Shown here in pieces: positions 1-64,000 of a DNA stretch of 64,000 bases (positions within the stretch are counted from its first letter, which is position 1; each line of letters starts with the position of its first letter). The notes under the pieces are model-generated. The model worked only from the letters and a program-made list of their open reading frames with translations, ran no database searches and was not told the origin of the DNA. Both the position numbers and the translations under genes were made by a program. This DNA is from a virus, in the IMG/VR virus record IMGVR_UViG_3300031555_001876; one strand, given 5' to 3'.

Positions 1-2
1 AG

Positions 3-776
3 CAAAAGGATAATACACAACATTCTATTGATGATTTAAAATTATAGGCTGAAACGGCAAGCAAGATTATTTATGATTAGGCTATGGAAACAATGTAGTT
101 ACAATTAGAATAGTCTGCTGAACGCGAAAGAGAAAAATTTGAAAAAGCGAAAGAAGAATATTTAAATGAATATCAATCAATGCTTGCTCTTGGAGTAGAA
201 GAGTACAATACCGCTATCGCAAATTTATAGTATGAAAAAATTCGACTTGAGGCCTCTATTGCTGATTCACGAAGTGTTGCAGATGCCGCAATTGCCGCAA
301 ACAAACGAGCCTATGAAATCCAATAGTAGAATGATTTTTACAAACTCAATCTCACTGAAAATGATTTAAATGAGATTAAAAAGTTAAAAGATATTATTCC
401 TTATTTGCGTGACCCAGAGGCTTTAAATAAAGTCATTTGGAAAGTTTATTATGAGAAGCCATATACTGATTTAATTGGTAGAGTAATTGGTACTGGCGTT
501 AAAACCGGTATTTATAAAATTACTAATACTATTAATCAAATGTGTTATGTTGGTTAGGCGGCTAATATATCCGATAGATGGAAACAACATATAAAAAGAG
601 GTATGGGTGCAGAAACTCCTACAAAAAATAAACTTTATCCTGCTATGTTAAAGGATGGAGTTGAAAACTTTACTTTTGAATTAATCGAGGAATGTGACCG
701 TTCCTTATTAAATGATAGAGAAGATTACTGGCAAGAATATTTTAAAGCGAAAGAGTTTGGGTATAGTATAAAATGA
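3..776 (+). CDS. GIY-YIG homing endonuclease-like protein, 5' partial (N-terminal coiled coil, C-terminal GIY-YIG); 8 in-frame TAG codons read as sense
   Basis: Frame 3 stays open from the window edge to TGA 774-776 only if TAG is sense. Motifs GIYKITN..YVG(TAG)AANISDRWKQH..ENFTFELIE are present. One TAG sits exactly at the conserved Gln of YIGQ. The stop overlaps the next ATG (ATGA). Confidence 0.55.
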
Positions 777-1054
777 TTAGAATTATTGAGAATAGAGATA
801 CAGGTAAGACTCGTAGATTAATGGAAGAGTGTGCTAAAGTAAATGGTGTATTTGTTTGTTTTAATCCTTATCGAATGATTGAAAAAGCAAAAGCATATGG
901 ACTTACTGGTTTTGATATTATTTCTTATCGTGAGTATATGAATGATATTAATGATTATACAAATTCTAAATGTTTTATTGATGAACTAGAACTATTTATT
1001 TATGAAGCAAGTAATGGAAATAATTTAAGTGGTTATACAATCAGTTTGGAGTAA
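773..1054 (+). CDS. hypothetical protein (93 aa)
   Basis: ORF with no in-frame TAG. Its start is coupled to the upstream stop by an ATGA overlap. Confidence 0.4.
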   Translation: MIRIIENRDTGKTRRLMEECAKVNGVFVCFNPYRMIEKAKAYGLTGFDIISYREYMNDINDYTNSKCFIDELELFIYEASNGNNLSGYTISLE

Positions 1055-1060
1055 TAAAAA

Positions 1061-1882
1061 ATGAAATTTGAACATATTGAAGTATTTAATTTTGAAAATG
1101 CTTTAAGAGGTATGCGTAATCCTCTAAATTCTTGGGATCGTATTGATTCTTTATTTGGCGTCGGCGCGCACGAAGAATATGCTGATGCTGTTGGAACTTG
1201 TATTTCTAAATGGTATCCCGAAGAAGAAAATCTTGATTAGGCTATTATTGACCATTTTTGGGATAATGGTATTCTTCGTTTTACTAACCCTAATGACCAT
1301 ATTGAATGGGCTTTAATCGGTCCAAAAGATATGAAGACTGCTACCGGATTGATTCATCTCGGCCCCGAGCACCGCAAGTTTATGCGTCAGATTATGGTAA
1401 CTGTTGACATCACTGCCCCACTCTACTGGTGGAAGGAATTTGACACCTACAAAATCGGCACTACTGCTAATAGCACATCTACAATGCATAAAATGTTAGC
1501 AAAGCCTATTACTTTGGATTGTTTTGAGATTGGTGATTTTACCAATTTACCTTATCCTGTTGAAATGCAGAGAGAAGAAATTAAGAGTCCTTGTGATACC
1601 GATTTTGTTCAGATGTGCTTGATTCCTTATTTGGAATATTTGCGCCAGACCGCAATTAATTGCAAAGATGCTGGCGATGAAGAAACTCAAAAGATTTATT
1701 GGAAGGAACTGATTCGTTGGCTTCCTGAATCTTGGCTGCAAACAAGAACAGTTACTATGAATTATGAAAATTTAAGAACTATGTATCATCAACGTAAAAA
1801 TCATAAATTAGTTGAATGGAATACAGATTTTATTAATTTTATTAAATCTTTGCCTTACGCAGATGAATTTATTATTAATTGA
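1061..1882 (+). CDS. ThyX/Thy1-fold protein, divergent (flavin-dependent thymidylate synthase-like); one in-frame TAG at 1238
   Basis: Segment HLGPEHRKFMRQIMVTVDITAPLYWWKEF aligns by eye to ThyX HETPFEH..HVKAPIFVARQWFRHR. The catalytic RHR..S..SxRY motif is not obvious. The N-terminal 90 aa upstream of the track ORF 1331..1882 is in frame through the TAG. Confidence 0.4.
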
Positions 1883-1907
1883 TTTTTATAAAAAAATATG
1901 ATATAAT
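1879..1907 (+). promoter_or_regulatory. sigma70-like promoter TTGATT-N17-TGATATAAT
   Basis: -35 at 1879-84; extended -10 at 1899-1907. The same architecture recurs five times on the plus strand. Confidence 0.5.
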
Positions 1908-1947
1908 ATATTTACAAAGATATGAAAGTGAGTTAATAAAAATTATT

Positions 1948-2298
1948 ATGAGTAAGAAGCAAGAATTTATTAAATTTGTCGAAATGGCAATTAATGCTTA
2001 TCCTCAAGAAATGAATGAAGAAGCACGAATTTATTGGGAAGCATTTAAGGGTAAAGAAGATATCGAAAAACCTATGTTTACCGATAATGGTAAATTAATT
2101 TTACGTTATCTGCAGGACAATCTTACCACTGAATTGTGGAAGGCAAGAGATATCGCTGAAGGATTGTTTGTCTCCTCTCGAACTGTTGGTGGCGCGATGC
2201 GCAAGTTGTGCTCTGATGGTTATGTTGAAAAAGTGGGGCAAGACCCAGTTGTTTACACTTTGACTAAAAAAGGTAAAGAAATTGTAATTGAAGATTAA
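1948..2298 (+). CDS. small winged-helix DNA-binding protein
   Basis: Sequence TVGGAMRKLCSDGYVEKVG resembles a wHTH recognition helix plus wing. ATG 1948 follows promoter 1879-1907. Confidence 0.4.
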   Translation: MSKKQEFIKFVEMAINAYPQEMNEEARIYWEAFKGKEDIEKPMFTDNGKLILRYLQDNLTTELWKARDIAEGLFVSSRTVGGAMRKLCSDGYVEKVGQDPVVYTLTKKGKEIVIED

Positions 2299-2318
2299 TT
2301 AGGAGAATAAGATTTAAA

Positions 2319-3254
2319 ATGAAAAAGAAGTTAATTAACGAATGTCATATCGAAGGCTATTTATATGAACACGCATTGGAAAATAAAGTAACTGGTGATA
2401 CCTCTAAAAATCCCGGCACTCCCTTTATTTCTGGCACCGTTAGTATTGCTACTGACAATGAAATGACTAATATTGTTTAGGTTCATTATACCTATGTAAC
2501 TGCTGTTACTTCTACTGGTAAGAATAATCCTTCTTTTACTACACTTCAGAATATTATTGATGGTACTTTGAAGTCTGCAATGAAGGATGGTAAGGAAAAT
2601 GCTTCTAAAATTCGCATTGATAGTGCTATTGGACTGAATGAATTCTTCACCAAGCGCAATGGTCCCGAAGAACTGGTTTCCGTTAAGCGCAATGAGGGCG
2701 GCTTTATCCACGTTGCTGATGCTCTGGTTGAAGATGAAAAGCAGAGAAATACTTTTAAGTGTGATATGTTGATTACTAACACTAGACGTGTAGAGGCTAA
2801 TGAAGAGCGTAACGAACCTGAAAAGATGATTGTTAAGGGTGCTATTTTTGATTTCCGCAAGTCCTTAATGCCTGTTGAGTTTACTGTTTTGAATCCTCTG
2901 GCTATGGATTATTTCGAAGGCTTGGAAGCATCCAATAGTAATCCTACCTTTACTTGCGTTTGGGGCCGTCAGATTTCTCAGACCATTTCTCGCACTATTA
3001 CTGAAGAGTCTGCTTTTGGTGAACCTTCTGTAAGAACTGTTACTAGTCAGCGCAAGGATTTCGTTATTACTGGTGCTAATAAGGAAACTTATGTGTGGGA
3101 TGATGAAGAGTTTATGACTGCAACTGAACTGCAGACTTTGATTGCGGCTCGTGAAACTTATCTGGCATCTATTAAGCAGCGTCAGGATGAATATGAAGTA
3201 TCTAAAGCCGCTGCCGCAACCGCTGCTCCTAACAAGGGTGGATTTAATTTCTAA
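2319..3254 (+). CDS. hypothetical protein, possible ssDNA-binding partner of the downstream RecA-like ATPase; one in-frame TAG at 2478
   Basis: RBS AGGAG 2301-2305 precedes ATG 2319. The track ORF 2568..3254 extends upstream in frame through the TAG. The C-terminus ends in an aromatic tail (..KGGFNF). The function is a positional guess. Confidence 0.3.
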
Positions 3255-3282
3255 TCCACCTAATAGAAAGGAGTAAAGAATT

Positions 3283-4248
3283 ATGGCTATTGATTTATTG
3301 GCTATTCAGCCTCATAAGGTTTCTCGTGATTTAAGCGGCTATATTACTTTTGTATATGGCGCTTATAAGACTGGTAAGACCACTCTAGCAACTCAAATGG
3401 GTAAATCTCTGTTGCTTGCTTTTGAGCAGGGCTATAATACATTACCCGGAGTTTATGCACAACCAATTGCAAGTTGGGCTGAAATGAAGCAAGTTTATCG
3501 TGAATTAAAAAAGCCCGAAGTAAAAGCAGCATATAATGTTGTTGTTGTTGATGGTGTTGATATTGCTGCTGACCAGTGTACAAAATATATTTGTAACCAA
3601 AATAGCATTGAATCTCTTGGTGATTTAGCATATGGTAAAGGTTGGGCTAAATTTAAGACTGAATTTAATGAAGTATTCCGTGGATTAACTCAAATGGGTT
3701 ATGCTGTATTCTTCATTGGTCACGATAAGGAAGGTAAAGATGATAATGGTAATATTACCAATATTCGTCCTTTGCTTTCCAATAGTACAAGAGAAGTTAT
3801 TGCAGGTATGGCTGATATCTATGCTTATGCAAAACAATATAATAAGGCTGAAAATTCTGTTTTAGTTTTGCGCGACCCCACAGGTTTTATTGATTGCGGT
3901 TGCCGTTTTAAGTATGTACCTGAAATTATTCCTTGTAATTATGAAGCCTTAACTGAAGCAATTCTTAATGCTATTGATAAGGAAGCCGCAGAGCACGGTA
4001 ATAAATTTGTTACATCTGAACGTATGGCTGTAATTGAAGAAAAAACTTATGATTATGATTCTTTAATGAGTGAATTCCAGACATTGGTTGAGCGGTTAAT
4101 GACTGCTAATCAATCTAATGCTATTAAGATTACTTCAGTTGTCGAGAAGTATCTTGGTAAGGGTAAAAAGGTTGGCGATACAACCCCCGAACAAGCAGAA
4201 TTTATTCATTTAATTAATACTGAAATCAAAGAAGATTTGTTAAGTTAA
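3283..4248 (+). CDS. RecA-like P-loop ATPase (Sak4-like recombination/annealing ATPase)
   Basis: Walker A GAYKTGKTT and Walker B VVVVDGVD are present. Size and context are typical of phage Sak4-family proteins. Confidence 0.5.
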   Translation: MAIDLLAIQPHKVSRDLSGYITFVYGAYKTGKTTLATQMGKSLLLAFEQGYNTLPGVYAQPIASWAEMKQVYRELKKPEVKAAYNVVVVDGVDIAADQCTKYICNQNSIESLGDLAYGKGWAKFKTEFNEVFRGLTQMGYAVFFIGHDKEGKDDNGNITNIRPLLSNSTREVIAGMADIYAYAKQYNKAENSVLVLRDPTGFIDCGCRFKYVPEIIPCNYEALTEAILNAIDKEAAEHGNKFVTSERMAVIEEKTYDYDSLMSEFQTLVERLMTANQSNAIKITSVVEKYLGKGKKVGDTTPEQAEFIHLINTEIKEDLLS

Positions 4249-4253
4249 ATTTT

Positions 4254-4294
4254 ATCAACCCAAGACCTAAAGTGCCTTGGGTTGATTTTTTTTT
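4254..4294 (+). terminator. rho-independent terminator
   Basis: Stem ATCAACCCAAG / CTTGGGTTGAT followed by T8. Confidence 0.6.
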
Positions 4295-4310
4295 AAAATT
4301 ATGATATAAT
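4282..4310 (+). promoter_or_regulatory. sigma70-like promoter TTGATT-N17-TGATATAAT
   Basis: -35 at 4282-87; -10 at 4302-10. It lies immediately after terminator 4254-4294. Confidence 0.5.
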
Positions 4311-4503
4311 ATTTATATAAAGTACATTTTGAAAGGAGTGTTCCGACATCCCACATCCAGTAAAATGTTTTTATTGTGGTATTCAATTTGATAGAGATAA
4401 ATATCCTTTTGTTTAGATAAATGCTCGTCGGTATGCTCACGCAGAATGCGCCGATGGTGAAGAGGCTAAAAAGGCTATTCAAGAGCAAAAAGATAAAGAA
4501 GCA

Positions 4504-4866
4504 ATGGAAGAATATATTAAAAAATTATTAAATATATCTGCTTTAACTCCAAAAATAAATAAGCAAATATTAACATATAAAAATGATTATAATTATTCTT
4601 ATTCTGGCATTCATAAATCTTTGACTTATTTCTATGAAATAAAAGGGAATGATGTTTCTAAAGCAAATGGTGGCATTGGTATAGTTCCATATGTATATAA
4701 ACAAGCACTCGATTATTATTATGCACTATGGGAAGCCAAGCAAAAGAATGAAACAAAAATTGAAGTAATCAATTCTTATATTCCACAAATTAAAGAGGTT
4801 GTTATAAAAAGACCTCAATTAAAACCAAAACGAAAAGAATTATTTACTTTTCTTGACGAAGAATAG
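4504..4866 (+). CDS. hypothetical protein; a possible N-terminal Zn-ribbon extension (4333-4503) lacks a canonical start codon
   Basis: ATG 4504 is the first canonical start. The same frame is open from 4333 and encodes CFYCG..16 aa..HAEC. The terminal TAG 4864-66 may be sense, in which case the gene extends to TAA 4885-87. Confidence 0.35.
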   Translation: MEEYIKKLLNISALTPKINKQILTYKNDYNYSYSGIHKSLTYFYEIKGNDVSKANGGIGIVPYVYKQALDYYYALWEAKQKNETKIEVINSYIPQIKEVVIKRPQLKPKRKELFTFLDEE

Positions 4867-4876
4867 GAAGTGAATA

Positions 4877-7800
4877 ATGAGTAGTAAATATGTTGACCCC
4901 ACTGCTATTATGCAAGTTATTGGGTGCGTTTATAATAATCCACGATTGTTAGATTATACAGATAAATATACAATAACAGATGATGATTTTCCTGATACAT
5001 TTCATAAAACAGTGTTTGGATGTATATATAAACTTTATGAATTGGGTTCAAAGAAAATTACTTTGGAAAATATATCCGACTTTTTGGATACTCGTCCTAA
5101 AAGTCAAGCAATATATAAACAACAAAAAGGCGAAGAATGGTTATTAAAAGTAAGTGAAAATGCAAATCAATTAACTTTTGATTATTATTATGGACGAATG
5201 AAAAAAATGTCTTTACTTCGTGCATATGATAATTATGGTGTTGATGTGAGCGATATTTATGACCCTGATAACATTCTTGATACTAAAAAGAAACAATTGC
5301 AAGAAGATAATCTTGATAATTCTACATTAGATGAAATTGCTAATAAAGTCGATATGAAAATTGATTCTATTAGACTTCAATATGTAGATAATGTTTTTGG
5401 TAAAGCCCAACAAGTTGGTAGCGGCATTTTTGATTTAATTGAGCAATATAAGCAGAATCCAGAAGTAGGTATTCCTCTTTATGGTCCATTGATTAATACA
5501 GTTACTCGAGGTGCTAGACTAAAGAAATTTTATTTGCGGTCGGCGGCAACCGGAGTGGGGAAAGCAATCCCTAATAACACTTTAATTCCTACTCCTGCTG
5601 GATGGAGAAAAGTTGGAGATATTAGACCCGGAGATAAATTGTTTGGGCAAGATGGAAAAGAAACTATTGTTCTTCAAATTCATCCTCAGCCGCAGGAGAA
5701 AGAAATTTGGAAAGTAACTTTTGCAGATGGAAGAATTGCGGAATGCTGTGGAGAGCATTTATGGGAATATTGTTATAAATCTCATAGGGGATATAGTTAT
5801 AGAGTTGAAGATATTCAAACTATTTATAATAGAACACTTACATTAAAAAATGGTTTAAAAAACAGTGATGGAAAAGGATATAGATTTCATATTAAACTAA
5901 ATAATCCTGTTGAATATGAAGAAAAGCAATATTATCTTCCTCCTTATGTAATGGGTGCTCTACTTGGTGATGGCAGTTTTAGATATAATAATACCAATAA
6001 ATCTCTTGAATTTTCTTCGGCAGATGAACAAATTCCTTCTTTAATTGCTATTGCTCTTGGAAGCAACTGGCAAAAAGGAAAAGTCCATACCATTTATGCT
6101 AAAAAAAGTTCAGAAAATAATTATAGTTGGACTTTTAGAGATAAAGAAAATCCTACTCATCCTTTTTGGGTAGAAGAAATGCTAAAAGATTATCCTAAAC
6201 TTTGGAATGTTAAATCTGAAGATAAGTTTATTCCTAAAGATTATCTACAAGGTTCCATATTTCAAAGACAGTGTTTATTGCAAGGACTTATGGACACAGA
6301 TGGTTCAGTTGATGAAAAAGGTAGAACTTCTTTTACAACTATTAGTCCTCAATTAAGAGATGATTTTATTGAACTTTGTAGAAGTCTTGGTTTTATCGCT
6401 ACTTATTCGACAGACTTACGAGATAAATATTCAACAGGTGAATGTTATACAATTCATATTCAAGCCCCTAAAGAAATGAAGAAACATTTCTTTAGATTAC
6501 AAAGAAAACATAATATTATTAAAAATTATTTAGCAAATAATAAGCGAGAAGAACATAAAGACCATTTAGCAATTATAGATATTGAAAAAACTACTGAATT
6601 ATCAGATATGACTTGTTTTACAGTAGATAATGATAATCATCTGTTTTTAATGAATGATTTTATTGTTACACACAATACTCGTTCAATGATAGCCGATGCT
6701 TGTTATATTGCTTGCGAAAAAATTTATGATGAAATGTTTGGATGGATTAAAACTGGTATAAGTGAACCTGTTTTATATATTGCTACCGAGCAAGATTTGG
6801 AAGAAATCCAAACAATGATGTTAGCATTTGTTTCCAATGTTAATGAAGAGCATATTGTTAATGGACAATATGAAGATGGTGAATACGATAGAGTTAAAGA
6901 AGCAGCGAAAATATTAACTAATTCTAAACTTTATCTTGAAGAATTACCAGACTTTTCTCTTCAAGATGTTGAAAATATTATTAAAAAGAATATTCGTGAC
7001 AATGATACTAAATATATATTCAACCCGAAAAGGGTGTTGGGATAATGAAACACTTTTCCACTAATCAGTGGGGTCTGCGAACTGGAAAATTTTGGAAATT
7101 CGCAGGCTAACGGGGAACCCTAAACGAGAAATCGCAAGGGAATCCCGTGGGAAATTTGGACGAAAATAGTCAATAACTTTTTGACTTCTTTCATACTAAA
7201 ATGAAAGAAGGCGATAAAATGGGTATTATTTATTGTTTTACTAATAAAATAAATAATAAAAAATATATTGGATAGACTATTAATCCTAAATAGCGATATA
7301 ATGCTCATAAAAGCAATTATCAAAATAGTAATAATTAGGAATATAATTCTTTGCTTCATAGAGCATTTAGAAAATATGGCTTTGAAAATTTTGATTATGA
7401 AATCTTATCCAAAGATATAGATGATATAGATTTATTAAATAAATTAGAAATATTTTATATCACTAAATTTAATACAAAAGCCCCAAATGGTTATAATGTT
7501 GAGAGTGGAGGAAAAAATGCTCCTAAACCTAAAACATTAGAACATAAGAAAAAAGAAATTTGGGGTTAGGCTAAATTAACAGAAGAAGAAGTTATTGAAC
7601 TGCGAAAAGCATATAAAGCCAAGAAAAGTCCAACTGAAATTTATAATAAGAAATATAAAAATAGATTACATTATAATTCTTTTTTAAATATTTGGTCTGG
7701 ACGTAGATATGGATTAATTATGCCAGAAGTTTTTGAAAAAGGACGTCATACTAAATTAACTGCTGATATAGTAAAAAAAATAAGAAAAGATAAAGAAACT

Positions 7801-8572
7801 TTAAATCTTTCTTATCAAAAATTAGCAGATAAATATGGTATTTCTAAATCAACAATTGCTGATATAATTAATTATAGAACTTGGAAAGATGTCTAAAAAC
7901 CTGTATCGACTATTCCCTAGGTCTTATGGGCGGGGAAGTAGGGCTACTATTGATACGTAGTCGCATTTTAGGAAACGAAGTGCGTTAAATGCCGAAAAGG
8001 TGTCCTATGATAAATTATCATAGTAAGAGATAGTCAGCGCCTATGGAAACATAGGAGAACGTAGCCACGACTATATACATACTAGTATAAAAATTCTAGA
8101 AGAAATTACTCGCAAGAGTGGTGGAGTTAAATTGCGTGAAGATAATATTCTATTTATGTTATCTACTCGTTTAAAAGATATCTGTAATCAATATGGCGTA
8201 TTTATTATGTCAGCAACGCAGTTAAATGGTGATTATAAAGATAGTGAAACTCCTGACCAAAACTTATTGCGTGGTGCGAAGTCTATTGCTGATAAAATCG
8301 ATTATGGTGCAATTTTATTATCAGTAGTTGATGATGATTTAGTAAAATTAGAGAGTATTCTTGCTACTGGTCAATTTACTACACCAAATATTAAAATGTC
8401 TATTTATAAAAACCGTCGAGGCAGATATAAAGGAGTTTATTTATGGTGTAAGGCAGATTTAGGAACCTGCCGCATTAAACCTATGTTTTGTACAGATTAT
8501 CGATATGAATTACAAAGTATCGATGATATAAGAGTAAGATTTGAAGAAGAGTCAGCGTTTGAAGATGTATAA
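4877..8572 (+). CDS. DnaB-like replicative helicase, split gene: exon 1 ~4877..7038 (containing intein 5564..6676), group I intron ~7039..8064, exon 2 8065..8572
   Basis: The Walker A SAATGVGK|T is interrupted by the intein. Exon 2 reads ..DYIHTSIKILEEITRKSGG..LSTRLKDICNQYGVFIMSATQLN.. and matches the DnaB H2-H4 region. The unspliced read-through ends with the junk tail NPKRVLG*. The exon junction is uncertain by about 25 nt. Confidence 0.6.
5564..6676 (+). mobile_element. intein (371 aa) with a LAGLIDADG homing endonuclease domain, inserted in the helicase P-loop
   Basis: The insertion lies between GVGK and T of the Walker A motif. Two LAGLIDADG motifs are present (YVMGALLGDGSF, LLQGLMDTDGSV). 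The C-terminus ends ..THN followed by +1 Thr. Residue 1 is Ala, not Cys/Ser, and block F reads MTCFTVDNDNHLF. Confidence 0.6.
7039..8064 (+). mobile_element. group I intron A in the helicase gene, carrying GIY-YIG HEG 7219..7896
   Basis: The 5' part contains GCTAACGGGGAA..AATCCCGTGGGA (pairing CGGGG/CCCGT). The 3' part contains the S-like element AGATAGTCAG, a P9 hairpin CCTATGGAAACATAGG and a terminal G. These elements recur in introns B and C. The 5' splice site is uncertain; candidates are 7020, 7038 and 7043. Confidence 0.55.
7219..7896 (+). CDS. GIY-YIG homing endonuclease (intron A ORF); 4 in-frame TAGs
   Basis: Sequence MGIIYCFTNKINNKKYIG(TAG)TINPK(TAG)RYNAH..YGFENFDYEIL is present. 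A TAG sits at the Gln of the YIGQT motif. The C-terminus is HTH-like. Track ORF 7351..7569 is one fragment of this gene. Confidence 0.6.
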
Positions 8573-8825
8573 AGGAAAAAGAATTTTAATTAATCCAGTT
8601 GATGATTATAAAGGAGATATTTTTGTTATGAATGTTGCTAAACTTGGCACACTTCACGAAAAGGCAGGTTATATTGAATATAAAATGCCTTACGCTCTTG
8701 CCAAAGCATATTTGAATATGCGTAAAGAAAGTGAAAAGAAACTTCATCCTTCAGTTTACTTGGCAAAAGTTGTTAATGAAGAATTTGGTATTAAAGGCGA
8801 ATGTGTTAAGGTTATTCAGTATTAA
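8566..8825 (+). CDS. hypothetical protein
   Basis: ORF overlapping the helicase 3' end; the start was taken at ATG 8566. Confidence 0.3.
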
Positions 8826-9925
8826 TGGTTGTATTTGATAAAGCGGAAATACGAGAAGCCTTATCAATAGAAAATATATATGAGTTAATCAATGAATGGG
8901 GTGGAGATCCTGAATATACATCTTTCGGGATTATCTCTACCACCATTTGTCATAACTATCCAGGAGAGGGAAGTCGTAAATTATATTACTATGAAAATAG
9001 TGATTTATTTAAATGCTATACCGCTTGTGATGAATCCTTTGATATTTTTGAATTAACAATCAAAGTTGCTAATATTCAAAAAGGATTAGAGTATGATTTA
9101 AACGATGCGGTGCGGTTTATCGCTCAAAGATTCGGTTTGGCTGGTCGTTATGAAACTGAAATGGAAGATGAACTAGACGACTGGAAATATTTGGAAAACT
9201 ATGACCGCATTCAAGATATTAGTATCGAAACGCAAGAAGTAATTCTTAAACCTTTTGATATTGATATATTAACTCGATTTAATTATAAAATAAAAATTAC
9301 TCCGTGGCTTAATGAAGATATTACGCAAGAAGTTTTAAATAAGGCTTTTATTGGTTTTTATCCAGGAGGAGACCAAATTACTATTCCGCATTTCGATATA
9401 CATAATAGGTTTATAGGATTGCGCGGCCGCACTCTTTGTGAAGAGGAAGGCAAACTTTATGGAAAATATAGACCTATTAAAGTAAATAATATCATTTACA
9501 ATCATCCTCTTGGAATGAATTTATACAATCTTAATAATTCAAAAGTAAATATTCCTAAATTAGATAAGGCTATTATATTTGAAGGCGAAAAAAGTGTCCT
9601 TAAATATCGTTCTTATTTTGGAATAGAGAATGACATTTCTGTTGCTTGTTGCGGCAGTAGTGTTACAAATTATCAAATTCAATTACTTCGAGATTGTGGT
9701 GCAAAAGAAATTGTTATTGCTTTTGATAGACAGTTTGAAGAACTTGGCGATGATGATTTTAAGAAACTTACAAAAAAATTAACTAATATTCATAGTAAAT
9801 ATAAAAACTATGTAAATATATCATTTATGTTTGATAAAGGGAAAATTACAGGATATAAAGATTCTCCAATTGATTGTGGAAAAGAAGTATTTTTAAAATT
9901 ATTTAAGGAACGAATTAGTTTATGA
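8825..9925 (+). CDS. DnaG-like DNA primase
   Basis: A CHC2-like zinc finger is present (TICHNYPGEGSRKLYYYENSDLFKCYTAC). A TOPRIM-like motif AIIFEGEKSVL is also present. Confidence 0.55.
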   Translation: MVVFDKAEIREALSIENIYELINEWGGDPEYTSFGIISTTICHNYPGEGSRKLYYYENSDLFKCYTACDESFDIFELTIKVANIQKGLEYDLNDAVRFIAQRFGLAGRYETEMEDELDDWKYLENYDRIQDISIETQEVILKPFDIDILTRFNYKIKITPWLNEDITQEVLNKAFIGFYPGGDQITIPHFDIHNRFIGLRGRTLCEEEGKLYGKYRPIKVNNIIYNHPLGMNLYNLNNSKVNIPKLDKAIIFEGEKSVLKYRSYFGIENDISVACCGSSVTNYQIQLLRDCGAKEIVIAFDRQFEELGDDDFKKLTKKLTNIHSKYKNYVNISFMFDKGKITGYKDSPIDCGKEVFLKLFKERISL

Positions 9926-10227
9926 TTGGTATAGTTTGGGGTAAAACAAAAGCAAGAGCAGATAATTAGTTATCATAGATTATAGAAAATTATCATTGGA
10001 AAGGCATTAAACCAACAAAAATTAGAGATTCTAAATATACATCTAATTCAGTAGAATTTGAGAATGGTGATGTTTGGAAAGCGGTTAGTGCCGTTGAATC
10101 TGCTCGTGGAAATAAGTGTAATATATCTTACATAGATAAAGGAATAGATATTGAAACTATTCAAACAATTATTAAACACTCAACTTGTTGTCAGCCTTTT
10201 CAGGCATTTCAATTCTTTTGGGGAGAG
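9922..10227 (+). CDS. hypothetical protein (~101 aa, 2 in-frame TAGs)
   Basis: ATG 9922 overlaps the primase stop (ATGA). The frame is open to TGA only when TAG is read as sense. Confidence 0.3.
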
Positions 10228-10279
10228 TGAATTAATTGTATATAAAAGAATATTCAAATAAAAAGATGTGGTCTAGTCG

Positions 10280-12991
10280 ATGAAATATCAATTAATCAAT
10301 AAAGTATTTCCACCTGGATTGTCTGCGGTTGAAAAGGTCTTTTACAATCGTGGAATTAAACCAGAAAATTTAGACCATTATTTAAATACAACAGATAACG
10401 ACATTCTTGACCCATAGACTATCGCAAGAATAGATAGTGGTGTTAAAATGTTGATATCACATATCTCACAAGGTGACAAAGTTCTTATTTAGGTAGATAG
10501 CGATTGTGATGGCTATACTTCTGCGGCTACACTTATTAACTACTTAAATTGTCTCTTCCCCGGCTTTGTGTAGAATAATATATCATATCGTATCCATATG
10601 GGGAAGGAACACGGCATTTTACCAGACACAATTCCAGATGGAGTAAAATTAGTAATTGCTCCTGATTCAAGTAGCAATGATTATGAACAACATAAAATCC
10701 TAAATAAGTCTGGTATTGACGTGTTAGTAATAGACCATCACGAAGCCGAGAAAATATCTGATTATGCTTGCGTTATCAACAATCAATTATGCGATTATCC
10801 TACCAAGTCATTAAGTGGCGTTGGTATGGTATATAAGTTCTGTCAAAGAATTGATTAGTGGATGGGTTGTGATTACGCAAACCTCTTTTTAGATTTAGTC
10901 GCACTCGGTATGGTGGCAGATATGATGGACTTGCGCGATTATGAGACACGGCATTTAGTTGACCGCGGCTTAAAAAATATCCGCAATCCTTATTTCAAAG
11001 AAATGGTACAACGTCAAGCATTTCCTTTGCGGAATGGTATCACTCCTTTTGGAATAGCATTTTATATTGCTCCTTTCGTTAATGCTACTGTGCGAAGTGG
11101 AACGCAAGATGAAAAGGTCATATTATTCGAGTCTATGCTTGATTATCGGGGATATGAACGAATCCCATCAACTAAACGTGGATGTAAGGGTCAAACAGAG
11201 ACTCGGGTAGAACAGGCTTGTCGTAATTGTATAAACATTAAAAACAGGCAAACCGATACAAGAGACAAAAGTCTGGATGTAATTAAACGGATAATTGAAG
11301 AACAAAAATTGCTAGATAATAAGATATTAGTCATACTATTAAAAGAACAATATGCGACTGATAAAAACCTAACTGGTTTAATTGCTAATGAATTAGCAAA
11401 TAAACTACAAAGACCCACCCTTATCTTAAATGAAAAAGAAGATACTTGGGAAGGTTCAGCAAGAGGATACGATAAATCAGAATTAAAAGATTTTAAACAG
11501 TTCTTAACCAATAGTGGCTATTTTGAATATACTGAGGGTTAGTGGAATGGCCCTAAAACCTTTTTTCCGTGTGTCGCGGAGGTCATTTTTATTAAAATGG
11601 CTAACGGGGAATTCTAAATATAATAGAGATATTATACATGAAAATCCCGTGGGAAGATTTTCGTTATATCTCCTAAATGAAAAAATAAAGGAGATTAATT
11701 ATAATGGAAAAATATATTTATAAAATAGAAAATTTAATAAATCATAAAATTTATATTGGACAAACTAATAATTATAAAAGACGTTTTATAGAACATAAAA
11801 ATAGAGGGTATAAAAAAGATACCAAAGTTTTATATTATGCTTTTGATAAATATGGAATTGAAAATTTTGATTTTTCTATTATTGAATTTGTTAAAAATTA
11901 CAATGAACGTGAGAAATATTGGATAAAATATTATGATAGTTTTGAAAATGGTTATAATATGACAGAAGGCGGAGAAGAACCTCCTGTTTTCCATGGAGAA
12001 AATCATCATTTAGCAACTCATACTCAAATAGATAATGATTATATTGTTTATTTATTAAAAGAAACCAATATTTCTATAAAAGATATTGCTAAATTAACTA
12101 ATTATAATACTTCTTCTATTAATAGAATTAATAAAGGAGAAATGTGGCATCAAGATAATTTAGAATATCCTATAAGAAAAAAAGGAACATTATTAGAAAA
12201 GCAAGAAAGAATTAAAAAGATACAATATGATTTATTAAATACTACTTTAACCCAAAAAGAAATTGGAGAAAAATATGGAGTTGGAAGAACTACTATTACC
12301 GCAATTAATAGAGGTCAAAATGGCTATAATCCAACTTTAAATTATCCATTACGAAAATAACCTGTATCGACTATCCCAAGTGAGATTGGGAGTAGGGCTA
12401 CTATTGACACGTAGTTCGAAATGGGGTTCTGCGCGCACTCGTTCATCTAGTTAGTTGAATGATGCAAGCGCAGTAAAAGATAGTCAGGCCTTATGGAAAC
12501 ATAAAGGATTACCGCACGCCAATGCATTCGGCGCAGGAATTAAAAAAGATAAAGTTGATGATTTTATCAAATATTCAAACTCTTATTTAGCAAATTTGGA
12601 CTTCTCCCCTTGTTATAATGTAGATTTGTTATTTACAGGGAATGATTTAAATAATAAAGATATTCTTGATTTAGCAAATCTAAAATCTATATGGGGCCAA
12701 GGAGTAGAGGAACCTTTGATTGCGATAGAACATTTAAATATTCACGGCGGAAATGTTCAATTAATGTCGCGAGATAAGAACCCTACTTTGAAGATAACCT
12801 TACCAAATGGTATGAGTTTAATCAAATTCAGGTCGTCCGAAGAAGAATATAAAAAATTATATTCTGAAACGGGTTGTGTAAGTATTAACATTATTGGAAA
12901 ACCAGAACAGAACGTTTGGAATGGTATTATCAGTCCGCAAATTATTATTGAGGATTACGAAATTATAAGTCAAACAAAATACTATTTCTAA
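10280..12991 (+). CDS. RecJ-like DHH-family exonuclease, split gene: exon 1 10280..11539, group I intron 11540..12514, exon 2 12515..12991; 4 in-frame TAGs in exon 1
   Basis: Motifs DSDCDGYTSAA (DxDxDG), VIDHHE (DHH) and, across the exon junction, EG|HANAFGAG (RecJ GGHxxAAG motif) are present. Exon 1 ends in U. The intron ends in G. Confidence 0.6.
11540..12514 (+). mobile_element. group I intron B in the RecJ-like gene, carrying GIY-YIG HEG 11704..12360
   Basis: The 5' splice site follows GGU 11537-39. The conserved elements GCTAACGGGGAA..AATCCCGTGGGA, AAGATAGTCAGG and P9 CCTTATGGAAACATAAAGG are present. The terminal G is at 12514. Splicing restores the RecJ motif. Confidence 0.6.
11704..12360 (+). 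CDS. GIY-YIG homing endonuclease (intron B ORF); no TAG codons
   Basis: Sequence KIYIGQTNNYKRRFIEHKN..YGIENFDFSIIE is present. Gln in the motif is encoded by CAA. The C-terminal region has HTH repeats. Confidence 0.7.
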   Translation: MEKYIYKIENLINHKIYIGQTNNYKRRFIEHKNRGYKKDTKVLYYAFDKYGIENFDFSIIEFVKNYNEREKYWIKYYDSFENGYNMTEGGEEPPVFHGENHHLATHTQIDNDYIVYLLKETNISIKDIAKLTNYNTSSINRINKGEMWHQDNLEYPIRKKGTLLEKQERIKKIQYDLLNTTLTQKEIGEKYGVGRTTITAINRGQNGYNPTLNYPLRK

Positions 12992-13042
12992 TAATTACAC
13001 AATGAGACCTAATAGTAATATTAGGAGGAAAATATAATTATT

Positions 13043-13816
13043 ATGAAAAAATTATTTTTAGTATTGTTTAGTATTATTATCTTATTGAATTGTACAGTTT
13101 TTGCATCCGCTACTACAGTTCAAATGTTAAAAACCAATGTCATTTATCTGAAAGATTTATCTACTGATGAATTAAAAAGATTAGCAGAAGAACAAAAAGA
13201 ATTAAAAGAAAAAATCCATTTAGAAGCAGAATTATTAAGAGAAAGAGGATATGATGAAAATTCACCCTCAATTAGTCTGTTAAAAGAACAATGGAAAAAC
13301 GCAAATGATAAAGAACAAATTTATTATGAAAATTGGTATAATAAATTTTTTGGAAATGACTCTGATTGGACTAAAGAAATAGAAGAATATCCAGTAGCAA
13401 CTTATGTATGGCGCTATATGAAAGGTTTAGGATATAGTGACGCGGTCGCCGCAGGTATCTTGGGTAATATGATGCTTGAATGCGGTGGCGGCACCCTTAA
13501 ATTAAAATGGGATATTTATAATGATACTAAAACATTCTATGGTGTTTGTCAATGGAGTAAAACTTATCATTCCGATGTATATGGAGTAAGTTTAGAATCG
13601 CAGATGAATTATTTGCGCGATACCATTAAAGAGCAAATTGATAAATATGGCTTTGCTTATGGAGGCAATGGTTTTGATTATGAAGACTTCTTAAAATTAG
13701 AAGACGCTGATGAAGCCGCTTTATGTTTCGCTAGAGCATATGAAAGACCTAACGAAGCCCATATTCCTGTGCGAGCATATTTTGCACAAAATGCTTACAA
13801 TTATTTTGTTAAGTAA
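13043..13816 (+). CDS. secreted protein with a lysozyme-like C-terminal domain (phage tail-lysozyme-like)
   Basis: An N-terminal signal peptide MKKLFLVLFSIIILLNCTVFASA is present. The segment AAGILGNMMLECGG resembles the catalytic region of phage tail lysozyme or lytic transglycosylase families. Confidence 0.35.
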   Translation: MKKLFLVLFSIIILLNCTVFASATTVQMLKTNVIYLKDLSTDELKRLAEEQKELKEKIHLEAELLRERGYDENSPSISLLKEQWKNANDKEQIYYENWYNKFFGNDSDWTKEIEEYPVATYVWRYMKGLGYSDAVAAGILGNMMLECGGGTLKLKWDIYNDTKTFYGVCQWSKTYHSDVYGVSLESQMNYLRDTIKEQIDKYGFAYGGNGFDYEDFLKLEDADEAALCFARAYERPNEAHIPVRAYFAQNAYNYFVK

Positions 13817-13824
13817 TTATATAT

Positions 13825-13860
13825 GGTTATAATAGGAAAATATTTTCCTATTATAACCCT
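13825..13860 (+). terminator. terminator-like perfect palindrome after the lysozyme-like gene
   Basis: GGTTATAATAGGAAAATA|TTTTCCTATTATAACC. Confidence 0.45.
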
Positions 13861-13913
13861 TATTTTCATTTATGGAGTTGATACTATGAAAAAATTTTAA
13901 AGGAGAATTTTAA

Positions 13914-14477
13914 ATGCCTTTAACATCACAACAAATTGAAAATGAAATAAAAAAGTTATAGACAAAAAATCTTGAATTAGAATAGGAGATAAATTGTTTT
14001 CGTAATAAAAATTATACTGATAATTGGAAATTAAATTAGAAAATAGAAGGGCACGAAACAATTCTTAATGAATTACGAAGTAATTTAGATCCAATTCTTT
14101 CTCAACAAATTTATGATTCATATTTTTTATCAAATTAGTTAACAGATATTGTAGAAAATAAAAATAAAATTAATGAGTTATATCAATTAGCAAATTATAA
14201 TATGAGTAAAATTGATTCATTAGAAACTTCTATTGATTCATTAAAAGAATCAATAGTTAAAATTGGTATAGATGCTGAAACAATGAGTAAAGCACTCAAA
14301 GAAGTTAGTGAAAAACTCAAAGAGATGGCTCCGGCCGGGGGCAGTCAAGAAAATCGTGTTCCCGAACCTGAAAGTGATTTAGAAATTTTTGACCAAATTG
14401 AACCAAATAAAAATGATGCTGAATTTTTAGAATGGCTCAATAATGCAAATAATTATTTTTATAGAGAAGAATGGTGA
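13914..14477 (+). CDS. coiled-coil hypothetical protein; 4 in-frame TAGs
   Basis: Track ORF 14202..14477 extends upstream in frame to ATG 13914 through TAGs. Confidence 0.35.
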
Positions 14478-14493
14478 GAGGAGGAAGTAGACC

Positions 14494-15666
14494 TTGGTCT
14501 TAACTAAAAAGCAAGAAGAAGGATTAAAGATAGCAGTAGAACGTTATCGTAATAATGAGCCATATACTTGTATAGCAGGTTATGCAGGAACAGGTAAGTC
14601 GACATTAGTTAAATTTATTATTTCCGCCTTGAACGTTTATCCAGAAGATGTATGTTATGTAGCATATACCGGTAAAGCAGCGAAAGTTCTCGCAGAAAAA
14701 GGTTGCCCTAATGCGATGACGGCGCATAGATTATTATATAAATCTATTCCAAGAGACGATGGAACTTTTTATCATAAGATTAAAAGACCATTAGATTATC
14801 CTTATAAATTAATTGTAGTCGACGAAATTTCTATGCTTCCAAAAGAAATGTGGGATTTACTTTTATCTCATAATATCTATGTTATTTGCCTTGGCGACCC
14901 ATTTCAGTTGCCTCCAATAGGAGAAGATAATGGAGTTCTTTATGATGCTCACATCTTCCTTGATGAAATTATGCGGCAGGCGCAAGAAAGTGAAATTATT
15001 CGTTTAACTATGGATATTCGTGAAGGTAAACCTTTACAATTATTTAGAGGTAACGAGGTTCAAGTAGTTAATAAAATTGATTTAGTTGATGGAATGTATA
15101 CTTGGGCTGACTAGATTATTGTAGGTAAAAATGATACTCGTAGAAATATTAACGCGTGTATGCGAAAAATGCTTTTTGGTATTGAAGATGGCGCGCCCAT
15201 TGTAGGAGATAAAGTAATCTGTTTGCGCAATGACTGGGAACACCCTAGTGAAGCAGGCGATATTGCTGTTAATGGCACTATTGGATATTTAACTAGTATT
15301 CATTATAATAAATATCATCCTTATCTTCATCCTCAATTAATTGCTGATTTTTTACCTGATACTTATAGTATTGAAGATGTAGAAAGAAGTCCTTATGATT
15401 TATTTTTTAGAAATGTAAATATGGATTATAAACTTCTTACTACTGGTGAAGAAACAGTTAATAATAAAAATTTTAAATTCTTTCCAAAGCAACATAGACC
15501 TCAAGTATATGATTATGGATATTGTATTACTTGTCATAAAGCGCAAGGTAGCGAATATGATAAAGTTTTAGTTATTGAAGAATTTTTAAAAGGTAATGAA
15601 CACGCTCGTTGGCTATATACTGCTGCTACAAGAGCAAAAGAAAAACTTGTTATTGTGAGGAAATAA
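14494..15666 (+). CDS. Dda/RecD-like SF1 DNA helicase; one in-frame TAG at 15115
   Basis: Walker A GYAGTGKST and Walker B LIVVDEISML are present. The C-terminal motifs YCITCHKAQGSEYD and AATRAKEKL are present. Track ORFs 14494..15114 and 15160..15666 share a frame and are joined by the TAG. Confidence 0.6.
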
Positions 15667-15668
15667 TT

Positions 15669-15827
15669 ATGGAAATGACTGTTAATGTAAAAGATTGTAG
15701 AAAGTTTGTAGAAGATTCTAAATTTTCTCAATTTCTTTTAAATAATACTACTGATTTTTCAGTAGCCGCTTGGGTATTATCTACTTTATTAAACGAGTTG
15801 GATAAGTATGAAGTTGATTCTAATTAA
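15669..15827 (+). CDS. small hypothetical protein (52 aa)
   Basis: ATG 15669 lies just after the helicase stop. Confidence 0.25.
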   Translation: MEMTVNVKDCRKFVEDSKFSQFLLNNTTDFSVAAWVLSTLLNELDKYEVDSN

Positions 15828-15843
15828 AAAATATGTTATAATA
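15815..15843 (+). promoter_or_regulatory. sigma70-like promoter TTGATT-N17-TGTTATAAT upstream of the polymerase gene
   Basis: -35 at 15815-20; -10 at 15835-43. Confidence 0.5.
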
Positions 15844-15876
15844 TTTATATAAAATAATTATTGAGGAAGTAATTGA

Positions 15877-18800
15877 ATGTATTTTAATTGTCATAATCAT
15901 ACAATGTATTCGAATCTTCGATTACTTGACTGTATTAATCAACCAAAAGATTTAATTGATAAAGCAATTGAATTAGGTCTTTCTGGAATTGCTATTACTG
16001 ACCACGAATGTTTGTCAGCGCATATGGAAGTAAATCAATATGCTAAAAAACTTTTAGTAACTAATCCTGATTTTACTATTGCATTAGGTAATGAAATTTA
16101 TTTAACTGATGATAGAGAATCAGGACAAAAGTATTATCACTTTATTTTAATCGCAAAAGACGCTTTAGGGCATAAAGCATTAAGAGAATTAAGTTCTATT
16201 GCTTGGTATAATTCTTATGTTGATAGACGTATGGAAAGAGTTCCAACAACAAAAGAAGAACTTGCCGAAGTTGTTCTTAAATATAAAGGACATTTAATTG
16301 CGACAACTGCTTGTATTGGCGGTGAATTAGGCACCAATATTCTTTATATGCTTGATTGTGATAGAGTTGGTGATACTATTAATAGAATGACTTATCATAA
16401 TAATATTATTGAATTTATTCAATATTGTAAAAATCTATTTGATGATGATTTCTATATTGAATGCGCTCCTTCAAGCACGGCAGACCAAATCGCAGTTAAT
16501 AAAATGCTATTAAAAATTGCCTCTGTTTTTGATGTTAAATTAGTTCCTGGAACTGACTCTCATTATTTAACTGCAAAAGAAAGACCAATTCATAAAGCAT
16601 ATCTTAATTCAAAAAATGGTGAAAGAGAAGTTGATGATTTTTATGAATTTTCTCATTTGATGGATTCTAATGAATTATATAATTTATTAAAATTATCATA
16701 TGAACAGTCTGTTATTAATGAAATCATATCTAATTCATTAGAACTTCAAAAGAAAATTACTTTTTACTCTCTTGAACGCAAACAAATTATTCCAAAAGTA
16801 GAAGTTTTAGATTATCAAAAAACCTTATCTCATTTTGGTATTAATAATAATTTGCGAGATGAATTAGATAATAGTTGGCCTACTATTAAAAGTCTTTTAT
16901 TATCCGATGATATCCAAGAACGGTATTGGATTAATGAATGTTTAAATGGATTAATTGATAAGGATTTGTGGAAATATGAGTATATTTCAAGAATAGAAAC
17001 AGAAGCAGACATTATAAAATATATTGGTTCTGGTCTAAATGATTGCCTTTTTGCTTATTTTAATACCTTTAAACATTATATTGATTTATTTTGGGAGTGC
17101 GGTAGTATTGTAGGACCAGGGCGAGGAAGTGCTACCGGTTTTTTATCAAATTATTTACTTGGTATTACGCAACTTGACCCCATCCGTTGGAATCTCCCTT
17201 GGTGGCGTTTTCTGAATCGGGAGAGATTAGAACTACCGGATATCGATATAGACCTTGCACCATCCAAGCGCCCTTCTATATTCAACGCCATTCGCGAAGA
17301 GCGTGGTGAGTTTGGTCTCATTCAAGTAGCCACCTTCGGAACAGAAGGAACAAAATCAGCAGTCTTAACTGCTTGCCGTGGTTATAGAAGTGAAGATTAT
17401 CCAGATGGTATCGACGTAGACCAAGCGCAATATATGTCCTCTTTAATTCCGCAAGAACGTGGTTTCTTATGGGATATTAAAGATGTTGTATATGGTAATC
17501 CAGAGAAAGACCGCAAACCTGTTACGACTTTTATTAGAGAAGTAAATAGATTTCCAGGTTTATTAGATATTATTATGTCTATTGCAGGTCTTGTAAATAA
17601 GCGCTCTTCTCACGCTTCTGGTGTTATTTTATATGGCGAAGACCCATATGATACAGCGGCTTTTATGAGAACTCCTAGTGGTGATTTAATTACTTGCTAT
17701 GACCTACATAAAGCAGAAGCCGCAGGAGATACTAAATATGATTTCCTAGTAACAGAAGTTTCAGATAAAATTATTAAATGTATTGAATTACTTATTGAAG
17801 ATGGAGTTATTAAACAAGACAGTTTAAGAAATACTTATAATAGTATTCTTCATCCAGAAGTATTAGATACAACTGATAAAAAGATTTGGGAACATCTTGC
17901 CGCAGGTGATGTTCTTGATGTATTCCAGTTTAGTGGTGGTGTCGGTTTAGCAATTGCTAAAAAACTAAAACCGCAAGACCCTCTAGAAATGACTGCGGCG
18001 AATGCTATGATGAGACTGATGAGTGAAAAAGGCGTTGAATCACAGCAAGATAGATATGCTAGAATTCAACGAGAAGGTATTCATATTTTTGATTGGGAAA
18101 TGAAACAAAAAGGTTTACCAGAAAATATGATTGCTAAATTACATAAACATTGTGATAAGTATTTTGGTTGTTGTCCTATCCAAGAGCAGATGATGGAAAT
18201 ACTTATGGATGTTGCTGGATTTACTCTTGGAGAAGCAAACTCTGCTCGAAAGATTGTTGCTAAAAAGCAAATGGATAAAATTCCACAATTAAAAGAACAG
18301 GTATTTAGTAGATTTGATAATCATAATATTGCTGATTATTTTTGGAAATTAGCAGTAGCACCGCAATTAGGGTAAATGGCTTGCCCTTACACACCTAACC
18401 TGTTATCGCAGGGGTAAATTAATAACCCTTTTTGGGGCTAAACTTATTAATTTGCTAACGGGGAAAGTTAAGTATTAATGAAAGAATCATTAATATATAC
18501 CAATCCCGTGATAAATGTCTTAATGGTCCTTTAATACATCTTAAAGGAGAAATGAAATGGTATTTTATATTTATAAATATACTAATTTAATTAATAATAA
18601 AAAATATGTTGGTTAGACTAATAATTTTCAAAGAAGAGTCAACGAACATAAAAGTTGTTCTTTTAATCCCAATAGTGTAAATTATGATGATAAAATTCAT
18701 CAAGCAATTCGTAAATATGGATATAGCAACTTTAAAATTGAAATTCTTGAAATTATAACAGAGGCTAAAACATATGATTTAGTGAATGAACGTGAAAGTT

Positions 18801-20876
18801 ATTGGATTAAAGAAGAGCAAAGTTTATTGACTCAATGGGGATATAATGTTTTAGAAGGTGGAAATAATAGTTGGAGGTCTTTTTTAACACAAGAAGATGT
18901 TGAAAAGATAAAAATGATGATTAAAGATGAAATACCTTATTCAAAAATACAAGAATATTATCCCATATCTAAAACTTTTATTTCAGGCATCAATTCTGGA
19001 AAATATTTTTATAATGAAAAAGAAATATATCCTTTATGCAGATATCGAATTTCTAATGATATCTATGATGCTTTAATTGAAGATTTAATAAAACCTGAAC
19101 TGACTTTTAAAGAACTAGCACAACGATATAATTTAGGAGAATCAACTATTAAAAAATTTAATTATGGCACATTACAAAAAGGATATTATAAAGGTGAATA
19201 TCCTATTAGAAAAATAACTCCACAAAAATATAAAAGACAATTGATAAAAGAATATTTATTAAACACTAATCTCCTATATAAAGATATTGTAAAATTAACT
19301 GGAACGTCTGATGAAACAGTGCGCAGAGTTAATATAGGTGCAATTGATAAAGATGAAAATTTAAAATATCCATTAAGATAAATATTGTAGAGACTATTCT
19401 GGGTGAGACCGGAAGTAGGATTACTATTGATACGTAGTTCGAAATGGTGTGCTATAATTTGTATATTATAGTAAAAGATAGTCCAGTCCTCATAGAAATA
19501 TGAGAATAACTGATGCATTTAGTTTGAATCATTCTCTTCCTTATTCATTTGTTGGTATTCAAACTATTTATTTAGCATATAAATTTAATCCTATTTATTG
19601 GAATACTGCTTGCTTAATTGTTAATAGTGGCGCTACTGATGAAGAAGCAGGCGGTCAAACTGATTATGGTAAAATAGCAAAAGCAATTGGAGATATTAGA
19701 AGTGCGGGTATTAAAGTCAGTCTTGCTAATATTAACCGATCTAAATTTGGTTTCGCTCCTGACGTAGATAAGAATCAAATACTTTTCGGTCTCAAAGGAT
19801 TGCTAAATGTTGGCGATGAAATTGTCCAAAAGACAATTGAAAATAGACCTTATTTTTCTGTAAAAGACTATGTAAATAAAGTTAAACCAGGTAAACAAGC
19901 AATGATTTCCCTTATTAAGGGAGGGGCTTTTGATGAATTAGAACCTGATAGAAAATTTACAATGGCTTGGTATATCTGGGATAATTGTGATAAAAAGAAA
20001 AGAATTACTCTTCAAAATATGCCAGGATTAATCAAATATGATTTAATTCCAAAAGACACAGAAGATAGAATTACTGCTTATCGAGTATATGAATTTAATC
20101 GTTATTTGAAAGCAACTTGTAAATTCACTCCTACTGATTATAAAGTAGATGAACGTGCTTATAACTTTTTGATAAAAATTTCTTGTGATGATATGATTCA
20201 CGGAGATATGTTATTAGGAGTTAAACAATGGGATAAAATTTATCAATCTTATATGGATATCTTCCGTGCGTGGATTAATGAAAATAAAAACCAAATTCTT
20301 AATGATTTAAATAGTAAAATCTTTAAAGAAGATTGGGATAAATATGCGTCCGGCAATATCTCTTCTTGGGAAATGGAAGCATTATGTTTCTATTATCACG
20401 AACACGAATTATCTAATGTAAATAGATGGAAGTATGGATTCGCTGATTTCTTTAAACTTCCAGTAGAACCAGTAATTGCTTCTACGTTTGAGCGCGGAGG
20501 TAAAGATATTAATATTCTTAAATTAGATAAAATTTATGGAACTTGTATTGCGAAGAATAAAAATAAATCGACAGTTACTTTACTAACTCCTACTGGCGTT
20601 GTCGAAGTAAAGTTTAGAAAAGAATATTTTAGTTTGTTTGATAAAAGAATTAGTGAACGTGGAGAAGATGGCGCAAAACATATTGTTGAAAAATCTTGGT
20701 TTGACCGAGGTAGTATGATTGTTGTTATGGGATTCCGTTCTGGTGATAATTTTATTACAAAGAAATATGCGAAAGATTCTGGTCATCAATTATATAAAAT
20801 TGATAAAGTAGAAGAAAATGGCGATTTAATTTTGCGCTCTACAAGATATCAAGGAGAGGAAGAAGAAGATGGCTAA
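15877..20876 (+). CDS. DNA polymerase III alpha-like replicative polymerase (DnaE/PolC family, N-terminal PHP domain), split gene: exon 1 15877..18373, group I intron 18374..19512, exon 2 19513..20876
   Basis: A PHP motif (HNHTMYSNL..ITDHE) is present. Splicing joins ..APQLG-Y-AFSLNHSLPYSFVGIQTIYLAYKF.., which matches the conserved DnaE YAFNKSH..Y.LKAHYP segment. Exon 1 ends in U at 18373. The intron's terminal G is at 19512. Confidence 0.65.
18374..19512 (+). mobile_element. group I intron C in the polymerase gene, carrying GIY-YIG HEG 18557..19381
   Basis: The same conserved core as A and B is present (GCTAACGGGGAA..AATCCCGTG; AAGATAGTCCAG; P9 TCATAGAAATATGA). The exon phase is restored on removal. 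Confidence 0.65.
18557..19381 (+). CDS. GIY-YIG homing endonuclease (intron C ORF); one in-frame TAG
   Basis: Sequence MVFYIYKYTNLINNKKYVG(TAG)TNNFQRRVNEHKS is present. The gene is continuous with track ORF 18782..19381. Confidence 0.65.
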
Positions 20877-20988
20877 AACATTAACCTGTCCTTTCTGCGG
20901 CCGGTCCTTTTCGTGGGTCGGCCCAATAAGGTATTGGGATGAATATATCTGTGAATGTGGCGCTAACTTATGGTTAAAAATTATTTAG
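20869..20988 (+). CDS. small zinc-ribbon protein (CPFCG..CECG)
   Basis: ATG 20869 overlaps the polymerase stop. The gene may extend to TAA 21013-15 if TAG 20986 is sense. Confidence 0.3.
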   Translation: MAKTLTCPFCGRSFSWVGPIRYWDEYICECGANLWLKII

Positions 20989-21001
20989 CGCTTGGAGGTT
21001 A

Positions 21002-21586
21002 ATGATGAAGTATAAATTAGTTGCCTTAATTGGCAAAGCAGGCTCTGGCAAGGATACTATTATGAAAGAAATTTTAAAATAGTTTGACCCTTATTTTCAC
21101 GAGATTGTGAGTTGTACTACTCGTGCTCCACGAGACTATGAAGTTGAAGGAGTTAATTATCATTTTTTTACACTTGAAGATTTTACTAAAAAGGTTATTA
21201 ATGGTGAAATGCTTGAATCAACTGAATTCAATGGTTGGTTTTATGGCACTAGTCTTGATGCTTTAAGTGAAAATGATATTAATATCGGTGTATTTAATCC
21301 TGCCGGAATTCGTTCTATTATGAAAAATCCGGATATAGATATGCGAGTATTTTATATTACTGCTAGTGATAAAACTCGATTATTAAGATAGTTAAATCGA
21401 GAAGATTTTCCAAATGTAAAAGAAATTATTAGGCGTTATTAGACAGATGAATAGGACTTTTTAACTGTTGATGATGAATTTGACCCGTAGCATATTGGTA
21501 ATGATAATAGTAATGCGCCTTGGCTTGTGGCTAGTAGAGTTACTAAACATTGCGCCGACTGGTTAATTGAGGTCAACAAAGATTAA
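21002..21586 (+). CDS. guanylate kinase-like nucleoside monophosphate kinase; 5 in-frame TAGs
   Basis: A P-loop GKAGSGKDT and motif TTRAPRDYEVEGVNYHF are present. Track ORF 21107..21391 is one fragment of this gene. Confidence 0.5.
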
Positions 21587-21601
21587 TGAATAATATTCAA
21601 A

Positions 21602-21649
21602 ACACAAAATATAGTGTGGCACTACTTATTGCCATACTATATTTGTGAT
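21602..21649 (+). promoter_or_regulatory. two NrdR-box-like palindromes upstream of nrdD
   Basis: ACACAAAATATAGTGT lies at 21602-17 and ATACTATATTTGTGAT at 21634-49, spaced 32 bp start to start. They resemble the NrdR operator consensus acaCwAtATaTwGtgt in tandem arrangement. Confidence 0.35.
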
Positions 21650-21665
21650 GGAGGATACTAAATAT

Positions 21666-23921
21666 ATGGTTTATATAATTAAACGCAATGGAGCAGTTGT
21701 TCCATTTGACAAAGATAGAATAGTTATTGCAATTAATAAGGCATTTATTGATGTAGACGGCACACTATATGAAACTGATACCGCACACGATATTGCTGAT
21801 GAAATTTATGAGAAAGCCGCTTTAAGTGACATTAACTATACGGTTGAAGAAATTCAAGATTTAGTAGAAGATTACTTAATGCGTAGTGAACGAAAAGACG
21901 TAGCCAAATCTTATATACGATATAGATATAAAAAAGAAGTTGCAAGAGATTACACCGATGATTTTATTACAGCGATTGGTGAAAAAATTAAAGGTGAAAA
22001 AATTGAAAACCAAAACGCAAATGTTGATGAACACTCTTTTGGTGGAAGATATGGTGAAGCGGCTGATTTATTAATGAAGAAATATGCTCTCGATTTTTGC
22101 GTAAGTAAAATGGCAAGAGATAATCATAATAACAATGAAGTTTATATTCACGACTTATCTGCTTATGCTGTTGGTATGCATAACTGTTTAAGTATTCCTT
22201 TTGATAAATTATTGGCAGAAGGATTTAATACTCGTCAAACTGATGTGCGTCCCGCAAATTCTGTAAATACTGCTTTCCAATTAGTAGCAGTTATTTTCCA
22301 ATTACAATCTTTACAGCAATTTGGTGGTGTATCTGCTACTCATTTAGATTGGACTATGGTTCCATATGTAAGAAAAAGTTTTTGGAAACATTTTTATGAT
22401 GCTTTTAAATATCATTTTGATGTTCCACATCAATATACAGGTGGACTTGCTTATAATGATTATTTAAAAAAAGTTGAAGAATGGATTATAACTCAAAAAA
22501 ATCAAAATTCTCCAATTGAAAATGGTAATGTTAAAGAATATAGTTCTTTATATAATCAAGCAATGAAAATGACCGAAAAAGAAACTGTTCAAGCAGTTGA
22601 AGGTATGTATCATAATTTAAATACTCTTCAATCCAGAAGCGGTAATCAATTACCTTTTACTTCTATTAATTATGGTACTTGTACTAGTCTAGAAGGAAGA
22701 ATGGTAATTAAAGCCTTGTTAGAAGGTTCTATTAAGGGTGTGGGCAAATTACATAAAACTTCTATTTTCCCTTGCGGCATTTTCCAATGTATGAAGGGCG
22801 TTAATAGAAAGCCAGGAGACCCAAATTATGACTTATTCAAATTAGCATTGCGTTCAACTGCCCAACGACTTTACCCTAATTACGCAAACGTAGATTGGTC
22901 AGGAAACGCAGGATATGATATCAATGACCCCACTACATACTTTAGCACAATGGGTTGCCGCACTGCGAACGGTTGGGATGTCAATGGACTAGGTCAGCAA
23001 AAAGATGGGCGCGGTAATATCTGCCCTGTCACTATCATCCTTCCTACGATTGCAATGGAATCTCGAAAGATATATGAATCAGGAACAAGTGGAAGCGCTT
23101 CATTAGAAGATGCATTTTTCTACTTATTAAATAAAAAAATTCACGAAGCAAAAGATATGTTAATTGAACGCTTTGAATGGATTTGTTCTCAAAATCCTGC
23201 TTCTGCTAAATTTATGTACGAAAATGGTTTAATGGCAGGTTACGATGGTAAAGATATTCGCAGCGCTCTCAAACACGGAACTTTGGTAATAGGTCAATTA
23301 GGTCTTGCAGAATGCTTACAATTATTAATTGGTACTGACCACACTTCACTTGAAGGAATGGAATTAGCAAAAAAGATTGAAAACTTTTTTAAAATTCATT
23401 GTGCTGAATTTAAAGAGAAATATAAATTAAATTTCGGTGTTTATTATACTCCTGCCGAGAATCTTTGCTATACTGCTTTAAAGAAATTCCGTGAAAAACA
23501 TGGAATTATTCCAAATGTAAGTGATAGAGAATTTTTTACTAATTCTATGCACGTTCCTGTATGGAAAGAAATGAGTCCTTTTGAAAAAATTGATATTGAA
23601 TCCCAACTTACTGGCTATTCTAGTGCTGGTTGTATCACTTACGTTGAACTTGATAGCGGTGTTAAAAATAATTTAGAAGCGCTTGAAACCTTAGTTAATT
23701 ATGCTATGGATAAAGATATCCCATATTTTGCGATAAACGTTCCCAATGACACTTGTTTGTCTTGTGGATATACTGATGAATTTAATGATGCCTGCCCTGA
23801 ATGCGGCAGTCAGGAAATTCAACAATTACGTCGTGTTACTGGCTATTTAACGGGTAATTATAAAACAGCATTTAATAAAGGTAAGCAAGCAGAAGTTGAA
23901 GAAAGAGTTAAACATAAATAA
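21666..23921 (+). CDS. nrdD: anaerobic ribonucleoside-triphosphate reductase (class III RNR)
   Basis: An N-terminal ATP-cone (MVYIIKRNGAVVPFDKDRIVIAINKA) is present. The C-terminus has a Zn-ribbon CLSCG..CPECG and the glycyl-radical motif RRVTGYLTG. There is no in-frame TAG. RBS GGAGG precedes 21666; the track start 21645 is the alternative. Confidence 0.75.
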   Translation: MVYIIKRNGAVVPFDKDRIVIAINKAFIDVDGTLYETDTAHDIADEIYEKAALSDINYTVEEIQDLVEDYLMRSERKDVAKSYIRYRYKKEVARDYTDDFITAIGEKIKGEKIENQNANVDEHSFGGRYGEAADLLMKKYALDFCVSKMARDNHNNNEVYIHDLSAYAVGMHNCLSIPFDKLLAEGFNTRQTDVRPANSVNTAFQLVAVIFQLQSLQQFGGVSATHLDWTMVPYVRKSFWKHFYDAFKYHFDVPHQYTGGLAYNDYLKKVEEWIITQKNQNSPIENGNVKEYSSLYNQAMKMTEKETVQAVEGMYHNLNTLQSRSGNQLPFTSINYGTCTSLEGRMVIKALLEGSIKGVGKLHKTSIFPCGIFQCMKGVNRKPGDPNYDLFKLALRSTAQRLYPNYANVDWSGNAGYDINDPTTYFSTMGCRTANGWDVNGLGQQKDGRGNICPVTIILPTIAMESRKIYESGTSGSASLEDAFFYLLNKKIHEAKDMLIERFEWICSQNPASAKFMYENGLMAGYDGKDIRSALKHGTLVIGQLGLAECLQLLIGTDHTSLEGMELAKKIENFFKIHCAEFKEKYKLNFGVYYTPAENLCYTALKKFREKHGIIPNVSDREFFTNSMHVPVWKEMSPFEKIDIESQLTGYSSAGCITYVELDSGVKNNLEALETLVNYAMDKDIPYFAINVPNDTCLSCGYTDEFNDACPECGSQEIQQLRRVTGYLTGNYKTAFNKGKQAEVEERVKHK

Positions 23922-23950
23922 GGTTGTCCAAATTTGGACAACCTTTATAA
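23919..23950 (+). terminator. rho-independent terminator after nrdD
   Basis: Stem AGGTTGTCC / GGACAACCT followed by TTTAT. Confidence 0.5.
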
Positions 23951-23995
23951 AGCCTCTTTAAAAAATATTTATATATAATAGAAGAGGTGTGTAAA

Positions 23996-24932
23996 ATGGC
24001 TTTAATATATAAAATTACAAATAAAATTAATAATCAATCATATATTGGAAAAACGATTCAACCTTTAAAGGTAAGATATCAAGAACATCATCAAGACTGT
24101 GCTAAATATTTAAAAAATCAAAAAACTTCTATTCCATTATATAATGCAGTTAATATTTATGGCTGGGATAATTTCACAATAGAAATTATTGAAGATAATA
24201 TCCCTAATAAGTTAATTAATGAAAAAGAATAGTATTATATAAAATATTTTGATACTTATAATAATGGTTATAATGCTACTCTAGGTGGAGATGGTGGAAG
24301 AACTTGTTCAAAATTAAATGAAAGTACAGTCCAATTAATTATTCAAATATTATTAGATGAAAATAATTTAAATTCATTAGAACAAATTGCAAAATAGTTT
24401 AATATTAGTACTACAATTATATCTTCTATAAATCAAGGGAAAGCCTGGTATAATGAAACATTAAATTATCCATTAAGAAAATATAATGTAACAGGATTAA
24501 GCATTAATAAATAGACATATAATAAAATTATTAATGATATAAAGAATACAAATTTATCTTTAAATAGTATTTCTAAAAAATATAACTTAACAGAAAATTA
24601 GATATGTGCAATAAATAATGGATACGAATGTTATAATGGAAAACATCCATATTATACTCCTATTTACGAAGGGCCTTTTCCAATTAGAAGTACAAATAAA
24701 AAAATTGATATAACTAATAATATTCAAAATATATTATATGATATTATTTTTACAAAAGAATCTATGTCTAAAATTGGAGCAAAATATAATCTGCAAGGAA
24801 ATACTTTAACATACATAGCCAATGGGAAAAGAAGAAAAGAACTAACTAAAGATTTTATAACTCCATTACGACATAATATAGAAATAAATAAAAAAATTTA
24901 TAAAAAAATATATTCAATTAAAGAAGGTGATT
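23996..24932 (+). CDS. free-standing GIY-YIG homing endonuclease between nrdD and nrdG; 4 in-frame TAGs
   Basis: Sequence MALIYKITNKINNQSYIGKT..YGWDNFTIEII is present, with C-terminal HTH-like repeats. The gene has its own promoter-like TATATAAT and an RBS. Confidence 0.55.
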
Positions 24933-24934
24933 AA

Positions 24935-25434
24935 ATGCGATACTCTCGAATAATATATAATGATTTTACTGCTGCACCAGGAGTAAGTTTAACTTTTTTT
25001 GTTCAAGGGTGTCCTTGACACCAATTAGATGTAAAGGTTGCCATAATCCAGAACTCCAAGATTTCGGAGGAGGCAAGGATGTTGATGGTATTGTAATAAA
25101 TGATATTATTCAAGGTATTTCAGCCAATGGTATTTAGCGCAATCTTTGTATTATGGGTGGCGAACCTCTTTGTGATGAAAACAAGTTTTTAACTTATATG
25201 ATAATTGAAAATGTTAAAAAGGTATATCCAGATGTGAAAGTTTATATTTGGACTGGCTATGTTTTAGAAAACTTAGTTAAAAGTAATGATGATAGAATTA
25301 AAAGAATCTTAGATTTGACTGATACTATTATTGATGGTCCTTATATAGAAGAAGAGCGAGATATTACTCTCCATATGCGCGGCAGTAAAAATCAAAGAAT
25401 AATCAATTTAATTGACTTACGAAATAAATTATGA
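24935..25434 (+). CDS. nrdG: anaerobic RNR activating enzyme (radical SAM), reading frame interrupted at 25016-25020
   Basis: The N-terminus ..GVSLTFFVQGCP is followed by TGA. The +1 frame continues IRCKGCHNPELQDF..GGEPL..IWTGY..GSKNQ, matching NrdG throughout. An intact CxxxCxxC is obtained only by skipping 5 nt between CCU and CCA. Confidence 0.55.
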
Positions 25435-25440
25435 TATAAT
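25412..25440 (+). promoter_or_regulatory. sigma70-like promoter TTGACT-N17-TGATATAAT
   Basis: -35 at 25412-17; -10 at 25432-40. Confidence 0.45.
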
Positions 25441-25590
25441 TTATGTAGAAGGTGATTAAATCTGGATACAACAAATTTTAGAATAACATCTACGCATCCA
25501 AGTTGCTATGAAGATTTTATTCCATAGGTTGGTGAAATTGTTTATGTACAAGAGACTGAATCAATATGGATATATGTTGAAGGTTAGTGG

Positions 25591-25992
25591 ATGCCATTGT
25601 GTGATAATATAAAGGTAGATAATGATATGAATTTATATGAAATGAATCAAAATATGGTTAAGCAACTTCCTGTATTAGATATTACAGAAAAAGAACTTAA
25701 CTTAATTAATCAATTACATAATATTCATGGGAATCAATATTATATGCTTCTATGTAATGATATGAAGTATTATACTATTCTTAAAGTATCTTCTGCTTGG
25801 GCTATTATGCCTACTATGTGTGAAACTCTTGGTTTAACTGTTGTTGATTGTTTAAAAAGTGTCGGTGATATTAAATCTATTGATTTAGTTCCTGATAATT
25901 CCGCAATTGAGATTTGGCTAGAAAACACAGAAGGTATATATTGTATGTATTTATTCCCATATGATGAAGGAGTTGTTGAATTCCGTGGCTAA
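25591..25992 (+). CDS. hypothetical protein; possible N-terminal extension from a CTG at 25462
   Basis: The frame is open from 25456. Promoter 25412-25440 and RBS AGGTGA precede CTG 25462. Confidence 0.3.
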   Translation: MPLCDNIKVDNDMNLYEMNQNMVKQLPVLDITEKELNLINQLHNIHGNQYYMLLCNDMKYYTILKVSSAWAIMPTMCETLGLTVVDCLKSVGDIKSIDLVPDNSAIEIWLENTEGIYCMYLFPYDEGVVEFRG

Positions 25993-26269
25993 TAGATATA
26001 TTGTAAGTAATTTATCAATGTTTAATTATCATAATAAAATTTATATTTATAATGATAATGGCGAAAGTGAAGAAATTGGCGAATGTAATTTAAATGACGC
26101 CGCAGAGCAAATTGCTTATCATTGTTTAAATAATGATATTGAATTTGTTCAAATTTATGGCAATGGTTTGTATTTAAGACCAATAGCAAAAAGTATAGTG
26201 CGCGAAGTAGATAAACAAAAATTGAATTATTCTAATAAAAATTTAAAGGTAAAGGTAACTATCGGATGA
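25961..26269 (+). CDS. hypothetical protein
   Basis: ORF only; the true start may be at ATG 26019. Confidence 0.25.
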   Translation: MMKELLNSVANRYIVSNLSMFNYHNKIYIYNDNGESEEIGECNLNDAAEQIAYHCLNNDIEFVQIYGNGLYLRPIAKSIVREVDKQKLNYSNKNLKVKVTIG

Positions 26270-26511
26270 AATATTTAGTAAGTTCTGTTGATACATATAG
26301 AGTAAATACTGTTGAAGAAGTTGAACAATTTCACGAAGAATTAAAAAATGATGCTCATTTTACACTTGCATCTTTTGGTTATAAGCATAAGGAAATAAAG
26401 CAGAAGGGTGAAGTTATTGATGAGTATGAACTTGTTACTGTAAAAAAACTTTTTAATAATGAAAAAGAACCTGATAGCGATATTAAGATTACTTATGGGA
26501 TGGACTTTTAA
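26266..26511 (+). CDS. hypothetical protein (81 aa)
   Basis: ORF with start/stop coupling to its neighbours. Confidence 0.3.
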   Translation: MKYLVSSVDTYRVNTVEEVEQFHEELKNDAHFTLASFGYKHKEIKQKGEVIDEYELVTVKKLFNNEKEPDSDIKITYGMDF

Positions 26512-27083
26512 TGAATAAATTTGAAGTAGTAAGTAGATTTAAAGATAGTAAAATTAATTTAATTCCTACTCGTAAAACTAATGGTAGTGCAGGTTATGAT
26601 TTTTATGTTGCAGAAGATATTATTATTCCTCCTTACTTCGTTCAATTAGATAAAATGGAAGAATATGGTGGCCTCATTACTATGAATTTAGAAGAAGTTG
26701 CTAATAAAACAAAAGAATTAAAAGCAAGACCTACTCTTGTTTCTTCTGGAGTAAAATGTTAGTTAGATGAAGGTTTGTATCTTGAACTTTCTACCCGCAG
26801 TTCTACTCCTTTAAAGTATTGGTTAATTCTTGCCAATAGTGTAGGAATTATTGATAGTGATTATTATAATAATGAAGATAATGAGGGCGAAATCTTTTTC
26901 CAATTAATTAATTTAAGTCCTTGGTATATTAATCTTAAAGCAGGAGACTGTATTGGCCAAGGTATTATTAAACAGTATGATTTAACCGATAATGATTTTA
27001 CTGATAAAATCCGTAAAGGCGGTTTTGGGTCTACTGATATTTTTGATGCCTTCTTTACTCGGCGTCAAGATGATGGAAAATGA
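26511..27083 (+). CDS. dut: dUTP diphosphatase; one in-frame TAG at 26760
   Basis: Motifs AGYDF, GIIDSDY and RKGGFGSTD are present. Track ORFs 26511..26762 and 26775..27083 are joined by the TAG. Confidence 0.75.
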
Positions 27084-27566
27084 GAATACTTGCATTTGAT
27101 TAGTCCTCACGTGTAACTGGATATGCTGTTTTTGATAATGACAGATTAATCGCTTATGATAAATTCACTTGCGTTAGTGATGATATTGGTGAGCGACTCG
27201 TTCAAATTAGAAAAATGCTTTTGGGTTTAATTGCTATTTATGACCCAGATGCAGTCGCTTTTGAAGATATTTAGTTACAAAATAATATTATTAATAATGT
27301 AGAAACTTTTAAAGTTTTAGCAGAAGTTTTTGGTATATTTTATGAGACTTTAAAAGAAATTGGAATAGATTATCATATAGTTCCATCTGTTACTTGGAAA
27401 AGTAAATTAGGAATTAAAGGTGCGAAGCGTGCTGACTAGAAGCGTGCGGCCGCAGCCTACGTCGCGCAAACATATGGAGTAAAAGCCACGCAAGATGAAT
27501 GTGATGCTATTTGCATTGGTGCTTATGTAAGCAATATACCTGAAGACTATGATTGGTCAGAATAAA
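27080..27566 (+). CDS. RuvC-like Holliday junction resolvase; 3 in-frame TAGs
   Basis: MRILAFD(TAG)SSRVTGYAV matches RuvC IIGIDPGSRVTGYGV. AVAFEDI(TAG) matches the AIEQ catalytic Glu region. Confidence 0.65.
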
Positions 27567-27622
27567 TAATTCTCATACCTCTAAATTTTAAAGTATTTAG
27601 AAATTGGAGGGAGGGAAAACCA

Positions 27623-28078
27623 ATGCTAACATTTTTCGCAACCTATGGAACTGAAGTTATTCTTGCGGTTGTAATTTTAATTGCTACTGGCATTTGCAAA
27701 TATTTCTATAATAAAGCAAAAGAAATTTAGAAACTTTATGATGGAGAAGAGAAAAAAGCAATTGACAAAGCAATTGATAAAAAACTCGAACCAATAGTTG
27801 AAGAGTTAGATGAATTACGCATGGCCCTTCAAAAGAATAAGGATTTAGAAGAATCTCATTTAAGGATAATTCTTTCTTCTTATCGTTACCGCTTAATGTC
27901 TTTATGTAAGCAGTATATAAAACAGGGCTATATTACTCCAGAACAATATGACCAATTAACTGAATTTTATAAAGTTTATCACGATTTAGGTGGTAATGGT
28001 CAAGCAAAAGAATTCTACGATAAAGCGTTAAGTCTTCCTTGTCACGGAGACGCTACAGTGGAAGTATATCACGAATAA
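27623..28078 (+). CDS. membrane-anchored coiled-coil protein; one in-frame TAG
   Basis: The N-terminal TM segment is followed by a charged helix. The track ORF 27821..28078 extends upstream in frame through a TAG (~27728). Confidence 0.35.
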
Positions 28079-28125
28079 AAAAAATAGGGAAAGTGAATTA
28101 ATTCACTTTCCCTATTTTTTATTTT
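28078..28125. terminator. bidirectional terminator between the plus early block and the leftward minus block
   Basis: A-run, then stem TAGGGAAAGTGAATT / AATTCACTTTCCCTA, then T-run. Confidence 0.6.
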
Positions 28126-28438
28126 AACAACCTTTTATATCACAAAAAGTTTGATTAGTAATATCAATAATTTCTTGACCGTAAGTTGCAATTAAATCTG
28201 CTACTATTTCTTCGAAATATATATCCATAAGAATACCATAACTAAACATTGCCGCGTGTACTAATTCGTGACATAAAACTTTTTTAAACATTTCTCTATC
28301 TAATGATTCATAAATATAAATAGTTTTATCAATATCATCACAACATCCAATAGTAACAGAACCATCACTTCGAATTAACGTTGGATGATTGGTAGAAACC
28401 AGGATAATTTGCCAATATTCACCATTAATAACAAACAT
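28124..28438 (-). CDS. small zinc metallopeptidase (ImmA/IrrE-like HExxH)
   Basis: Motif VLCHELVHAAMF is present. Confidence 0.4.
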   Translation of the reverse strand: MFVINGEYWQIILVSTNHPTLIRSDGSVTIGCCDDIDKTIYIYESLDREMFKKVLCHELVHAAMFSYGILMDIYFEEIVADLIATYGQEIIDITNQTFCDIKGC

Positions 28439-29025
28439 TATTTAACCTAACCGATTTTAGATGCTAAAGCCGAAACTCGTTTTTCAAGATATTGTCTTTC
28501 TTCTGGTGAAGCATCTTCAATCATTTCTACCATATCCTGTGTTAATTCTTGCATATATTTTTCTAATTCTTTAATTTGAGATGCTTTATCTCGATGCATC
28601 TCTTTTGATTCCATATAAGTTTTTCTTGTCTAATGACTGCGGCCTTCGCGTGGGTCACGCATCATCATATCATATTCAGTATAAGAACGATTACTGCCGC
28701 CATTTGAAGAACTACTACGACCACTTTGTCCAGAAGAAGAAGAGGATGAAGAGGAAGGAGTATAATACATTCTACCCTTTTCTCTGTCCATATCTCTTTC
28801 ATTATACATTGGTTGAGTATAGTAATGATACTCCTTTTCTTTCTCTTTTCCTTTTTCTTTCATCGCTTCAGTAATAGTGCAATAATACATTGCTTCTTCT
28901 AAATCTTTCAACATATCAATTGCTTCTCCAAGTTCTTTAGCATCAACATCTTTTAAATTACCCATTTGACTTTGAACGCAAGCCATTAAGGACTATTTCA
29001 TCATTTCATATTGACTCATACACAT
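28438..29025 (-). CDS. Ser-rich hypothetical protein with C-terminal coiled coil; 2 in-frame TAGs
   Basis: RBS GGAGGA precedes ATG 29025. The gene extends track ORF 28630..28986 in both directions. TAA 28438-40 overlaps the next ATG. Confidence 0.4.
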
Positions 29026-29039
29026 ATTAATCCTCCTTT

Positions 29040-29462
29040 TTATGCCACACGTTCAACAATCAAATTGGCATTCTGAACATTGATTGGTTGAGTACTTACA
29101 TTTCTTACACTAACGCTCATACAGCAATTGCGCGGAACATCAATAAATATAGCGCTAAATACATTAAAAAATTCTTCAACGGCTGCAGGAGTAACTATCA
29201 TAGTAGTTGTTCCAATTGCCTCTCCTTCAATAGCAATTGCTAAAGAGATTGCTTCAACGGTACCACCAGTAGGAATTGAAATATTGCCGCCGAAACTCAC
29301 TTTAAAGCGAGCCCGACTTTGGCAATTAGTAATTCCTCTTAAAGTAATAAGACCACTACCATCACGATGGACTATGGAGCAATTCCCGCAAGTTACAGTA
29401 TCAGTAAATTGAACATTCTGATTCACAGGGACAACCTGTAATACATTAGCAGTTATTTCCAT
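29040..29462 (-). CDS. hypothetical protein resembling spore-coat/exosporium small proteins
   Basis: 140 aa with Cys pairs (CGNC, NCC). The similarity call is from memory of Firmicute spore-surface proteins and is weak. Confidence 0.3.
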   Translation of the reverse strand: MEITANVLQVVPVNQNVQFTDTVTCGNCSIVHRDGSGLITLRGITNCQSRARFKVSFGGNISIPTGGTVEAISLAIAIEGEAIGTTTMIVTPAAVEEFFNVFSAIFIDVPRNCCMSVSVRNVSTQPINVQNANLIVERVA

Positions 29463-29496
29463 TTATTTTCCCTCCAATATAGTGTTTTATTACTTA

Positions 29497-30273
29497 TTAA
29501 CCAAAATAGTTACTTCCTTCGCAGCATCCGCTACTTCTAAAACCATAACCATAAGGACTATAGCAGCAGTTAGGATTTGGTACAAAGTACGCAGGAATTG
29601 GGCAAGGATCACTTAATTTACTTACCAAATAGGCGTTCTGGGCTTGCTGGGAAGCAGCAAATTTTAGTGACTGATTCTCGGCCTGTAAAGCAGAAATTCT
29701 ATCTTGTGTTAAGAAATCTAAAATAGAACGAACACCTGCATTCTGATTATCAATAATATCACGAGTAGAATCGCTAATAACGTGGCGAGTATCACAAGAC
29801 TGAGTTGCTAAATTATAATTGGTATCAGAGAAGCCACGTTCAATGGCTCTTTGAGTTCCACAGCAACAGTCGCTTATTTGATGAGATAAACTATTCATTG
29901 CCTGCGCTTCTTGGTAGCCTAAAGTACAAATAGCATTATCAATTCCGTGGAAACCACTCATTAAAGCATTATTTAATGCATAAGTACTATCTGCTAAACC
30001 ATAAGTCTGCTGGTCTAATTTAGAAATTAAAGTCTGCTGGTCAACAGCAGCACGCACATCTTCTTGAGTGGCAGGGAGTCCATAACGCATTCCACCACCA
30101 CCACCAAAACCACTACCGCCGAAGCCCCATCCGCCGGCAAATAAGAATAATAAAATTATCCACCAACCATTGTCGCCAAATAATCCATCACCATTTCTAC
30201 TGGAGCCACTGGTGACAGCGGCAATGTCGGCTAAACTATACATACTATTTCCAAACATTTTCATTTCCTCCAA
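29497..30273 (-). CDS. Gly/Cys-rich membrane protein
   Basis: A TM segment is followed by a GGWGFGGSGFGGGGG tract. The C-terminus PNPNCCYSPYGYGFRSSGCCEGSNYFG is Cys-rich. Confidence 0.35.
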   Translation of the reverse strand: MEEMKMFGNSMYSLADIAAVTSGSSRNGDGLFGDNGWWIILLFLFAGGWGFGGSGFGGGGGMRYGLPATQEDVRAAVDQQTLISKLDQQTYGLADSTYALNNALMSGFHGIDNAICTLGYQEAQAMNSLSHQISDCCCGTQRAIERGFSDTNYNLATQSCDTRHVISDSTRDIIDNQNAGVRSILDFLTQDRISALQAENQSLKFAASQQAQNAYLVSKLSDPCPIPAYFVPNPNCCYSPYGYGFRSSGCCEGSNYFG

Positions 30274-30285
30274 TTAATTTAAAAA

Positions 30286-30531
30286 TTATTTAAAACCATA
30301 TTGGGCTTTAAATTTTGCAAATTCTGTATCGAAATCTAATCCTCTTTGAGCAACTAAATTTCGAGCAATTTTTTCAATCTCACTCGTTTGTCCAGTCCGT
30401 GCGAGATTTAGGAGATTTTCTCCCATTGGGGTTCCTTTCATTTGATTTTCTAATACACTCATTACTAACTGTTGTGGATTATATCCTTGCTTAATCATCC
30501 CAATCAACTAATTGGGGTCTACGTAGAACAT
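30286..30531 (-). CDS. hypothetical protein; one in-frame TAG
   Basis: RBS AAAGGAGG precedes ATG 30531. The gene extends track ORF 30286..30507. Confidence 0.35.
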
Positions 30532-30591
30532 TGGAAGATACCTCCTTTAAAATTAAAATTTAAAAACTGGTTGCGATTGCTGTGCCGCAGG

Positions 30592-30944
30592 CTATGACAT
30601 TTCTAATAATTTACCCTCATATGTTTTTATTAATTGATTAATTACTTCTTCAAATTCTTCACGGGTAACATAAGAAGAGTCATTAGACTGGTCAGCAGGT
30701 TTAATTTGGCTTAATTCGTATAAATTTATACAAACCGTGCCATCCATATTTATAGATTTAGTATAAATTTTTTTATTTGCTACATCTGGAAAATAAAACA
30801 CTGAACCATCAAAATCAATAGGAGAGGCTTTCACTTCTTCAATAGAAGAAACAGGCCTAACCTATGATATTACTTGAGGATTTATGTTCCAGTTTGTATA
30901 TGGCTACTATCTATAATTAGGAATAAATTGCTATTGCTGATAGG
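30592..30944 (-). CDS. hypothetical protein; 4 in-frame TAGs
   Basis: RBS AAAGGAGG precedes ATG 30944. The gene extends track ORF 30592..30834. Confidence 0.35.
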
Positions 30945-31035
30945 GGTAATTCATAAATAGGCGCCTCCTTTACATTTTCATTTTCCTTACCTCTTCATTA
31001 CTATATAATTTTTAAGTCAAATAAATAAATAAAAG

Positions 31036-31138
31036 AAACTCACACATTTTTTGATAAATTTTTCGTTGCTGCGTTTTTAATTAAATTTTTCAAACTCACA
31101 ATTTTAATTGAAAAAATTTTTCTCACAATTTTAGTTGA
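31036..31138. promoter_or_regulatory. three imperfect direct repeats AAACTCACA(A/C)ATTTT(A/T)(A/G)TTGA, candidate LytTR-regulator binding sites
   Basis: Copies lie at 31036-31056, 31091-31111 and 31121-31138. Repeats 2 and 3 are 27 bp apart, and repeat 3 abuts the -35. They sit in the divergent intergenic region between leftward operon 30944<- and the LytTR gene. Confidence 0.45.
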
Positions 31139-31164
31139 TTTTTTCACAAAAATATGTTATAATA
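31135..31164 (+). promoter_or_regulatory. promoter of the LytTR regulator gene (TTGATT-N18-TGTTATAAT)
   Basis: -35 at 31135-40 overlaps direct repeat 3. The extended -10 is at 31156-64. Confidence 0.45.
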
Positions 31165-31199
31165 TAATAAAATAATAAATAAATAAAAAGGAGAAATCA

Positions 31200-31904
31200 A
31201 TGTTATCGATTGCTATTTACAGTGACAATTTAAATGACGCACGACTTCTTCAATCAAAAATTTAGGATTTTCTTGTAGAGAATAAAATTTTAGCAAAAAC
31301 TAAAGTATTTGATACAATGGAAAAATTTATTACAGTACCTGATACTTTCGATATTTATTTTATGGATATGGACTCAAAAGATGATGTATTAAGCATTGGA
31401 AGCCAAATGATAGATATTGACCAACAAAGTTATTTTGTATATTGGAGCAGTGATAAAGCATCTGCATATGATGTAACAAAAATTCGTGCAAATTACTTCT
31501 TATTAAAACCCATAGAACCTGGAGACTTGGAAGGTATTATGAATAGTATCAAGAAAAGAATTAAAAAAGATACTGTTATAATAAAAACTCCAGAAGGAGA
31601 TAGAAGAGTATACACCAATGATTTAAATTATGTTAATATTGTAAAAAGGTGTACGTGTTATCATTTAGTAGACGGTGCAGTATTTGATGGATAGACACTG
31701 CGCGGCGCATTTGAAAAAGAAATATATCCATTACAAGAACATCCTAAATTAGCATTTATTCCACCAAGTTTATTAGTTAATATGACAAATATTAAAATAT
31801 TAAACAAAGAAAGTGCAACTTTTGACAATGATGATGTTATATATTTGCCAAAGAAAGCATATGATATCATAAAAAACAAATGGTTTTTATATAACCAAAT
31901 ATAA
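31200..31904 (+). CDS. LytTR-family transcriptional regulator (receiver-like N-domain plus LytTR DNA-binding domain); 2 in-frame TAGs
   Basis: The C-terminal segment VYTNDLNYVNIVKRCTCYHLVDGAVFDG(TAG)TLRGAFEKEIYPL..FIPPSLLVNMTNIKIL fits the LytTR domain. It is preceded by promoter 31135-31164 and three direct repeats. Confidence 0.6.
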
Positions 31905-31955
31905 AAAAAATAAGGCTCGTATCAATTAAGATACGAGCCTTATTTTTTATTTTTT
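31904..31955. terminator. bidirectional terminator between the LytTR gene and the end of the late operon
   Basis: A8, then stem AAGGCTCGTATC / GATACGAGCCTT, then T-rich. Confidence 0.6.
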
Positions 31956-32336
31956 ATTAAGATTTACACTTGCTTCAATTTTTTTACTTATATAAGTATC
32001 TAAATCTCCAACTACTGTTGCTAAATATTCTTTAGCATCATCTGTTAGAATTAACATAACCGCGTCGGCTGACTTTTTAAAAGCCTCTTTTTGCGCTTCA
32101 ATAGTAAATTCGCCTTTACTTTTTAAACTTTCAACATAAGTTTGATTTGTAGCAATAACGCAATCAGTAATTGTCTTTTCTAATAATGTCATATACTTAT
32201 CATATTGAGCATTATTAGTTTTTTCTTTTACTTCTTTCATATGAGTATTTAACCATTTAATAAAATAAGTAGTTAAAACTCCTAACAGAGGTATAATACA
32301 TACTTCAAAAATTTGAGCAATTAATCCAATTTCCAT
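31947..32336 (-). CDS. small membrane protein, holin-like (last gene of the late operon)
   Basis: 129 aa with one N-terminal TM helix. A strong RBS AGGAGGAATAATAT is present. The gene ends at TAA just before a bidirectional terminator. The holin call is positional. Confidence 0.3.
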   Translation of the reverse strand: MEIGLIAQIFEVCIIPLLGVLTTYFIKWLNTHMKEVKEKTNNAQYDKYMTLLEKTITDCVIATNQTYVESLKSKGEFTIEAQKEAFKKSADAVMLILTDDAKEYLATVVGDLDTYISKKIEASVNLNKK

Positions 32337-32352
32337 ATATTATTCCTCCTTA

Positions 32353-35300
32353 TTAATAATAACTTTCAGTATCCCATACAGGGATTATTTTATTTAAATA
32401 ACTTGCAGTATAAGTAATTTCTTTAGCATATATATCATCTTCAACAATAGAGTCACTTAATACGGCTTCACCAGTTAATAACATTAATGACCAATTGTTA
32501 TTAACATATTGACCCCACCAGGTTTCTTCAGCAACTAGTTTAGTAGCATCTTCCTTATCGATGTGATATATATTCATAGTATATACTTCACCATTTTGGC
32601 TATTAGGTACTCCATTCGCAATATCATATTGAGAAATAATATCATTTAATTCATCTATCTTACTAATATAATAAACAGACGAATTATTTTCATCTTTCTC
32701 TAATGAGCCTACTTCAACATTGTCTTTACGAATAAATTGTAAAGTCTTTACACTTTGAGGGGTGCCAACAGGACCTAAAATAGAACCTTGCTTTATCCAT
32801 TTTCCATTTATATACATAAATACCCAGCCACGGCAAGGGTCATCTACTCGAGTTACAGTATGAATATAAATATCATTTTCACTTAAATCTCTATCTTCTA
32901 AAATATTAGGCTAATAAGAGTTTGTGTCTGCGTTCCAAGATAAATCTTTATCTTTAAGGTCTGAAGCAGTAAAAATATGAATTGCTTTTGGTAAATAGAA
33001 ACTAAATAATTGAACATCTTGATTTCTAATTGATTCCTCTATTTGAATCTCTTCTCTATTATTTATTTCTATTTTTTCACTTCTAAAGTAAGGAATATTT
33101 GGAATATGAAAAATAAATTTTTCTCGATATCCATTATCTTTTTCTCCTATTAATAAATTAGTTGATAATTCAACTTTTGAACGTGTATATTTCTAAATAT
33201 TATCTACTGAATCTTTATAAAGTTCAAAAGCAGATTTTTCTTGAATTTCAACTTCTGGAGAAGGTGCTGTTATAATTCCTATATATCTTACACTTAATAA
33301 ATTTTCTTTTTTACTCTTAAATTGATATAATCTACCTGAAGGCTTATTAATATACATATCTCCAGGTAATACGTCCTATTCTAATAAAGCAAAATGATAT
33401 CTTAAATTAGATAATAAATAAGTATATTTTTGAATATATTTTATTATATCATAAGAATAAATAAGATATTCTCTTTCAACACTTTCTTCTAATAAATTAT
33501 CTTCATTATGCAATTTAATATAAATCCATCTTAAATCAATAACTGAATCATAAGAATTATATAAATTTAATAAAGTAGATAAATTTGAATTCCACATATA
33601 ACCTTTATAATACTAATAACAATATTCATACTATTTATCAGTATTTAAAGTATTAAAATATTCTTTACTATAAAAATTATTTTTATTCCAACAATCATTT
33701 AAGAGATTTAAATCATTAATTGTATTAGGTCTATAATTAGAGATAAAATTTTCTAATGGTTCTTTCATTTGATATAATTCTGAATAAATTGCATCACAAT
33801 AGTCTTCTAATTTATCTTTATATTCATATTTTAAAGTATTTTTATTAAAACCATATAAGCCCCAAGGAATTTTATTTTCTAAATCATCTACTTCAGAAGT
33901 ATTACTTAAAATATTAAGCAAACTTTTATCTTTGTAATAATAATTTTTGATAGAAGGATAATTATCAATATTATTATTTATATAATCAGTAAATAATCTT
34001 ACACTAAATATTTTATCAGTATCATCTACTGTCATAATTTCAACAGAACCATTACCACCATCAAAATATAAAATAGTTCCTTTAACTTCGTTAATAGGAC
34101 ATAATTTTGCATATACTCTAATAAAATTATCTAATATTTCGACTCTAAAGAAATCTTCTTCATAAGGATTGCTCATTGTAAGAATTGCAGAGTGAGAAGT
34201 TGTTATTCCTTCTACTGGAATGTCAACATAGAACTAATAACTTTCAGTAGCATAATTAGGATTAACTTCCCAATTTCCAAGAGTATCAATACTATATTTT
34301 CCCGCTGGTTCTATCCCTTCGCCAATCTATACTGCAATCATTCCATCACGAGTATTAACTGTTTCATCTTGATTTAAATCAGCATACATTAATTCGACTT
34401 CATCTTCTATGCCAACTAAAGATTCTGTTATAATTCTTCCATCTTCAGAATCAATCTTTCCATCACCGTTAACATCACCACGCATACGACCGGCCGGAAT
34501 GGTAATTTCCTAATTCTCACTATTATTACTTATATCCGCCGCGCTTAATGCGCCGCGCAGTAAACTAGTTAAATCAACTATTTTATTAATATCTTCACTA
34601 CTACAACTATAAATAATATCATCAAAAGACCAAGGATGTTCTGCAGTATAACTAAATGGAAATTCATTTAAATCGCCTTGCCCAAATAAAGGACCAGAGA
34701 AATACTTTACTTCTCTTGGTAACTAAAAATCTAAAATAGGTTTAGTTAAAGTTGCTTCAACTAATTTACCATCAATTTCTCTAACTTCACCACTTACTAA
34801 CAAATCAACATCTGGGTCTCTAGTAGGCCCTAGAACTGTATTATAAATATTTTCAATTCTCTATGCTCTTTGCTAATAAAATTTAATCTGTGGTTTATCA
34901 GGGTTAGTTAAATCATAGGTCACATAAGGATCTCCATCTTCAATATCAATAGTCTAATGGAAAACTTGAATTCTTGGAGTTTGACCTGTAACACAAGCAA
35001 TTAAACGATAACCAAAGCCAAAATTCTCTTCAGAATAAATATCAGAAGTTTCTTTTAAACTTTCACCAGGTATCTATCTAAATCTAATAATAGTACCATC
35101 AGGATTAATCCAGTTACCATCTTTATCACAAGGAACATTTTGATTTAAACTTGGAGAATAAATAGAGTATGTTCCATCTCCATTAGGATTTACTTCTCCA
35201 ACATCTTCAAAATTAATAAAAACATAAACATTTTCTTCCGAATTGGGAAAGTCAGGAGATACTTCTTTACTATCTTCTACATAAATCTTCTACCAAATAG

Positions 35301-35568
35301 AGTTAGTATAAGATTTACCACAATTCATTAAGTCAATATTTAAATTCTATTCATAAGTAGAAGGCTCAACAATTGTTTCACCATTTTCATTTTTATATAT
35401 TTTATTTAATTCAGCAATATCGCCATAACTAATAAAAACATAATCGCCAACATTAATAGGAGAATACCAACGAGCCTATAAGTCTTTTAATAAATCTTCA
35501 GAGCGATTCGAGAAGATTTGAGAAATTCTAAAATCTTGACCTTTCTATCCACCATAAAAACTATACAT
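32353..35568 (-). CDS. large tail fiber/receptor-binding-like protein (1071 aa) with an internal dockerin-like double Ca-binding repeat; ~17 in-frame TAGs
   Basis: The minus frame is continuous from ATG 35568 (RBS GAGGGGGGAAG) to TAA 32353 with TAG as sense. It joins track ORFs 32353..32817, 33376..33597 and 33631..34176. Motifs GDVNGDGKIDSEDGRII..ADLNQDETVNTRDGMI are encoded around plus 34330-34500. Confidence 0.5.
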
Positions 35569-36272
35569 TAGATACTTCCCCCCTCAAATGTTGTAAACAT
35601 AAAATCTATAATAACATTTTTCAAATCCTGTAAATAATCATTTTCAACATAAACACCCGCTAAACCTTTTATATATCTTGCTCTTGCGGCATTATACTCT
35701 GTTAAATATTTGTTATGGATTACTTCATATTGTTCCCAAAATTTTTCATTTGTTATTGTAGAATTTGGTGCCTCTTGTTCTAATTTTAACTATCTATAAG
35801 CCTTATCAAAATCAGTTTTTGCTTTTTCCATTTGACGAACTCCATCACTAACATAGTTATTAGTTTGATAAACATCAATAGTATACATTTTAGGACGTGC
35901 AAAAACCAATCTTTCCACTTTTATATCATCATCCAATTCATAAATACCAGTACGACCAACAATAATCTCTTGCCCAGAATATTTAACAACTTTACCCTCT
36001 TCATCAACATCAATCTATCCATCTATATAAAATTTTGTTCCAGGAGGGGCTTGAATACCTAATTTATAAATACTCTAACTAAAATTTTTAAATACATTTT
36101 CAGTATAAATATTAATTTTTTTTTCTTCATAATCTTTAGATAAAGATGAAATTATATAGTTATTATTATTAGGATTTGAGGCTTCATTAGAGGGTTTAAT
36201 GTCTTTAGTACTGGAAATTAATCCACCGGTTCCGCCATAATCTTCTAAATTATATATAATTTGGCCTATCAT
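35568..36272 (-). CDS. hypothetical virion protein (234 aa); 3 in-frame TAGs
   Basis: RBS GGAGGT precedes ATG 36272. The TAA stop 35568-70 overlaps the next ATG (TAATG). Confidence 0.4.
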
Positions 36273-36288
36273 ATATATATTAACCTCC

Positions 36289-39200
36289 TTATACTCTTAC
36301 CATTGCTTGATTAGTAGTAATAGACATATTACCATTATATCCCAATGGTAATGTATATTGAGTAATAATGTAATCTCCATATATATTACTCTTACTATCA
36401 CTAACATAAATAATATTATTTGGTTCTAAATAATATTTTGGTACACAATTTATATTAACAGAAATATTATAATATAAATTACTATATAACATTTCTCGAA
36501 TTAAATCAAAAGCCGTAGTTCCAGTAGAACTTGAAGCAAAGTATTTCATTTGAGAAGGCTTAATAGCACAATACTATTGTCCTAAAATTTGATACTCTTC
36601 TATCTACTGTAAAACTTCAGCAGTACCTGTATTTTCAATAAAGACAATATCAGGTACTTCTAATTTATACAACATTTTAATATTTTCTTTAGTAATCGCT
36701 TTAGTGCGGCGACCTATCTAATTTACTGAATAAGTATTTATTAACTAAATACTATCAATAAAATCTAACCAAAATGTTAATAAACCTGGGTCCCTATATA
36801 TCGCAGGATTCCAACCTTCCCAATTATCATCGATATAATCTACCCATTCTTTTTTCCATTCTTCATTTAAAGTATCAAAATTCTAACGCCAAAACGCTAA
36901 CAGTTCTTCATCATAATAGCCCGTTTCACCTGCACTCGATTGATTCAATAAGGCTTGACGATATAATTCTTCTCGCCACTCTTCGCAAGGATTACCAATT
37001 AAATCATAATAAAAATTATTTTCATAATCAAAATCATTTTTTAATTCAGGGCTATAAGTAATAACTTCTTGTAAATAGTTCGCGGCCGGCGCACTTGATA
37101 AATCAACTTTATAATTATAATAATAATCAGCCACTTCTAATAGTAACTAATTTACAAAATCATCTAATCCTGCAACTAAATAATAATCATAAATTAATTT
37201 ACCATCTTCGACACTAACAATAGAAAACTATGTTTTTTCTTCCTCTTCTTTTTCTTCTTCTTTTGGTTGTTCATCATCGTACTTATTATCAGTATCCCGG
37301 TCTGGATCTATAGTTTCAGTCCAAGGCAATAAATTATTATAATCTTCATTATTGGCTAAATCAACTATAACTCCTATATCATTAACTAAAGCAGTAGAAT
37401 TTTGAGAATAATAAGATGTTAAATTTTTTATCATTTTTTCTCTATTTTCTTTAGAGAACAATATTTTTCCTTCTGAATCAGTAACATCTTCAAAATTATA
37501 AATAAATTTAATATCAATCTTATCTCCGTTGCCTTGACGAATATCTTGAGGATTTGCGTCATTCATATATAAACCTGATGAATTATTTATTTTTGTAATT
37601 ACTGATAAATTATTATATTCATCTACAAAATCATTAGATACAAAAATTCTGATATTATGAGTTGTTTTAAAAAGTGAAGAAATACTTTCTAAATCTTCAA
37701 TACTCATTTTAGAATCTTTTAAAGTATAGACACTTATCCATTCTTCTTTTTCATCATAATATCCTAACTCTTTTTCTTTTAATTGTAATAAAATATAATA
37801 TTTTTCAATTACTTCTTCCTCTTCTTCCTCTGCTAAAGTTTCTATACTAGAATCAACCTCTTCAGTCCAATCAAGAATATTATCTCCTTCAGAATCAGTA
37901 TCTTCTTTTGGAGCATTATATATTCCTATTAAAAAAGATTGCTTTGATATAGTATCTGTATACATATCTAAATACTCGATATATTCAATAGCCTATTCTT
38001 TTATTGAAGCCTTATAATATCTAATCTCATTGCCCCAATAGACTCTTAAATATAGAATAAAAGAACTTTCATATGAAGAATAATTTACATAATTTTTTAT
38101 TAAATAATCTGTGATATTGTCTATTATCTATTCTTCTTTTGTATTTGTTGAATCAAAATATAACTCAATAGGTTCTGGTTTAGGCACATTTATATAATCT
38201 TTATAAGTTGGCTCAAATAAATAATATAAATGTTCTTTTTTACCATTTTTATAATTTAATACTTCCCACATATATTGATTAGCCAAATCAATATAAGGTT
38301 TTTCATCTATTGCAACGTGATACTTTAAATTTTTTGTAACACCATTTGCATCTGTGCGACTTCCCCAAACAACAAAATCATTTTTAATATTATCATATCG
38401 AGGACTATTGTAATAAGATAAACTATCTTTAGCATTGTCTAATGTTTTATAATATTTAGTATCAGAAAAGGCTTTAATATAAAAATTATCATTTAATTCC
38501 ATAACAGGAGTATAATAACTATTTAAATAATTTTTCTTTTCTTGAAAAACAAAATGCCCATCTAAATCATAAAAATATTCATAATTTCCAATAGTCTAAA
38601 TGATTTTATCTAAAACTGCGGTGACTGGCTCACCTGCAGAAAATACTAACTCTCCTGGATAAGTAAAATCAGTTTCCATATAACCAATATCTTGTCCATA
38701 GATAAATTTATGCGCTAAAAAATTTTCATTATCTGGTGCTTTTTCACTAATCATAAAACTGCTATAATCATCAGTAAACCAAATAGGATAAGTACCCATA
38801 TATTTCATACTTTGTTTAGCAACTAATTCTACATCATTAATGATAATATTTTGTTCAATCTCTTTACCATAATGACGTACTAATTCTTTTATAATAGTAA
38901 AAATTGGAATTTTTTCAATTTTTATATCGCCAAATTCATCTTCTATTTGCGCTTCGTGGAAAGTTACTGTAGCGGGTAAGGTGCCGCCGCAAGTACCATC
39001 AAGCATACACATTTTATCTTTGCCTTTTATGCTAATAGTAGCAGAAGTTGCAGTTGTTGAACTTGTTGCCTCTGTAATAACATATACTCCAATAGGAAAC
39101 CAAATTATATCTCCGTAGTAAGCATATGTCTTAAAAGGATTTTTTATACCAATTTCAACTTTAATTTTTTTATTAGCAGAAATGATATTATCAATATTAC

Positions 39201-39423
39201 TAATATCATTTTCATTTTCAGGAGCAACTAAAGTGAGTGCAAGAGTGCGGCGGACCGCAGATGCACCATTTACAGTTACAGTGCCTGCGGTCGCTATTCC
39301 TTGTATCTATCTAATAGGTTCTTCTTTAAAATTTAAAACCTATAATCTAATAAAATGTTCTTTAATGCGCATTTCGTCTAATGTTCTTAAAAATTCTATA
39401 TCATTTAAATATTCTCTTGACAT
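36289..39423 (-). CDS. large tail/baseplate structural protein (1044 aa); ~14 in-frame TAGs
   Basis: The frame is continuous from ATG 39423 (RBS GGAGGT) to TAA 36289. It joins track ORFs 36289..36549, 36883..37134, 37228..37965, 38128..38502 and 38596..39012. An acidic repeat region EEEEEEV..EEEKEEEEKT is present. Confidence 0.45.
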
Positions 39424-39438
39424 TGAATTTTACCTCCA

Positions 39439-42400
39439 TTAACCTTGCCATATTCCTTTAATTTCCAAGGATGCAATGGCTCTATAATTTACTATACCGT
39501 AAGATGGCTTAGCAAAACGCAACTAATCAATATTTCTATTAATTGTTTTTAATACAAATTTATTAGTTGGTCCAATTCGAGTTCTTGTACAATCTCCGGT
39601 CATTATAACTTCACCATCAACATATTTATCACGCGCATTAAAAATAACTTCAACATTTTCATCTGCTTCAATTTCAATGGCTTCTAAACCATCAAAATGA
39701 TAAATAACATAATGTCCTTCATTATCCATCCATACATCAGTTGAACTATCTTGTTCTATTGTAGATAATGGATAATAGGTCTTTAAAATTTTATTAGCCT
39801 CTTCAACCTATTCTTCATAAGACATTAATAATAAATTTTCTTCTTTTAAGAAATTATCAATTGTTTCCTCTAATTTATTACGAGTCATTTTCAATGTTAT
39901 GCCATACATATCAAAAATTCTCTAACGAGTTTTTTCTTTTATAATATCCATAATATCTAATGACTAATATAAACGATAATTATATTTTTCAGAAACAGTT
40001 AAAATTTCAGGATTTCTTTCTACTTCGTGGTTATCTAAAATTTTCTAATTAGTAGTAAATAATCCACCAACCTAACCCCAATTAGCCAATTCCTATTTTT
40101 CAATAGTAACTTTTGGTAAGAAATCAACTTCCTCTATTTCTGCTACATAATTAATTAATACAGGACGAGTATATTTTAAATATAAACTATCAATATCAAC
40201 ATTATCTAACTAATAAACTCTTCCTGGGAACATAGTAATTTCTTTGCCATTTAATATCATAGTTATAATATTTGATTGACTTAACTCATACTATTTTAAC
40301 ATTAGTTCATATTTAGCAATCTATAACTATTTCTTTAGTTTATTAATTTTAGTATCATAAGTAATAGATTTTAAATTTTGTATTTCCTATTCAATATTAT
40401 ATTTAGGATATAACTCAACCCAAATCTATGATACTTTATTTAATTGATATTTCTTTTCATCACTTATTTCAATCTCTTCCTATTGGCGTATCCATTCAAT
40501 AATATTATCCTATTCAGAGTCCCAATAGGGATTTAATTTTTGAGAAAAATGTAAATCTTTTGATTTTAAATAAATAAAATTAACTATTTCAGAAGGTAAT
40601 TTTTCATAAGTGATATATTCATTTTTTACCTTATCAAAAAATCTCCAAGGCGCAAGCCCTTTATCCAACATTTCCATATATAAATCTTCTGGAATAGACA
40701 TAGAATTTATATATTTACCATCGAATGCGCCGCGCACCTATCCGGGCACTATACGATATGCAGACTCAAATTGACCTATTTCATTAACTACATTATGAGA
40801 AATTGCGTCTAATGGATTAATATTATACAATTTCATATTAGCAACAGTATTTTCTGCCACTTCATAAACAGTTGAATTAAAATCAGCAATTAGACGTCCT
40901 AACTATTGATTAGGTACCAATGATACATTAACAAAAGTAACTATCATATTGCCTTCAGTAGGAGATTTATATAGTTTATATCCACCATCATTTAAGAATG
41001 CTTCAACATATTCTCGATAAATACGTTCCATAAAAACATTATTATTTGTATGGTTAAAATCAAAAATAGAATTATCATATCCACTAGAAGATATTTGAAT
41101 AATATCTTCAAGTCTTAAATGTCTATCGTAAGATAAACAAAACTTTTCTGCGGGAATTACTATATTATTACCATAAATATATCCGCCCAAATAAACCTAT
41201 TCCTTTGATTCAGGGTCAAAATCATATCCGACTGATTTTCTAAAGAAAGTATTTTCATCACTATGTAAAGTAATTTTTGCTCCTAATGAAAATTCTCCAT
41301 AATTTGCTAACCCATTTCTCAAGATAATAGGATATTTAGAATTTAAACTATCTTGCTTTTGGAATAAACGAGTATGTTTAAATTGCTATATTTTTACATC
41401 TAAATCTAATTTTACTTGTACACCATTGCAATAAACATAACAATGCTAGAAATTAGATTGATGCGCTGGAGATAAACCTAAATCACTTAATTCATATTTG
41501 GGCGCCGAGCGCAATCCAGACACACCTTGTCTTTGAATAGCATATTTATATTTAACGCCACTTTCAACAGTATAATCTTCATATAATAAAGTCAACTTTT
41601 CATTATAAGCATCTTCATTAAACCATTCAAAGCGCGCAATATCTTCCCAAATTGTATAATTTGTTTTTTCGCTTGCACGGCTAATAAAATATACGCCATC
41701 GAGATTTTGCAAAACTGTAGTCAATTCCCAATCATAATATCCTGTTAAATCATCAAATTTTTGATATTCTCTTTGAGTAGGATTATTTTTAATATATAAA
41801 CGAAGACATCCATTATCGTCAACAAAAGTATCATTATCTAATGATTTTGCCCAATTTTGGCGTTCTTCTAAAGATAAAATTATATATTTTTCTTTTTCTT
41901 TATATACAATATCAGTATCTTTAACTTTTAATCCAGTTTCTTCTTCAAAGACTTCTTTACTTTCAAAATCTCCATCATCTCCAAAACTGATAAAAGTAGC
42001 ATCTATGGATAATCCAGCCAATCTCTAATAAGTTCTAAACACCGACCTAGTAGGAGCATAAAACTTATCAGCGTAGAAACCAGAATTAGTATTATCTTTT
42101 ACAATAAAACTTAAATATTCTAAACTTTTTAAATAAACCTCTGTAATAGTAAAAATATAAGGTTTAGAAGAACACTGATAACCATTTTTAGTTATTATAT
42201 CAAAAACTAAAGTATAATATTCATCACCCATATACTATAAAGGCTAATTGAATACTTGTTTAACTAAAGCAGTATAAGTTTCATTACCGCTTCCATTAAA
42301 CTACATCCATTCAGTAGATAAATAACTATTATATTCTTCACCGACTTCTTTTCCTTCATATAATCTAAAACGATATTTATCTAAAGGTTCTTCGGCTACA

Positions 42401-42987
42401 TTGGAATAGCCACCCTAAAATTCAGGAAAACGAGTTGATTCAACATTTTCGCTATGATTTAATATTATACTTGAAGATGCGATATTTGTTGATAAATTAT
42501 TTAAAATATCAACTCGAGGCTCTGATATGGATTTAGTGATTATAACATTAGACCATTCAGAATATCCACTTACTGAAGTTTGGGACTTTTTCCATTTAAA
42601 GAAGGATACTCTATCTGTATAATCAAGTTCATTATATCCAAAACGAATTTGAATCTTATAGAACATATTATCAGCCCAACCTACTTTATCGGCTATTTTA
42701 ATATCACTTCTATTAACTGTTAAAGAATAAACACCATAATTATCGACCGTTATATTGCTGTTAGTATTAGCAATGTAAATAATTCCATCATAATATCTAT
42801 CTGTATCAACTACTGACTTATTATTACTTTGCTGTACAATGCGCACTGCCATATGTTTAACATTATCAAAATTAACCGTTAAAGGCAATGTAAAAGAAAT
42901 TCTTAACCCTGCCGCCATTGATAAAAACGCAGGAATAGAACTTTCTACTATTGGGGGATAAATCGTATTTATATTTACAGTAGCCAT
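39439..42987 (-). CDS. large tail structural protein (1182 aa, tail-associated/Tal-like position); ~25 in-frame TAGs
   Basis: The frame is continuous from ATG 42987 (RBS AAGGAGG) to TAA 39439. It joins nine track ORF fragments between 39523 and 42987. Confidence 0.45.
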
Positions 42988-43099
42988 ATTTTACCTCCTT
43001 TATCTCATATTATCTATTTAAATTTAAAAAATAACTTTCTATAATGTGCGATATTTGCCCAAAAAGAAAAAGGATAAGGGTATATTTATACCCTTATCC

Positions 43100-46057
43100 T
43101 TACGTTAAAATACTTTTTAAAAATTCAGTAAAAGCATCGCTTGCGCTAAATTGCTATTTACCATTTTCGTCATAACTCATATTTATTGCGCCATTGCCTA
43201 ATGAAAAACTACCATCTGATTTAATTGTATTAGTAGGAGTTCCGTCTACATCAAATCCAAATAAACCACTAATAGCACTCATAATTTCAGTACCAAATAG
43301 CATACCATTTGAAAATACTTCATTGGCTCCATTAATAGAGCCAGCGCCAATAACTGAATTTATTAATTTAGTTTTTTCAATATTTTTATCATCGATAATA
43401 GTAATTACTCCGCCATTATATCCATCAATATTTTTATTCATATCAGTAGCCAATAGCATAGTAACTGGTTGAATAAGATATGATTCAGAAACACTTGATA
43501 TTTTTATCTTTATCGCGCCCATTGGAATCATAGTTTCTCCACTTTCATCTATGGGGAAATTAGCACCTTTATAAATTTGTGCTGGATAGATATAATAATC
43601 TATTGAACCATTTGAATGATTTAAATAAGAAATAAAAATATTATCATTTAATGATTGCGGTTTTGCTAAACTTACCTATTCTACTCCTTTATAAATTACT
43701 GAAATATATTCAGAACTATAAGAAGGAGTATCTCCATTTGCAGTATAAGTGACTAAATTAGGAATTTTAATTGCGGTTAAATCATCAATATTTATATCAC
43801 CATATGCAATTAATATAGGTTGATAGTAATTAATGATATGACTTGATTCTTCTTTATCACCATTCATAACTTTAATAGTGGTAACAAAACGAACAAAATA
43901 TTGTCCTTGGTCATTCAATTCATCATTACCAGTTACCTCAAACAATGAATCATTTTTATTACTTGATCCAATAGAAGTAGTTTTTACATTAATGGACTAA
44001 ACAACATAAGAAATTTTATAATATCTATTATCATCTATTTTAGTATTATTATAAATAGTTTTACCATCAACAAAAATCTTTGGATGTAAATAAACTTTAC
44101 CCCAAGTTTTTTTCTTATAAGTCAAAGGAATTGATTTTCCATATTCCTATCCTTTATCATCACTATAATTAACAATCATAGTATATGTTAAACCATTCGC
44201 GCCTTGACTGCCCTCTTTAATAAAATTAATTGTTTTATTAAAATAGTAAGTGCTACCTGTTGAAGTTTCAATTTTTAACTATAAAGTATTTAAATTTCTA
44301 TTGCTATAAAATTTAGGACTTATAGTAAAATGAACTGCATTGGTCGCCGCATTAACTCGTATATTACGCATCATTGAATCTTCTGGAGACTGTTTAGCCT
44401 CAAAAATGCGGGCGCCGCTTGGCCCAAACCAAGTAACACCGGTAACTACTGTTGAAGCGTTAGTATTTATAATAGGAGTAATAACCATTTCTTTATCATA
44501 ATCTGTATATGTAATATCTCCATTTACATCATATAAAAAAGTATCAATACCATTATAAAATACTCGAATATCAGTATCAATTAAAGTATTCTTTAATTCA
44601 TAATCATATGGAATAACAGTATTATCATCTAATTTTATAGCAGCCTAAAAAGACACTTCAGGATAATATAAAAATTCAGATACATTAATCTAGTTTGCGC
44701 CACTCGCATATTGATAATAACTACCATCGGGCAAGCGCACATACCAATCTGCAGTTTCTATTTTATCCTATGCATCAATTAATTCTAAAAAAGTTCCAGT
44801 AGCATCAGATACTTTATTAATAGCAAAACGAGAATTAAAATATTTAACTACTCTAACTTCATTTGAAAAAGTCATTGTATTATTATAAATTATTACTAAC
44901 TTAACTCGCATTTGCTAATATACATCGGAGCCACGCAAAGTTAATATATTATAATTTACTTTACTATCAATAATTTCTTCCCATCCACCACCGGCGTATT
45001 GATTATATAATTCGTGACCTGGGACAACTACTGGATTTTGTTTAAACCAATAGCATTGACAATTAGAAGGACTTAAAACATCTTTAAGAGCGTAATAAAA
45101 TTTGCCTTCTAAAGTAATTGTATCAGTATCTTGCGCGAGCGACAAACCCTGAACCGCTTGAATGCCGCAATAATATAAAGAATCAGTATTATCTATATTA
45201 TCAACAAAAGATATTTTAATATTCTTTACAAAAATATTAGGTTCAGTTTTATTTTCATAAATAATATTTCCTTCATTATCTTTTAAGTTGTCATATTCGG
45301 TATATCTTTCTTGGAATAAGGTAATCTTTTTTACCGCAGTTAATTTTATATTCTCCACTTTATAAATTGCATATTGTGGAGAAAAAACTAAATACTAATG
45401 TAAACTACCAACAAAATTAGCGATTTCTAATTTGCGCGTATATGTAATATTTTCATTTTCTTTATCGGTATAAAATTCTACTTTTAAACCATAGTTGCCG
45501 CTTGTGGGGTCGCCCTTAAAATCGGTTTTAAAATCTGCTGAAATTTTAATAGTTGGATATGCTAAAAAAGTACTAACAAAAGTAGCATCTTCTTTATTAG
45601 TTAAATTTTCATAAATAACTGATTCATAATATTTATCTTCTTCACCTGCGCCCGCAAGTACTGAATATGTTTTATCTGTATCCTAAAAACCATATCCCAT
45701 TTCAATTACATTAGAAGCCATAAAATCATATTCTTCTTCTGTAATGGTCGCCGCACTTGCTTTACCTTCTATTAATTTCTTCGCACTAAAATCCCCACCT
45801 GGAATTTTTACATATACATTAACACCCTCATTATATACATAATTTAAATTGGTAGGAGCATAAGCCTTAAATTTACCTTGCTGATATGAAACATAATATT
45901 CACCAGTTTCGGCATTATTTAAACTAACTACTTCTGCGATAATTGTTTTATCAAAATTTAATTCACTATCACGAGCCTATGCAATTAAGTCTATTGTTTT
46001 TATTAACTCATCACTAATATATTTAGGCTTCTTTACTTTAGCCAAATAATTATCCAT
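43100..46057 (-). CDS. large distal-tail (Dit-like position) structural protein (985 aa); ~13 in-frame TAGs
   Basis: The frame is continuous from ATG 46057 (RBS AAAGGAG) to TAA 43100. It lies immediately downstream of the tape measure gene. Confidence 0.4.
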
Positions 46058-46067
46058 ATTTACTCCT

Positions 46068-46097
46068 TTCTCTCCCTAAAATAGGGGATAATATTAT
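46068..46097. repeat. perfect 15-bp inverted repeat between the TMP stop and the next gene's RBS
   Basis: AAAATAGGGGATAAT|ATTATCCCCTATTTT. Confidence 0.5.
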
Positions 46098-46105
46098 CCC
46101 CTATT

Positions 46106-49100
46106 TTAGATTTTACTTAAATTAAGATATTGAGAAGCGTTATTAGAAAGATTAGACAATGCTTCTTGAATTTCATATTGGTCAACAACATTCGGGAATT
46201 CAGCATTAATATGAACATTTTGTTCAATTGCTTTTTCATCGAATATTGGTAATTTAGTGCTACCTAACATACTTCTTAATTGATAGTCGGTATTAGCAGT
46301 CATCATAGAAATTTGATTATCAATAGAACGAGATACTTTTACTGCGTCTAATATATTAGCAGTATCTTGTTTATTTAATACAAGTTCTTTTTCGTCTAAT
46401 AAAGCCAAACGACCTTCAGAACCCCAAGAACCAGTGTATCCACCTGTATCAAATTTTTTAAGTTTATCAAGTTTGTCTGCAATAACTTCATCATTATAAG
46501 AGCCACCATCAGCAATATGTTTAACAACTTCATTTGCAGTAGGATTTCCTTGAGACGCCTGAATTAAAACATTTTCTAAATCTTTATTGCTAATATATCC
46601 ACTCTTTTCAGGATCTCTTTCTGCTCTATCTGCCATTAACTATTTATAATCATCAGACTATAAATAATTAATATCATTATACAATGCTTCAGTAACATCA
46701 CGGCTAATATCTCCACTGCTTTTTTTAGCGCCACCGCTGCCAGAAGTAATAGTATTATTAATATAAGCCTCATTTTTAGCAAGTTCTTCATCAGTACGTT
46801 TACTGTATTTAGCCTGCCATTCTTCAACCATTCCAATAGCCTAGGAGACATAAGACATTAATACATCGACCAATTCAGATATTTCATCACATAATTGTTG
46901 TACATAAGTTTCTAAAGAACCTAATGTGCCTTCAGTATCTGCGCCAAAGGTTTCCCAACTAGTTCCTGCAACATTCATTGCCTATTCAACGACACCTTGC
47001 CAATCTTTATAATTAACCATTAATTCAGAAATAGTTAAATTAGAATTTTCCAAGAAATGATTATAAGCATCTTCATAATCATAAATATCAGTCATTTGAC
47101 CATAAAGAGTATCGTGGAAAAGAATACCACTTTCTTCTACACCTTTGTTCAATTCATCTAATAAATAGCGTTGACGTTCAGTGTAATATTCTTGTAATGC
47201 GATTAATTGGTCTTGATAGTCAGCCGCATTTTTATCTAAATCCATTAAAGCATCTTTATACTCAATTTGATTTTCAATCAATTGTTGAGATACATCATCG
47301 ATATAATCTTTAGCCAATTGGTCTAATTCAAATAAAGCATCTTCATATTTCTATGTAGCATCTTCAATAGATTCTTCATCAGCGTCATATGCATAAGTCC
47401 AATTACCTGCGGCGTCGCGCACCAAGCGCATAGAGGTCTTACTATTTTGCGCTTCCATTAAAGCAATTTCAGCCAATTGTAAATCATATCTCTTTTGGAG
47501 AATATCTAAATCAAATTGACTCATATCTACGCCTGCTTTTTGCAGTTCGTAAATCTATTGCTGAATATCTCTTAATTTAGACTTTGCTAATAAATCATTT
47601 TCATCTTGGATAGCAGAATTTAATTGACGATTTAATTTATTTAATTCATAAAGTTTTGTAGCATCGTCTAAATATTCATCTTGAATAGTTTTAGCCTATT
47701 CATAATTTTGCTGGAATAATTCTAATGTAGAGAATGGACTTAAAGCGTCACTCATTGTATTGACTGCTAATTCCATTCGCATTTCAAATAATTCAGCCGC
47801 AGCATTTAAAGTTTCTTCCCAAGAGCCAAGAAATTCTTCAGAAGCACTTTCTAATTCGTGCTTTAATTCTTCAACTTGGTTTTCCCAGAATTTAACAGAT
47901 GTCTCGTCGTTGTCCGCCGCTCGGTTAGCCAAGGCCTCTTGCGCTTGTTTAGTGGCGGCCGCAAGCCCATCCATTTGCTGCTTTAAGATACCCATTTTAT
48001 TAACCATAGTTTCGACTCTCATAGTACCAATGCGGACTTTTAAAGTCTAATCAAGCATTGTTCTACCTGACAAGTCGATTATGTTATTAAAATGGTCTAA
48101 CATAGATACATATTTATCTAGCCTATCAGTTTGAATATCAATTTCTTCAAGTGCTAATTCAAGAACATTCTAAACTAATTCTTCCATCTCTTTACGAAGT
48201 TCTAGAATATCTTTATTAACATCAATTAAATCACTTTGATATTCTAATATCTATTCATCAAACATTTGCTCATATCCCGGGTATTGCGCTTTCGCCGCAT
48301 TTAATTCATCAATGCCTTGGCGCAATGTAGCACCCTTTTCAAACAACTAAAGCATTTCTTGCTCTTGATACTGGAAACCTTCAAGCATTGCTTCAATTGT
48401 TTGTTTATTTCCGTGAGCCTGTAATAATAATTTTTCTTGATAATAATTTAATCTTTCAATCTGATAATCAATCTGTTTTACACGCCAATCAATTCTATTG
48501 GTAATATCTTCTAACGCTTTTTCAGCCTATTCACGTTCCTTATCAGCAATTGAAGCAACATTATCATCAATTTTAGATTGTAATTCAGTAGCCTAATCTA
48601 AATCAAAACTTATATCTCTTAACCAAGCCTCTGCTTTATCTTCACTGCCGGTTTCCTGCAGAATTTCTTGGTATTTATCTTCCATTTGTGCATATAAATC
48701 ACTTAAGTTAGCAATTTCACCATCATCAGTTAACTTAATTTCAAATTCTGGATGTTTAGCATTAAATTCTTTAACTTTTTCCTTTAGAAGTTTCTTCCAA
48801 GTTTTAATTTGGTCTTCGAGGATTTTTTGCTCTTCTTCAAGAAGTTCAATTTCTTCTTTGATGTATTTACTTGCGTCTTCTGGATTTAGGCCTTCACGTT
48901 GAGCCTCCAAGCGTTTGCGTTTACTTTCGCTTGTTGACATGCGCTTATCTTGAAGTTCATCATAAGCAGAACCTGAGGAACCTCCTCCACCGCCACCTGA
49001 ACCTTGATATGGGTTGGTTACTGGAGTACTATTTCCTGGACCAGTAAGTATTTCCATATTAGATTTAGCATCACCAGGAATAAGTCCACTAAAGCCTAAA

Positions 49101-52100
49101 TCTGCTAATTGATTTTCAGCCTATATTAATAGTTTTTCTGCCTAAAGAGGTCTTGAACTTGATAAAGCCAATCCTTGTTGCATTAAACTTAAAGCACTAA
49201 TTAATTGCTAAAATCCCTCAGGGGACAATTTAGTTTCACCTATTGCTGCTAACCAAGTTGCAACTTTTTCAGCCTCAATATTTGATGTTAATAAGCCATT
49301 TAATAATTCATTAAAATCGCCTTTACCATTTACATATAAATTTACGGCTTCTGTATTTTGAACTTCACTAATAATTTCCTAAAATTCTTCAAGGTTACCT
49401 TCAAAGCCTACTTTTAATCGAATTTCATTCTAAATATCTTCAAATAAATCTTCAGTACTAATTTCACCTTTACTCCAAGCATTTAGAATATGGTCACGAT
49501 TTTTTATATATTCTTCACTAACTTTAACACCAAAAGCATTTTCTAATTGCTATTGTATATCGCGAATTGCATTATTATATTCGTCACCTTTTAAATCATC
49601 TAAAGATTCAGTTAATTTTCCAATGGCCTATGCTGCTTTATTAACTTCAATTTCTTTAATCTATTTAGAAAACTCTTCGGCCGCGGCAGCACACGCTTCA
49701 GTATTACCCTTATTATCATTAAGAGCCTTATTATATTTCTAAAATGCCGTCGCATATTCTTCACTATCAGCACCTAATTTATACAAAGCATTTCTTGAAG
49801 TTTCATCGGAAAAATCAAAATCTTTATCAGATGTTAAATCATTAATATTATTATAATTATATAATCTTTGCTCTTTATCTTTAGCAATAACTGCATTTAA
49901 ATCAGCATTATGAGCATCTTTTAATTGCGTTAAATAATTAGCGGCTTCTGTTTCATTTAATTCTTCAAGATTAACATTTTTATCTATATCTAAAAACTGT
50001 TTTAAAGCATCACTGTCAGAACTTTGATCTATAGCAAAATTTAAAAGCGCTTTTGCAGAAGTTTTACCAAGTTCTCCAGTATCAAAATAGTCTTGTACTA
50101 CAATACTATTAATACCTTCTGTAAGTTCTTGTCCATATCTAGCCTTTTCTACAATTTCTTCTGAAACTTCTTCTGGAGATTTTTTATTCTACACCATAAA
50201 TTCTTCAGAATTAATCCAAAAACCTTCAATAGCATCTCCAAGTTGCTCAACTTGTTCTTTAGAGATTATATCGCCAACTTTAACGTCGCCTAATAGTTTA
50301 TATAGCGTTTCAAGACGTGAAATAAAATTATTGAGTTTATCAATAGGTAATTCACCGGCCACTTTAGCCATTTGGTTAACAAAAGTACTAATATCAATAC
50401 TATCAAGAGTAATACCTAAAGCAAGCAATTCATTTTTAAATCTATTAACTGCATCGGGTGATTCCCAATCAAAATTATTAATTAGATTAATAAAATCATC
50501 TTGCTAATCTTGGTCAATACTTCCCCACATTTCAGATAAAGTATTTTCTAATTGTCGCTTTCCATCTTCTCCCAAAGATAAATAAGCCTATCTTAATGCA
50601 CCGGATAACCCTTTTGCAGCATAAAGTGAAACATTATCAAAAGTCTTTGATAAACCAAGGTCAGTAATAGCATTTGCTGTTTCCTCGGCTTTACCTAATA
50701 TAAAACTTGTTAATGTGCCTTCTTCTATTTGGAAATAATTTTCTAATTCTTTTTGCTATTTCGTTGTTAATTTTCCTATATCTGTTTTTAATTTATCTCT
50801 TACTAACTAATCCTATGATACATTTTCAAAATTTTTATTTTTAATAAAAGAAATAAGTCCTTCGCTTGCCGAATCTAAAATATTATTAGCAATATTGTTT
50901 GCGGTTCCCGCATTTTCTATAGCACGAGACGCAGCAACACTATCAATAATACTTTTCGTATCATAAACTTCTTCTTTATATTTACCATCTGCTTGTTTAA
51001 CTTGGATAACAAAAGTTCCATCACTACGGACTATATTGCCTTGATTTAACCAATTACCTTCACCAAAGAATTCATTTAAAATCTTTTCAGTTTCTGTACC
51101 TTCTTGTATGTTTGCATCACTGCCACTATATTTATTTAACTAGTCTTCAATAAATTTCTTATTGGTTTCAATCTCTTTATTGACAATGGCATTGGTTAAT
51201 TGAACTTCACCATCTCTATCAGCAAATTTTTCATCTAAATTTCTAATAGCATTTTCTTGTTCTAAAGTTAATAATTCATTATTTCTTTCTAATGTTTTAT
51301 TATTATCTATTATTGCTTGTTGATTATTTTGAATTGCTTCAACAATTTTATCAATATTAAAGTATTGTGTAAAATTATAACCTTTTCCAAATAAACTTTC
51401 AAGTTCACCTGAAGTTAATGAATCAAGTTTATCATAATTATTTAATAAGGTTTCTCGCAAGTGTTCAAACGCAGAATTATAATTTTCATCATAATATTCC
51501 GCATATTCTGGAATAACCTAATTTATTATATTCGAAATATTATTATCTTTATTTAAATTATATCTATCCTAATTAGTTCTCTAATCGGCTTCTAAAACTC
51601 CATAAGTTTTACCGATAACACCTTTATTTATTTCAAACTAATGTTCTTTTCTGCTTTCTGGGTCAATATAAATTTCGCCAGTATCATAAACTTCATATTC
51701 TAATTCAGGAACTAATTTTAATAATTTTAAAGCCTCTTCATTTGCTGCACTTAAAGCATTTTTCCATTCTTCAGTACCTTTTGTACAACTTTCTAAAGCC
51801 TTTTGAGCATTATCATAAGAATTAAAAGCACTATTTAATTCATTTGCTTTCTATTTAGTTTCTTCTAATTTAGTTCTTAAAGCCTCGGCAGATTCTTCAG
51901 AACTCTTTAATATTCCTTCTAAAGAATTCTTTTTAGCATTTTCAATTGCTTTAATTAAAAGAGCAATTGCGGCTGCTATAGCACCAATAATAATAATCCA
52001 TTTTGCAACAGGTAATAATGCTTTTTTTAATGCAGCATTAAATAACTCTACATTAGTTGCTGCACCTGCATAACTCTCTCCTAAAAGTTTATTTGTAACT

Positions 52101-54742
52101 ACTTGTCTTATAGTTTGACCTTCAGTTGCTTTAAGTCCAAAAACAGATGCTAATAAAGTAGGAATAAATCCTCCTTCAATAGATTTAGATATTGCTGAAA
52201 TTCCAGTAGAAAGAGCAGAGAATCCATTAATAATAGAAGGTAAAGACATACTAACAGATAACATTACACTACTAAATTTTTCACCAAAACTTAAATCTTC
52301 ATTGTTTAAAACCTAAATTGCACTGTGTAATCCTATAAAACCTGCGGTTAAAGATGTTACGCCTTCTATAGTAGAAGATAATCCTTCTGAAAATATTTCA
52401 GTTGTATCTTTTTCATTAAAATTACCATTAAGATTTTCATTTATGTCTTGGATGACTTTACCGTGCTCTTCATCTTTTTTCTTTTTTTCTGCATCTAAAT
52501 CAGTACCTTCTTGCAGATTTCTTGCTAAATTGCGAGCCTCTTCTCGACCTTCAGTTAATCCATTAATATAATCATCTAATGCGTGAGACTGTTCTTTAAA
52601 TCCGCCAGTTGTATTTTCTAATTCTTCATCTAATTTTCTATTTGCTTCTGCTATTGCATCTACATCGCCTTTGGCTTCACGAACTTTTCTTTTATAATTT
52701 TCAATTATTTTTATCTACTCATCAGTTGCACCATACTCTTGAAGTTTTGCTTTACCTAAGCCTTTAAAATCCTTGCTCATTACGCGTTTTCGTAATTCAT
52801 CTTTTTTTGGATTATTACTATTTAAATCTTGCTAATATAAACTATTAATTTGTTCGATATAATCTTGATGACCTGACTAAATTAATCTATCTTCTATTGC
52901 TACTCTATCATTTTTATTATTAGATATATTCTAACTAATTGCTACACGCTATTCAGATAAATTATTAGCAACTCCCATTTTTTCTTTAATTAAATTTAAA
53001 GAAAATTCATCTATTTCATTATTATTTACCTTATTTGCTAATTCGTTTGTCCACGCTGATTGATTCTGTAAATTAGCAAAAGCAATATCATTAGTTCGGC
53101 CAAAATCTGCATTTAACAAAGCCTCATTTGCTTCATCTTGCATACGTCTAGCCGTTCCTTTTACTCCATCTGTAATAATAGGTAAATTATTTATTGAACG
53201 ACTAATTTCTTTAGTTAAATTCGGGCCTAATCCCCTTAATAATGCCGAACCTACGACTGCTAAAACTCCTGGTAAACCTCCAAGAGAGTCAATTAATTTT
53301 TCAATTATTCCTAAAGTTCCTTCTAAACCATTATTAATACCTATAAAGAAATCTTCATCAATTAAACTATCATAAATGCCTTCTGCGGCCGCGCGCACAC
53401 GCTTACTTGAGGCTTCCCAACTTTCAGCGTAAACTTCCGCCTGTCTTTCTAATTCTCCAGTAGAAGAATAAGCAGTATTTAAATTTTCTTGGAATGTACT
53501 CCAATTATCCATTAATGCGATTAATTGAGCATATTGACGTACGCCTGCTACAGTTTGCGCGGTTGCGATTTGAGTATCTTTACTTAAAGTTCCCCATTTA
53601 GCACCTAATTCATTTAAAATAACATCCATTTGCTTTACTTCGCCATTGGCATCTTTAATACTGATACCAATCTTATCTAAAGCCTATGAATATTTATTTA
53701 AAGTAGTGCCATCATCCATAGTTTCTCCCAGATTCAAACCTTGAACACGAGAGAATAATGTTTTTAAAGCGTTACCAACTACATCTGCGTTTTGACGAGT
53801 TTCGGCAGTGATAGTAGCAAGAGCAGTAGTTGCATATTCATAACTTAAACCTACAGTTTCTGCTACTGCTGCGAATTTCTCTAATCCAGTTGCAATTTCA
53901 TCAGTACTAGAAGCGGTTGCCGCACCTAACGCAGTCATAACATCAGCATAGTATTCTAATGATTTACTGCCATTATCAAAGTTATTCCAAATAGCAGTCA
54001 GATAGTCAGATACTTCTTTTACAGATTCGCCAGTAACATTTGATACTTTTGTTGTAATATTAGTTCTTGCTTTTACTTCTGAATCACTTAAACCCTATTG
54101 ATAGTAAATTAATGATGCATCAGTATAAGCAGTGGTAGTTACGCTTAATGCCTTTGCTGCTTTATTGGCTTCTTTAGCAAATTTAGCCATCTATTCAGCA
54201 TTCTATCCACTAACAATTCTAATATTATTTAATGATTTATTTAAATCTTGAGCATATCCATATGAAGTCTATAAAGCACCCATAAAGCCATGCATCATAC
54301 TTGAAGAAAATTGCCACTTAATTGTATTTTTCATAGTAGTGGCAAAATCCTATAGCATTTTATTACTCTTTTTTAAAGGTAATTCTGCCGTCGAAATTGA
54401 CTGTGCTAATTTTAAAAAAGTTTTCTAGCCTTCAATACCTAGACTGGAAAGTTCTCTTGAATAATCACTTAAACTTTTTCCTGATTTGGATAAAGACTAT
54501 GAAAATTTAGAAATATCTAATTTGCCAGTATTTACATTTGTCGCACTTTTTATAGCCGCTTTTAAAGAGGTTACTGTATTTAAAGCATCTTTAAAATCTG
54601 CGTTGATTTGCTATCCAGCACTATTTGTTGCTGGTTGTTTTAAAAGTGAATCAAGACTATGCTATAAATTTTCTAATTGCGCTTTAGCCTACTTTACGTC
54701 CGCAGTCATTACTAACTACGCACTATAAACCCTATCAGCCAT
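46106..54742 (-). CDS. tail tape measure protein, ~2878 aa; ~52 in-frame TAGs
   Basis: A single minus frame has no TAA/TGA from ATG 54742 to TAA 46106. It joins 11 track ORFs (53684..53938 down to 46106..46636). The N-terminal TMP core is ..VVGNALKTLFSRVQGLNLGE... Coiled-coil and TM segments are present. Confidence 0.55.
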
Positions 54743-54780
54743 ATAGATATTACTCCTTTCACTCTTTTATTTTTATATAT

Positions 54781-54824
54781 AAAACGAAAAAGGGTTATGA
54801 GAATATAATTCCCATAACCCTTTA
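54781..54824 (-). terminator. stem-loop plus U-tract on the minus strand just upstream of the TMP start codon (possible attenuator)
   Basis: Stem GGGTTATG / CATAACCC with a 12-nt loop, followed on the minus strand by TTTTTCGTTTT. Confidence 0.35.
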
Positions 54825-54863
54825 TTATATTCCTATTAAAATTTAAAATATAATTTAGTAGTC

Positions 54864-55388
54864 TTATCCTAATTTGCTTAATACGTCTTTTAATAATGTA
54901 AGATTTTCAGGATTAGAAATATTCTTTTGTAATTCATCAATATCAAAATTTAAATTATCATAATCAGTAGTCATAGCCTCTAAAATGCCGCGCACACTAT
55001 TTTGCTATGCATAAATCTTATTAAGAATATCAATAATCCAAGTTTGTAAAGCGTTATACTCTCTCTCGCATATTGCAAGAATTTGTCCTAATAAAGTAGA
55101 AGACACTAAAGCATCATATAATTTATAAGAATTTTCTTTCTGTTTATCAGTAAAAGAAATATTAGTATAATTATAAACCATTTCTAATCCTAAATTTACT
55201 AAAACTTGAGGAATATTAAAATGCTTACTATCTGCTTCTAAAGTAGCACTTACTACTTTATTCATAATAGAAATCTTCTCTTGGATAGGTAAATATTTTC
55301 TTACTTCAATATTTTGCTCATTCCATTCAATAATTTCTATACTTTCATCTATTTTTAATCCTAATTTACTATAAGAAATTTTTGCCAA
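54864..55388 (-). CDS. tail assembly chaperone-like protein (positional); one in-frame TAG
   Basis: ~175 aa acidic protein directly upstream of the TMP. The start is ambiguous (TTG 55397 or 55388 after RBS AAAAGGAG). Confidence 0.3.
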
Positions 55389-55440
55389 ATTAAACAACTC
55401 CTTTTACTCTATTATACAAAAAATTTTTATGTATGTCAAA

Positions 55441-56508
55441 TTATTTATCCATTTTATCTAAAGCTTTTATAGATATTCTTGTTCTATGAGTCTTAAAAGG
55501 CTATGACAAAGAACTAAATATTCCAGTATTTTCACCATTAATATAATCATCTAAAATGGATTGTGTACTAAATACTTTTATACTTCCATTTAAAGTTGAA
55601 TCGTTAACTATTAAGAAATCTACCATCTCTTTATTACTATTACTATCTAACAAACCCAATCCAACTAATTCATAAGTTGAATAAATATGTCCTAAATGTT
55701 TCAAAATTAAACTTTTATGTTCATTATGAAAATCATAACAATTTTTCATTCTATAATACTAATCATATATTCTTTTATAGCTATAATTTGTAACAGCTCC
55801 AACCACACTAGCATACATTCTAAAAGAATTTGTACGACCTAGTTTTGATGCCTCAAAATGTTTTGAATTTTTTAAAGAAAATCTAAATGCTTTTAATATA
55901 GAAAAAGCTCTCAAAGCTTTCGCACTAGCTTTATAATCAATATTTATATGAATATTAAAATTTGAACCAGCGAAATCGGTTTTTCCATATCTTTCAACTA
56001 AAGCTTGCCTTGTTAATGTGTTATAATTATTCTAATCTTCTTTTACTATATTTTGAATTTCCTTTTGATAATCAGTAATTCTTTTTTTAGTCCCATTTTT
56101 ATTTATATTAATAACAGCATTTGTTTTACCTAATCCACCTAAATTAAAGCTCCCCTATAAATCTTTTAACTATAATCCTTGGTCAAAAAACTATTCAGCA
56201 ATATTTTTATCTAAAATGCTAGCAATACTTAACATTAAAGCCTCAAATTCATTTTCTAATTTATCGCCAGCAATGTTAGCGCTACTTCCTTCATATAAAA
56301 ATAACTACTATCCACCCAATAAACTATTAACCCTTTCAGCTAAAAGTCTCATAATAGGGTCATTAGACTAATTAGCATATCTCAACTCATTTAAAAAATC
56401 TTCTAAAAACTAGGCAATATCACTTAAACCATTATTTCTAGAGTATTTTGTAGCTAAAGATGGATGAACTATATTTTCTAAAAAAAAATCTGTACTTATA
56501 GTAGCCAT
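55441..56508 (-). CDS. hypothetical tail-module protein (355 aa); ~10 in-frame TAGs
   Basis: ATG 56508 has RBS AAGGAG. The frame is continuous to TAA 55441 through TAGs. It includes track ORF 55501..55749. Confidence 0.35.
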
Positions 56509-56533
56509 ATTTTTTCTCCTTTCTCTCAAAAGT

Positions 56534-56575
56534 AAAAAAAAGGAGAGGAAATTAAATTTCCTCTCCTTTTTTTTA
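56534..56575. terminator. strong bidirectional terminator downstream of the major tail protein
   Basis: A9, then stem AGGAGAGGAAATT / AATTTCCTCTCCT, then T8. Confidence 0.55.
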
Positions 56576-56728
56576 TTCTTTTACAGGGGCATTTGCCTCT
56601 ATTGCGACTTTTTTCTCTTCCTGCTTTTTAACAGGAAGTTTTTTTTCTTCAACCTTTTTCTGACGTTTTTCTACTTCTTTCTTTACAATAGTAGAAGCAG
56701 ACTTTCGAGGGGTTGCATGAATAATCAT
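56573..56728 (-). CDS. small Lys-rich protein (51 aa) following the major tail protein
   Basis: Sequence MIIHATPRKSASTIVKKEVEKRQKKVEEKKLPVKKQEEKKVAIEANAPVKE. Its stop lies inside the terminator. Confidence 0.25.
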   Translation of the reverse strand: MIIHATPRKSASTIVKKEVEKRQKKVEEKKLPVKKQEEKKVAIEANAPVKE

Positions 56729-56736
56729 ATTATTGA

Positions 56737-57852
56737 TTAGCCAACGAAACTATTTTCGTGTAAGGGTTCATGGAAGGTCTGTGTACGAACCATATCAGTA
56801 GACAGAACATCTTCGATGACCTGGATAGCAGCCATAACTTTCTTGGTGCTATCGAAACGAGTATAGCCGGGGAAAGCGTCAAGAGTAAAGGTGAAGGTTG
56901 AGGGGTCACCACTGGAAGCCATAGAGAAGGTGAAGTTAGACTGTACCTTGCAGTTAGGAATGATAAATTCAGCAGGCAGGTCAACACCGTCTTGGTTACG
57001 GAACAGAGTGGAGGCTTCTAAATAGAAGTTGCCGCCGAAGGATTCAGCAGTAATTTCAATCTGCTTTACGTTGGAAGCCTTTTCAGTATAATAGTCAACC
57101 AAGAAAGTAGAAACACCCTGAACGAACATATTGCTCATTAAATATTCATCATTAATTTCAGTGAGATTATGAATCTTATAATCTTTATCATCCTGATTAA
57201 CATAATTATATTGAGATTCTTCAGAAGCATCTTTCTTCATAGGACTCTTTGGCTGAATAGTAATAGCATACTTTTCAGGTAATTTAGTTTCAGAAGCATC
57301 TTTAACATTTGCCCACTTGCTACCATCCCAATAAACTTCAACAGGGTCAGCAACTACAGGTAAATAAGGTTCAGAAACAACTTCACCATTTCTCATAGCC
57401 ATAACATAAACGTAAGACTCTTGTTTTAAATATGCTCCACCAATCTTGGGTCCCATATAAGGCTTCTGACTTAAATAAATAGTAACGCCAGCAGTCTTAT
57501 CTTCAGGGTTATAAGCAAAATCAGTAGTAGTTTCAGTAACGTGCTGCTTAATGGTGTTAGAAGAGTCGGCTTCAATCAGACCTGCGCCGGCCAGAATCAT
57601 CAGACCTTCAGGAGAAATCAGAGCATCTTCCATAGTGAAAGTTAAGGTCTTTTCGCCGTCCCAGGAAACTAAACGAGCATTGCCGCGTCCGCCCTGTGCA
57701 TAAACAGTGGTAGAAGCGCCTTCTAAAGTAGAAGTCTTTAAAGTATCGAAATACATAACGGGTTCATCTTTATAAAAGATTTTATGGCCAATTTTCATAG
57801 GAGCCTTGGCTTTTAATACGACGTCGCATATTTCGCGAATACCATATTTCAT
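56737..57852 (-). CDS. major tail (tube) protein; no TAG codons
   Basis: 371 aa. It has a strong RBS AAGGAGGAAAAATACTT, a GC-richer TAG-free coding sequence, and lies upstream of the chaperone/TMP region. The assignment is positional. Confidence 0.45.
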   Translation of the reverse strand: MKYGIREICDVVLKAKAPMKIGHKIFYKDEPVMYFDTLKTSTLEGASTTVYAQGGRGNARLVSWDGEKTLTFTMEDALISPEGLMILAGAGLIEADSSNTIKQHVTETTTDFAYNPEDKTAGVTIYLSQKPYMGPKIGGAYLKQESYVYVMAMRNGEVVSEPYLPVVADPVEVYWDGSKWANVKDASETKLPEKYAITIQPKSPMKKDASEESQYNYVNQDDKDYKIHNLTEINDEYLMSNMFVQGVSTFLVDYYTEKASNVKQIEITAESFGGNFYLEASTLFRNQDGVDLPAEFIIPNCKVQSNFTFSMASSGDPSTFTFTLDAFPGYTRFDSTKKVMAAIQVIEDVLSTDMVRTQTFHEPLHENSFVG

Positions 57853-57876
57853 AAGTATTTTTCCTCCTTAAATTGT

Positions 57877-58572
57877 TTAATGAATATTCTTCATCCAATT
57901 TTCAACTTTTTTGTCGCTTTTAGCGCCAGCAAGTTTTCCTCGGATATCAATATCCCAATTTATATATAACGAATATCTCTCAATTAAGTCATATAACTAA
58001 TACATTGTCAGATTAATACAATCTTCTAGTGACATTGAATTAAGCCCTACAGTAAGAGTGGAAAGATATTGGCTAAATATACTAACATTGGCAGAATCAT
58101 TTAATTCAGCCACACGTTTGCGCCCGCGCATAAGTTTTTCAGCAATCTCTTTTGCTTTCTTATTCGCAGGATTAAAAGTATCTTCTTTTCGTTTTTCGCT
58201 ATCAAAACAAAATACTTTTTCTAAAACTCCCTATAATATTTCAAAATTATCCTCGTCTATCATAGCACCTTCTGGCTAAACTATTAAAGAACGAGGAGTA
58301 AAAACTACTTTACTATTTGGGAATAATAAGGTCAATACTTGCTAAACAGCCGCTTTTTTATCAGCAGTCTATTCATCTTTCATAACCATCATAAATATCT
58401 AAAAATTATTCGTATCTTCCGGTATAGAATTGTCCATTAAAATACTTTTATTTATACATAAACATTGCGCGCCAGTTAAAAAATCTTGTTCACCAATTAA
58501 AGCAATTTCTTTCATTTTTGGCTAATGCACAACCAACTATAATTCGGGAATGGGTAAATCAGTCCCGCACAT
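57877..58572 (-). CDS. hypothetical tail protein (~231 aa); ~7 in-frame TAGs
   Basis: The frame is open between TGA 58609 and TAA 57877. Start candidates are ATG 58572 and 58596. Confidence 0.3.
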
Positions 58573-59176
58573 TAAACCTAATCTATAATCAATCATAAAT
58601 AGGCATTTTCATAAAATTTTCAAGAAACTGCTATTCATCCATTGGATTGGGCATAAATTTTTTATCTTCGCCACCGTGTACAACTCTATATCTTAAACAC
58701 ATACCTGCATATTCATCGTTTTCAATTAATTTAGAATCTAATGATAAAAATTCCATTTCACCCATATTAGTTAAATGCTTTTTATCAAGCATACTATCAA
58801 GTTCAGCCGCAATTCTAAAAGGTCTTAATTTAAAGTCTTTTAACATCCATTGGTCAACGTGACATATAATATCAAATTCAATTATATTATCTCTAAACTC
58901 TGGATTATAAGTTGTCTAAAAACCATCAAAATTAATTAATAAATAATTTTCTACTAATTTATCTACTTTAATTTTTGGAACAAATTTAATATTATTTTCA
59001 ATTAAACTTTGCATTTGTTCTTCATTTAAATCTTTACGATTTAATGCATCTGGCGTGTTATAATATAATAATTTTTGTAAACTACGATTTTCAAAAATTC
59101 TATCCATAATCAAAGCCGCGTCTTTTTCAACTGATAAAAAACTTGATTGTGGATTTTTTACATTTACAATATTCAT
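58559..59176 (-). CDS. hypothetical head-tail joining-region protein (205 aa); 3 in-frame TAGs
   Basis: RBS AAAAGGAG precedes ATG 59176. The gene joins track ORFs 58631..58846 and 58916..59176 and ends at TGA 58559. Confidence 0.4.
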
Positions 59177-59197
59177 ACACCTTTTACTCCTTTTAAA

Positions 59198-60139
59198 TTA
59201 AAACAATGACTCAACTACAATAGTTTTCTTTATATCACCATAATATAAATCAAATTGTCCAGAATAAGAAGAACTCCATTTAATAATTATTTCTTTTCCT
59301 TTTGGAGCAGCCTAAATCGGCAATTTCTTATCCCAAGTCCAAGAGGAATCATTATTTCCTTGATAAGTATAAGTATGAGTTGTTTTAGGTTTTATAAAAG
59401 TATCTCCATCAATTAATTCAGTAATATTTGGGTCGTTCTATTCAGGAATTAAAGCACCCACTAAACCCTTTTCAATATCATCTTCGTGGTCATTTGAATA
59501 ATATTCAACGGCATTTACTTCTATAATTCCAGGAGTACTATATCTATCAACAGCCTCAATACGCCAACACACATCATCACCCTTTAAATAAAATTTAGTA
59601 TAACGCTAGAAGAATTTTTTATTTTCTTCATTATAAGGTACTAAAAAATTTAAAGAATAATTAGGATTGTCTATACTTATTTCGTGCTTTTGAATATAAT
59701 CTATTTTTGTTTCTACAGGACCTCTTAATGCCGCCATTGTGTTATGTAAACCATTATCGTCTTCCCAATTAATTTCATAACTACAACGTCTAATTTGTCC
59801 TCTAAAATAAGCCAATTCAGTCATATCTTGTAAATAAATTAACCAATAAGAATTAGTTCCAATCCATTCAAAAACATCACCGACTTGATAATTATATTCA
59901 TAACCTATAGAAATAATTTTATCATCATAGTCTTGTTTTAATTTATTAGGGTTAATTAAAGCCTTATATTGTAATTCATCGTTTAGTTTTTTTACATAAG
60001 CACCCTAATAAGAATAGTTAACTGCGCGGCTCAATGTTTTGCGCTTATCAATAATCATTCGCTCTTGCTATAAAGATGTAAAAACATCAGGATTTTGATA
60101 TTTATTTAACATCTCTGATTTAACTATTCTTTGTTTCAT
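59198..60139 (-). CDS. hypothetical virion protein (313 aa); 5 in-frame TAGs
   Basis: ATG 60139 overlaps the upstream TAA (TAATG). The frame is continuous to TAA 59198. It includes track ORF 59606..59824. Confidence 0.4.
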
Positions 60140-60453
60140 TAAATCTAAACTGTTAGCCAAGGTTTTAACCCCCTTAACAGGGTAATAGATTCAAAAACGG
60201 TTTTTCGATAAAAATCAAAATCCGTTTCAATATTTTTTAAACCTTCTAATTTACTTAATAAAATTAAAAAGTTTTCATCAATATTAAATATATGATAAAG
60301 ACCGGTAATTTCACAAATCACAGTATCTAACTGCAACTCCCAAGATTCTTCTTTTTCTCGCATTGGGATCAATTTCCATATTTGATTAGTTAGTCTATTT
60401 ATATTTGTCTGAAAATTTTCATCTTCAACAACAAAACCATATTTAGTCATCAA
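60139..60453 (-). CDS. hypothetical protein (104 aa); one in-frame TAG
   Basis: Track ORF 60145..60453 extends through TAG to TAA 60139. Confidence 0.35.
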
Positions 60454-61039
60454 GGGCGCTAACCTCCCTCAATACAGACCAGTTAGATTCTATATAACCA
60501 TCAGCAGTATATCTGCGACGTTTATATAAACGCTACATATGAAATCCCATTCTGCGAATTTCCGTTTTTAATGATAAAAGTTTTGCTAAATGATTTGCTT
60601 GGGAAGTCATTTTAAAATCACTTCCAGAGTATTTCATTCTTGTAACTTCTATCGAAGCAATCTAGCGATTTATCCAAGCCTCTTCCATAAGTAAGGCCAA
60701 GATATTCATTTCTTCATCATTTAAATCAGCATTAAAATAAGAAGTATTCTACGGAGAGAATACTTCTTCAAAGGCTTCATCTATATCTCCACCATCTAGA
60801 ATTCCATCAGGTGTTAAATCTTTTATTGCGCCGCCATCTATAGCGTCTCTGATTGCGTTAGGCGCATCCAATCCGCTTAACACATAATCTAATCTTTTAC
60901 GAGGAAATTCAAAGCCTGGAATTGCATCAATTAATAATTGACGCATATCTTGTAAAGTATCTTGAGGAGTTAATTCTAAATACATATCATCGGTAATTTT
61001 ACCTAGAAATCTTTCATATATATAAAAGAAAGATGTCAT
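60425..61039 (-). CDS. hypothetical head-tail connector-region protein (204 aa); 3 in-frame TAGs
   Basis: RBS AAGGAGG precedes ATG 61039. The frame is continuous to TGA 60425. Confidence 0.4.
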
Positions 61040-61059
61040 ATGTATAAAGCCTCCTTAAA

Positions 61060-61629
61060 TTATTCAGCCTTACTTACTACATTATATTTAGTAGTGGTTC
61101 TGCGGCGAGTAGGAGCCTCTTCAGTCTTAACACGACGTTCGAAAGCCGCAGGTTCGATTTGTCCAGCCTTACTTTCAGCCTTTTCTGCTTCTAAATTCTT
61201 TAAAGCAGTATCAACGTCAAATCCAGTCTTTTCTTTTAAAGCATTGCGCTTATCATAATCCATCAAAGGGACTGAAACCGCAAATTGCTTTAATAAATCA
61301 ATTACTCCAATAGGAGCAAAATCTAAACAATCTAAAAATGCATCTAAAGAGCCATTTTTAATCAAATTAACAATATCTGCTTCGCTCATATAGTATTCAT
61401 TTTCAGGTTGAATGTTTAATTCTTGGATTGCAGCATTTTCAGTAATTTGTAAAAAATTACGCATTAAAGTAGTACCGCCTTGTTGATAACTTAATTTTAA
61501 AAGTTCAACACAAGGAATTCTTTTAGTTTCACCAGGCTGAAATTCTCTACGAATACCATCTTCTCTGATATTATAAACAACCATACTGGAACTTCTATTC
61601 TTTACATTGACAATTCTATTTTCATTCAT
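61060..61629 (-). CDS. hypothetical virion protein (189 aa); no TAG
   Basis: ORF immediately downstream of the capsid gene. Confidence 0.35.
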   Translation of the reverse strand: MNENRIVNVKNRSSSMVVYNIREDGIRREFQPGETKRIPCVELLKLSYQQGGTTLMRNFLQITENAAIQELNIQPENEYYMSEADIVNLIKNGSLDAFLDCLDFAPIGVIDLLKQFAVSVPLMDYDKRNALKEKTGFDVDTALKNLEAEKAESKAGQIEPAAFERRVKTEEAPTRRRTTTKYNVVSKAE

Positions 61630-61714
61630 TTCAATAATCTCCTTTTACTCAAAAACAATAAGGGGATGGGGAAATCCCCATCCCCAAATAAAATATATAT
61701 TTAGTTAATTAAAA

Positions 61715-62854
61715 TTAGCCTTGAACGTCTCCGCCATCAACATCATCTTGAGAACCAGTGATGTTACCTGCGTAGTCACGAACATAACCAGTTACACCGT
61801 CTAAATGCCAGGTGACCATATCACCCAGTAATTCGGTGTCACAGTAGCAGCAAATGTTGTTAGCCAGCATTGCTAAAACGCCAACCTTCTTGTAAACGTG
61901 GATTTCACGAGACCAGTCATAGTTGTTATCGCGTTCAGCAACTAAAGTGCCGCCTTCAAAAGCGATCTTAACAGGCTTGCTGTCAGCGCAGGAAGGAATA
62001 ATCCAGCAATAACCGGGATCAATAACCTTGCGGCTATTGGTTCCATCTTCGAAGCCCTGCTCTAAAATAACAACCTTATGGCCCTTATAAGAAGCCAGAC
62101 GACCAGTTCTCCACAATTCATCCTTCATTGCTTCAGTATAACGCCAAGCATCTTTGGGAATCATACGGACAGCAAATTCATAAGTACAATAAATAGTAGG
62201 AGTACCATAAGCGCCAGCAATCATCAGTAACTTGTCGAAAGCAGCCTCATCGAAACCATTAGTAGCAACACGGTTTGCAGGAGGTAACTGATTAATAGAA
62301 GCCTTCAGAGCAGCAGCAACTTCTTTATAAATCAGTTCATCCATACCTTCCATAACAATGCGAGTGACAACAGAGAAGTCAACACGACCATCAAGGAATT
62401 CTTCGAAGCCGATTTGAGCGGCGCCGCCAATAGCACTAGTAGGTACCATAAAGGATTCTTCGCCAGCACTTAACTTAAATACTTCATAAACACCTGCTAA
62501 ACCAATGCGAGTAACGAACTGCTTTGCACGATGGTTGGAGCCGAGTTTTCTGCGGAAGACAGCACGGTCACCCTGTGCGAAAGTCTTAACTTCAGCAAAC
62601 TGGGCATACTGTTCTTCAACTTTCTTAGGAAGAACTTCATTTAAAGTTTCTTCAATAATAGAGAAAATCAGGTTCTTATTTTCACGATATAATGCATAAG
62701 TACCTGCTAATTCATTAAATTCCTGACGTAAAGTCTCATTTAAAGCCTCGTAAGACAGAGACTGTCCATCAAAACTGTAAGCAACAGGAGCAGAAGGGTC
62801 AGCCTTTGCGACCTGTTTGGCAAGAGCAACTAAATTATTTCTATCTAAAGCCAT
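61715..62854 (-). CDS. putative major capsid protein (379 aa); no TAG codons, GC-richer
   Basis: The call rests on size and position downstream of the scaffold-like gene, TAG-free codon usage and higher GC. No diagnostic motif was recognised. Confidence 0.35.
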   Translation of the reverse strand: MALDRNNLVALAKQVAKADPSAPVAYSFDGQSLSYEALNETLRQEFNELAGTYALYRENKNLIFSIIEETLNEVLPKKVEEQYAQFAEVKTFAQGDRAVFRRKLGSNHRAKQFVTRIGLAGVYEVFKLSAGEESFMVPTSAIGGAAQIGFEEFLDGRVDFSVVTRIVMEGMDELIYKEVAAALKASINQLPPANRVATNGFDEAAFDKLLMIAGAYGTPTIYCTYEFAVRMIPKDAWRYTEAMKDELWRTGRLASYKGHKVVILEQGFEDGTNSRKVIDPGYCWIIPSCADSKPVKIAFEGGTLVAERDNNYDWSREIHVYKKVGVLAMLANNICCYCDTELLGDMVTWHLDGVTGYVRDYAGNITGSQDDVDGGDVQG

Positions 62855-62872
62855 TTTTCTTCTCTCCTTTCA

Positions 62873-63670
62873 TTAAGCGATACGCATTAATTTAACACCG
62901 CGCTGATGGTCGGGCATAGTATAAACTTTAACAACCTGCCACTGGATAGAGCCATCGCCGGACTTGCTTAAAATACCATCAGCAGCACGAGGACTTAAAA
63001 CGTCACCGACTACTAATTCTTTTTCCATAACCATATTAGTGGTAAATAAATCACCAGGCATAGTCTTTAATACACGAGGAACCATAACAGTGCCTTCGGG
63101 CATTCTCTTTTCTCTATAAGGTCCTTCAATATGGAAAGGATCTTCATTATAATGTAATTCATAAGGATCGGTAGCAGCAGGAGCAGTAACCTTATCGAAA
63201 GGATAAACCTTACCATTTAATTCAATAGAACTATTGCCTTCTGCGTCGACGCCATTATAATATCTGGTCTGACGGTCCCAAGCAGTATCTAAATCAGCAG
63301 TGGGATTGCCATCCTTATCAACACCATAGCCAAATGGACTATAGATACGAGCGTTGTAATTGTGCTTTAACATAGCAAATTCGCAATCCATCTGCATTGG
63401 GTCACGATATAACTTAATTTCATTAAAGACCATCATCCACTCGCCTGCGCCAGTGAAGTTAACAACACCATTAGCATAGTCATACTTAACGAACTGACCT
63501 TGCTCTAAAATCTGAATATCTTTATTAGCAGGTAACTGTGCATAAACCTGACCATTGCGCTGTGCACTTAAATGGTTGGGTTCTACCTGACCGAAACCAT
63601 AATCAACATATCCGCCAGCGGCTTTAGAAGCCTGGGAGACGAAATGCTGACCAATGAAATCTTTTAGCAT
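62873..63670 (-). CDS. capsid-associated protein (265 aa; decoration protein or alternative capsid protein candidate); no TAG
   Basis: TAG-free ORF lying between the scaffold-like and 379-aa genes. Confidence 0.3.
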   Translation of the reverse strand: MLKDFIGQHFVSQASKAAGGYVDYGFGQVEPNHLSAQRNGQVYAQLPANKDIQILEQGQFVKYDYANGVVNFTGAGEWMMVFNEIKLYRDPMQMDCEFAMLKHNYNARIYSPFGYGVDKDGNPTADLDTAWDRQTRYYNGVDAEGNSSIELNGKVYPFDKVTAPAATDPYELHYNEDPFHIEGPYREKRMPEGTVMVPRVLKTMPGDLFTTNMVMEKELVVGDVLSPRAADGILSKSGDGSIQWQVVKVYTMPDHQRGVKLMRIA

Positions 63671-63689
63671 TTTATATGTCCTCCTTAAA

Positions 63690-64000
63690 TTAATTTAAAG
63701 TTTTCGCAACTGACATTGCTCTCTTAACCCAAGCAGGAGTAGAACTATCATCAGTATCAGTTAGATTAAAAGTAGTAGGTTTATTATCTTTCTTATCTTC
63801 ATCAAGATTGAAATTAACCTTGTTGCGAACACAAATAATAGAAAGTTTTGCTTCAATATCATCTAAAGAATAAGTATCAATATTATCAATAACTTCTTTC
63901 TTATCTTCATCAGAAAGCATATAGAAGTTTTCAATCATTGCTTCTTTTTCTTTCTTCTCAATTTTAGCCTTAAAATCTTTTAAAGAAGAAATTTCAGTTT
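63690..64000 (-). CDS. scaffold-like acidic coiled-coil protein, 5' partial (continues beyond the window end)
   Basis: The frame remains open upstream of ATG 63938 to the window edge (..TEISSLKDFKAKIEKKEKEAMIEN..). The C-terminal region is acidic, as is typical of scaffold proteins. Confidence 0.35.
   Translation of the reverse strand, partial: TEISSLKDFKAKIEKKEKEAMIENFYMLSDEDKKEVIDNIDTYSLDDIEAKLSIICVRNKVNFNLDEDKKDNKPTTFNLTDTDDSSTPAWVKRAMSVAKTLN

What the first reader, a model, noticed from the sequence alone, without database searches (positions are those of the whole stretch)
1..64000. TAG is a sense codon, most likely Gln (genetic code 15), and its density is strongly gene-dependent
Four independent GIY-YIG genes have TAG exactly where the conserved motif Y(I/V)GQT has Gln (555-557, 7273-75, 18614-16, plus the partial gene at 3..776). 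A paralog at 11704 uses CAA at the same position. With TAG as stop the late region breaks into more than 60 short fragments. With TAG as sense they join into TAA/TGA-terminated genes with RBSs and coupled TAATG/ATGA junctions: a 2878-aa TMP with ~52 TAGs, and proteins of 1071, 1044, 1182 and 985 aa. TAG is absent from nrdD, the polymerase, the intein-containing helicase exon, the major tail protein and the capsid genes. The TAG-free structural genes are visibly GC-richer. No suppressor tRNA is encoded in this window. The in-frame TAGs in early-region genes (RecJ, dut, RuvC, kinase) imply suppression is already available early.
Basis: partly seen in the sequence, partly recalled or inferred. 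Interest (0 to 1): 0.8.

Follow-up and report, generated by a model that had tools for sequence, protein, structure and literature searches.

The report
Phage that reads TAG as glutamine
This is part of a large tailed-phage genome in which the stop codon TAG encodes glutamine in about half of the genes; that kind of recoding is already known, but here the core replication genes and the most abundant virion proteins are consistently kept free of TAG.

Summary
Reading TAG as sense raises long-ORF coverage of the window from 63% to 96%, whereas reading TGA as sense gives only 67%. There are 207 in-frame TAGs in 32 of 58 genes.

TAG means glutamine. At 61 TAG sites that have aligned homologs, Gln is the commonest aligned residue at 25. 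That compares with 50% for the window's own CAA/CAG sites and 3% or less for any other residue (lnL Q -136, next K -199).

The cultured standard-code Enterococcus phage EF1 has single ORFs that match across many TAG positions, including the tape measure protein.

TAG density is strongly gene-dependent (chi2 = 155, df 45, p = 5e-14). The pattern recurs in about 60 TAG-recoded relatives. Major capsid, tail tube and two neighbouring genes use TAG for 1-3% of Gln codons, against 31-49% in adjacent genes. TGA-recoded relatives spare the same four genes.

The window has no tRNA. Close relatives carry a tRNA(CUA) in an array about 31 kb beyond the window's left end.

Corrections: three GIY-YIG genes, not four, have TAG at the motif. 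The claim that suppression is available early is not supported, because relatives have a nearly TAG-free early-like region.

Verdict: a new member of a known kind, close to the phAss-1/EF1 group.

The parts
46106..54742 (-). Tape measure protein, 2878 aa, 52 in-frame TAG (30% of its Gln codons)
   Evidence: and 44 give length and counts. A PhageMin_Tail Pfam hit lies on a fragment of the identical gene. Three collinear HSPs fall inside the single 2675-aa standard-code ORF of Enterococcus phage EF1 (93736-101763) and span 10 TAG sites.
32353..46057 (-). Five tail/baseplate genes: 32353-35568 (1071 aa, 17 TAG, type I dockerin domain), 35568-36272 (234 aa, 3), 36289-39423 (1044 aa, 12), 39439-42987 (1182 aa, 25), 43100-46057 (985 aa, 12)
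   Evidence: The 1044-aa protein aligns at both ends to one EF1 ORF (124486-127251). The 1182-aa protein aligns to EF1 122546-124399 across 4 TAG sites. Three of them have phAss-1 homologs.
57877..61039 (-). Head-tail connector/neck genes with TAG: 57877-58596 (8 TAG), 58589-59176 (2), 59198-60139 (5), 60139-60450 (1), 60443-61039 (3)
   Evidence: Orthologs in 54-61 TAG-recoded relatives use TAG for 31-49% of Gln codons. One EF1 HSP spans all 8 TAG sites of 57877-58596.
55441..56508 (-). 355-aa late gene with 10 TAG (67% of its Gln codons)
56737..57852 (-). Tail tube protein (YomU-like), 371 aa, 0 TAG, GC 0.40, CAG preferred (10 CAG, 3 CAA)
   Evidence: Pfam YomU_Tube on the identical protein and PHROG 2729 virion structural protein. 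Counts. TAG-free in 46 of 53 TAG-recoded relatives.
61060..63670 (-). TAG-free capsid block: 61060-61629 (189 aa), major capsid protein 61715-62854 (379 aa, GC 0.43), 62873-63670 (265 aa, GC 0.41)
   Evidence: Pfam YonB on the identical protein. tblastn matches an annotated major capsid protein of Bacillus phage PJN02 and is 50.6% identical to phAss-1. Counts. TAG makes up 1-3% of Gln codons in relatives.
29040..30264 (-). Two TAG-free, GC-richer genes of unknown function (140 aa and 255 aa; 11 CAG against 6 CAA in the larger)
   Evidence: PHROGs of unknown function.
3283..9925 (+). TAG-free replication genes: AAA_24 ATPase 3283-4248, DnaB-like helicase with LAGLIDADG intein 4877-7045 plus its C-terminal part 8156-8572, primase 8825-9925. 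The span also contains a small ORF 4504-4887 with 2 TAG and the GIY-YIG gene 7219-7896 with 4 TAG, neither of which is TAG-free.
   Evidence: Pfam. Counts. Primase and AAA_24 are TAG-free in 28 of 29 and 32 of 34 relatives.
15877..23921 (+). TAG-free Pol III alpha (15877-18375 and 19500-20876) and anaerobic ribonucleotide reductase NrdD (21666-23921). The GIY-YIG gene 18557-19381 and a kinase 21002-21586 lie between them; in the kinase all 5 Gln codons are TAG.
   Evidence: Pfam. Counts. P(0 TAG) is about 3e-4 each for Pol III and NrdD, given their Gln codon numbers.
10280..11617 (+). RecJ-like DHH exonuclease, 5 TAG
   Evidence: Pfam DHH. One EF1 HSP covers aa 20-420 and spans 4 TAG sites. 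TAG is present in 24 of 25 relatives.
14413..15666 (+). SF1 (PIF1/RecD-like) helicase, 3 TAG
   Evidence: Pfam AAA_30 and UvrD_C_2. EF1 HSP covers aa 23-415.
26511..27565 (+). dUTPase-like gene 26511-27083 (1 TAG) and RuvC-like resolvase 27080-27565 (3 TAG)
Evidence: Both names are inferred. 26511-27083 aligns under EF1's annotated dUTPase (127852-128649). All three RuvC TAG sites align to Gln in EF1. Counts.
3..776 (+). GIY-YIG endonuclease, partial at the window edge, 8 TAG including 555-557 at the YVG_ motif
   Evidence: Pfam GIY-YIG, sequence. The full-length 332-aa product is called on other contigs.
7219..7896 (+). GIY-YIG endonuclease between the two helicase parts, 4 TAG including 7273-7275
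   Evidence: The motif TAG aligns to Gln in two EF1 paralogs.
18557..19381 (+). GIY-YIG endonuclease between the two Pol III alpha parts, 1 TAG (18614-18616)
   Evidence: It aligns to Gln in EF1.
11704..12360 (+). GIY-YIG paralog with CAA (11761-11763) at the motif, 0 TAG
23996..24934 (+). Fifth GIY-YIG gene; AAA (Lys) at the motif position, 4 TAG elsewhere

Best explanation
The window is 64 kb of a roughly 150-190 kb siphovirus-type phage genome of the phAss-1 / Enterococcus EF1 / SPbeta-like group that uses genetic code 15.

**Decoding.** TAG is decoded as glutamine by a phage-encoded amber-suppressor tRNA(CUA). That tRNA lies outside the window, in a tRNA array upstream of the replication module. 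TAA and TGA remain the only terminators.

**Extent of recoding.** It is partial. 55% of genes carry TAG, and TAG supplies 25% of all Gln codons.

**Why density differs between genes.** I infer two separate selective constraints acting against a background of drift towards TAG in an AT-rich genome.
1. Genes whose products are presumably needed before the suppressor has accumulated stay readable in standard code. These are the helicase, primase, Pol III alpha, NrdD and, in relatives, a block of small early-like ORFs.
2. The most abundantly made virion proteins avoid TAG. These are the major capsid protein, the tail tube and two capsid-adjacent genes. Read-through in competition with release factor 1 would be slow and would yield truncated product. 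The same genes carry an expression-type codon bias (G-ending codons, CAG over CAA) even in standard-code relatives.

Low-copy virion proteins (tape measure, baseplate and tail proteins, portal and terminase in relatives), homing endonucleases and some DNA-metabolism enzymes tolerate or accumulate TAG.

**Shown.** Sense reading, Gln identity, the heterogeneity and its conservation, tRNA(CUA) in relatives.

**Inferred.** Presence of the tRNA in this genome, the timing of expression, the cost of suppression.
For: - **Coding density.** 63% rises to 96% with TAG as sense; TGA as sense adds only 3 points.
- **Continuity.** Single EF1 (standard code) ORFs and HSPs span 1-8 TAG sites each in RecJ, kinase, RuvC, TMP, baseplate and neck genes.
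- **Gln identity.** (lnL Q -135.9, K -198.5, E -209.3). RuvC shows 3 of 3 TAG sites aligned to Gln.
- **Heterogeneity.** chi2 = 155, df 45, p = 5e-14. P(0 TAG) is about 1e-4 to 3e-4 for helicase, Pol III and NrdD.
- **Conservation.** In about 60 TAG-recoded relatives, MCP, tube and the genes at 61060-61629 and 62873-63670 use TAG for 1-3% of Gln codons. Five neighbouring neck genes and the TMP use it for 31-49%. The replication module shows the same stability.
- **Codon bias independent of recoding.** The same four genes have CAG/(CAA+CAG) of 0.61-0.83 in standard-code relatives, against 0.20-0.30 in their neighbours.
- **Second recoding, same pattern.** In TGA-recoded relatives these four genes have TGA/(TGA+TGG) = 0.00, against 0.08-0.55 in their neighbours.
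- **Suppressor.** tRNA(CUA) with encoded CCA and G73 sits in tRNA arrays of three close relatives: L257 5261-5335, L259 3416-3490, L262 4532-4606. One of these contigs has an MCP 81% identical to the window's.
- **Early-like block in relatives.** TAG makes up 2-3% of Gln codons in the two cleanest loci (L131 2/64, L133 1/65) and 9-12% in three others (L132 6/53, L136 7/80, L137 8/68). The structural operon of the same genomes has 32%.
- **Literature.** The same scheme (code 15, Sup-CTA tRNAs, long TMP) is described for phAss-1 (PMC10607447) and, in general, in bioRxiv 10.1101/2021.08.26.457843. Gln at TAG has been shown by proteomics in crAss-like phages (PMC9523058).
Against: - No tRNA(CUA) is present in the 64 kb, and the rest of this genome could not be retrieved.
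- Among the relatives where the array region was fetched, only 3 of the 5 loci that held any tRNA showed a CUA tRNA. A sixth locus, L258, which reaches its contig end, had no tRNA at all.
- No expression data exist, so 'before the suppressor accumulates' and 'abundant' rest on general phage biology.
- RecJ, kinase, RuvC, dUTPase and an SF1 helicase carry TAG and sit among TAG-free replisome genes on the same strand. A clean early/late boundary is therefore absent.
- The holin (31947-32336) is TAG-free, unlike the preferentially recoded lysis genes of crAss-like and Agate phages. It has only four Gln codons, so this carries little weight.
- TAG is only weakly enriched near gene starts (KS p = 0.026).
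- How a CUA tRNA would be charged with Gln in a likely Firmicute host was not examined.
Confidence: 0.82

Rival explanations
1. Pure timing switch (the Borges model). TAG codons exist mainly to block translation of late and lysis genes until the suppressor tRNA is made, and gene-to-gene differences reflect only expression class.
For: - The late (-) module has 1.43 TAG per 100 codons, against 0.53 in the (+) replication module.
- The core replisome, and the early-like ORFs of relatives, are nearly TAG-free.
- The median position of the first TAG is codon 27, and TAGs are slightly enriched in the first fifth of genes.
- Homing endonuclease genes carry TAG, as reported for an intron endonuclease in Agate phages.
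Against: - The most typical late genes (major capsid, tail tube and two neighbours) are TAG-free. They sit inside the TAG-rich late operon, and this holds in 46-56 of 53-64 relatives.
- TGA-recoded relatives spare the same genes. A timing gate does not predict that.
- The holin has no TAG.
- Several DNA-metabolism genes in the replication module do have TAG.
Confidence: 0.3
2. Mosaicism. The TAG-free, GC-richer capsid and tube genes were acquired recently from a standard-code phage and have not yet accumulated TAG.
For: - Their GC content (0.40-0.43) stands out from the neighbours.
- Standard-code relatives exist with 80% identical MCP.
Against: - The same four genes, in the same order, are GC-richer and CAG-preferring in standard-code, TAG-recoded and TGA-recoded relatives spanning 54-82% MCP identity. 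The composition is therefore an old property of the gene class, not a recent import.
- TAG-free status holds across about 60 diverged TAG-recoded genomes.
Confidence: 0.07
3. TAG is a true stop. The 'late region' is a field of pseudogenes or short genes, or TAG is read as some residue other than Gln (pyrrolysine, Glu, Lys, Tyr, Trp, Leu).
For: - ARAGORN labels CUA tRNAs 'Pyl' by convention.
- At a minority of sites, Lys and Glu are the next most common aligned residues.
Against: - With TAG as stop there would be 176 fragments lacking their own starts and RBSs.
- Homologs in standard-code EF1 are continuous across the TAG sites.
- The likelihood favours Gln by 63 or more log units over every other residue.
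- Every gene ends in TAA or TGA and has a plausible RBS.
- No ORF in the window is the size of a synthetase, and none that I annotated is one; no search for pyl genes was run.
Confidence: 0.02
4. The host itself reads UAG as Gln, so the phage needs no suppressor of its own and TAG avoidance reflects only host codon preference.
For: - No tRNA in the window.
- Some recoded phages lack detectable suppressor tRNAs (PMC10607447; bioRxiv 10.1101/2021.08.26.457843).
Against: - Close relatives encode tRNA(CUA).
- The same clade contains standard-code and TGA-recoded members.
- Relatives have a nearly TAG-free early-like block.
- To my knowledge no bacterium with UAG = Gln is known, and the cited papers predict standard-code Firmicutes or Bacteroidetes hosts.
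Confidence: 0.03

Closest known systems
phAss-1 and the proposed Phassvirus group (Babkin et al. 2023, PMC10607447; GenBank OQ749652, NCBI 'Caudoviricetes code 15 clade')
   Same: - TAG-to-Gln recoding that breaks the TMP, tail and other virion genes under code 11.
- Very long TMP: 3149 aa there, 2878 aa here.
- Pol III alpha-type polymerase, NrdD and RecJ.
- Suppressor tRNA-CTA genes inside a tRNA array.
- Homologous MCP (50.6% identity), tube, neck genes and polymerase (39%).
- MCP and tube are annotated as unbroken CDS under code 11 in phAss-1 too.
   Different: - Only about 25-55% protein identity, and a rearranged gene order.
- phAss-1 has two Sup-CTA genes directly upstream of nrdD. The window has a kinase gene there and no tRNA.
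- The window has several GIY-YIG insertions and an intein.
- The window's closest relatives are IMG/VR contigs of 100-190 kb (up to 82% MCP identity), not the three Phassvirus genomes.
Alternatively coded phage clades of Borges et al. (bioRxiv 10.1101/2021.08.26.457843), especially the Firmicutes-infecting 'Agate' clade
   Same: - Large genomes (about 154 kb).
- Standard, TGA-recoded and TAG-recoded members within one clade.
- Recoding concentrated in structural genes and variable in replication genes.
- Homing endonuclease genes rich in the recoded codon.
- Suppressor tRNAs encoded by the phage.
   Different: - Membership could not be tested, because no Agate sequence was available.
- That study reports gene families preferentially enriched in the recoded codon (lysis genes, and a tail tube gene in crAss-like phages).
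- Here the tail tube and capsid genes are the ones systematically spared, and the holin has no TAG.
Enterococcus phages EF1/VRE9 and Bacillus SPbeta-like phages (standard code)
   Same: - Homologous replication module: Pol III alpha about 40% identical, RecJ, SF1 helicase, primase, NrdD.
- Homologous virion module: MCP 40% identical, YonB/YomU families, 2675-aa TMP.
- Genes split by homing endonucleases.
   Different: They use the standard code throughout. For that reason they served here as the reference for what TAG replaces.
TAG-recoded crAss-like and Lak phages (Ivanova 2014; Yutin 2021; Peters 2022, PMC9523058)
   Same: Code 15, suppressor tRNA(CUA), late-gene bias. Gln at TAG has been shown by mass spectrometry.
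   Different: - Unrelated virion and replication modules, and Bacteroidetes hosts.
- In those phages capsid proteins commonly contain TAG. Under code 11 the MCP was identified in only 57% of the genomes predicted to use code 15 (PMC11210395).

Membership tests
Genetic code 15 phage (TAG reassigned to Gln) | Coding density rises sharply and specifically when TAG is read as sense | tested here: met
   63.4% rises to 96.3% for TAG and to 66.9% for TGA.
Genetic code 15 phage (TAG reassigned to Gln) | In-frame TAG aligns with Gln in homologs that use the standard code | tested here: met
   40% Gln in standard-code relatives, against 47% for CAA. Gln is the per-site plurality at 25 of 61 sites, and the lnL margin is 63. 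In EF1, Gln is the top residue (16 of 67).
Genetic code 15 phage (TAG reassigned to Gln) | TAG-joined ORFs correspond to single proteins in relatives | tested here: met
   The EF1 TMP, baseplate, neck, RecJ, kinase and RuvC ORFs are continuous across the window's TAG positions.
Genetic code 15 phage (TAG reassigned to Gln) | Phage-encoded suppressor tRNA with CUA anticodon | tested here: inconclusive
   None in the window. Present in three close relatives about 31 kb beyond the window's left end. The rest of this genome could not be retrieved.
Genetic code 15 phage (TAG reassigned to Gln) | Gln-containing peptides at TAG positions | not testable with these tools
   Needs proteomics.
Code-switch model (standard-code early genes, recoded late genes) | A set of early genes free of the recoded codon | tested here: inconclusive
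   The core replisome in the window is TAG-free. Relatives have an early-like block where TAG makes up 2-12% of Gln codons. That block lies outside the window, and no timing data exist.
Code-switch model (standard-code early genes, recoded late genes) | Lysis genes preferentially recoded | tested here: not met
   The holin 31947-32336 has 0 TAG out of 4 Gln codons, so the power is low. The lysozyme-like gene 13043-13816 is TAG-free in 22 of 22 relatives.
phAss-1 / EF1 / SPbeta-like siphovirus group | Homologous MCP, tail tube, Pol III alpha and TMP longer than 2500 aa | tested here: met
   MCP is 50.6% identical to phAss-1 and 40% to EF1. The polymerase is about 40% identical. YonB and YomU families. 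TMP is 2878 aa.
Proposed genus Phassvirus | At least about 70% genome-wide nucleotide identity to phAss-1 and the same synteny | tested here: not met
   No megablast match of a 25-kb stretch (30001-55000, tail genes and TMP) to any phage record. Protein identities are 25-55% and the gene order is rearranged.
Agate clade (Borges et al.) | Terminase phylogeny placing it inside the clade | not testable with these tools
   No Agate sequences were accessible, and the terminase lies outside the window. The resemblance rests only on the description.
Genetic code 4 (TGA to Trp) | Coding density gain with TGA as sense, and TGA aligned to Trp | tested here: not met
   The gain is only 3 points, and 9 genes terminate with TGA. 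It is met by four relatives instead (L054, L062, L064, L077).
Pyrrolysine decoding of TAG | TAG at a few specific sites, with pylTSBCD genes | tested here: not met
   There are 207 TAGs in 32 genes, aligned to Gln. No ORF in the window is the size of a synthetase, and none that I annotated is one. No search specific to pylTSBCD was run.

The most novel reading that the evidence does not exclude
In this clade, reassigned stop codons are systematically excluded from the few most abundantly made virion proteins, whichever stop codon was reassigned (TAG to Gln in most members, TGA to Trp in others). Low-copy virion proteins next to them fill up with the reassigned codon. If so, suppression is costly, and recoding spreads mainly by AT-biased drift wherever selection on translation efficiency is weak. 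It would not have been built primarily as a timer for late or lysis genes. The same constraint would have shaped two independent code changes in parallel.
Probability: 0.45. Interest if true: 0.55.

Novelty: new member of a known kind. Interest (0 to 1): 0.35.

Why it matters
**Annotation.** Under code 11, about a third of this window dissolves into fragments. The tape measure, baseplate and neck proteins cannot be recognised, so any pipeline must call this clade with code 15.

**Biology.** The window adds a Firmicute-type, SPbeta/EF1-related lineage to the recoded phages. This clade contains standard-code, TAG-recoded and TGA-recoded genomes with alignable genes. That makes it a natural comparison for asking which genes may and may not accept a reassigned stop codon. 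The answer seen here is that the replisome core and the highest-copy virion proteins are spared under both reassignments. This bears on whether recoding is mainly a regulatory device or mainly tolerated drift.

Tried and rejected
1. Megablast of 25 kb of the late region against GenBank phages gave no match. Only distant hits were found.
2. Retrieving the window's own genome failed. Exact-protein look-ups returned only short contigs or none, so the rest of the genome remains unseen.
3. The tRNA search used seven scans of IMG/VR. No tRNA was found within 10 kb of the MCP homologs (60 of the 80 loci scanned).
4. None was found within 10 kb of the AAA_24 gene (34 loci).
5. None was found over about 28 kb to the right of the window's span.
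6. The first two steps to the left gave no tRNA(CUA) and almost no tRNAs. The array appeared only at the third left step.
7. The eighth scan, meant to fetch relatives of the 1044-aa tail protein, found nothing because the chosen fragment was too variable. Continuity of the tail genes therefore rests on EF1 and phAss-1 only, and the 1071-aa and 985-aa proteins have no standard-code homolog in hand.
8. Rfam at gathering threshold and at E<=1 found no tRNA and no group I intron. It returned only terminator-like hairpins.
9. A pattern search for suppressor tRNAs was dropped, because the three phAss-1 Sup-CTA genes share no usable consensus.
10. Pfam recognises almost none of the tail proteins.
11. 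The +4 nucleotide context of TAG does not differ from that of CAA/CAG (p = 0.24).
12. TAG sites align to CAA and CAG in standard-code relatives in about the same ratio as CAA sites do. No special origin of TAG from CAG could be shown.
13. A literature search for an earlier report of capsid or tube genes avoiding the recoded codon found none in the held library. That does not prove there is none.

Full report
**1. What is in the sequence**

The window is AT-rich (30.7% GC). It has two convergent modules:
- Plus-strand DNA-metabolism genes from 1 to about 28,080.
- Minus-strand virion genes from 28,124 to 64,000.
- One plus-strand LytTR-like gene at 31,200-31,904.

Under the bacterial code, ORFs of 100 aa or more cover only 63.4% of the window. 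Reading TAG as sense gives 96.3%. Reading TGA as sense gives 66.9%. So the effect is specific to TAG and is not what removing any stop codon would produce.

A code-15 gene list has 58 genes of 60 aa or more. All end in TAA (49) or TGA (9). Most have AGGAGG-like sequences upstream, and several are joined by 1- or 4-nt overlaps.

- TMP of 2878 aa with 52 TAG.
- Proteins of 1071, 1044, 1182 and 985 aa.
- No TAG in NrdD, Pol III alpha, the intein-bearing DnaB helicase, the tail tube or the capsid genes.

In all there are 207 in-frame TAGs in 32 genes. With TAG as stop, the late module alone would break into 176 pieces.

**2. TAG-joined ORFs are single proteins**

Enterococcus phage EF1 is a cultured phage that uses the standard code. 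It has homologs of much of the window.

Single tblastn HSPs run straight across TAG positions:
- Four sites in RecJ.
- Five in the kinase.
- Three in RuvC.
- Eight in the neck gene 57877-58596.
- Three in the 1044-aa baseplate protein.

The N-terminal, middle and C-terminal parts of the window's TMP align collinearly inside EF1's one 2675-aa ORF.

The 1071-aa and 985-aa tail proteins have no standard-code homolog in what I could fetch. The 985-aa protein has a phAss-1 homolog.

**3. TAG is glutamine**

A scan of IMG/VR with the major capsid protein returned 80 related loci with 54-82% identity. By coding density, most are TAG-recoded, eleven use the standard code, and four look TGA-recoded.

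Cell counts from the alignments:
- In the standard-code relatives, window TAG aligns to Gln in 40% of cells (CAA 60, CAG 22 of 206).
- Window CAA does so in 47% and window CAG in 66%.
- No other residue exceeds 7%.
- In TAG-recoded relatives, TAG aligns mostly to TAG (21%) and to CAA/CAG (24%).

To limit pseudo-replication I then counted each site once, using all fetched loci and EF1. Of 61 TAG sites with at least three aligned sense residues, Gln is the plurality at 25 (41%). The figure is 50% for the window's ordinary Gln sites and 0-3% for sites of any other amino acid. The log-likelihood is -135.9 for Gln, -198.5 for Lys and -209.3 for Glu.

The GIY-YIG argument is only a small part of this. 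TAG is at 555-557, 7273-7275 and 18614-18616 as stated, but the first lies inside the 'partial gene at 3..776'. So three genes, not four, have TAG there. One paralog has CAA and a fifth has AAA (Lys). EF1's GIY-YIG homologs carry Gln at that position in most of the pairwise alignments, and Arg in one.

**4. The density really is gene-dependent, and the pattern is inherited**

TAG supplies 25% of all Gln codons (207 TAG, 504 CAA, 123 CAG). Its share per gene ranges from 0 to 100%. Heterogeneity across genes gives chi2 = 155 with 45 df, p = 5e-14.

Two kinds of gene are spared.

*Replisome core.* This covers helicase, primase, both parts of Pol III alpha, NrdD and the AAA_24 ATPase. These genes are AT-rich and use CAA. 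The chance of zero TAG, given their Gln codon numbers, is 1e-4 to 3e-4 for each of the three largest.

*A few virion genes.* These are the tail tube 56737-57852, 61060-61629, the major capsid protein 61715-62854 and 62873-63670. The pair at 29040-30264 behaves the same way. Except for 61060-61629 (GC 0.33; 7 CAA to 1 CAG in this window), these genes are GC-richer (0.38-0.43) and prefer CAG.

This is not an accident of one genome:
- In 53-64 TAG-recoded relatives, the four capsid/tube genes have zero TAG in 46-56 loci. TAG supplies 1-3% of their Gln codons, against 31-49% in the five interleaved neck genes and the TMP.
- In the replication module, primase, AAA_24 and others are TAG-free in nearly all relatives, while RecJ carries TAG in 24 of 25.

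**5. What the relatives add about the cause**

In standard-code relatives the same four virion genes already show the G-ending codon preference. CAG/(CAA+CAG) is 0.61-0.83, against 0.20-0.30 in their neighbours, and GC3 is higher in three of the four. The composition therefore belongs to the gene class and is independent of recoding.

In the TGA-recoded relatives the same four genes have no TGA at Trp positions (0.00). Their neighbours reach 0.08-0.55. That argues against recent import of these genes. It also argues against a pure late-gene timer, since these are the most typical late genes.

My reading is as follows, and it is inferred, not shown. These are the proteins made in the largest amounts. 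Reading a stop codon in competition with a release factor is slow and wasteful, so selection keeps the reassigned codon out of them.

The TAG-free replisome genes do not share the G-ending bias. The better explanation for them is that they must be translated before the suppressor is plentiful.

**6. Where the suppressor is**

The window has no tRNA by ARAGORN or Rfam, even at E<=1. The window's own genome could not be retrieved, so I walked along relatives.

*To the right of the window's span.* The rest of the structural operon comes first, with genes of terminase and portal size (not annotated here) carrying 8-15 TAGs each. Then comes a divergent block of about 20 small ORFs. In L131 and L133 it has 1-2 TAG in about 2200 codons, so TAG supplies 2-3% of Gln codons there; three further loci give 9-12%. 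The structural operon of the same genomes has 32%.

*To the left.* The genes there include gyrase B-like, ligase and flotillin-like genes and a vault-protein-like gene. At the third step there is a tRNA array containing a tRNA with anticodon CUA in three relatives: L257 5261-5335, L259 3416-3490 and L262 4532-4606. In the contig whose MCP is 81% identical to the window's, this tRNA lies about 31 kb before the position that corresponds to window base 1. It has an encoded CCA end, G at the discriminator position and an unpaired 1:72. A normal tRNA-Gln(UUG) sits in the same array.

The distant relative phAss-1 carries three Sup-CTA genes, two of them directly upstream of nrdD. The window has a kinase gene at that place.

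It is therefore likely, but not shown, that this genome encodes its own tRNA(CUA) outside the window.

The TAG-bearing RecJ, kinase, dUTPase, RuvC and SF1 helicase are better seen as genes expressed once the suppressor is present.

**7. Comparison with what is known**

Reassignment of TAG to Gln in phages of standard-code hosts is established:
- The survey and code-switch model are in bioRxiv 10.1101/2021.08.26.457843.
- Proteomic proof exists for crAss-like phages (PMC9523058).

The closest described phages are phAss-1 and its relatives. That paper also places Enterococcus phage EF1 in the same monophyletic group and notes other recoded members (PMC10607447). NCBI already has a 'Caudoviricetes code 15 clade'.

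The window is not a Phassvirus. There is no nucleotide match, protein identity is 25-55%, and the order is rearranged.

By description it resembles the Firmicutes-infecting Agate clade: about 154 kb, all three codes within one clade, and recoded homing endonucleases. I could not test membership.

Gene-family bias in the use of the recoded codon has been reported. What was reported, though, is enrichment in lysis genes and, in crAss-like phages, in a tail tube gene. In other code-15 phages the capsid gene is often broken by TAG. The consistent sparing of capsid and tube genes under both TAG and TGA reassignment is a nuance I did not find described. It is a modest addition, not a new kind of system.

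**8. Verdict**

The finding is real and correctly interpreted in its main claims. It is a new member of a known kind.

Confidence that TAG is translated as Gln is above 0.95. Confidence that a phage tRNA(CUA) outside the window does the decoding is about 0.8. Confidence in the two-constraint explanation of the gene pattern is about 0.5.

Noticed in passing
L054, L062, L064, L077 (MCP-centred loci); L212: Some members of the same clade appear to have reassigned TGA to Trp instead. Coding coverage rises from 0.77-0.89 to 0.95-0.97 with TGA as sense. Window TGG aligns to TGA in 18% of cells, and TGA/(TGA+TGG) reaches 0.55 in the TMP ortholog. A separate relative, L212, which my coding-density rule left ambiguous, carries a tRNA(UCA). 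Standard-code members (e.g. L010-L013) have 80% identical MCPs.
   Followed up: partly
window 7046-8155, 11618-12763, 18376-19499: Three host genes are interrupted by about 1.1 kb insertions, each holding a GIY-YIG ORF: helicase, RecJ and Pol III alpha. phAss-1 has the polymerase as one ORF. Rfam finds no group I intron, even at E<=1, so it is open whether these are divergent introns or split genes. The last TAG of RecJ (aa 418) sits where homology to EF1 ends and may lie beyond the exon boundary.
   Followed up: partly
window 4877-7045: The DnaB-like helicase carries a LAGLIDADG/Hom_end intein (about aa 230-600) in addition to the GIY-YIG insertion downstream. That makes two different mobile elements in one gene.
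   Followed up: partly
window 32353-35568 (aa 364-410): The 1071-aa tail protein contains a type I dockerin domain (31.9 bits against a cut-off of 22.9). This hints that the phage may attach to cohesin-bearing surface scaffolds of a cellulosome-producing Clostridia host. A relative also encodes an SLH-domain protein (L257 9566-10723).
   Followed up: no
L218 1994-6613 (relative, left of the window's span): Next to the tRNA array, relatives encode an 833-aa protein with major-vault-protein shoulder and repeat domains and a 518-aa DUF2828/DUF7788 protein, both TAG-free. Flotillin/SPFH, gyrase B-like and ATP-dependent ligase genes lie nearby.
   Followed up: no
window 31947-32336 and 13043-13816: The predicted holin has no TAG. 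A signal-peptide-bearing lysozyme-like gene sits inside the replication module and is TAG-free in all 22 relatives. This differs from the preferential recoding of lysis genes reported for crAss-like and Agate phages.
   Followed up: partly
window 31889-31963 and 56514-56591: Strong hairpins lie between convergent genes and just downstream of the tail tube gene. They scored as spurious Thr_leader and miRNA hits in Rfam and are probably transcription terminators.
   Followed up: no
window, all TAG-containing genes: TAGs are mildly enriched in the first fifth of genes (53 of 199; KS p = 0.026), and the median first TAG is at codon 27. In the kinase 21002-21586 all five Gln codons are TAG.
   Followed up: partly
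L084-L093 (short contigs carrying the identical 93-aa protein of window 773-1054): Public gene calls disagree on the same DNA. ENA and Logan records call the neighbouring GIY-YIG gene as one 332-aa product. JGI records split it into fragments of 32-57 aa. This shows the annotation damage done by code 11.
   Followed up: no

What the first reader, a model, noticed from the sequence alone, without database searches (positions are those of the whole stretch)
7039..19512. Three related group I introns, each carrying a GIY-YIG endonuclease ORF, interrupt the helicase, RecJ-like and polymerase genes
Each replication gene reads through into a short junk tail and resumes ~1 kb later in a conserved protein segment (DnaB H2-H4 region; RecJ GGHxxAAG; DnaE YAFNKSH). 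The three intervening sequences share blocks flanking a GIY-YIG ORF. Upstream are GCTAACGGGGAA ... AATCCCGTG (complementary CGGGG/CCCGT). Downstream are CCTGTATCGACTAT, GTAGGGCTACTATTGAYACGTAGTTCGAAATGG, the S-like element AAGATAGTC, a P9-like hairpin (CCTATGGAAACATAGG) and a terminal G. For introns B and C the junctions (exon ending in U, intron ending in G) restore conserved motifs exactly (EG|HANAFGAG; LG-Y-AF). A homing-type spread among essential replication genes of one phage is implied. Intron A junctions are uncertain by ~25 nt.
Basis: partly seen in the sequence, partly recalled or inferred. Interest (0 to 1): 0.8.

Follow-up and report, generated by a model that had tools for sequence, protein, structure and literature searches.

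The report
Three phage group I introns confirmed
Three self-splicing (group I) introns, each carrying its own homing-endonuclease gene, interrupt the helicase, RecJ-like exonuclease and DNA polymerase genes of a gut phage that reads the TAG stop codon as glutamine; this is a well-known kind of mobile element, here in an unusually dense cluster and with a core layout that standard RNA models miss.

Summary
Intron-less alleles in close relatives fix the insertions at 7021-8064 (helicase), 11540-12514 (RecJ-like) and 18374-19512 (Pol III alpha). Each exon 1 ends in U and each intron in G. Rfam RF00028 finds nothing, but it also misses the textbook T4-type td intron in genomic context, so that negative is uninformative. 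A covariance model built only from other phages' introns hits exactly these three loci (62-85 bits; next best 16) and also td (57 bits). P3, P4, P5, P7.1, P7.2 and P9 covary across the family. P6/P6a and P8 were identified by complementarity only. Each ORF sits in the P6 loop and passes the Pfam GIY-YIG threshold, but ORFs A and C are intact only if TAG = Gln, as across this TAG-recoded phage. The core is td-like (subgroup IA) but atypical: no P2, two hairpins between P3 and J3/4, and a minimal P9. The three introns are not each other's closest relatives. Each has same-site orthologs in other phages, so independent homing fits better than spread within one genome. Verdict: new members of a known kind, of moderate interest.

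The parts
4877..7020 (+). Helicase (DnaB-type) exon 1; also contains a 371-aa intein at 5564-6676
   Evidence: Pfam DnaB, DnaB_C and LAGLIDADG_3. Uninterrupted 509-512 aa homologs read GVGK|TRSMIADAC and TKYIF|HDYIHTS. Nucleotide alignment to L004/L006. Intein coordinates.
7021..8064 (+). Intron A (1044 nt). P1: UAUU 7017-7020 x GAUA 7041-7044 with U7020.G7041, plus an inner stem 7021-7026/7032-7039. P3: 7050-7057 x 7996-8003. Two inserted hairpins: 7058-7071 and 7073-7107. J3/4: 7108-7110. P4: 7111-7115 x 7144-7148. P5: 7118-7140. P6a: 7155-7161 x 7891-7897. P7: 7908-7913 x 8030-8035. P7.1: 7914-7936. P7.2: 7942-7962. Extra hairpin: about 7962-7984. P8: 8005-8023. P9: 8040-8055 (GAAA loop). 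Terminal G: 8064.
   Evidence: Boundaries from intron-less alleles. Model R1 hit 7900-8064, 71 bits, E 6e-14. Helix coordinates. P3 test.
7219..7896 (+). HEG-A: 225-aa GIY-YIG endonuclease ORF in the P6 loop. In-frame TAG at 7273, 7291, 7336 and 7567. The stop codon TAA lies inside the P6a 3' strand.
   Evidence: PF01541 35.6 bits (cutoff 22.6) and HTH_3 25.3 bits (cutoff 23) with TAG = Q. Three of the four TAGs align to Gln in an ortholog (YIGQT, WGQAKLT, EQR). 71% identical to the L110 ORF and 59% to the L072 ORF.
8065..8572 (+). Helicase exon 2 (C8065 completes the codon UU|C)
10280..11539 (+). RecJ-like exonuclease exon 1 (four in-frame TAG = Gln at 10415, 10490, 10571, 10856)
   Evidence: Pfam DHH, DHHA1 and RecJ_OB on the spliced 578-aa product. 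Relatives encode an uninterrupted 578-579 aa RecJ. TAG positions.
11540..12514 (+). Intron B (975 nt). P1: AGGGU 11535-11539 x GCCCU 11550-11554. P3: 11557-11562 x 12423-12428. Inserted hairpins: 11565-11581 and 11582-11601. J3/4: 11602-11604. P4: 11605-11609 x 11646-11650. P6a: 11657-11663 x 12352-12358. P7: 12369-12374 x 12480-12485. P7.1: 12375-12390. P7.2: 12396-12416. P8: 12429-12473. P9: 12489-12507. Terminal G: 12514.
   Evidence: Intron-less alleles L004/L006. Gap-free alignment to solved RecJ 8y30 across ...EG|HANAFGAG. R1 hit 61.7 bits, E 7e-12. Coordinates.
11704..12360 (+). HEG-B: 218-aa GIY-YIG ORF in the P6 loop, with no TAG. Its last codons and stop overlap the P6a 3' strand.
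   Evidence: PF01541 34.9 bits and HTH_3 24.2 bits. 53-61% identical ORFs sit at the same RecJ site in L172-L179.
12515..12991 (+). RecJ-like exon 2
15877..18373 (+). DNA polymerase III alpha (DnaE-type) exon 1; ends with the first base (U18373) of a Tyr codon
   Evidence: Pfam PHP, DNA_pol3_alpha, finger and HHH_6 on the spliced 1286-aa product. Uninterrupted 1310/1321-aa relatives read AVAPQLG-Y-AFSLNHSLPYSFVG.
18374..19512 (+). Intron C (1139 nt). P1: AGGGU 18369-18373 x GCCCU 18383-18387. P3: 18390-18395 x 19446-19451. Inserted hairpins: 18399-18412 and 18414-18455. J3/4: 18456-18458. P4: 18459-18463 x 18505-18509. P6a: 18518-18526 x 19370-19378. P7: 19392-19397 x 19478-19483. P7.1: 19398-19413. 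P7.2: 19419-19439. P8: 19452-19471. P9: 19489-19504. Terminal G: 19512.
   Evidence: junction. R1 hit 19384-19513, 85.3 bits, E 4e-17. Coordinates.
18557..19381 (+). HEG-C: 274-aa GIY-YIG ORF in the P6 loop, with one in-frame TAG at 18614 (the Q of YVGQT)
   Evidence: PF01541 39.7 bits. The TAG aligns with Gln in all homologs compared. Best match is 42% to the ORF of the EF1 intron at the same polymerase codon.
19513..20876 (+). DNA polymerase III alpha exon 2

Best explanation
These are three mobile group I introns of the phage td-like (subgroup IA) lineage, each with a GIY-YIG homing-endonuclease gene in the loop of P6. Inferred mechanism: each replication gene is transcribed with its intron. 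The RNA folds into the P1 / P3-P8 / P4-P6 / P7 core. A free guanosine bound in P7 attacks after the U of the U.G pair in P1 (U7020, U11539, U18373). The terminal G (8064, 12514, 19512) then takes its place and the exons are ligated. This restores a helicase (883-aa precursor, 512 aa once its intein is removed), a 578-aa RecJ-like exonuclease and a 1286-aa polymerase. The endonuclease is translated from its own Shine-Dalgarno site. Its synthesis is probably kept low or late by a hairpin that hides that site and, for A and C, by in-frame TAG codons that need the phage's TAG-to-Gln decoding. In mixed infections the enzyme would cut the intron-less allele of a related phage near the insertion site, and repair would copy the intron in (homing). 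What is shown here: exact insertion boundaries, U...G ends, restored reading frames, homology to verified group I introns, covariation of most helices (P6/P6a and P8 rest on complementarity only), intact GIY-YIG domains, presence/absence polymorphism among close relatives, and recurrence at the same codons in distant phages. What is inferred: actual splicing, endonuclease activity and specificity, and the timing of its translation.
For: Boundaries and restored frames. Homology: model R1, built from 17 non-window introns including an RF00028-positive one, hits only the three loci (85.3, 71 and 61.7 bits; next best 16) and also hits td (56.8 bits). RF00028 scores ORF-less relatives at 98.5 and 85.4 bits (L086) and a same-layout relative at 35 bits, E 1.5e-5 (L141). 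Covariation: 97.2% of cells paired against 74% shuffled and 33-43% slid, with 17 of 22 pairs compensatory. P3: cognate 13.6 against non-cognate 9.6, 0/5000 permutations. P4, P5 and the first inserted hairpin. P4 CGAG/CUCG. P6a pairing across each ORF. GIY-YIG above the Pfam cutoff. TAG = Gln. Empty sites in relatives 89-98% identical. Same-site orthologs. Hairpins sequestering the Shine-Dalgarno site. Published precedent for recoded stops delaying an intron endonuclease: 10.1101/2021.08.26.457843. The I-TevI delayed-translation paper is cited in PMC3984707.
Against: RF00028 gives no hit in the window even at E<=10, although the td control fails in the same way. P1 of intron A is only 4 bp and P10 is weak in all three. 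There is no P2 and no P9.1/P9.2, and two hairpins sit where J3/4 normally follows P3 directly, so activity of this layout has not been shown for any member. P7 is invariant and so gives no covariation evidence; P6/P6a and P8 were not tested for covariation. The hairpin before HEG-C is not better than shuffles (z -0.2). No suppressor tRNA lies in the window. No RNA data exist.
Confidence: 0.9

Rival explanations
1. One reading: one intron entered this phage and then spread by ectopic homing to two further replication genes of the same genome.
For: All three share the same unusual core layout and long identical blocks and lie within 13 kb.
Against: They are not nearest relatives. RNA identity is 61-69% among themselves against 68-76% to foreign introns. 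HEGs are 28-34% identical to each other against 71%, 61% and 42% to same-site orthologs in other phages. The close relatives examined lack them: both A and B are absent from L004-L007, and C from the more distant L012/L014. The same layout occurs in dozens of unrelated phage and MAG contigs.
Confidence: 0.07
2. The insertions are splicing-dead relics or free-standing endonuclease cassettes, and the host proteins are made as separate fragments (genes in pieces).
For: Splicing is not demonstrated. The layout is atypical and RF00028 does not score it.
Against: Downstream exons have no start codon or ribosome-binding site of their own. Junction C splits a codon (U|AU). All catalytic-core elements and the U...G ends are conserved, with compensatory changes across the family. 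Three essential replication genes would all be affected. The fragments cut through single folded domains (Walker B region of the helicase, the DHHA1 GGH motif, the polymerase YAFNKSH motif).
Confidence: 0.04
3. HEG-A (four TAG) and HEG-C (one TAG) are decaying pseudogenes, not recoded functional genes.
For: Under the standard code they are interrupted. No suppressor tRNA is in the window. Endonuclease genes in fixed introns commonly decay.
Against: TAG is the only kind of interruption, with no frameshifts or other stops. HEG-A aligns end to end at 71% identity with an intact ortholog, and TAGs fall on Gln positions. TAG is used as a sense codon in many other genes of this window, including the RecJ host gene and all large late genes.
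Confidence: 0.12

Closest known systems
Phage T4 td intron with I-TevI (subgroup IA2 group I intron carrying a GIY-YIG endonuclease)
   Same: P4-P5 module UAA(A)CGGGGAAC...AAUCCCGUG. 3' core GACUAU - P7.1 - AGUAGGG - P7.2 - CGAAA - P3' - P8 - (G/A)AGAUAUAGUC - P9. Scored by the same model R1. GIY-YIG ORF in the P6 loop with its own ribosome-binding site and a hairpin over it. Sits in a conserved DNA-metabolism gene.
   Different: td has P2 between P1 and P3, and its P3 (UCUAUC/GAUAGA) abuts J3/4. Here P3's 5' strand follows the guide sequence directly, and two hairpins separate it from J3/4. td has a long P9.1/P9.2 tail, while here only 7-9 nt follow P9. The host genes differ.
Unnamed introns of Enterococcus phages EF1/EF5 and VRE9_3 (split Pol III alpha, primase and other genes; one ORF annotated 'Phage intron')
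   Same: Same layout including the two inserted hairpins. 83-90% identity over 65-100 nt stretches of the 3' core (86.5% for intron A, 89.9% and 83.3% for intron B). The second EF1 polymerase intron sits at the same codon as intron C (G-U|AU, GY[AS]FS) and its ORF is the best match to HEG-C.
   Different: Different phage lineage and standard genetic code. The introns are not annotated as RNA features in those records. The first EF1 polymerase intron carries an HNH, not a GIY-YIG, ORF.
Recoded group I intron endonuclease of 'Agate' phages (Borges et al., 10.1101/2021.08.26.457843)
   Same: An intron endonuclease inserted in an early gene of a stop-codon-recoded gut phage carries in-frame recoded stops, which are proposed to delay its production until late.
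   Different: There the recoded codon is TGA; here it is TAG. Here only two of the three HEGs carry recoded codons, and one host gene (RecJ-like) carries them too, so the early/late split is not clean.
Rfam RF00028 (Intron_gpI) consensus
   Same: P4-P6, P7, P3', P8 and P9 align over the full model in ORF-less relatives.
   Different: Window introns get no hit. Same-layout ORF-less relatives score 35 bits at best, below the cutoff of 50, or nothing. The model expects P1-P2-P3-J3/4.

Membership tests
Group I intron | Score at or above the gathering threshold of Rfam RF00028 | tested here: not met
   No hit in the window at the gathering score or at E<=10. The test is uninformative here, because the genuine td intron also gets no hit in genomic context. 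ORF-less relatives score 98.5 and 85.4 bits (L086) and 35 bits, E 1.5e-5 (L141, same layout).
Group I intron | 5' exon ends in U paired with G of an internal guide sequence (P1); intron ends in G | tested here: met
   U7020.G7041, U11539.G11550 and U18373.G18383; terminal G at 8064, 12514 and 19512. Boundaries were fixed independently by intron-less alleles.
Group I intron | Conserved core P3-P8, P4-P6 and P7 (with the P3/P7 pseudoknot and P/Q/R/S elements), supported by covariation | tested here: met
   P7 is invariant, which is uninformative. P3, P4, P5, P7.1, P7.2 and P9 covary. P6/P6a and P8 were identified by complementarity only and were not tested for covariation.
Group I intron | Removal restores the host reading frame exactly | tested here: met
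   Spliced products match uninterrupted homologs residue for residue at all three junctions.
Group I intron | Guanosine-initiated self-splicing | not testable with these tools
   Needs an in vitro splicing assay or RT-PCR.
Subgroup IA2 (td-like) | Two hairpins P7.1 and P7.2 in domain 7 (PMC4227781) | tested here: met
   Both are present between P7 and P3' and covary.
Subgroup IA2 (td-like) | Extended domain 9 (P9.0, P9.1, P9.2) (PMC4227781) | tested here: not met
   A single P9 hairpin is followed by 7-9 nt and the terminal G.
Subgroup IA2 (td-like) | Canonical order P1-P2-P3-J3/4-P4 | tested here: not met
   P3's 5' strand follows the guide sequence directly, and two hairpins lie between it and J3/4 (0/5000 permutations). 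The canonical position shows no signal. td itself is canonical.
GIY-YIG homing endonuclease (I-TevI-like) | GIY-YIG catalytic domain (PF01541) above the curated cutoff | tested here: met
   35.6, 34.9 and 39.7 bits against a cutoff of 22.6, reading TAG as Gln.
GIY-YIG homing endonuclease (I-TevI-like) | C-terminal DNA-binding module | tested here: inconclusive
   HTH_3 is just above its cutoff in A (25.3/23) and B (24.2/23). Only sub-threshold HTH matches are found in C.
GIY-YIG homing endonuclease (I-TevI-like) | Site-specific cleavage of the intron-less allele and homing | not testable with these tools
   Indirect support only: empty sites in relatives 89-98% identical and same-site orthologs in distant phages.
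TAG-to-Gln recoded phage (genetic code 15 type) | Coding capacity restored when TAG is sense; TAG falls at conserved Gln positions | tested here: met
   14.8k to 23.7k aa in ORFs of at least 100 aa, with 12-52 in-frame TAG in the large late genes. Gln is seen in orthologs at TAG positions.
TAG-to-Gln recoded phage (genetic code 15 type) | Phage-encoded suppressor tRNA(CUA) | tested here: not met
   No tRNA lies in the 64-kb window. Relatives have genomes of about 200 kb, so the gene may lie outside the window.

The most novel reading that the evidence does not exclude
The shared core layout is an undescribed architectural sub-class of IA group I introns. It has no P2, the P3 5' strand lies directly after the guide sequence, two covarying hairpins are inserted between P3 and J3/4, an optional conserved-loop hairpin (UUUUAGGAAACGAAG) lies before P3', and P9 is minimal. 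This sub-class would be widespread in phages of gut and rumen Bacillota and systematically invisible to Rfam. In recoded phages it would use in-frame TAG, together with hairpins over the ribosome-binding site, to keep ribosomes out of the ribozyme until late in infection.
Probability: 0.35. Interest if true: 0.5.

Novelty: new member of a known kind. Interest (0 to 1): 0.35.

Why it matters
Practically, gene callers and Rfam-based pipelines will report three essential replication genes of this phage, and of many gut-phage relatives, as fragmented or pseudogenised. This happens for two independent reasons: unrecognised introns and TAG recoding. A dedicated covariance model such as the one built here would fix the first. 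Biologically, the locus packs four selfish elements (three introns and one intein) into about 15 kb of a replication module. It documents three recurrent homing sites: helicase KY(I/V)F|(H/F)DYIH, RecJ-like G|H..A.G and Pol III alpha G-Y-(A/S)FS. It also adds a TAG-code example to the published idea that recoded stops time the expression of intron endonucleases. None of this changes the current understanding of group I introns.

Tried and rejected
(1) Rfam at the gathering score and at E<=10 on the window found nothing. I rejected this as evidence against introns after the EF1 'phage intron' locus and the td locus also gave nothing. (2) For intron A I first assumed, by analogy with B and C, that the 5' splice site followed AAAAGGGU (7035). 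I rejected this because there is no matching guide sequence and homologs show KYIF|HDYIH. (3) A solved-structure search for the helicase did not reach the junction, so I used metagenomic homologs instead. (4) I tested P3 in the canonical position next to J3/4 and rejected it. (5) BLAST of the 5' core against phages found only the Enterococcus phages, not T4. I located td from a fragment remembered from the literature and verified it at 100% identity. (6) MAFFT with RNAalifold did not recover P8 or the inserted hairpins because their lengths vary. The first inserted hairpin was counted with an explicit structure. The second inserted hairpin, P8 and P6a were judged by eye only. (7) Most of the 120 viral-contig hits to the degenerate R-element pattern were chance matches; 25 were kept after requiring the S element. 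(8) P10 pairings are 2-3 bp and were not pursued. (9) A literature search for a P2-less or displaced-P3 layout found only the general statement that P2 can be absent. I could not establish whether the two-hairpin layout has been described before.

Full report
OBSERVATION. GCTAACGGGGAA occurs exactly three times and CTATTGAYACGTAGT exactly three times, all on the + strand at the stated places. Short blocks such as AAGATAGTC are not above chance on their own, and some quoted blocks are exact in only one or two of the three copies. The co-linear arrangement around three ORFs is nevertheless unambiguous. The three host genes break off and resume as described.

GENETIC CODE. Allowing TAG as a sense codon raises the total length of ORFs of at least 100 aa from 14.8k to 23.7k aa, and the large minus-strand late genes carry 12-52 in-frame TAG each. 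This is a TAG-recoded phage. The GIY-YIG ORFs of introns A and C contain 4 and 1 in-frame TAG, and the RecJ-like host gene contains 4. Read as Gln, all three intron ORFs pass the Pfam GIY-YIG cutoff (35.6, 34.9 and 39.7 bits against 22.6). The TAGs fall where orthologs have Gln (YIGQT, WGQAKLT, EQR). No tRNA gene lies in the window.

HOST GENES AND JUNCTIONS. The spliced products are a DnaB-type helicase, a RecJ-like exonuclease (DHH + DHHA1 + RecJ_OB) and a DnaE-type Pol III alpha (PHP + core + finger + HHH_6). The DnaB_C and DHHA1 domain matches run across the junctions; junction C lies between the finger and HHH_6 matches. Junctions B and C align without gaps to solved RecJ (fgGHhmAaG) and Pol III alpha (nYgFNkSHaaaY). 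A search of metagenomic proteins found thousands of uninterrupted helicase homologs of 509-512 aa, up to 98% identical. They read ...TKYIF-HDYIHTS... and ...ATGVGK-TRSMIADAC.... Their contigs carry an uninterrupted helicase and an uninterrupted 578-579 aa RecJ, and more distant ~200 kb relatives carry an uninterrupted 1310-aa polymerase. Nucleotide and protein alignments to these empty-site alleles fix the insertions at 7021-8064 (1044 nt), 11540-12514 (975 nt) and 18374-19512 (1139 nt). Its junctions for B and C, and its 3' end for A, were exact. Each exon 1 ends in U and each intron ends in G.

IS IT A GROUP I INTRON? Rfam RF00028 gives no hit in the window at the gathering score or at E<=10. 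I treated this as a test to be controlled. The same search also finds nothing in an Enterococcus phage locus with an annotated 'phage intron'. It finds nothing either in a T4-type td locus, the textbook self-splicing intron with I-TevI in P6. The negative therefore carries no weight.

Positive evidence came from relatives. A pattern scan of viral contigs, filtered for the S element, gave 25 related 3' cores. Two ORF-less introns in L086, one of which shares our 3' core, score 98.5 and 85.4 bits with RF00028. A covariance model (R1) built from 17 non-window 3' halves hits the window only at 19384-19513 (85.3 bits, E 4e-17), 7900-8064 (71 bits) and 12361-12483 (61.7 bits). The next best hit is 16 bits, E 0.13. 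R1 also hits the td 3' core, which was not in its training set, at 56.8 bits. On 44 aligned family members, 97.2% of pair cells are paired, against 74% in shuffles and 33-43% when partners are slid. Seventeen of 22 pairs have compensatory changes. P7 is invariant. This alignment was fitted to the model, which favours the structure, but RNAalifold on a plain MAFFT alignment predicted the same P7, P7.1, P7.2 and P9.

CORE LAYOUT. The P4-P5 module (UAACGGGGAA...AAUCCCGUG) and the 3' core closely resemble those of td. P4 shows a G-C to A-U double change in RecJ-site orthologs (CGAG/CUCG). P6a forms across each ORF (A: UUUGGAC/GUCUAAA; B: AUUUUCG/CGAAAAU; C: UCUUAAUGG/CCAUUAAGA), so the ORF occupies the P6 loop, and in A and B its stop codon lies in or next to the 3' strand. 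P6/P6a and P8 rest on complementarity only and were not tested for covariation.

The unexpected feature is P3. The strand after CGAAAU (P3' by homology with td and L086) pairs with the 5-8 nt that directly follow the guide sequence. Covariation is extensive (ACAC/GUGU, AACC/GGUU, UGGUU/AGCCA, AGAC/GUCU, AUAUCU/AGAUAU). Cognate duplex scores average 13.6 against 9.6 for non-cognate pairs, and 0 of 5000 permutations reach that value. The canonical position next to J3/4 shows no signal (7.8 against 8.3). So there is no P2, and two hairpins lie between P3 and J3/4. The first (UUCCACU...AGUGGGG) covaries (CCGCU/AGCGG, CAGCU/AGCUG; 78% paired despite alignment slips). The second varies in length but always closes GU...GC; I judged it by eye only.

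P9 is a single GAAA-loop hairpin followed by 7-9 nt, with no P9.1 or P9.2. Intron A and several relatives have a further hairpin with a conserved loop, UUUUAGGAAACGAAG, before P3'; its stem changes in a compensatory way between members as seen by eye. The same layout is present in all 36 stretches found in gut and rumen Bacillota MAGs, where P3 again covaries. ORF-less members with this layout are missed by RF00028 (L099, L114) or score 35 bits, E 1.5e-5, below the cutoff of 50 (L141). This explains why Rfam is blind to them. Published hallmarks of IA2 are P7.1/P7.2 plus P9.0-9.2 (PMC4227781), and absence of P2 is known in some introns (PMC3984707). I could not find, and cannot exclude, a prior description of hairpins between P3 and J3/4.

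ORIGIN. The three introns are not each other's nearest relatives. 3'-core identities are A-B 63%, A-C 69% and B-C 61%, against 68-76% to introns of other phages (B is underestimated because its long P8 was misaligned). The endonucleases are 28-34% identical to each other. HEG-A is 71% identical to an ORF in L110 and 59% to one in L072, and both of those introns sit at the same helicase codon (exon 2 HDYIHTS / FDYIHTS). HEG-C's best match (42%) is the EF1 intron at the same polymerase codon (G-U|AU, GY[AS]FS). HEG-B has 53-61% identical relatives in at least six viral contigs (L172, L174, L175, L177-L179) at the same RecJ-like G|H..A.G site, with the same AGGGU/GCCCU P1. Other family members occupy nrdD, a GyrB-like topoisomerase, the primase (FEG|EKS) and other polymerase sites (by inspection). 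Together with the empty sites in relatives 89-98% identical, this fits independent site-specific homing from co-infecting phages better than spread within one genome.

EXPRESSION OF THE ENDONUCLEASES (inferred). Each ORF has its own Shine-Dalgarno sequence, and in the minimum-energy fold that sequence is paired with an upstream complement. The z-scores are -3.1 for A, -2.3 for B and -0.2 (not significant) for C. This parallels I-TevI, whose delayed translation is reported to be needed for efficient splicing (Gibb and Edgell 2010, cited in PMC3984707). An in-frame TAG at codon 19 in A and at codon 20 in C would stop ribosomes early unless TAG is decoded. Borges et al. proposed the same idea for a TGA-recoded intron endonuclease in Agate phages. 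Here the picture is not clean: HEG-B has no TAG and the RecJ host gene has four.

VERDICT. The feature is real and the main interpretation is correct. Corrections are the 5' junction of A, the genetic code, the unsupported inference of intragenomic spread, and the invalid refutation criterion. It is a new set of members of a well-known kind. The atypical, Rfam-invisible layout and the density of selfish elements give it moderate interest.

Noticed in passing
window 1-64000, especially the minus-strand genes at 32353-60190: The phage is TAG-recoded (TAG = Gln). Large late genes carry 12-52 in-frame TAG each. The helicase, primase and polymerase carry none, while the RecJ-like gene carries four. 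No tRNA gene lies in the window.
   Followed up: partly
window 5564-6676 (+): A 371-aa intein with a LAGLIDADG endonuclease domain is inserted in the helicase P-loop (GVGK|T). It begins with Ala, not Cys or Ser, and ends ...THN|T. It is absent from homologs up to 98% identical.
   Followed up: partly
window 7962-7984; also L001, L026, L103, L104, L109, L132: An optional extra hairpin lies between P7.2 and P3', with a strongly conserved loop UUUUAGGAAACGAAG and a stem whose changes look compensatory by eye. It is present in intron A but not in B or C, and may be a tertiary-contact module.
   Followed up: no
window 21645-23921 (+): The anaerobic ribonucleotide reductase (NrdD-like) gene is uninterrupted here. 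Its QQFG|GVSATH and GCRTANGWD sites carry introns of the same family in other phage contigs (L054, L146; L043, L060, L132).
   Followed up: no
L086 3956-4683 (-); L110 1545-4411 (-); L033 and L111: Some viral contigs carry two to four introns of this family within 1-3 kb. In L086, two ORF-less copies start less than 450 nt apart.
   Followed up: no
window 2292-4866 and L004-L014: The replication module is SPbeta-like (YorF, AAA_24 and YorH-like genes, helicase, RecJ-like, DnaE-type polymerase). Relatives come from contigs of about 130-290 kb in gut metagenomes, and some were binned into Bacillota MAGs.
   Followed up: no
window 14287-15666 (+): A RecD/Pif1-like helicase appears as two ORFs (14494-15114 and 15160-15666) under the standard code. 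With TAG as sense it is a single frame, and relatives encode one 394-aa protein.
   Followed up: no
window 45636-45739 (-): Weak match to the intron 3'-core model (16 bits, E 0.13) inside a late gene. It is most likely a chance match.
   Followed up: no

What the first reader, a model, noticed from the sequence alone, without database searches (positions are those of the whole stretch)
5564..6676. LAGLIDADG intein in the helicase Walker A motif with Ala at position 1; the helicase gene is triply invaded (intein + intron + HEG)
The P-loop reads SAATGVGK-[371 aa]-TRSMIADACYIACE, so the insert sits between Lys and Thr of GxxGxGKT. The insert has two LAGLIDADG blocks and ends HN with +1 Thr. Its first residue is Ala, which is non-canonical, and block F has a Cys (MTCFTV), reminiscent of class 3 inteins that start from an internal Cys. 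The same gene also carries intron A with its own HEG 1.3 kb downstream.
Basis: partly seen in the sequence, partly recalled or inferred. Interest (0 to 1): 0.6.

Follow-up and report, generated by a model that had tools for sequence, protein, structure and literature searches.

The report
Class 3 intein in phage helicase
A phage replicative helicase gene is interrupted by a self-splicing protein element (a class 3 intein with its own homing nuclease) in the ATP-binding loop and, 345 bases further on, by a self-splicing RNA intron with a second nuclease gene; both are real and well defined, but both are known kinds of mobile element.

Summary
Bases 5564-6676 encode a 371-aa insert between Lys and Thr of the helicase P-loop (SAATGVGK|TRSM).

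An uninterrupted helicase allele that is 98% identical and has the same length (P0001; loci L004 and L005) lacks exactly this insert. It also lacks exactly 7021-8064, so both sets of boundaries are fixed to the base.

The insert is a class 3 intein:
- It starts with Ala1.
- Trp67, Cys351 and Thr369 align with the WCT triplet of the solved class 3 DnaB inteins 6RIX and 6BS8.
- His370-Asn371 is followed by Thr+1.
- The intein carries a two-motif LAGLIDADG nuclease domain.
- Ala1 is the norm in its family (91 of 106 homologues).

The site is the known DnaB site b.

The second insert (7021-8064) has group I intron hallmarks: U.G at the 5' splice site, a terminal G, a covarying P7 and an ORF-less homologue. 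It scores only weakly against Rfam. Its GIY-YIG/HTH nuclease gene (7219-7896) is intact only if TAG is read as Gln.

The whole window uses TAG as a sense codon. Coding coverage rises from 46% to 91% when it is read that way.

Verdict: a new member of known kinds, correctly read by the first stage, and of modest interest.

The parts
4877..5563 (+). Helicase N-extein (229 aa; DnaB N-terminal domain and the start of the ATPase domain, ending in SAATGVGK)
   Evidence: Pfam DnaB N-terminal domain at residues 12-96. Collinear with SPbeta YorI and with Enterococcus and Geobacillus phage helicases. Twelve differences from P0001 over the whole spliced protein.
5564..6676 (+). Class 3 intein, 371 aa (HINT splicing domain plus LAGLIDADG homing endonuclease domain). 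It contains no TAG codons.
   Evidence: The insert is absent from the 98%-identical allele in L004/L005.
5729..5770 (+). Intein block B, GRIAECCGEHLWEY: Cys62 (B:7), His65 (B:10, 5756-5758), Trp67 (B:12, 5762-5764)
   Evidence: Aligned to HQW of 6RIX and 6BS8. His and Trp are invariant in 111/111 homologues.
5945..5980 (+). LAGLIDADG motif 1 (YVMGALLGDGSF; Asp136)
   Evidence: The fold matches PI-SceI.
6272..6310 (+). LAGLIDADG motif 2 (CLLQGLMDTDGSV; Asp244/Asp246)
   Evidence: Aligns with FLAGLIDSDGYV of PI-SceI. Pfam LAGLIDADG_3 covers intein residues 238-292.
6608..6676 (+). Intein blocks F and G: MTCFTVDNDNHLFLMN DFIVTHN, with Cys351 (F:4, 6614-6616), Thr369 (G:5, 6668-6670), His370 and Asn371 (6674-6676)
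   Evidence: Aligned to VRCVEVDN...PTHN of 6RIX and 6BS8. Cys is invariant in 112/112 homologues; Thr, His and Asn in 110/110.
6677..7020 (+). Helicase C-extein, first part, up to the end of exon 1 (Thr+1 ... TKYIF). Exon 1 ends in U7020.
7021..8064 (+). Group I-type intron, 1044 nt. P1 has a U7020.G7040 wobble. P7 is GACUAU (7908-7913) paired with AUAGUC (8030-8035). The P9 hairpin is at 8040-8055. The terminal G is G8064.
   Evidence: Absent, to the base, from L004/L005. Weak Rfam Intron_gpI match: 11.3 bits here, and 17.3 bits over the full model for the ORF-less homologue in L012. Covariation in the 3' core. Folds. Homologous introns sit at the same site in L010, L012, L065-L068 and L072.
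7219..7896 (+). Intron-encoded GIY-YIG plus HTH homing endonuclease gene (225 codons). In-frame TAG codons lie at 7273, 7291, 7336 and 7567; the true stop is TAA.
   Evidence: With TAG read as Gln, Pfam gives GIY-YIG at E 1.3e-8 and HTH_3 at E 1.7e-5. Homologues at 65% identity in L067, L068 and L072 keep full-length ORFs with 3-6 TAG codons at other positions and Q where this gene has TAG.
8065..8572 (+). Helicase exon 2 (HDYIHTS..., from Walker B to the C-terminus). No start codon precedes Walker B in this frame.

Best explanation
The gene at 4877..8572 encodes the replicative DnaB-type (SPbeta YorI-like) helicase of a large phage that reads TAG as Gln. It carries two independent homing elements.

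(1) After transcription, a group I-type intron (7021-8064) is removed. This joins ...TKYIF to HDYIHTS... and gives an mRNA for an 883-aa precursor.

(2) The precursor's P-loop is split by a 371-aa class 3 intein. The inferred splicing path follows the established class 3 mechanism:
- Cys351 (block F:4), activated by His65, Trp67 and Thr369, attacks the Lys(-1)-Ala1 peptide bond and forms a block F thioester branch.
- The N-extein is passed to Thr+1.
- Asn371 cyclises and releases the intein.
- An O-to-N shift restores GVGKT in a 512-aa helicase.

(3) The freed intein carries a two-motif LAGLIDADG nuclease, which would cut intein-less alleles and copy the intein in during co-infection. The intron's GIY-YIG/HTH nuclease would do the same for the intron.

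(4) The intron nuclease holds four in-frame TAG codons, so it can be made only when TAG is being read as Gln.

Shown here: the exact boundaries, the empty alleles, all catalytic residues, the predicted fold, the covarying RNA helices, and the sporadic distribution. Inferred: the actual splicing chemistry, nuclease activity, and timing.
For: Boundaries and empty alleles:
- Removing both inserts gives a protein of the same length as uninterrupted P0001 (L004, L005). It is 98% identical, and both junction peptides are identical.
- The spliced protein is collinear, without gaps, with YorI and other phage helicases. Pfam DnaB_C becomes one continuous match at E 5e-15.

Class 3 signature:
- Top PDB sequence matches are the class 3 DnaB inteins 6RIX, 6RIY and 6BS8, with Trp67, Cys351 and Thr369 on their WCT residues (papers read).
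- Among the 120 best homologues: Ala1 91/106, Lys-1 104/106, His B:10 111/111, Trp 111/111, Cys 112/112, Thr 110/110, His-Asn 110/110, and +1 Thr 101 or Ser 9.
- The AF2 model has pLDDT 95.3. Its best fold matches are PI-SceI, TliVMA and PI-PfuI.
- The second LAGLIDADG motif aligns with that of PI-SceI.

Mobility:
- None of 61 IMG/VR relatives scorable at that site carries this intein; 5 of 62 carry the intron.
- Synonymous differences from the empty allele cluster just upstream of the intein site: 24 in 180 nt, against about 1-3 per 60 nt in the preceding 300 nt.

Intron:
- U.G wobble in P1 and a terminal G.
- Compensatory changes in P7 and two other helices across the window, Enterococcus phage EF5 and Lak phages.
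- The ORF-less 358-nt homologue in L012 covers the full Rfam group I model.

TAG = Gln:
-.
Against: No experiment was done, so splicing of either element is inferred.

The Rfam group I model scores far below its gathering threshold (11.3 and 17.3 bits against 50). Helices P3-P6 were not assigned with confidence.

One engineered intein shows that the WCT triplet alone does not guarantee class 3 splicing (gp41-1_WCT, PMC7664689).

No suppressor tRNA lies in the window, so the means of TAG decoding is not seen here.

The excess of synonymous changes near the intein site is suggestive only. The 5' end of the gene is just as divergent.
Confidence: 0.88

Rival explanations
1. The insert is an intein that splices by another route. 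One option is class 2 (KlbA-like), where the +1 residue attacks the N-terminal junction directly. Another is a variant class 1 route that uses some other nucleophile.
For: Ala1 is shared with class 2 inteins. Grafting WCT onto a class 1 intein did not by itself give class 3 splicing.
Against: Class 2 is defined by lacking the WCT triplet, and its members have Cys+1. Here WCT is complete and invariant across the family, and +1 is Thr. The nearest solved relatives are experimentally class 3. No Cys, Ser or Thr lies at or next to position 1.
Confidence: 0.04
2. The intein is a splicing-dead relic, and the interrupted helicase is non-functional or replaced by another helicase.
For: Degenerate class 3-like inteins exist, for example the Arthrobacter FB24 Arth_1007 pseudogene (abstract of PMC3196547, listed). 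No activity was measured here.
Against: All catalytic residues of both the splicing and nuclease domains are intact. The ORF is open across 722 codons with no TAG. An identical copy occurs on a separately catalogued JGI contig (L006). No second DnaB-type gene was seen in the ORFs examined. The model is confidently folded.
Confidence: 0.04
3. The 7021-8064 insert is not a self-splicing intron. It is a free-standing endonuclease cassette that splits the helicase into two separately translated polypeptides.
For: Rfam finds no group I intron at its gathering score. Split genes with free-standing homing endonucleases are known in T4-like phages (my own knowledge).
Against: The Walker B-encoding stretch 8065-8131 has no in-frame start codon upstream and is preceded by stop codons, so it can be translated only after splicing. 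The insert ends exactly at U|...G. The RNA core is conserved with compensatory changes in unrelated phages. An ORF-less 358-nt version sits at the same site.
Confidence: 0.04

Closest known systems
Mycobacterium smegmatis DnaBi1 and M. chimaera DnaB1 inteins (class 3; PDB 6BS8, 6RIX/6RIY)
   Same: Same host protein type (DnaB-family helicase). Same insertion point, the P-loop after GK, known as DnaB site b. Ala1, His65 and Trp67 carry identical numbering, and the block F Cys and THN are shared, with Ser or Thr at +1. These are the best PDB sequence matches.
   Different: They are mini-inteins of about 139-145 aa with no nuclease domain. Identity is only about 25-31% in the HINT part. Block B:7 is Asp in them and Cys62 here. 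Their hosts are bacterial chromosomes, not a phage.
Mycobacteriophage Bethlehem DnaB intein (prototype class 3 intein; Tori et al. 2010, PMC2807308)
   Same: A phage helicase intein with a non-nucleophilic first residue, the WCT triplet, Thr+1 and a comparable length (its terminal Asn is Asn341). This paper's experiments define the mechanism assumed here.
   Different: A different phage lineage (actinophage) and a divergent sequence. Block B:7 is Ser62 there.
P-loop 'GK|T' class 3 inteins of phage terminases, PhoH and helicases (for example TerL1-a; Kelley et al. 2016, PMC5050341)
   Same: The classic Lys|Thr P-loop insertion and the WCT signature. The homologues found here sit in PhoH, AAA, terminase and DnaB hosts.
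   Different: Different exteins. The nearest full-length intein relative is only 54% identical (P0123).
PI-SceI / PI-PfuI / TliVMA (inteins with LAGLIDADG nuclease domains)
   Same: The same two-domain architecture. These are the best whole-model fold matches (E 1e-16 to 1e-11, TM about 0.6-0.7), and the LAGLIDADG motif 2 aligns.
   Different: These are class 1 inteins with Cys1 in other host proteins. Identity is about 14-17%.
Phage group I introns carrying GIY-YIG endonuclease genes (T4 td/I-TevI type), and the recoded intron endonuclease of Agate phages (Borges et al., bioRxiv 10.1101/2021.08.26.457843)
   Same: An intron in an early replication gene. It carries a GIY-YIG plus DNA-binding endonuclease ORF in a peripheral loop. 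In-frame reassigned stop codons should delay endonuclease production.
   Different: Here the reassigned codon is TAG (Gln), not TGA. The Rfam score is weak, and self-splicing is untested.

Membership tests
Intein (HINT-domain protein-splicing element) | In-frame insert whose removal restores a contiguous, conserved host protein | tested here: met
   Removal gives GVGK|TRS, identical to uninterrupted P0001 and ungapped against YorI-type helicases.
Intein (HINT-domain protein-splicing element) | Splicing blocks A, B, F and G with a C-terminal His-Asn and a nucleophilic +1 residue; HINT fold | tested here: met
   Blocks located. His370-Asn371 and Thr+1. The AF2 model (pLDDT 95.3) matches PI-SceI and the DnaB inteins.
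Class 3 intein | No Cys/Ser/Thr nucleophile at intein position 1 | tested here: met
   Ala1 (GCA, 5564-5566). Ala occupies this position in 91/106 homologues.
Class 3 intein | WCT triplet: Trp at B:12, Cys at F:4, Thr at G:5 (with block B His) | tested here: met
   Trp67, Cys351, Thr369 and His65 align with W67/C124/T143/H65 of 6RIX and W67/C118/T137 of 6BS8. They are invariant in the family.
Class 3 intein | [quoted passage not shown] | tested here: met
   Thr+1 (ACT, 6677-6679). The family has Thr in 101 and Ser in 9.
Class 3 intein | Splicing depends on the block F Cys and passes through a block F branched thioester intermediate | not testable with these tools
   Needs expression, C351 mutants and detection of the intermediate.
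Class 2 (KlbA-like) intein | [quoted passage not shown] | tested here: not met
   The WCT triplet is present, so this intein is not filed as class 2.
DnaB site b intein allele | Insertion in the P-loop of a DnaB-family ATPase domain, directly before the Ser/Thr of GKS/T | tested here: met
   GVGK|T within Pfam DnaB_C. Site b is the P-loop according to PMC6195587.
LAGLIDADG homing endonuclease (two-motif, intein-borne) | Two LAGLIDADG motifs, each with a conserved acidic residue, and the LAGLIDADG fold | tested here: met
   LLGDGSF (Asp136) and LMDTDGSV (Asp244/246). Pfam LAGLIDADG_3 and Hom_end. PI-SceI alignment and fold match.
LAGLIDADG homing endonuclease (two-motif, intein-borne) | Site-specific cleavage of the intein-less allele | not testable with these tools
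   The candidate target is the empty site in L004, about 6166-6225.
Group I intron | Exact excision restores the reading frame; the 5' exon ends in U, paired with G in P1; the intron ends in G | tested here: met
   The 7020|8065 junction equals the uninterrupted allele. The U7020.G7040 wobble is in the minimum-energy P1 hairpin, and G8064 is terminal.
Group I intron | Conserved catalytic core (P3-P9, with P7 and the R/S elements) supported by covariation | tested here: inconclusive
   P7, one internal stem and P9 are supported: 8 of 21 pairs show changes on both sides, 92.9% of cells are paired, and slid controls give 15-50%. The AAGAGAUAGUC sequence matches the S element. P3-P6 were not assigned.
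Group I intron | Match to Rfam RF00028 at the gathering score | tested here: not met
   0 hits at gathering. 11.3 bits for a truncated match here. 17.3 bits over the full model for the ORF-less homologue. The threshold is 50. This is a detection criterion rather than a defining property, but it lowers certainty.
Group I intron | Self-splicing with a guanosine cofactor | not testable with these tools
   Needs an in vitro splicing assay.
GIY-YIG homing endonuclease | GIY-YIG catalytic domain plus a DNA-binding domain in an uninterrupted ORF | tested here: met
   Met only when TAG is read as Gln: GIY-YIG at E 1.3e-8 and HTH_3 at E 1.7e-5. Under the standard code the ORF is cut into four pieces. 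Homologues keep the ORF with TAG codons elsewhere.

The most novel reading that the evidence does not exclude
The helicase may be under layered, conditional control rather than merely parasitised, in three ways.
- Its intein has a cysteine-rich active site: Cys61-Cys62 in block B, with Cys at B:7 in 77 of 111 family members, next to the catalytic Cys351. This could act as a redox- or metal-sensitive switch on replication, as shown for the mycobacterial DnaBi1 intein.
- The intron nuclease is gated by the phage's TAG-to-Gln code switch, so homing would be confined to late infection.
- The P-loop codons of this helicase family are also a shared landing site for an unrelated insert. L074 carries a 1.1-kb insert with out-of-frame LAGLIDADG pieces at or near the same point.
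Probability: 0.12. Interest if true: 0.5.

Novelty: new member of a known kind. Interest (0 to 1): 0.27.

Why it matters
This is a clean, fully delimited example of a class 3 intein that still carries its homing nuclease, in an uncultured phage that reads TAG as Gln. Matched empty-site alleles are available for both the intein and the neighbouring intron. That makes it a convenient test case for several things:
- Class 3 splicing with an intact LAGLIDADG domain. The solved class 3 DnaB inteins are mini-inteins.
- Homing-site mapping.
- The published idea that recoded stop codons delay intron endonuclease production.

Practically, gene callers using the standard code will mis-annotate this region, and Rfam misses the intron. 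It does not change what is known about inteins or introns.

Tried and rejected
- **Rfam scans.** At the gathering score the whole window gave nothing. A permissive scan of 6800-8400 gave only chance snoRNA-like hits. Only sub-range scans and the ORF-less homologue gave weak group I matches.
- **Close cultured relative.** Megablast against phage genomes found none. It returned only a 100-nt match of the intron core to Enterococcus phages EF1 and EF5.
- **Suppressor tRNA.** ARAGORN found no tRNA in the window.
- **Shifted intein boundaries.** A shift of one residue either way was rejected. It would not restore GKT and would remove the terminal Asn.
- **Intein and intron as one linked unit.** I considered whether they travel together, because L010 and L012 carry both. 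I rejected this as a general rule: in IMG/VR, five relatives have the intron alone and most have neither.
- **L074 as an 'intein-only' allele.** Rejected. Its 1110-nt insert is not homologous to this intein, and the LAGLIDADG pieces are out of frame with the helicase.
- **Whole-core folding.** Minimum-energy folding of the whole intron core did not reproduce a textbook group I fold, so only local helices are claimed.
- **Unavailable paper.** Tori and Perler 2011 (PMC3133030) could not be read.
Full report
**1. The observation**

ORF 4877..7045 (+ strand, 722 aa) carries a DnaB N-terminal domain, a LAGLIDADG domain and part of a DnaB C-terminal ATPase domain. Translation of 5504-6736 reads RSAATGVGK / AIPNN...(371 aa)...IVTHN / TRSMIADACY.

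Both LAGLIDADG motifs are present: YVMGALLGDGSF at 5945-5980 and CLLQGLMDTDGSV at 6272-6310. The block F Cys is also present (MTCFTV, Cys351 at 6614-6616).

The match is far beyond chance:
- Pfam gives LAGLIDADG_3 at E 4e-9 and Hom_end at E 9e-7.
- There are 826 phage records by tblastn.
- There are 242 database proteins at E<=1e-10.

**2. Boundaries**

I joined 4877-5563, 6677-7020 and 8065-8572 in silico. The 512-aa product aligns without gaps at either junction to uninterrupted helicases of Enterococcus phage VRE9_3, SPbeta (YorI) and Geobacillus phage GR1 (37-39% identity). Pfam DnaB_C becomes one continuous match (residues 206-471, E 5e-15).

The decisive evidence came from the large protein database. 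It holds an uninterrupted helicase, P0001, that is 512 aa long and differs from my construct at only 12 positions. Both junction peptides are identical: SAATGVGK|TRSMIADACY and TKYIF|HDYIHTS. Its contigs, L004 and L005, are collinear with the window at about 90-95% DNA identity and lack exactly 5564-6676 and 7021-8064.

It does not. Shifting the boundary by one residue either way would destroy GKT or remove the terminal Asn.

**3. What kind of intein**

The published definition of class 3 has three parts (PMC2807308; PMC5050341):
- a non-nucleophilic residue 1;
- the non-contiguous Trp (B:12), Cys (F:4), Thr (G:5) triplet;
- Ser or Thr at +1.

Most class 3 inteins sit in ATPase P-loops of helicase-like and terminase proteins.

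The best PDB sequence matches of the insert are exactly the solved class 3 DnaB inteins: M. chimaera DnaB1 (6RIX, 6RIY) and M. smegmatis DnaBi1 (6BS8). In the printed alignments, His65-x-Trp67 falls on HQW, MTCFTVDN falls on VRCVEVDN, and VTHN falls on PTHN. These are W67/C124/T143 and W67/C118/T137 in the structure papers.

Among the 120 best homologues the signature is essentially invariant:

| Position | Residue | Count |
|---|---|---|
| 1 | Ala | 91/106 |
| -1 | Lys | 104/106 |
| B:10 | His | 111/111 |
| B:12 | Trp | 111/111 |
| F:4 | Cys | 112/112 |
| G:5 | Thr | 110/110 |
| G:6-G:7 | His-Asn | 110/110 |
| +1 | Thr / Ser | 101 / 9 |

A second alignment of 64 sequences gives the same invariant residues. 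Ala1 is therefore the family norm, not an anomaly.

DnaBi1 sits in the DnaB P-loop at 'site b', the same site as here.

An AlphaFold2 model built on 64 homologues is confident (pLDDT 95.3, pTM 0.93). As a whole it matches the nuclease-bearing inteins PI-SceI, TliVMA and PI-PfuI (E 1e-16 to 1e-11). Its HINT part matches the class 3 DnaB inteins at 24-31% identity. The second LAGLIDADG motif aligns with FLAGLIDSDGYV of PI-SceI.

All sequence-level criteria for class 3 are met. The chemistry itself could not be tested.

**4. The second insert**

ORF 4877..7045 stops at a TAA 25 nt beyond the point where homology to other helicases ends. Helicase sequence resumes at 8065 (HDYIHTS..., Walker B). 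That frame has stop codons upstream and no start codon before Walker B, so the gene can work only if 7021-8064 is removed from the RNA.

Evidence that it is a group I-type intron:
- The excised segment begins after U7020 and ends in G8064.
- The minimum-energy fold of 7012-7048 pairs U7015-U7020 and the first intron bases with 7033-7044, placing a U7020.G7040 wobble at the splice site.
- The 3' part contains GACUAU...AAGAGAUAGUC, followed by a GAAA-capped hairpin.
- Rfam's group I model aligns there weakly (11.3 bits, E 1.2, model positions 172-253). At the gathering score Rfam finds nothing.
- The 3' core is 79-87% identical to segments in Enterococcus phages EF1 and EF5 and in Lak megaphages. 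In EF5 the segment lies directly after an ORF inside a split DNA polymerase gene.
- Across these sequences P7 changes from GACUAU/AUAGUC to GGUCAU/AUGACC. In all, 8 of 21 proposed pairs show changes on both sides and 92.9% of cells pair, against 15-50% when the partner is slid.
- Homologous introns occupy the same codon in related helicases. One is an ORF-less 358-nt version in L012, which covers the full Rfam model (17.3 bits, E 0.06).

I call it a group I-type intron with good but not complete support. P3-P6 were not assigned, and self-splicing is untested.

**5. The intron's ORF and the genetic code**

Under the standard code the intron holds only fragments of a GIY-YIG gene. All four interruptions are TAG (7273, 7291, 7336, 7567). 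Read as Gln, they give a 225-aa protein with a GIY-YIG domain (E 1.3e-8) and an HTH.

This led to a window-wide check. Stop-to-stop ORFs of at least 150 aa cover 46% of the window under the standard code and 91% if TAG is sense. They cover only 47% if TGA is sense. One minus-strand ORF runs 2887 codons with 52 TAG codons.

Between the window and L004, TAG alternates with Gln codons in 9 of 12 variable positions. One example is helicase codon 13, which is Gln here and TAG in L004.

Homologous intron nucleases in L067, L068 and L072 (65% identity) keep full-length ORFs with 3-6 TAG codons at other positions. They have Q where this gene has TAG.

So the phage reads TAG as Gln, and the intron nuclease is intact in that code. 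The helicase exons and the intein contain no TAG. No suppressor tRNA lies in the window.

Both points are known in kind:
- Borges et al. describe a recoded group I intron endonuclease in an early gene of Agate phages and propose late-only production.
- Yutin et al. describe gut phages that combine recoding, introns and inteins.

**6. Distribution**

I scored 62 related helicase loci from IMG/VR (contigs up to about 200 kb) at both sites.

| State | Loci |
|---|---|
| Neither insert | 55 |
| Intron only | 5 (two ORF-less at about 347 nt; three at about 1040 nt with the nuclease gene) |
| This intein | 0 (of the 61 loci scorable at that site) |
| Insert at the P-loop site, not homologous to this intein | 1 (L074; 1110 nt with out-of-frame LAGLIDADG pieces) |
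| Intein site not scorable | 1 (L073) |

Through the intein search I found the same site occupied by related inteins (40-87% identity) in helicases 46-75% identical to this one. Two loci have intein plus intron at the same positions: L010 with a GIY-YIG gene, and L012 with an ORF-less intron.

An identical copy of the intein allele occurs on a JGI contig (L006, 2874 nt at 100% identity).

Synonymous differences from the empty allele are concentrated just upstream of the intein site: 24 in 180 nt, against about 1-3 per 60 nt in the preceding 300 nt. GC content is locally raised. This fits a co-conversion tract from a foreign donor. It is not conclusive, because the 5' end of the gene is equally divergent.

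This sporadic, independent distribution is what homing elements show.

**7. Mechanism**

Shown here: the boundaries, catalytic residues, fold, empty sites and RNA covariation.

Inferred from the established class 3 pathway (PMC2807308, PMC6195587, PMC7664689):
- Cys351 attacks the Lys-Ala1 bond.
- The N-extein passes to Thr+1.
- Asn371 cyclises.
- GVGKT is restored.

Also inferred are nuclease-driven homing of both elements and the restriction of intron nuclease synthesis to the period when TAG is decoded.

**8. Verdict**

The element is a new member of a well-described class (class 3, DnaB site b, with a LAGLIDADG nuclease). It lies next to a group I-type intron carrying a GIY-YIG gene, in a phage that reads TAG as Gln.

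Genes carrying more than one such mobile insert are already described. To my own knowledge, the SPbeta ribonucleotide reductase genes are a further precedent.

Interest is modest, about 0.27. The value lies in the clean empty-site comparisons and in its use as an annotation test case.

Noticed in passing
whole window, e.g. minus strand 46106..54766, 39439..42990, 32353..35583; plus strand 10262..11617: The window uses TAG as a sense codon, most likely Gln. Coverage by ORFs of at least 150 aa rises from 46% to 91%. One ORF has 52 in-frame TAG codons. TAG alternates with Gln codons in 9 of 12 variable positions against relative L004. No tRNA gene lies in the window.
   Followed up: partly
window 11704..12360, ~18554..19381, ~23996..24934 (plus 7219..7896): The replication module holds four GIY-YIG(+HTH) endonuclease genes. 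One splits the RecJ-like gene: 10262..11614 and 12341..12988 both match a single 578-aa gene in L004, which lacks about 970 nt here. One lies between two DNA polymerase III alpha fragments (15877..18375 and 19458..20876). One follows the NrdD-like gene. These are probably further introns.
   Followed up: partly
window 7185..7210: A strong hairpin (CUUCUUUCAU...AUGAAAGAAG, -12.5 kcal/mol, z -5.5) covers an upstream ATG and the GAAGG Shine-Dalgarno sequence of the intron nuclease start codon at 7219. It may restrict translation, as is known for the T4 td intron nuclease (my own knowledge).
   Followed up: no
window 5744..5749 (intein Cys61-Cys62, block B): Block B:7, the Thr of the class 1 TxxH motif, is Cys here. 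It is Cys in 77 of 111 family members (CxxH), next to the catalytic centre that holds Cys351. It might be relevant to redox or zinc control, as reported for mycobacterial DnaB inteins.
   Followed up: no
window 5384..5563 compared with L004 6016..6195: Synonymous mismatches against the intein-less allele cluster upstream of the intein site (24 in 180 nt, with identical protein), and GC is locally raised to about 0.40. This looks like a co-conversion tract from the intein donor.
   Followed up: partly
L074 ~2890..4000: A related helicase has a 1110-nt insert at or next to the same P-loop codons (the ORF breaks after GVG). It is not homologous to this intein and carries out-of-frame LAGLIDADG ORF pieces. 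It may be an intron using the same hot spot.
   Followed up: partly
L006 1..561 and 3436..3540: The JGI contig that carries the identical intein allele matches the window at 100% over 2874 nt, then diverges abruptly at both ends. The right-hand break falls 40 nt after the intein (window 6716). This could be a chimeric assembly or a further variable insert.
   Followed up: no
L007 2501..2659; L008 and L009 ~300..390: The 3' core of the helicase intron is 79-87% identical to segments in Enterococcus phages EF1 and EF5 (inside a split DNA polymerase gene annotated only as hypothetical proteins) and in Lak megaphages. The same intron family appears to circulate among very different gut phages and goes unannotated.
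   Followed up: partly

What the first reader, a model, noticed from the sequence alone, without database searches (positions are those of the whole stretch)
25001..25035. nrdG reading frame broken inside its radical-SAM Cys motif at a perfect hairpin; candidate 5-nt translational hop, frameshift or inactivating indel
Sequence ..GGG TGT CCT TGA CAC CAA TTA GAT GTA AAG GTT GC.. reads GCP then TGA. The remaining 140 aa of NrdG are in the +1 frame. If the ribosome leaves CCU (25013-15) and re-pairs at CCA (25021-23), skipping TGACA, the product is GCPIRCKGCHN, a canonical CxxxCxxC. The break lies inside the perfect inverted repeat GGTGTC-CTT-GACACC (25008-25022), with a stop codon right after the take-off codon. 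Together these resemble T4 gene 60-style bypassing. The alternatives are an 8-nt insertion or sequencing error in a homopolymer-free context, or a pseudogene.
Basis: partly seen in the sequence, partly recalled or inferred. Interest (0 to 1): 0.6.

Follow-up and report, generated by a model that had tools for sequence, protein, structure and literature searches.

The report
Stop-hop bypass element in phage nrdG
A phage gene for an essential radical-SAM enzyme is split by a few extra bases beginning with a stop codon; the same interruption recurs in many diverged phages beside a selfish nuclease gene, so ribosomes most likely hop over it, as in T4 gene 60 but over only 3-6 bases.

Summary
nrdG starts at 24935 and reads GCP (CCT 25013-15). 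It then meets TGA (25016-18) and resumes in the +2/-1 frame, not +1. Nine independent assemblies carry the identical sequence, so it is not an error. A relative about 90% identical lacks the GIY-YIG homing endonuclease gene (HEG) found upstream of nrdG in the window. About 14 diverged lineages interrupt nrdG at the same Pro codon with CCN-stop-(0-3 nt)-CCN. Gaps are 3, 4, 5 or 6 nt, so no single frameshift or readthrough fits. A hop of peptidyl-tRNA-Pro to the next CCN restores CxxxCxxC in every case. Both halves stay open everywhere. The 27 upstream codons travel with the HEG and show protein-level constraint. Recombination breakpoints fall at the element. The best reading is a mobile cassette of HEG plus bypassed spacer that protects the HEG's own genome. 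It works like T4 mobA/gene 60 but is not homologous to it. No protein evidence exists. The hairpin is not statistically supported. I found no prior description of nrdG bypassing.

The parts
21645..23921 (+). nrdD, the anaerobic ribonucleotide reductase. It is intact at 758 aa and ends in TAA at 23919-21.
   Evidence: ORF list. Orthologues in related loci carry Pfam ATP-cone, NRDD and Gly_radical.
23922..23943 (+). Perfect hairpin GGTTGTCC-AAATTT-GGACAACC directly after the nrdD stop. It looks like a terminator and lies at the left edge of the inserted cassette.
   Evidence: Read from the sequence. Its function was not tested.
23996..24934 (+). Free-standing GIY-YIG homing endonuclease gene of 312 aa with 4 in-frame TAG codons. 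Its last codons (GAAGGTGAT) supply the ribosome-binding site of nrdG.
   Evidence: Pfam GIY-YIG, E=3e-7. More than 2600 homologues were found, 120 listed. Family alignment A1. The gene is absent from the ~90% identical relative L081, where the nrdD stop overlaps the nrdG start.
24935..25015 (+). nrdG segment 1: 27 codons, MRYSRIIYNDFTAAPGVSLTFFVQGCP. It ends in the take-off codon CCT (25013-15).
   Evidence: This segment is 70% identical to the HEG-less relative but 80-85% identical to other cassettes, so it travels with the HEG.
25016..25020 (+). Coding gap TGACA. The TGA stop (25016-18) sits in the A site at take-off and is followed by C.
25021..25023 (+). Landing codon CCA, which would be re-paired by peptidyl-tRNA-Pro and not decoded again.
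   Evidence: CC is conserved at the landing codon in all 15 loci, while its third base varies.
25024..25434 (+). nrdG segment 2: 136 codons, IRCKGCHNPELQ...NKL, plus the TGA stop. It holds one sense TAG (Gln) at 25135-37.
   Evidence: Against L081, 23 codons differ and only 2 change the amino acid.
25008..25022 (+). Inverted repeat GGTGTC-CTT-GACACC. The 5' arm is made of Gly/Cys/Pro codon bases and the 3' arm of the gap plus the landing codon.
   Evidence: It is predicted to fold (-8.2 kcal/mol) but is not significant against shuffles. No consensus structure emerges across variants.

Best explanation
This is a programmed short translational bypass (a 'stop-hop') that belongs to a mobile homing-endonuclease cassette.

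Proposed mechanism at the RNA level:
- The ribosome translates 27 codons of nrdG.
- Peptidyl-tRNA-Pro then sits on CCU (25013-15) with UGA in the A site.
- Termination after Pro is slow, and the stop is followed by C.
- The peptidyl-tRNA unpairs, the mRNA slips 8 nt, and the tRNA re-pairs with CCA (25021-23).
- Decoding resumes at AUU and yields full-length NrdG with the canonical CPIRCKGC iron-sulfur motif.

Proposed role at the DNA level:
- The 8 extra bases split the most conserved stretch of nrdG.
- That stretch is most likely the recognition or cleavage site of the GIY-YIG endonuclease encoded just upstream.
- A genome carrying the endonuclease is therefore protected from its own enzyme without losing NrdG.
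- The endonuclease gene, the first 27 nrdG codons and the spacer move together into related phages by homing.

Shown here: the interruption is real, conserved, linked to the endonuclease, and marks the recombination boundary.
Inferred: the hop itself, its efficiency, and the protective role.
For: 1. The interruption is real. Nine independent assemblies carry the identical sequence.

2. The ancestral state is known. L081 is about 90% identical across the locus and lacks the HEG. It reads GGC TGC CCC ATT AGA TGT, which is GCPIRC.

3. The element recurs at the same codon. Fifteen loci, about 14 lineages, are interrupted there.
- The gaps are TAA, TAAA, TGACA, TGACG and TAACAG.
- Every gap starts with a stop codon.
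- Every gap is flanked by CCN codons. The pairs seen are CCT/CCT, CCA/CCA, CCG/CCG, CCT/CCA, CCG/CCT and CCG/CCA.
- Gap lengths of 3 to 6 nt cover all three frames, so one frameshift cannot serve.
- The hop gives GCPxxCxxCHN in all 15 loci.

4. Both halves are maintained. The N-part (27 codons) and the C-part (130-153 codons) are open in all loci. nrdD is intact beside them.

5. The 27 upstream codons, which travel with the HEG, show protein-level constraint. Among cassettes pS is 0.35-0.85 and pN is 0.09-0.2.

6. The region is a mosaic with its boundary at the element.
- The window's first 81 nt are 70% identical to L081 and 80-85% identical to other cassettes.
- The next 300 nt are 94% identical to L081 and 57-74% identical to other cassettes.
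- In L109 vs L110, and in L113 vs L114/L116, the HEG, N-part and spacer are about 100% identical. Identity drops within about 10 nt 3' of the landing codon.

7. The interruption is specific. None of the 80 nrdG loci is interrupted, although some have unrelated GIY-YIG genes nearby.

8. One lineage (L193) keeps CCG TAA CCA with nrdD and nrdG adjacent and no HEG, and both halves are open. This matches retention after HEG loss.

9. Precedent exists.
- The T4 gene 60 bypass with MobA forms a mobile cassette whose insert blocks self-nicking (Manning & Atkins preprint 10.1101/2022.08.31.505936, citing Bonocora 2011).
- Synthetic stop-hops with matched codons flanking a stop work in E. coli (PMC5009743).
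- nrdD and nrdG are known targets of seg and mob endonucleases (PMC2988022).
Against: - There is no protein, ribosome-profiling or reporter evidence.
- Stop-hops in synthetic E. coli constructs are, from memory, inefficient (about 1%).
- The host and its tRNA-Pro set are unknown, and the window holds no tRNA gene.
- The hairpin, a hallmark of gene 60, is not significant here and has no consensus across variants.
- The nascent chain at take-off is only 27 aa, so a gene-60-type nascent-peptide signal cannot act in the same way.
- Because the cassette is mobile, the intact downstream halves could partly reflect recent homing rather than long selection.
- One family member (L119-121) has a 6-nt insertion made of sense codons (GC-DRNPH-C). 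The protein may therefore tolerate two extra residues here, which weakens the argument that only exact restoration is functional.
- The endonuclease's cleavage site was not determined.
Confidence: 0.72

Rival explanations
1. The insertion is an inactivating scar of a selfish cassette. On this view the endonuclease cassette spreads by homing and kills nrdG wherever it lands. The downstream halves look intact only because each invasion is recent.
For: The cassette is clearly mobile, and the downstream half belongs to the recipient genome. The window clade is nearly clonal, so it gives no power to measure selection after insertion. The palindromic spacers (GGTGTC/GACACC, GGCTG/CAGCC) look like fold-back repair scars.
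Against: - The cassette-linked 27 codons are conserved as protein while their synonymous sites are near saturation.
- The landing codon keeps CC in 15 of 15 loci, and a stop always directly follows the take-off codon, although the spacers differ in length and sequence.
- No lineage shows decay of either half, or of nrdD.
- L193 keeps the element and an open gene without any HEG.
Confidence: 0.13
2. Conventional recoding plus a tolerated insertion. On this view a -1 or +2 frameshift serves the 5-nt gaps, a +1 frameshift serves the 4-nt gap, and stop-codon readthrough serves the 3- and 6-nt gaps. The products would have a Cx5-6Cx2C motif that still binds the cluster.
For: L119-121 encode an uninterrupted GC-DRNPH-C (Cx5C) next to a member of the same endonuclease family. 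The window site GGG UGU CCU UGA C resembles the prfB shift site, which has a Shine-Dalgarno-like sequence, 3 nt, then CUU UGA C (from memory). The +2, +1 and readthrough readings would all give C-P-x-P-x-x-C.
Against: - It needs three different mechanisms for one conserved element.
- CCU has no good re-pairing partner at -1 (UCC), +1 (CUU) or +2 (UUG) (read).
- UAA readthrough is very inefficient in bacteria (general knowledge).
- Apart from L119-121, every uninterrupted nrdG motif recovered has exactly Cx3Cx2C: all 80 loci and 38 of the 49 loci; the other 10 uninterrupted-context loci gave no motif match.
Confidence: 0.09
3. Two-piece NrdG. On this view a 27-aa peptide and a separately initiated C-terminal protein assemble into the enzyme, as in endonuclease-split nrdA of phage Aeh1 or T4 gene 39/60.
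For: This phage does have a gene split by an endonuclease (DNA polymerase III alpha). In the 5-nt-gap variants a GTG at 25009 is in the downstream frame.
Against: The in-frame 3- and 6-nt variants have no start codon after the stop. The first cluster cysteine would sit on a 27-aa peptide. The split lies inside the CxxxCxxC loop.
Confidence: 0.03
4. The interruption is an assembly or sequencing artefact.
For: None, beyond the prior expectation for any frame break in metagenomic sequence.
Against: The sequence is identical in nine contigs from nine samples built by different assemblers. The interruption is conserved, with variation, in diverged lineages.
Confidence: 0.01

Closest known systems
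Phage T4 gene 60 50-nt translational bypass with the MobA homing endonuclease cassette (Huang 1988; Bonocora 2011; Manning & Atkins 2022 preprint)
   Same: [quoted passage not shown] Both have a possible stem-loop that includes the take-off codon. In both, the insert lies in a highly conserved coding stretch next to a free-standing homing endonuclease. The insert and endonuclease move together. The endonuclease is replaceable or lost in some lineages while the insert stays.
   Different: The gap is 3-6 nt instead of 50 nt (20 nt in one clade). The codons are Pro CCN instead of Gly GGA. There is no internal Shine-Dalgarno sequence. The nascent chain is only 27 aa, so the KKYK-type tunnel signal cannot apply. 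The host gene is nrdG rather than the topoisomerase. The endonuclease is GIY-YIG rather than HNH. There is no sequence homology.
Synthetic 'stop-hops' in E. coli (Weiss et al. 1987; reviewed in PMC5009743)
   Same: Matched codons flank a stop, so 9 nt specify one amino acid. This is exactly the CCN TAA CCN variants. The mechanism is independent of frame (+5 and +6 events were reported).
   Different: Those were laboratory constructs of low efficiency. The 2016 review states that no natural in-frame stop-hops are known. Here the arrangement is natural, conserved, and lies in a required motif.
prfB (RF2) programmed +1 frameshift, CUU UGA C with an upstream Shine-Dalgarno sequence
   Same: Both have a P-site codon followed by UGA C. 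In the window a G-rich, Shine-Dalgarno-like stretch (AAGGG) lies 3 nt upstream of the shift codon.
   Different: The frame change needed here is +2 in the window and differs among variants (0, +1, +2). CCU cannot re-pair at +1. There is no autoregulatory logic.
Free-standing endonucleases at the T-even nrdD/nrdG junction (MobC, SegH; PMC2988022; Sandegren 2005 as cited)
   Same: The insertion site is the same, between nrdD and nrdG. nrdD and nrdG are known targets of seg and mob endonucleases.
   Different: The papers I could read describe no interruption or bypass of nrdG in those phages.
Mitochondrial 'byps' of Magnusiomyces capitatus
   Same: Short non-coding inserts in protein genes are skipped by the ribosome. 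They are mobile and numerous.
   Different: They are 27-55 nt and GC-rich, and they depend on an unassigned codon and relaxed mitochondrial decoding. They are not linked to endonucleases.

Membership tests
Translational bypassing (hopping), general class | Take-off and landing codons are cognate to the same tRNA. | tested here: met
   CCN/CCN in 15 of 15 loci. The third base varies like a wobble position.
Translational bypassing (hopping), general class | A slow-to-decode A-site codon (stop or hungry codon) follows directly after take-off. | tested here: met
   TGA or TAA follows in 15 of 15 loci. It is never TAG, which is a sense codon in the window and in the other loci that carry in-frame TAG. 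The next base is C in 14 of 15.
Translational bypassing (hopping), general class | Resumption is independent of frame, and one continuous protein is made from two ORFs. | tested here: inconclusive
   Gaps of 3, 4, 5 and 6 nt all give a canonical NrdG when joined. No protein product was observed.
T4 gene 60 / MobA bypass cassette | Homology of the ~50-nt gap and of the topoisomerase host gene. | tested here: not met
   The gap is 3-6 nt, the host gene is nrdG, and the sequences are unrelated.
T4 gene 60 / MobA bypass cassette | A take-off stem-loop that includes the take-off codon. | tested here: inconclusive
   Hairpins are predicted in all variants (-4.3 to -11.9 kcal/mol). The window hairpin has z = -0.53. 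No consensus structure or covariation was found.
T4 gene 60 / MobA bypass cassette | A nascent-peptide signal about 14-30 residues upstream that acts in the exit tunnel. | not testable with these tools
   Only 27 residues precede take-off. They are the conserved NrdG N-terminus, so a separate signal cannot be told apart from enzyme constraint.
T4 gene 60 / MobA bypass cassette | The insert is linked to a homing endonuclease, co-transfers with it, and protects against self-cleavage. | tested here: inconclusive
   Linkage holds in 14 of 15 loci, with three endonuclease contexts. Co-transfer boundaries lie at the element. Protection was not tested.
prfB-type +1 programmed frameshift | A +1 slip of the P-site tRNA restores the frame. 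| tested here: not met
   The window needs +2/-1. Other variants need 0 or +1.
GIY-YIG free-standing homing endonuclease | A GIY-YIG catalytic domain plus a DNA-binding region. The gene is present or absent between conserved genes in related genomes. Flanking markers are co-converted. | tested here: met
   Pfam GIY-YIG. The gene is absent from L081 at the same junction. Mosaic flanks are seen. Nuclease activity was not tested.
NrdG (class III RNR activase, radical SAM) | Fer4_12/radical-SAM fold with a CxxxCxxC motif. | tested here: met
   This holds only after joining across the gap: Fer4_12 E=5e-34 over residues 15-154, with motif GCPIRCKGC.

The most novel reading that the evidence does not exclude
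These would be the first natural, evolutionarily maintained 'stop-hops'. They form a family of minimal (3-6 nt) translational bypass elements. Homing endonucleases of several kinds use them as self-immunity spacers inside the iron-sulfur motif of phage NrdG. If so, bypassed spacers are a recurrent solution for endonuclease cassettes rather than a one-off of T4 gene 60. Peptidyl-tRNA-Pro stalled at a stop would then be a natural take-off state.
Probability: 0.65. Interest if true: 0.88.

Novelty: new variant of a known kind. Interest (0 to 1): 0.8.

Why it matters
Efficient natural bypassing has rested on very few cases for decades: T4 gene 60 and its homologues, yeast mitochondrial byps, and some unproven candidates. 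The 2016 reference review says that natural in-frame stop-hops are unknown.

This finding offers a second, unrelated pairing of endonuclease and bypass. It comes with about 14 natural variants that differ in gap length (3-6 nt), stop codon, and codon pairs.

- It is a ready-made comparative series for asking what is minimally needed for a ribosome to hop.
- It suggests a general rule: a selfish nuclease can protect its own genome by splitting its target with a spacer that the ribosome ignores.
- It has a practical lesson for annotation. Gene callers truncate these nrdG genes to 87-104 aa fragments, or start them in the wrong frame, as seen.

Tried and rejected
- The 'phages' GenBank collection gave no DNA match to the region.
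- Exact and degenerate DNA patterns of the window-type junction found nothing in viral contigs.
- The single metagenome-contig scan returned only six chance matches, none in nrdG.
- The window's endonuclease protein found no close relative in viral contigs.
- The family alignment found only catalytic-domain relatives in genome contigs. None of those loci held an nrdG motif, so the host could not be inferred.
- Viral scans for 5-nt-gap variants and for CFN/CYN-type (TGY-TWY-AAY) 3-nt-gap variants found nothing.
- A consensus RNA structure across variants was sought and not found. The window hairpin is not significant against shuffles.
- I first took the phage for crAss-like because of the TAG recoding and a giant ORF. 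That ORF reads like a tape-measure protein and the genes have strong Shine-Dalgarno sites, so I dropped the idea.
- My guess that the ORF upstream of nrdG in L188 is a Vsr-like endonuclease got no Pfam support.
- Literature searches for nrdG with bypassing, for stop-hops, and for SegH found no description of this element. The library lacks most subscription papers.

Full report
**1. The observation.**
- nrdG starts at ATG 24935, directly after the stop of the upstream gene.
- Frame 0 reads MRYSRIIYNDFTAAPGVSLTFFVQGCP. It ends at CCT 25013-15 and is followed by TGA 25016-18.
- The rest of NrdG runs from ATT 25024 to TGA 25432-34.
- Eight bases are extra: TGACA plus CCA.
- The inverted repeat GGTGTC-CTT-GACACC occupies 25008-25022.
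- The joined 163-aa protein is a full-length Fer4_12/radical-SAM activase (E=5e-34) with the motif CPIRCKGC.

The downstream part holds an in-frame TAG at 25135-37, and TAG is a sense codon in this phage.
- Reading TAG as sense raises long-ORF coverage of the window from 14.8k to 23.7k aa.
- A 2886-aa ORF carries 52 TAGs.
- TAG and CAA replace each other at homologous NrdG positions.
- TGA and TAA remain stops. nrdG itself ends in TGA.

**2. It is not an artefact.**
An exact-protein look-up of the 93-aa C-terminal ORF found 23 contigs, and 10 were shown.
- Nine of them carry the identical interrupted sequence. They come from nine different JGI and ENA samples and more than one assembler.
- They are 99.8-100% identical to the window over 1.5-3.3 kb.

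**3. The uninterrupted ancestor.**
The tenth contig, L081, is about 90% identical to the window across nrdD, nrdG and the downstream genes.
- It lacks the 1-kb gene that sits between nrdD and nrdG in the window. In L081 the nrdD stop overlaps the nrdG ATG.
- Its nrdG is uninterrupted and reads GGC TGC CCC ATT AGA TGT, which is GCPIRC.
- Downstream of the break, 23 codons differ between the window and L081, and only 2 change the amino acid (V/I).
- Upstream, 17 of 27 codons differ.

**4. The neighbouring gene is a homing endonuclease.**
ORF 23996-24934 (312 aa, four sense TAGs) has a GIY-YIG catalytic domain. It belongs to a large family of about 312-aa proteins conserved over their full length. 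Free-standing seg and mob endonucleases at the nrdD/nrdG junction are known from T-even phages (PMC2988022).

**5. The same interruption recurs.**
I looked up the genomic context of endonuclease homologues at 78, 68, 66, 62, 57, 57, 54 and 45% identity. In every case the endonuclease gene lies between nrdD and nrdG, or directly upstream of nrdG. In every case nrdG is interrupted at the same Pro codon.

Pattern scans of IMG/VR added five more lineages.
- TGACA: window, L091, L094.
- TGACG: L117.
- TAAA: L095.
- TAACAG: L103-108.
- TAA: L109-112, L113-116, L118, L187/189, L188, L190, L191, L193.

The take-off and landing pairs are CCT/CCT, CCT/CCA, CCA/CCA, CCG/CCG, CCG/CCT and CCG/CCA. In all 15 loci:
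- a stop (TGA or TAA, never TAG) directly follows the take-off codon;
- the landing codon begins with CC;
- the upstream 27 codons and the downstream 130-153 codons are open;
- joining take-off to the codon after landing gives GCPxxCxxCHN.

By contrast, all 80 nrdG loci fetched with the NrdG protein are uninterrupted. Some of those have unrelated GIY-YIG genes nearby. Of the 49 loci fetched with the L193 NrdD, one (L193) is interrupted and 38 have an uninterrupted motif; the motif scan found nothing in the other 10, and a follow-up found an uninterrupted nrdG in two of them (L231, L234) and none near nrdD in eight.

**6. Why a hop.**
The gaps are 3, 4, 5 and 6 nt, so the frame change needed is 0, +1, +2 and 0. 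No single frameshift or readthrough mechanism covers them.
- The only common rule is that peptidyl-tRNA-Pro leaves CCN at a stop and re-pairs with the next CCN.
- That rule restores the exact Cx3Cx2C spacing every time.
- The conventional alternatives give Cx5-6C products. These are -1/+2 for the 5-nt gaps, +1 for the 4-nt gap, and UAA readthrough for the 3- and 6-nt gaps.
- CCU has no re-pairing partner at -1, +1 or +2.
- Separate initiation of the C-terminal part is excluded for the in-frame variants, which have no start codon after the stop.

The mechanistic rationale below is from general knowledge and was not tested here.
- Termination after a C-terminal Pro is slow, and a stop followed by C is weak. 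The P-site tRNA therefore has time to unpair.
- tRNA-Pro is prone to slipping.
- NrdG acts catalytically, so a modest yield could be enough.

**7. A mobile cassette whose edge is the element.**
- The window's first 81 nt of nrdG are only 70% identical to the HEG-less relative L081. They are 80-85% identical to the same segment in cassettes of other phages.
- The next 300 nt are 94% identical to L081 and 57-74% identical to those cassettes.
- L109 and L110 share an essentially identical endonuclease gene, 27 codons and spacer (1 mismatch in about 1.1 kb). Identity falls to 60-90% starting about 10 nt after the landing codon.
- L113 vs L114/L116 show a 100% identical block from just upstream of the endonuclease gene to the element, with 2-4% divergence on both sides.

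This is the pattern expected if the endonuclease cuts uninterrupted nrdG at or near the motif and the break is repaired from a cassette-bearing genome. The interruption would then protect cassette carriers. This is the logic shown experimentally for T4 MobA and the gene 60 insert (Bonocora 2011, as described in the Manning & Atkins preprint). I could not test cleavage or protection.

**8. Function or scar?**
Because the downstream half comes from each recipient, its integrity alone is weak evidence. Stronger points follow.
- (a) The 27 cassette-linked codons keep the NrdG N-terminal sequence while their synonymous sites approach saturation (pS 0.35-0.85, pN 0.09-0.2).
- (b) The stop and the CC of the landing codon are kept across spacers that differ in length and sequence. 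The landing third base drifts.
- (c) No lineage shows decay of nrdG or nrdD.
- (d) L193 keeps CCG TAA CCA in an open nrdG with nrdD directly adjacent and no endonuclease gene.
- (e) The element occurs next to other endonuclease contexts. L191 has a GIY-YIG/NUMOD1 enzyme and is a TGA=Trp phage that uses TAA as the stop. L188 has an unknown ORF plus an HNH_3 enzyme. This mirrors the endonuclease replacement seen for gene 60.

I rate the pseudogene rival at about 0.13.

**9. The hairpin.**
It is real in the window (-8.2 kcal/mol). The 5- and 6-nt gaps form hairpins with different sequences: GGUGUC/GACACC, GGUGUC/GACGCC (with a G.U pair) and GGCUG/CAGCC.
- The energy is not unusual against shuffles (z = -0.53).
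- No consensus structure or covariation emerges across all variants.
- The 3-nt gaps form only weak stems.
- The 3' arm is the reverse complement of the adjacent Gly/Cys codons. The palindrome may therefore be a fold-back repair scar from the origin of the insertion. That is my inference. Its role in hopping is open.

**10. Comparison with what is known.**
The element works like T4 gene 60 in four respects: matched codons, a stop at take-off, endonuclease linkage, and an insert in a conserved coding stretch.

It is not a member of that family. It has no homology, a 3-6 nt gap instead of 50 nt, Pro instead of Gly codons, a different host gene, and a different endonuclease family. No tunnel-length nascent-peptide signal is possible.

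The CCN TAA CCN variants are formally the 'stop-hops' made in synthetic E. coli constructs, where 9 nt specify one amino acid. The 2016 review by Atkins and colleagues states that no natural occurrences of in-frame stop-hopping are known (PMC5009743).

My literature searches found no description of nrdG bypassing. The searchable library omits most subscription journals, so prior description cannot be excluded.

**11. Verdict.**
- The interruption is certainly real, conserved and linked to the endonuclease.
- That it is decoded by a Pro-tRNA hop is the best explanation, at about 0.72.
- That it confers endonuclease immunity is a well-founded inference by analogy and from the breakpoint maps.
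- I class it as a new variant of a known kind.
- Interest is high (0.8). It would supply natural, minimal and varied bypass sites, and a second independent endonuclease-bypass cassette.

Noticed in passing
whole window; e.g. 46106-54766 (-), 32353-35583 (-), 25135-25137: TAG is used as a sense codon (Gln) throughout, and most heavily in the minus-strand late genes. One 2886-aa ORF that reads like a tape-measure protein holds 52 TAGs. ARAGORN found no suppressor tRNA, or any tRNA, in the window.
   Followed up: partly
4874-7045 (+): A DnaB-like helicase gene carries an internal insert of about 400 aa with LAGLIDADG_3 and Hom_end domains. The insert ends in ...VTHN. This looks like an intein with a homing endonuclease (Pfam).
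   Followed up: partly
15877-18375 (+), 18545-19381 (+), 19458-20876 (+): DNA polymerase III alpha is split into two ORFs: PHP + NTPase + finger, then HHH_6. A second GIY-YIG endonuclease gene lies between them. In the relative L094 the polymerase is one 1286-aa gene. How the two halves work together was not examined.
   Followed up: partly
L119-L121, about 2480-2530: A 42%-identical member of the same endonuclease family sits upstream of an nrdG that has no stop. That nrdG has a 6-nt insertion of sense codons at the same place: GC-DRNPH-C, a Cx5Cx2C motif. It may be a tolerated two-residue insertion serving the same immunity role. This is unexplained.
   Followed up: no
L037, L050, L051, L191 (nrdG region): Related phages have in-frame TGA where others have Trp (PET*D for PETWD), so they appear to read TGA as Trp. 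L191 combines this recoding with a CCG TAA CCT element.
   Followed up: no
L091 628-1458; L095 1673-2284; L113 1-213: nrdD in several cassette-bearing relatives is itself interrupted by LAGLIDADG or HNH ORFs, probably introns. The nrd locus is a hotspot for mobile elements in this phage group.
   Followed up: no
L103-L108 (between nrdD and the endonuclease gene); L118 (after nrdG); L187 1217-1798: A formate/nitrite-transporter-like gene (Pfam Form_Nir_trans) is encoded next to the anaerobic RNR genes in some of these phages. L187 1217-1798 holds a membrane-protein-like ORF at the same position but was not scanned against Pfam. L095 also carries a PFL-like glycyl-radical gene after nrdG.
   Followed up: no
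13914-14477 (+) and 14287-15666 (+): Two long ORFs in different frames overlap by about 190 nt. I did not check whether this is a real overlap, a frameshift site or two start choices.
   Followed up: no
23922-23943 (+): A perfect 8-bp hairpin, GGTTGTCC-AAATTT-GGACAACC, lies directly after the nrdD stop. It is absent from the HEG-less relative L081 and sits at the left end of the inserted segment.
   Followed up: no
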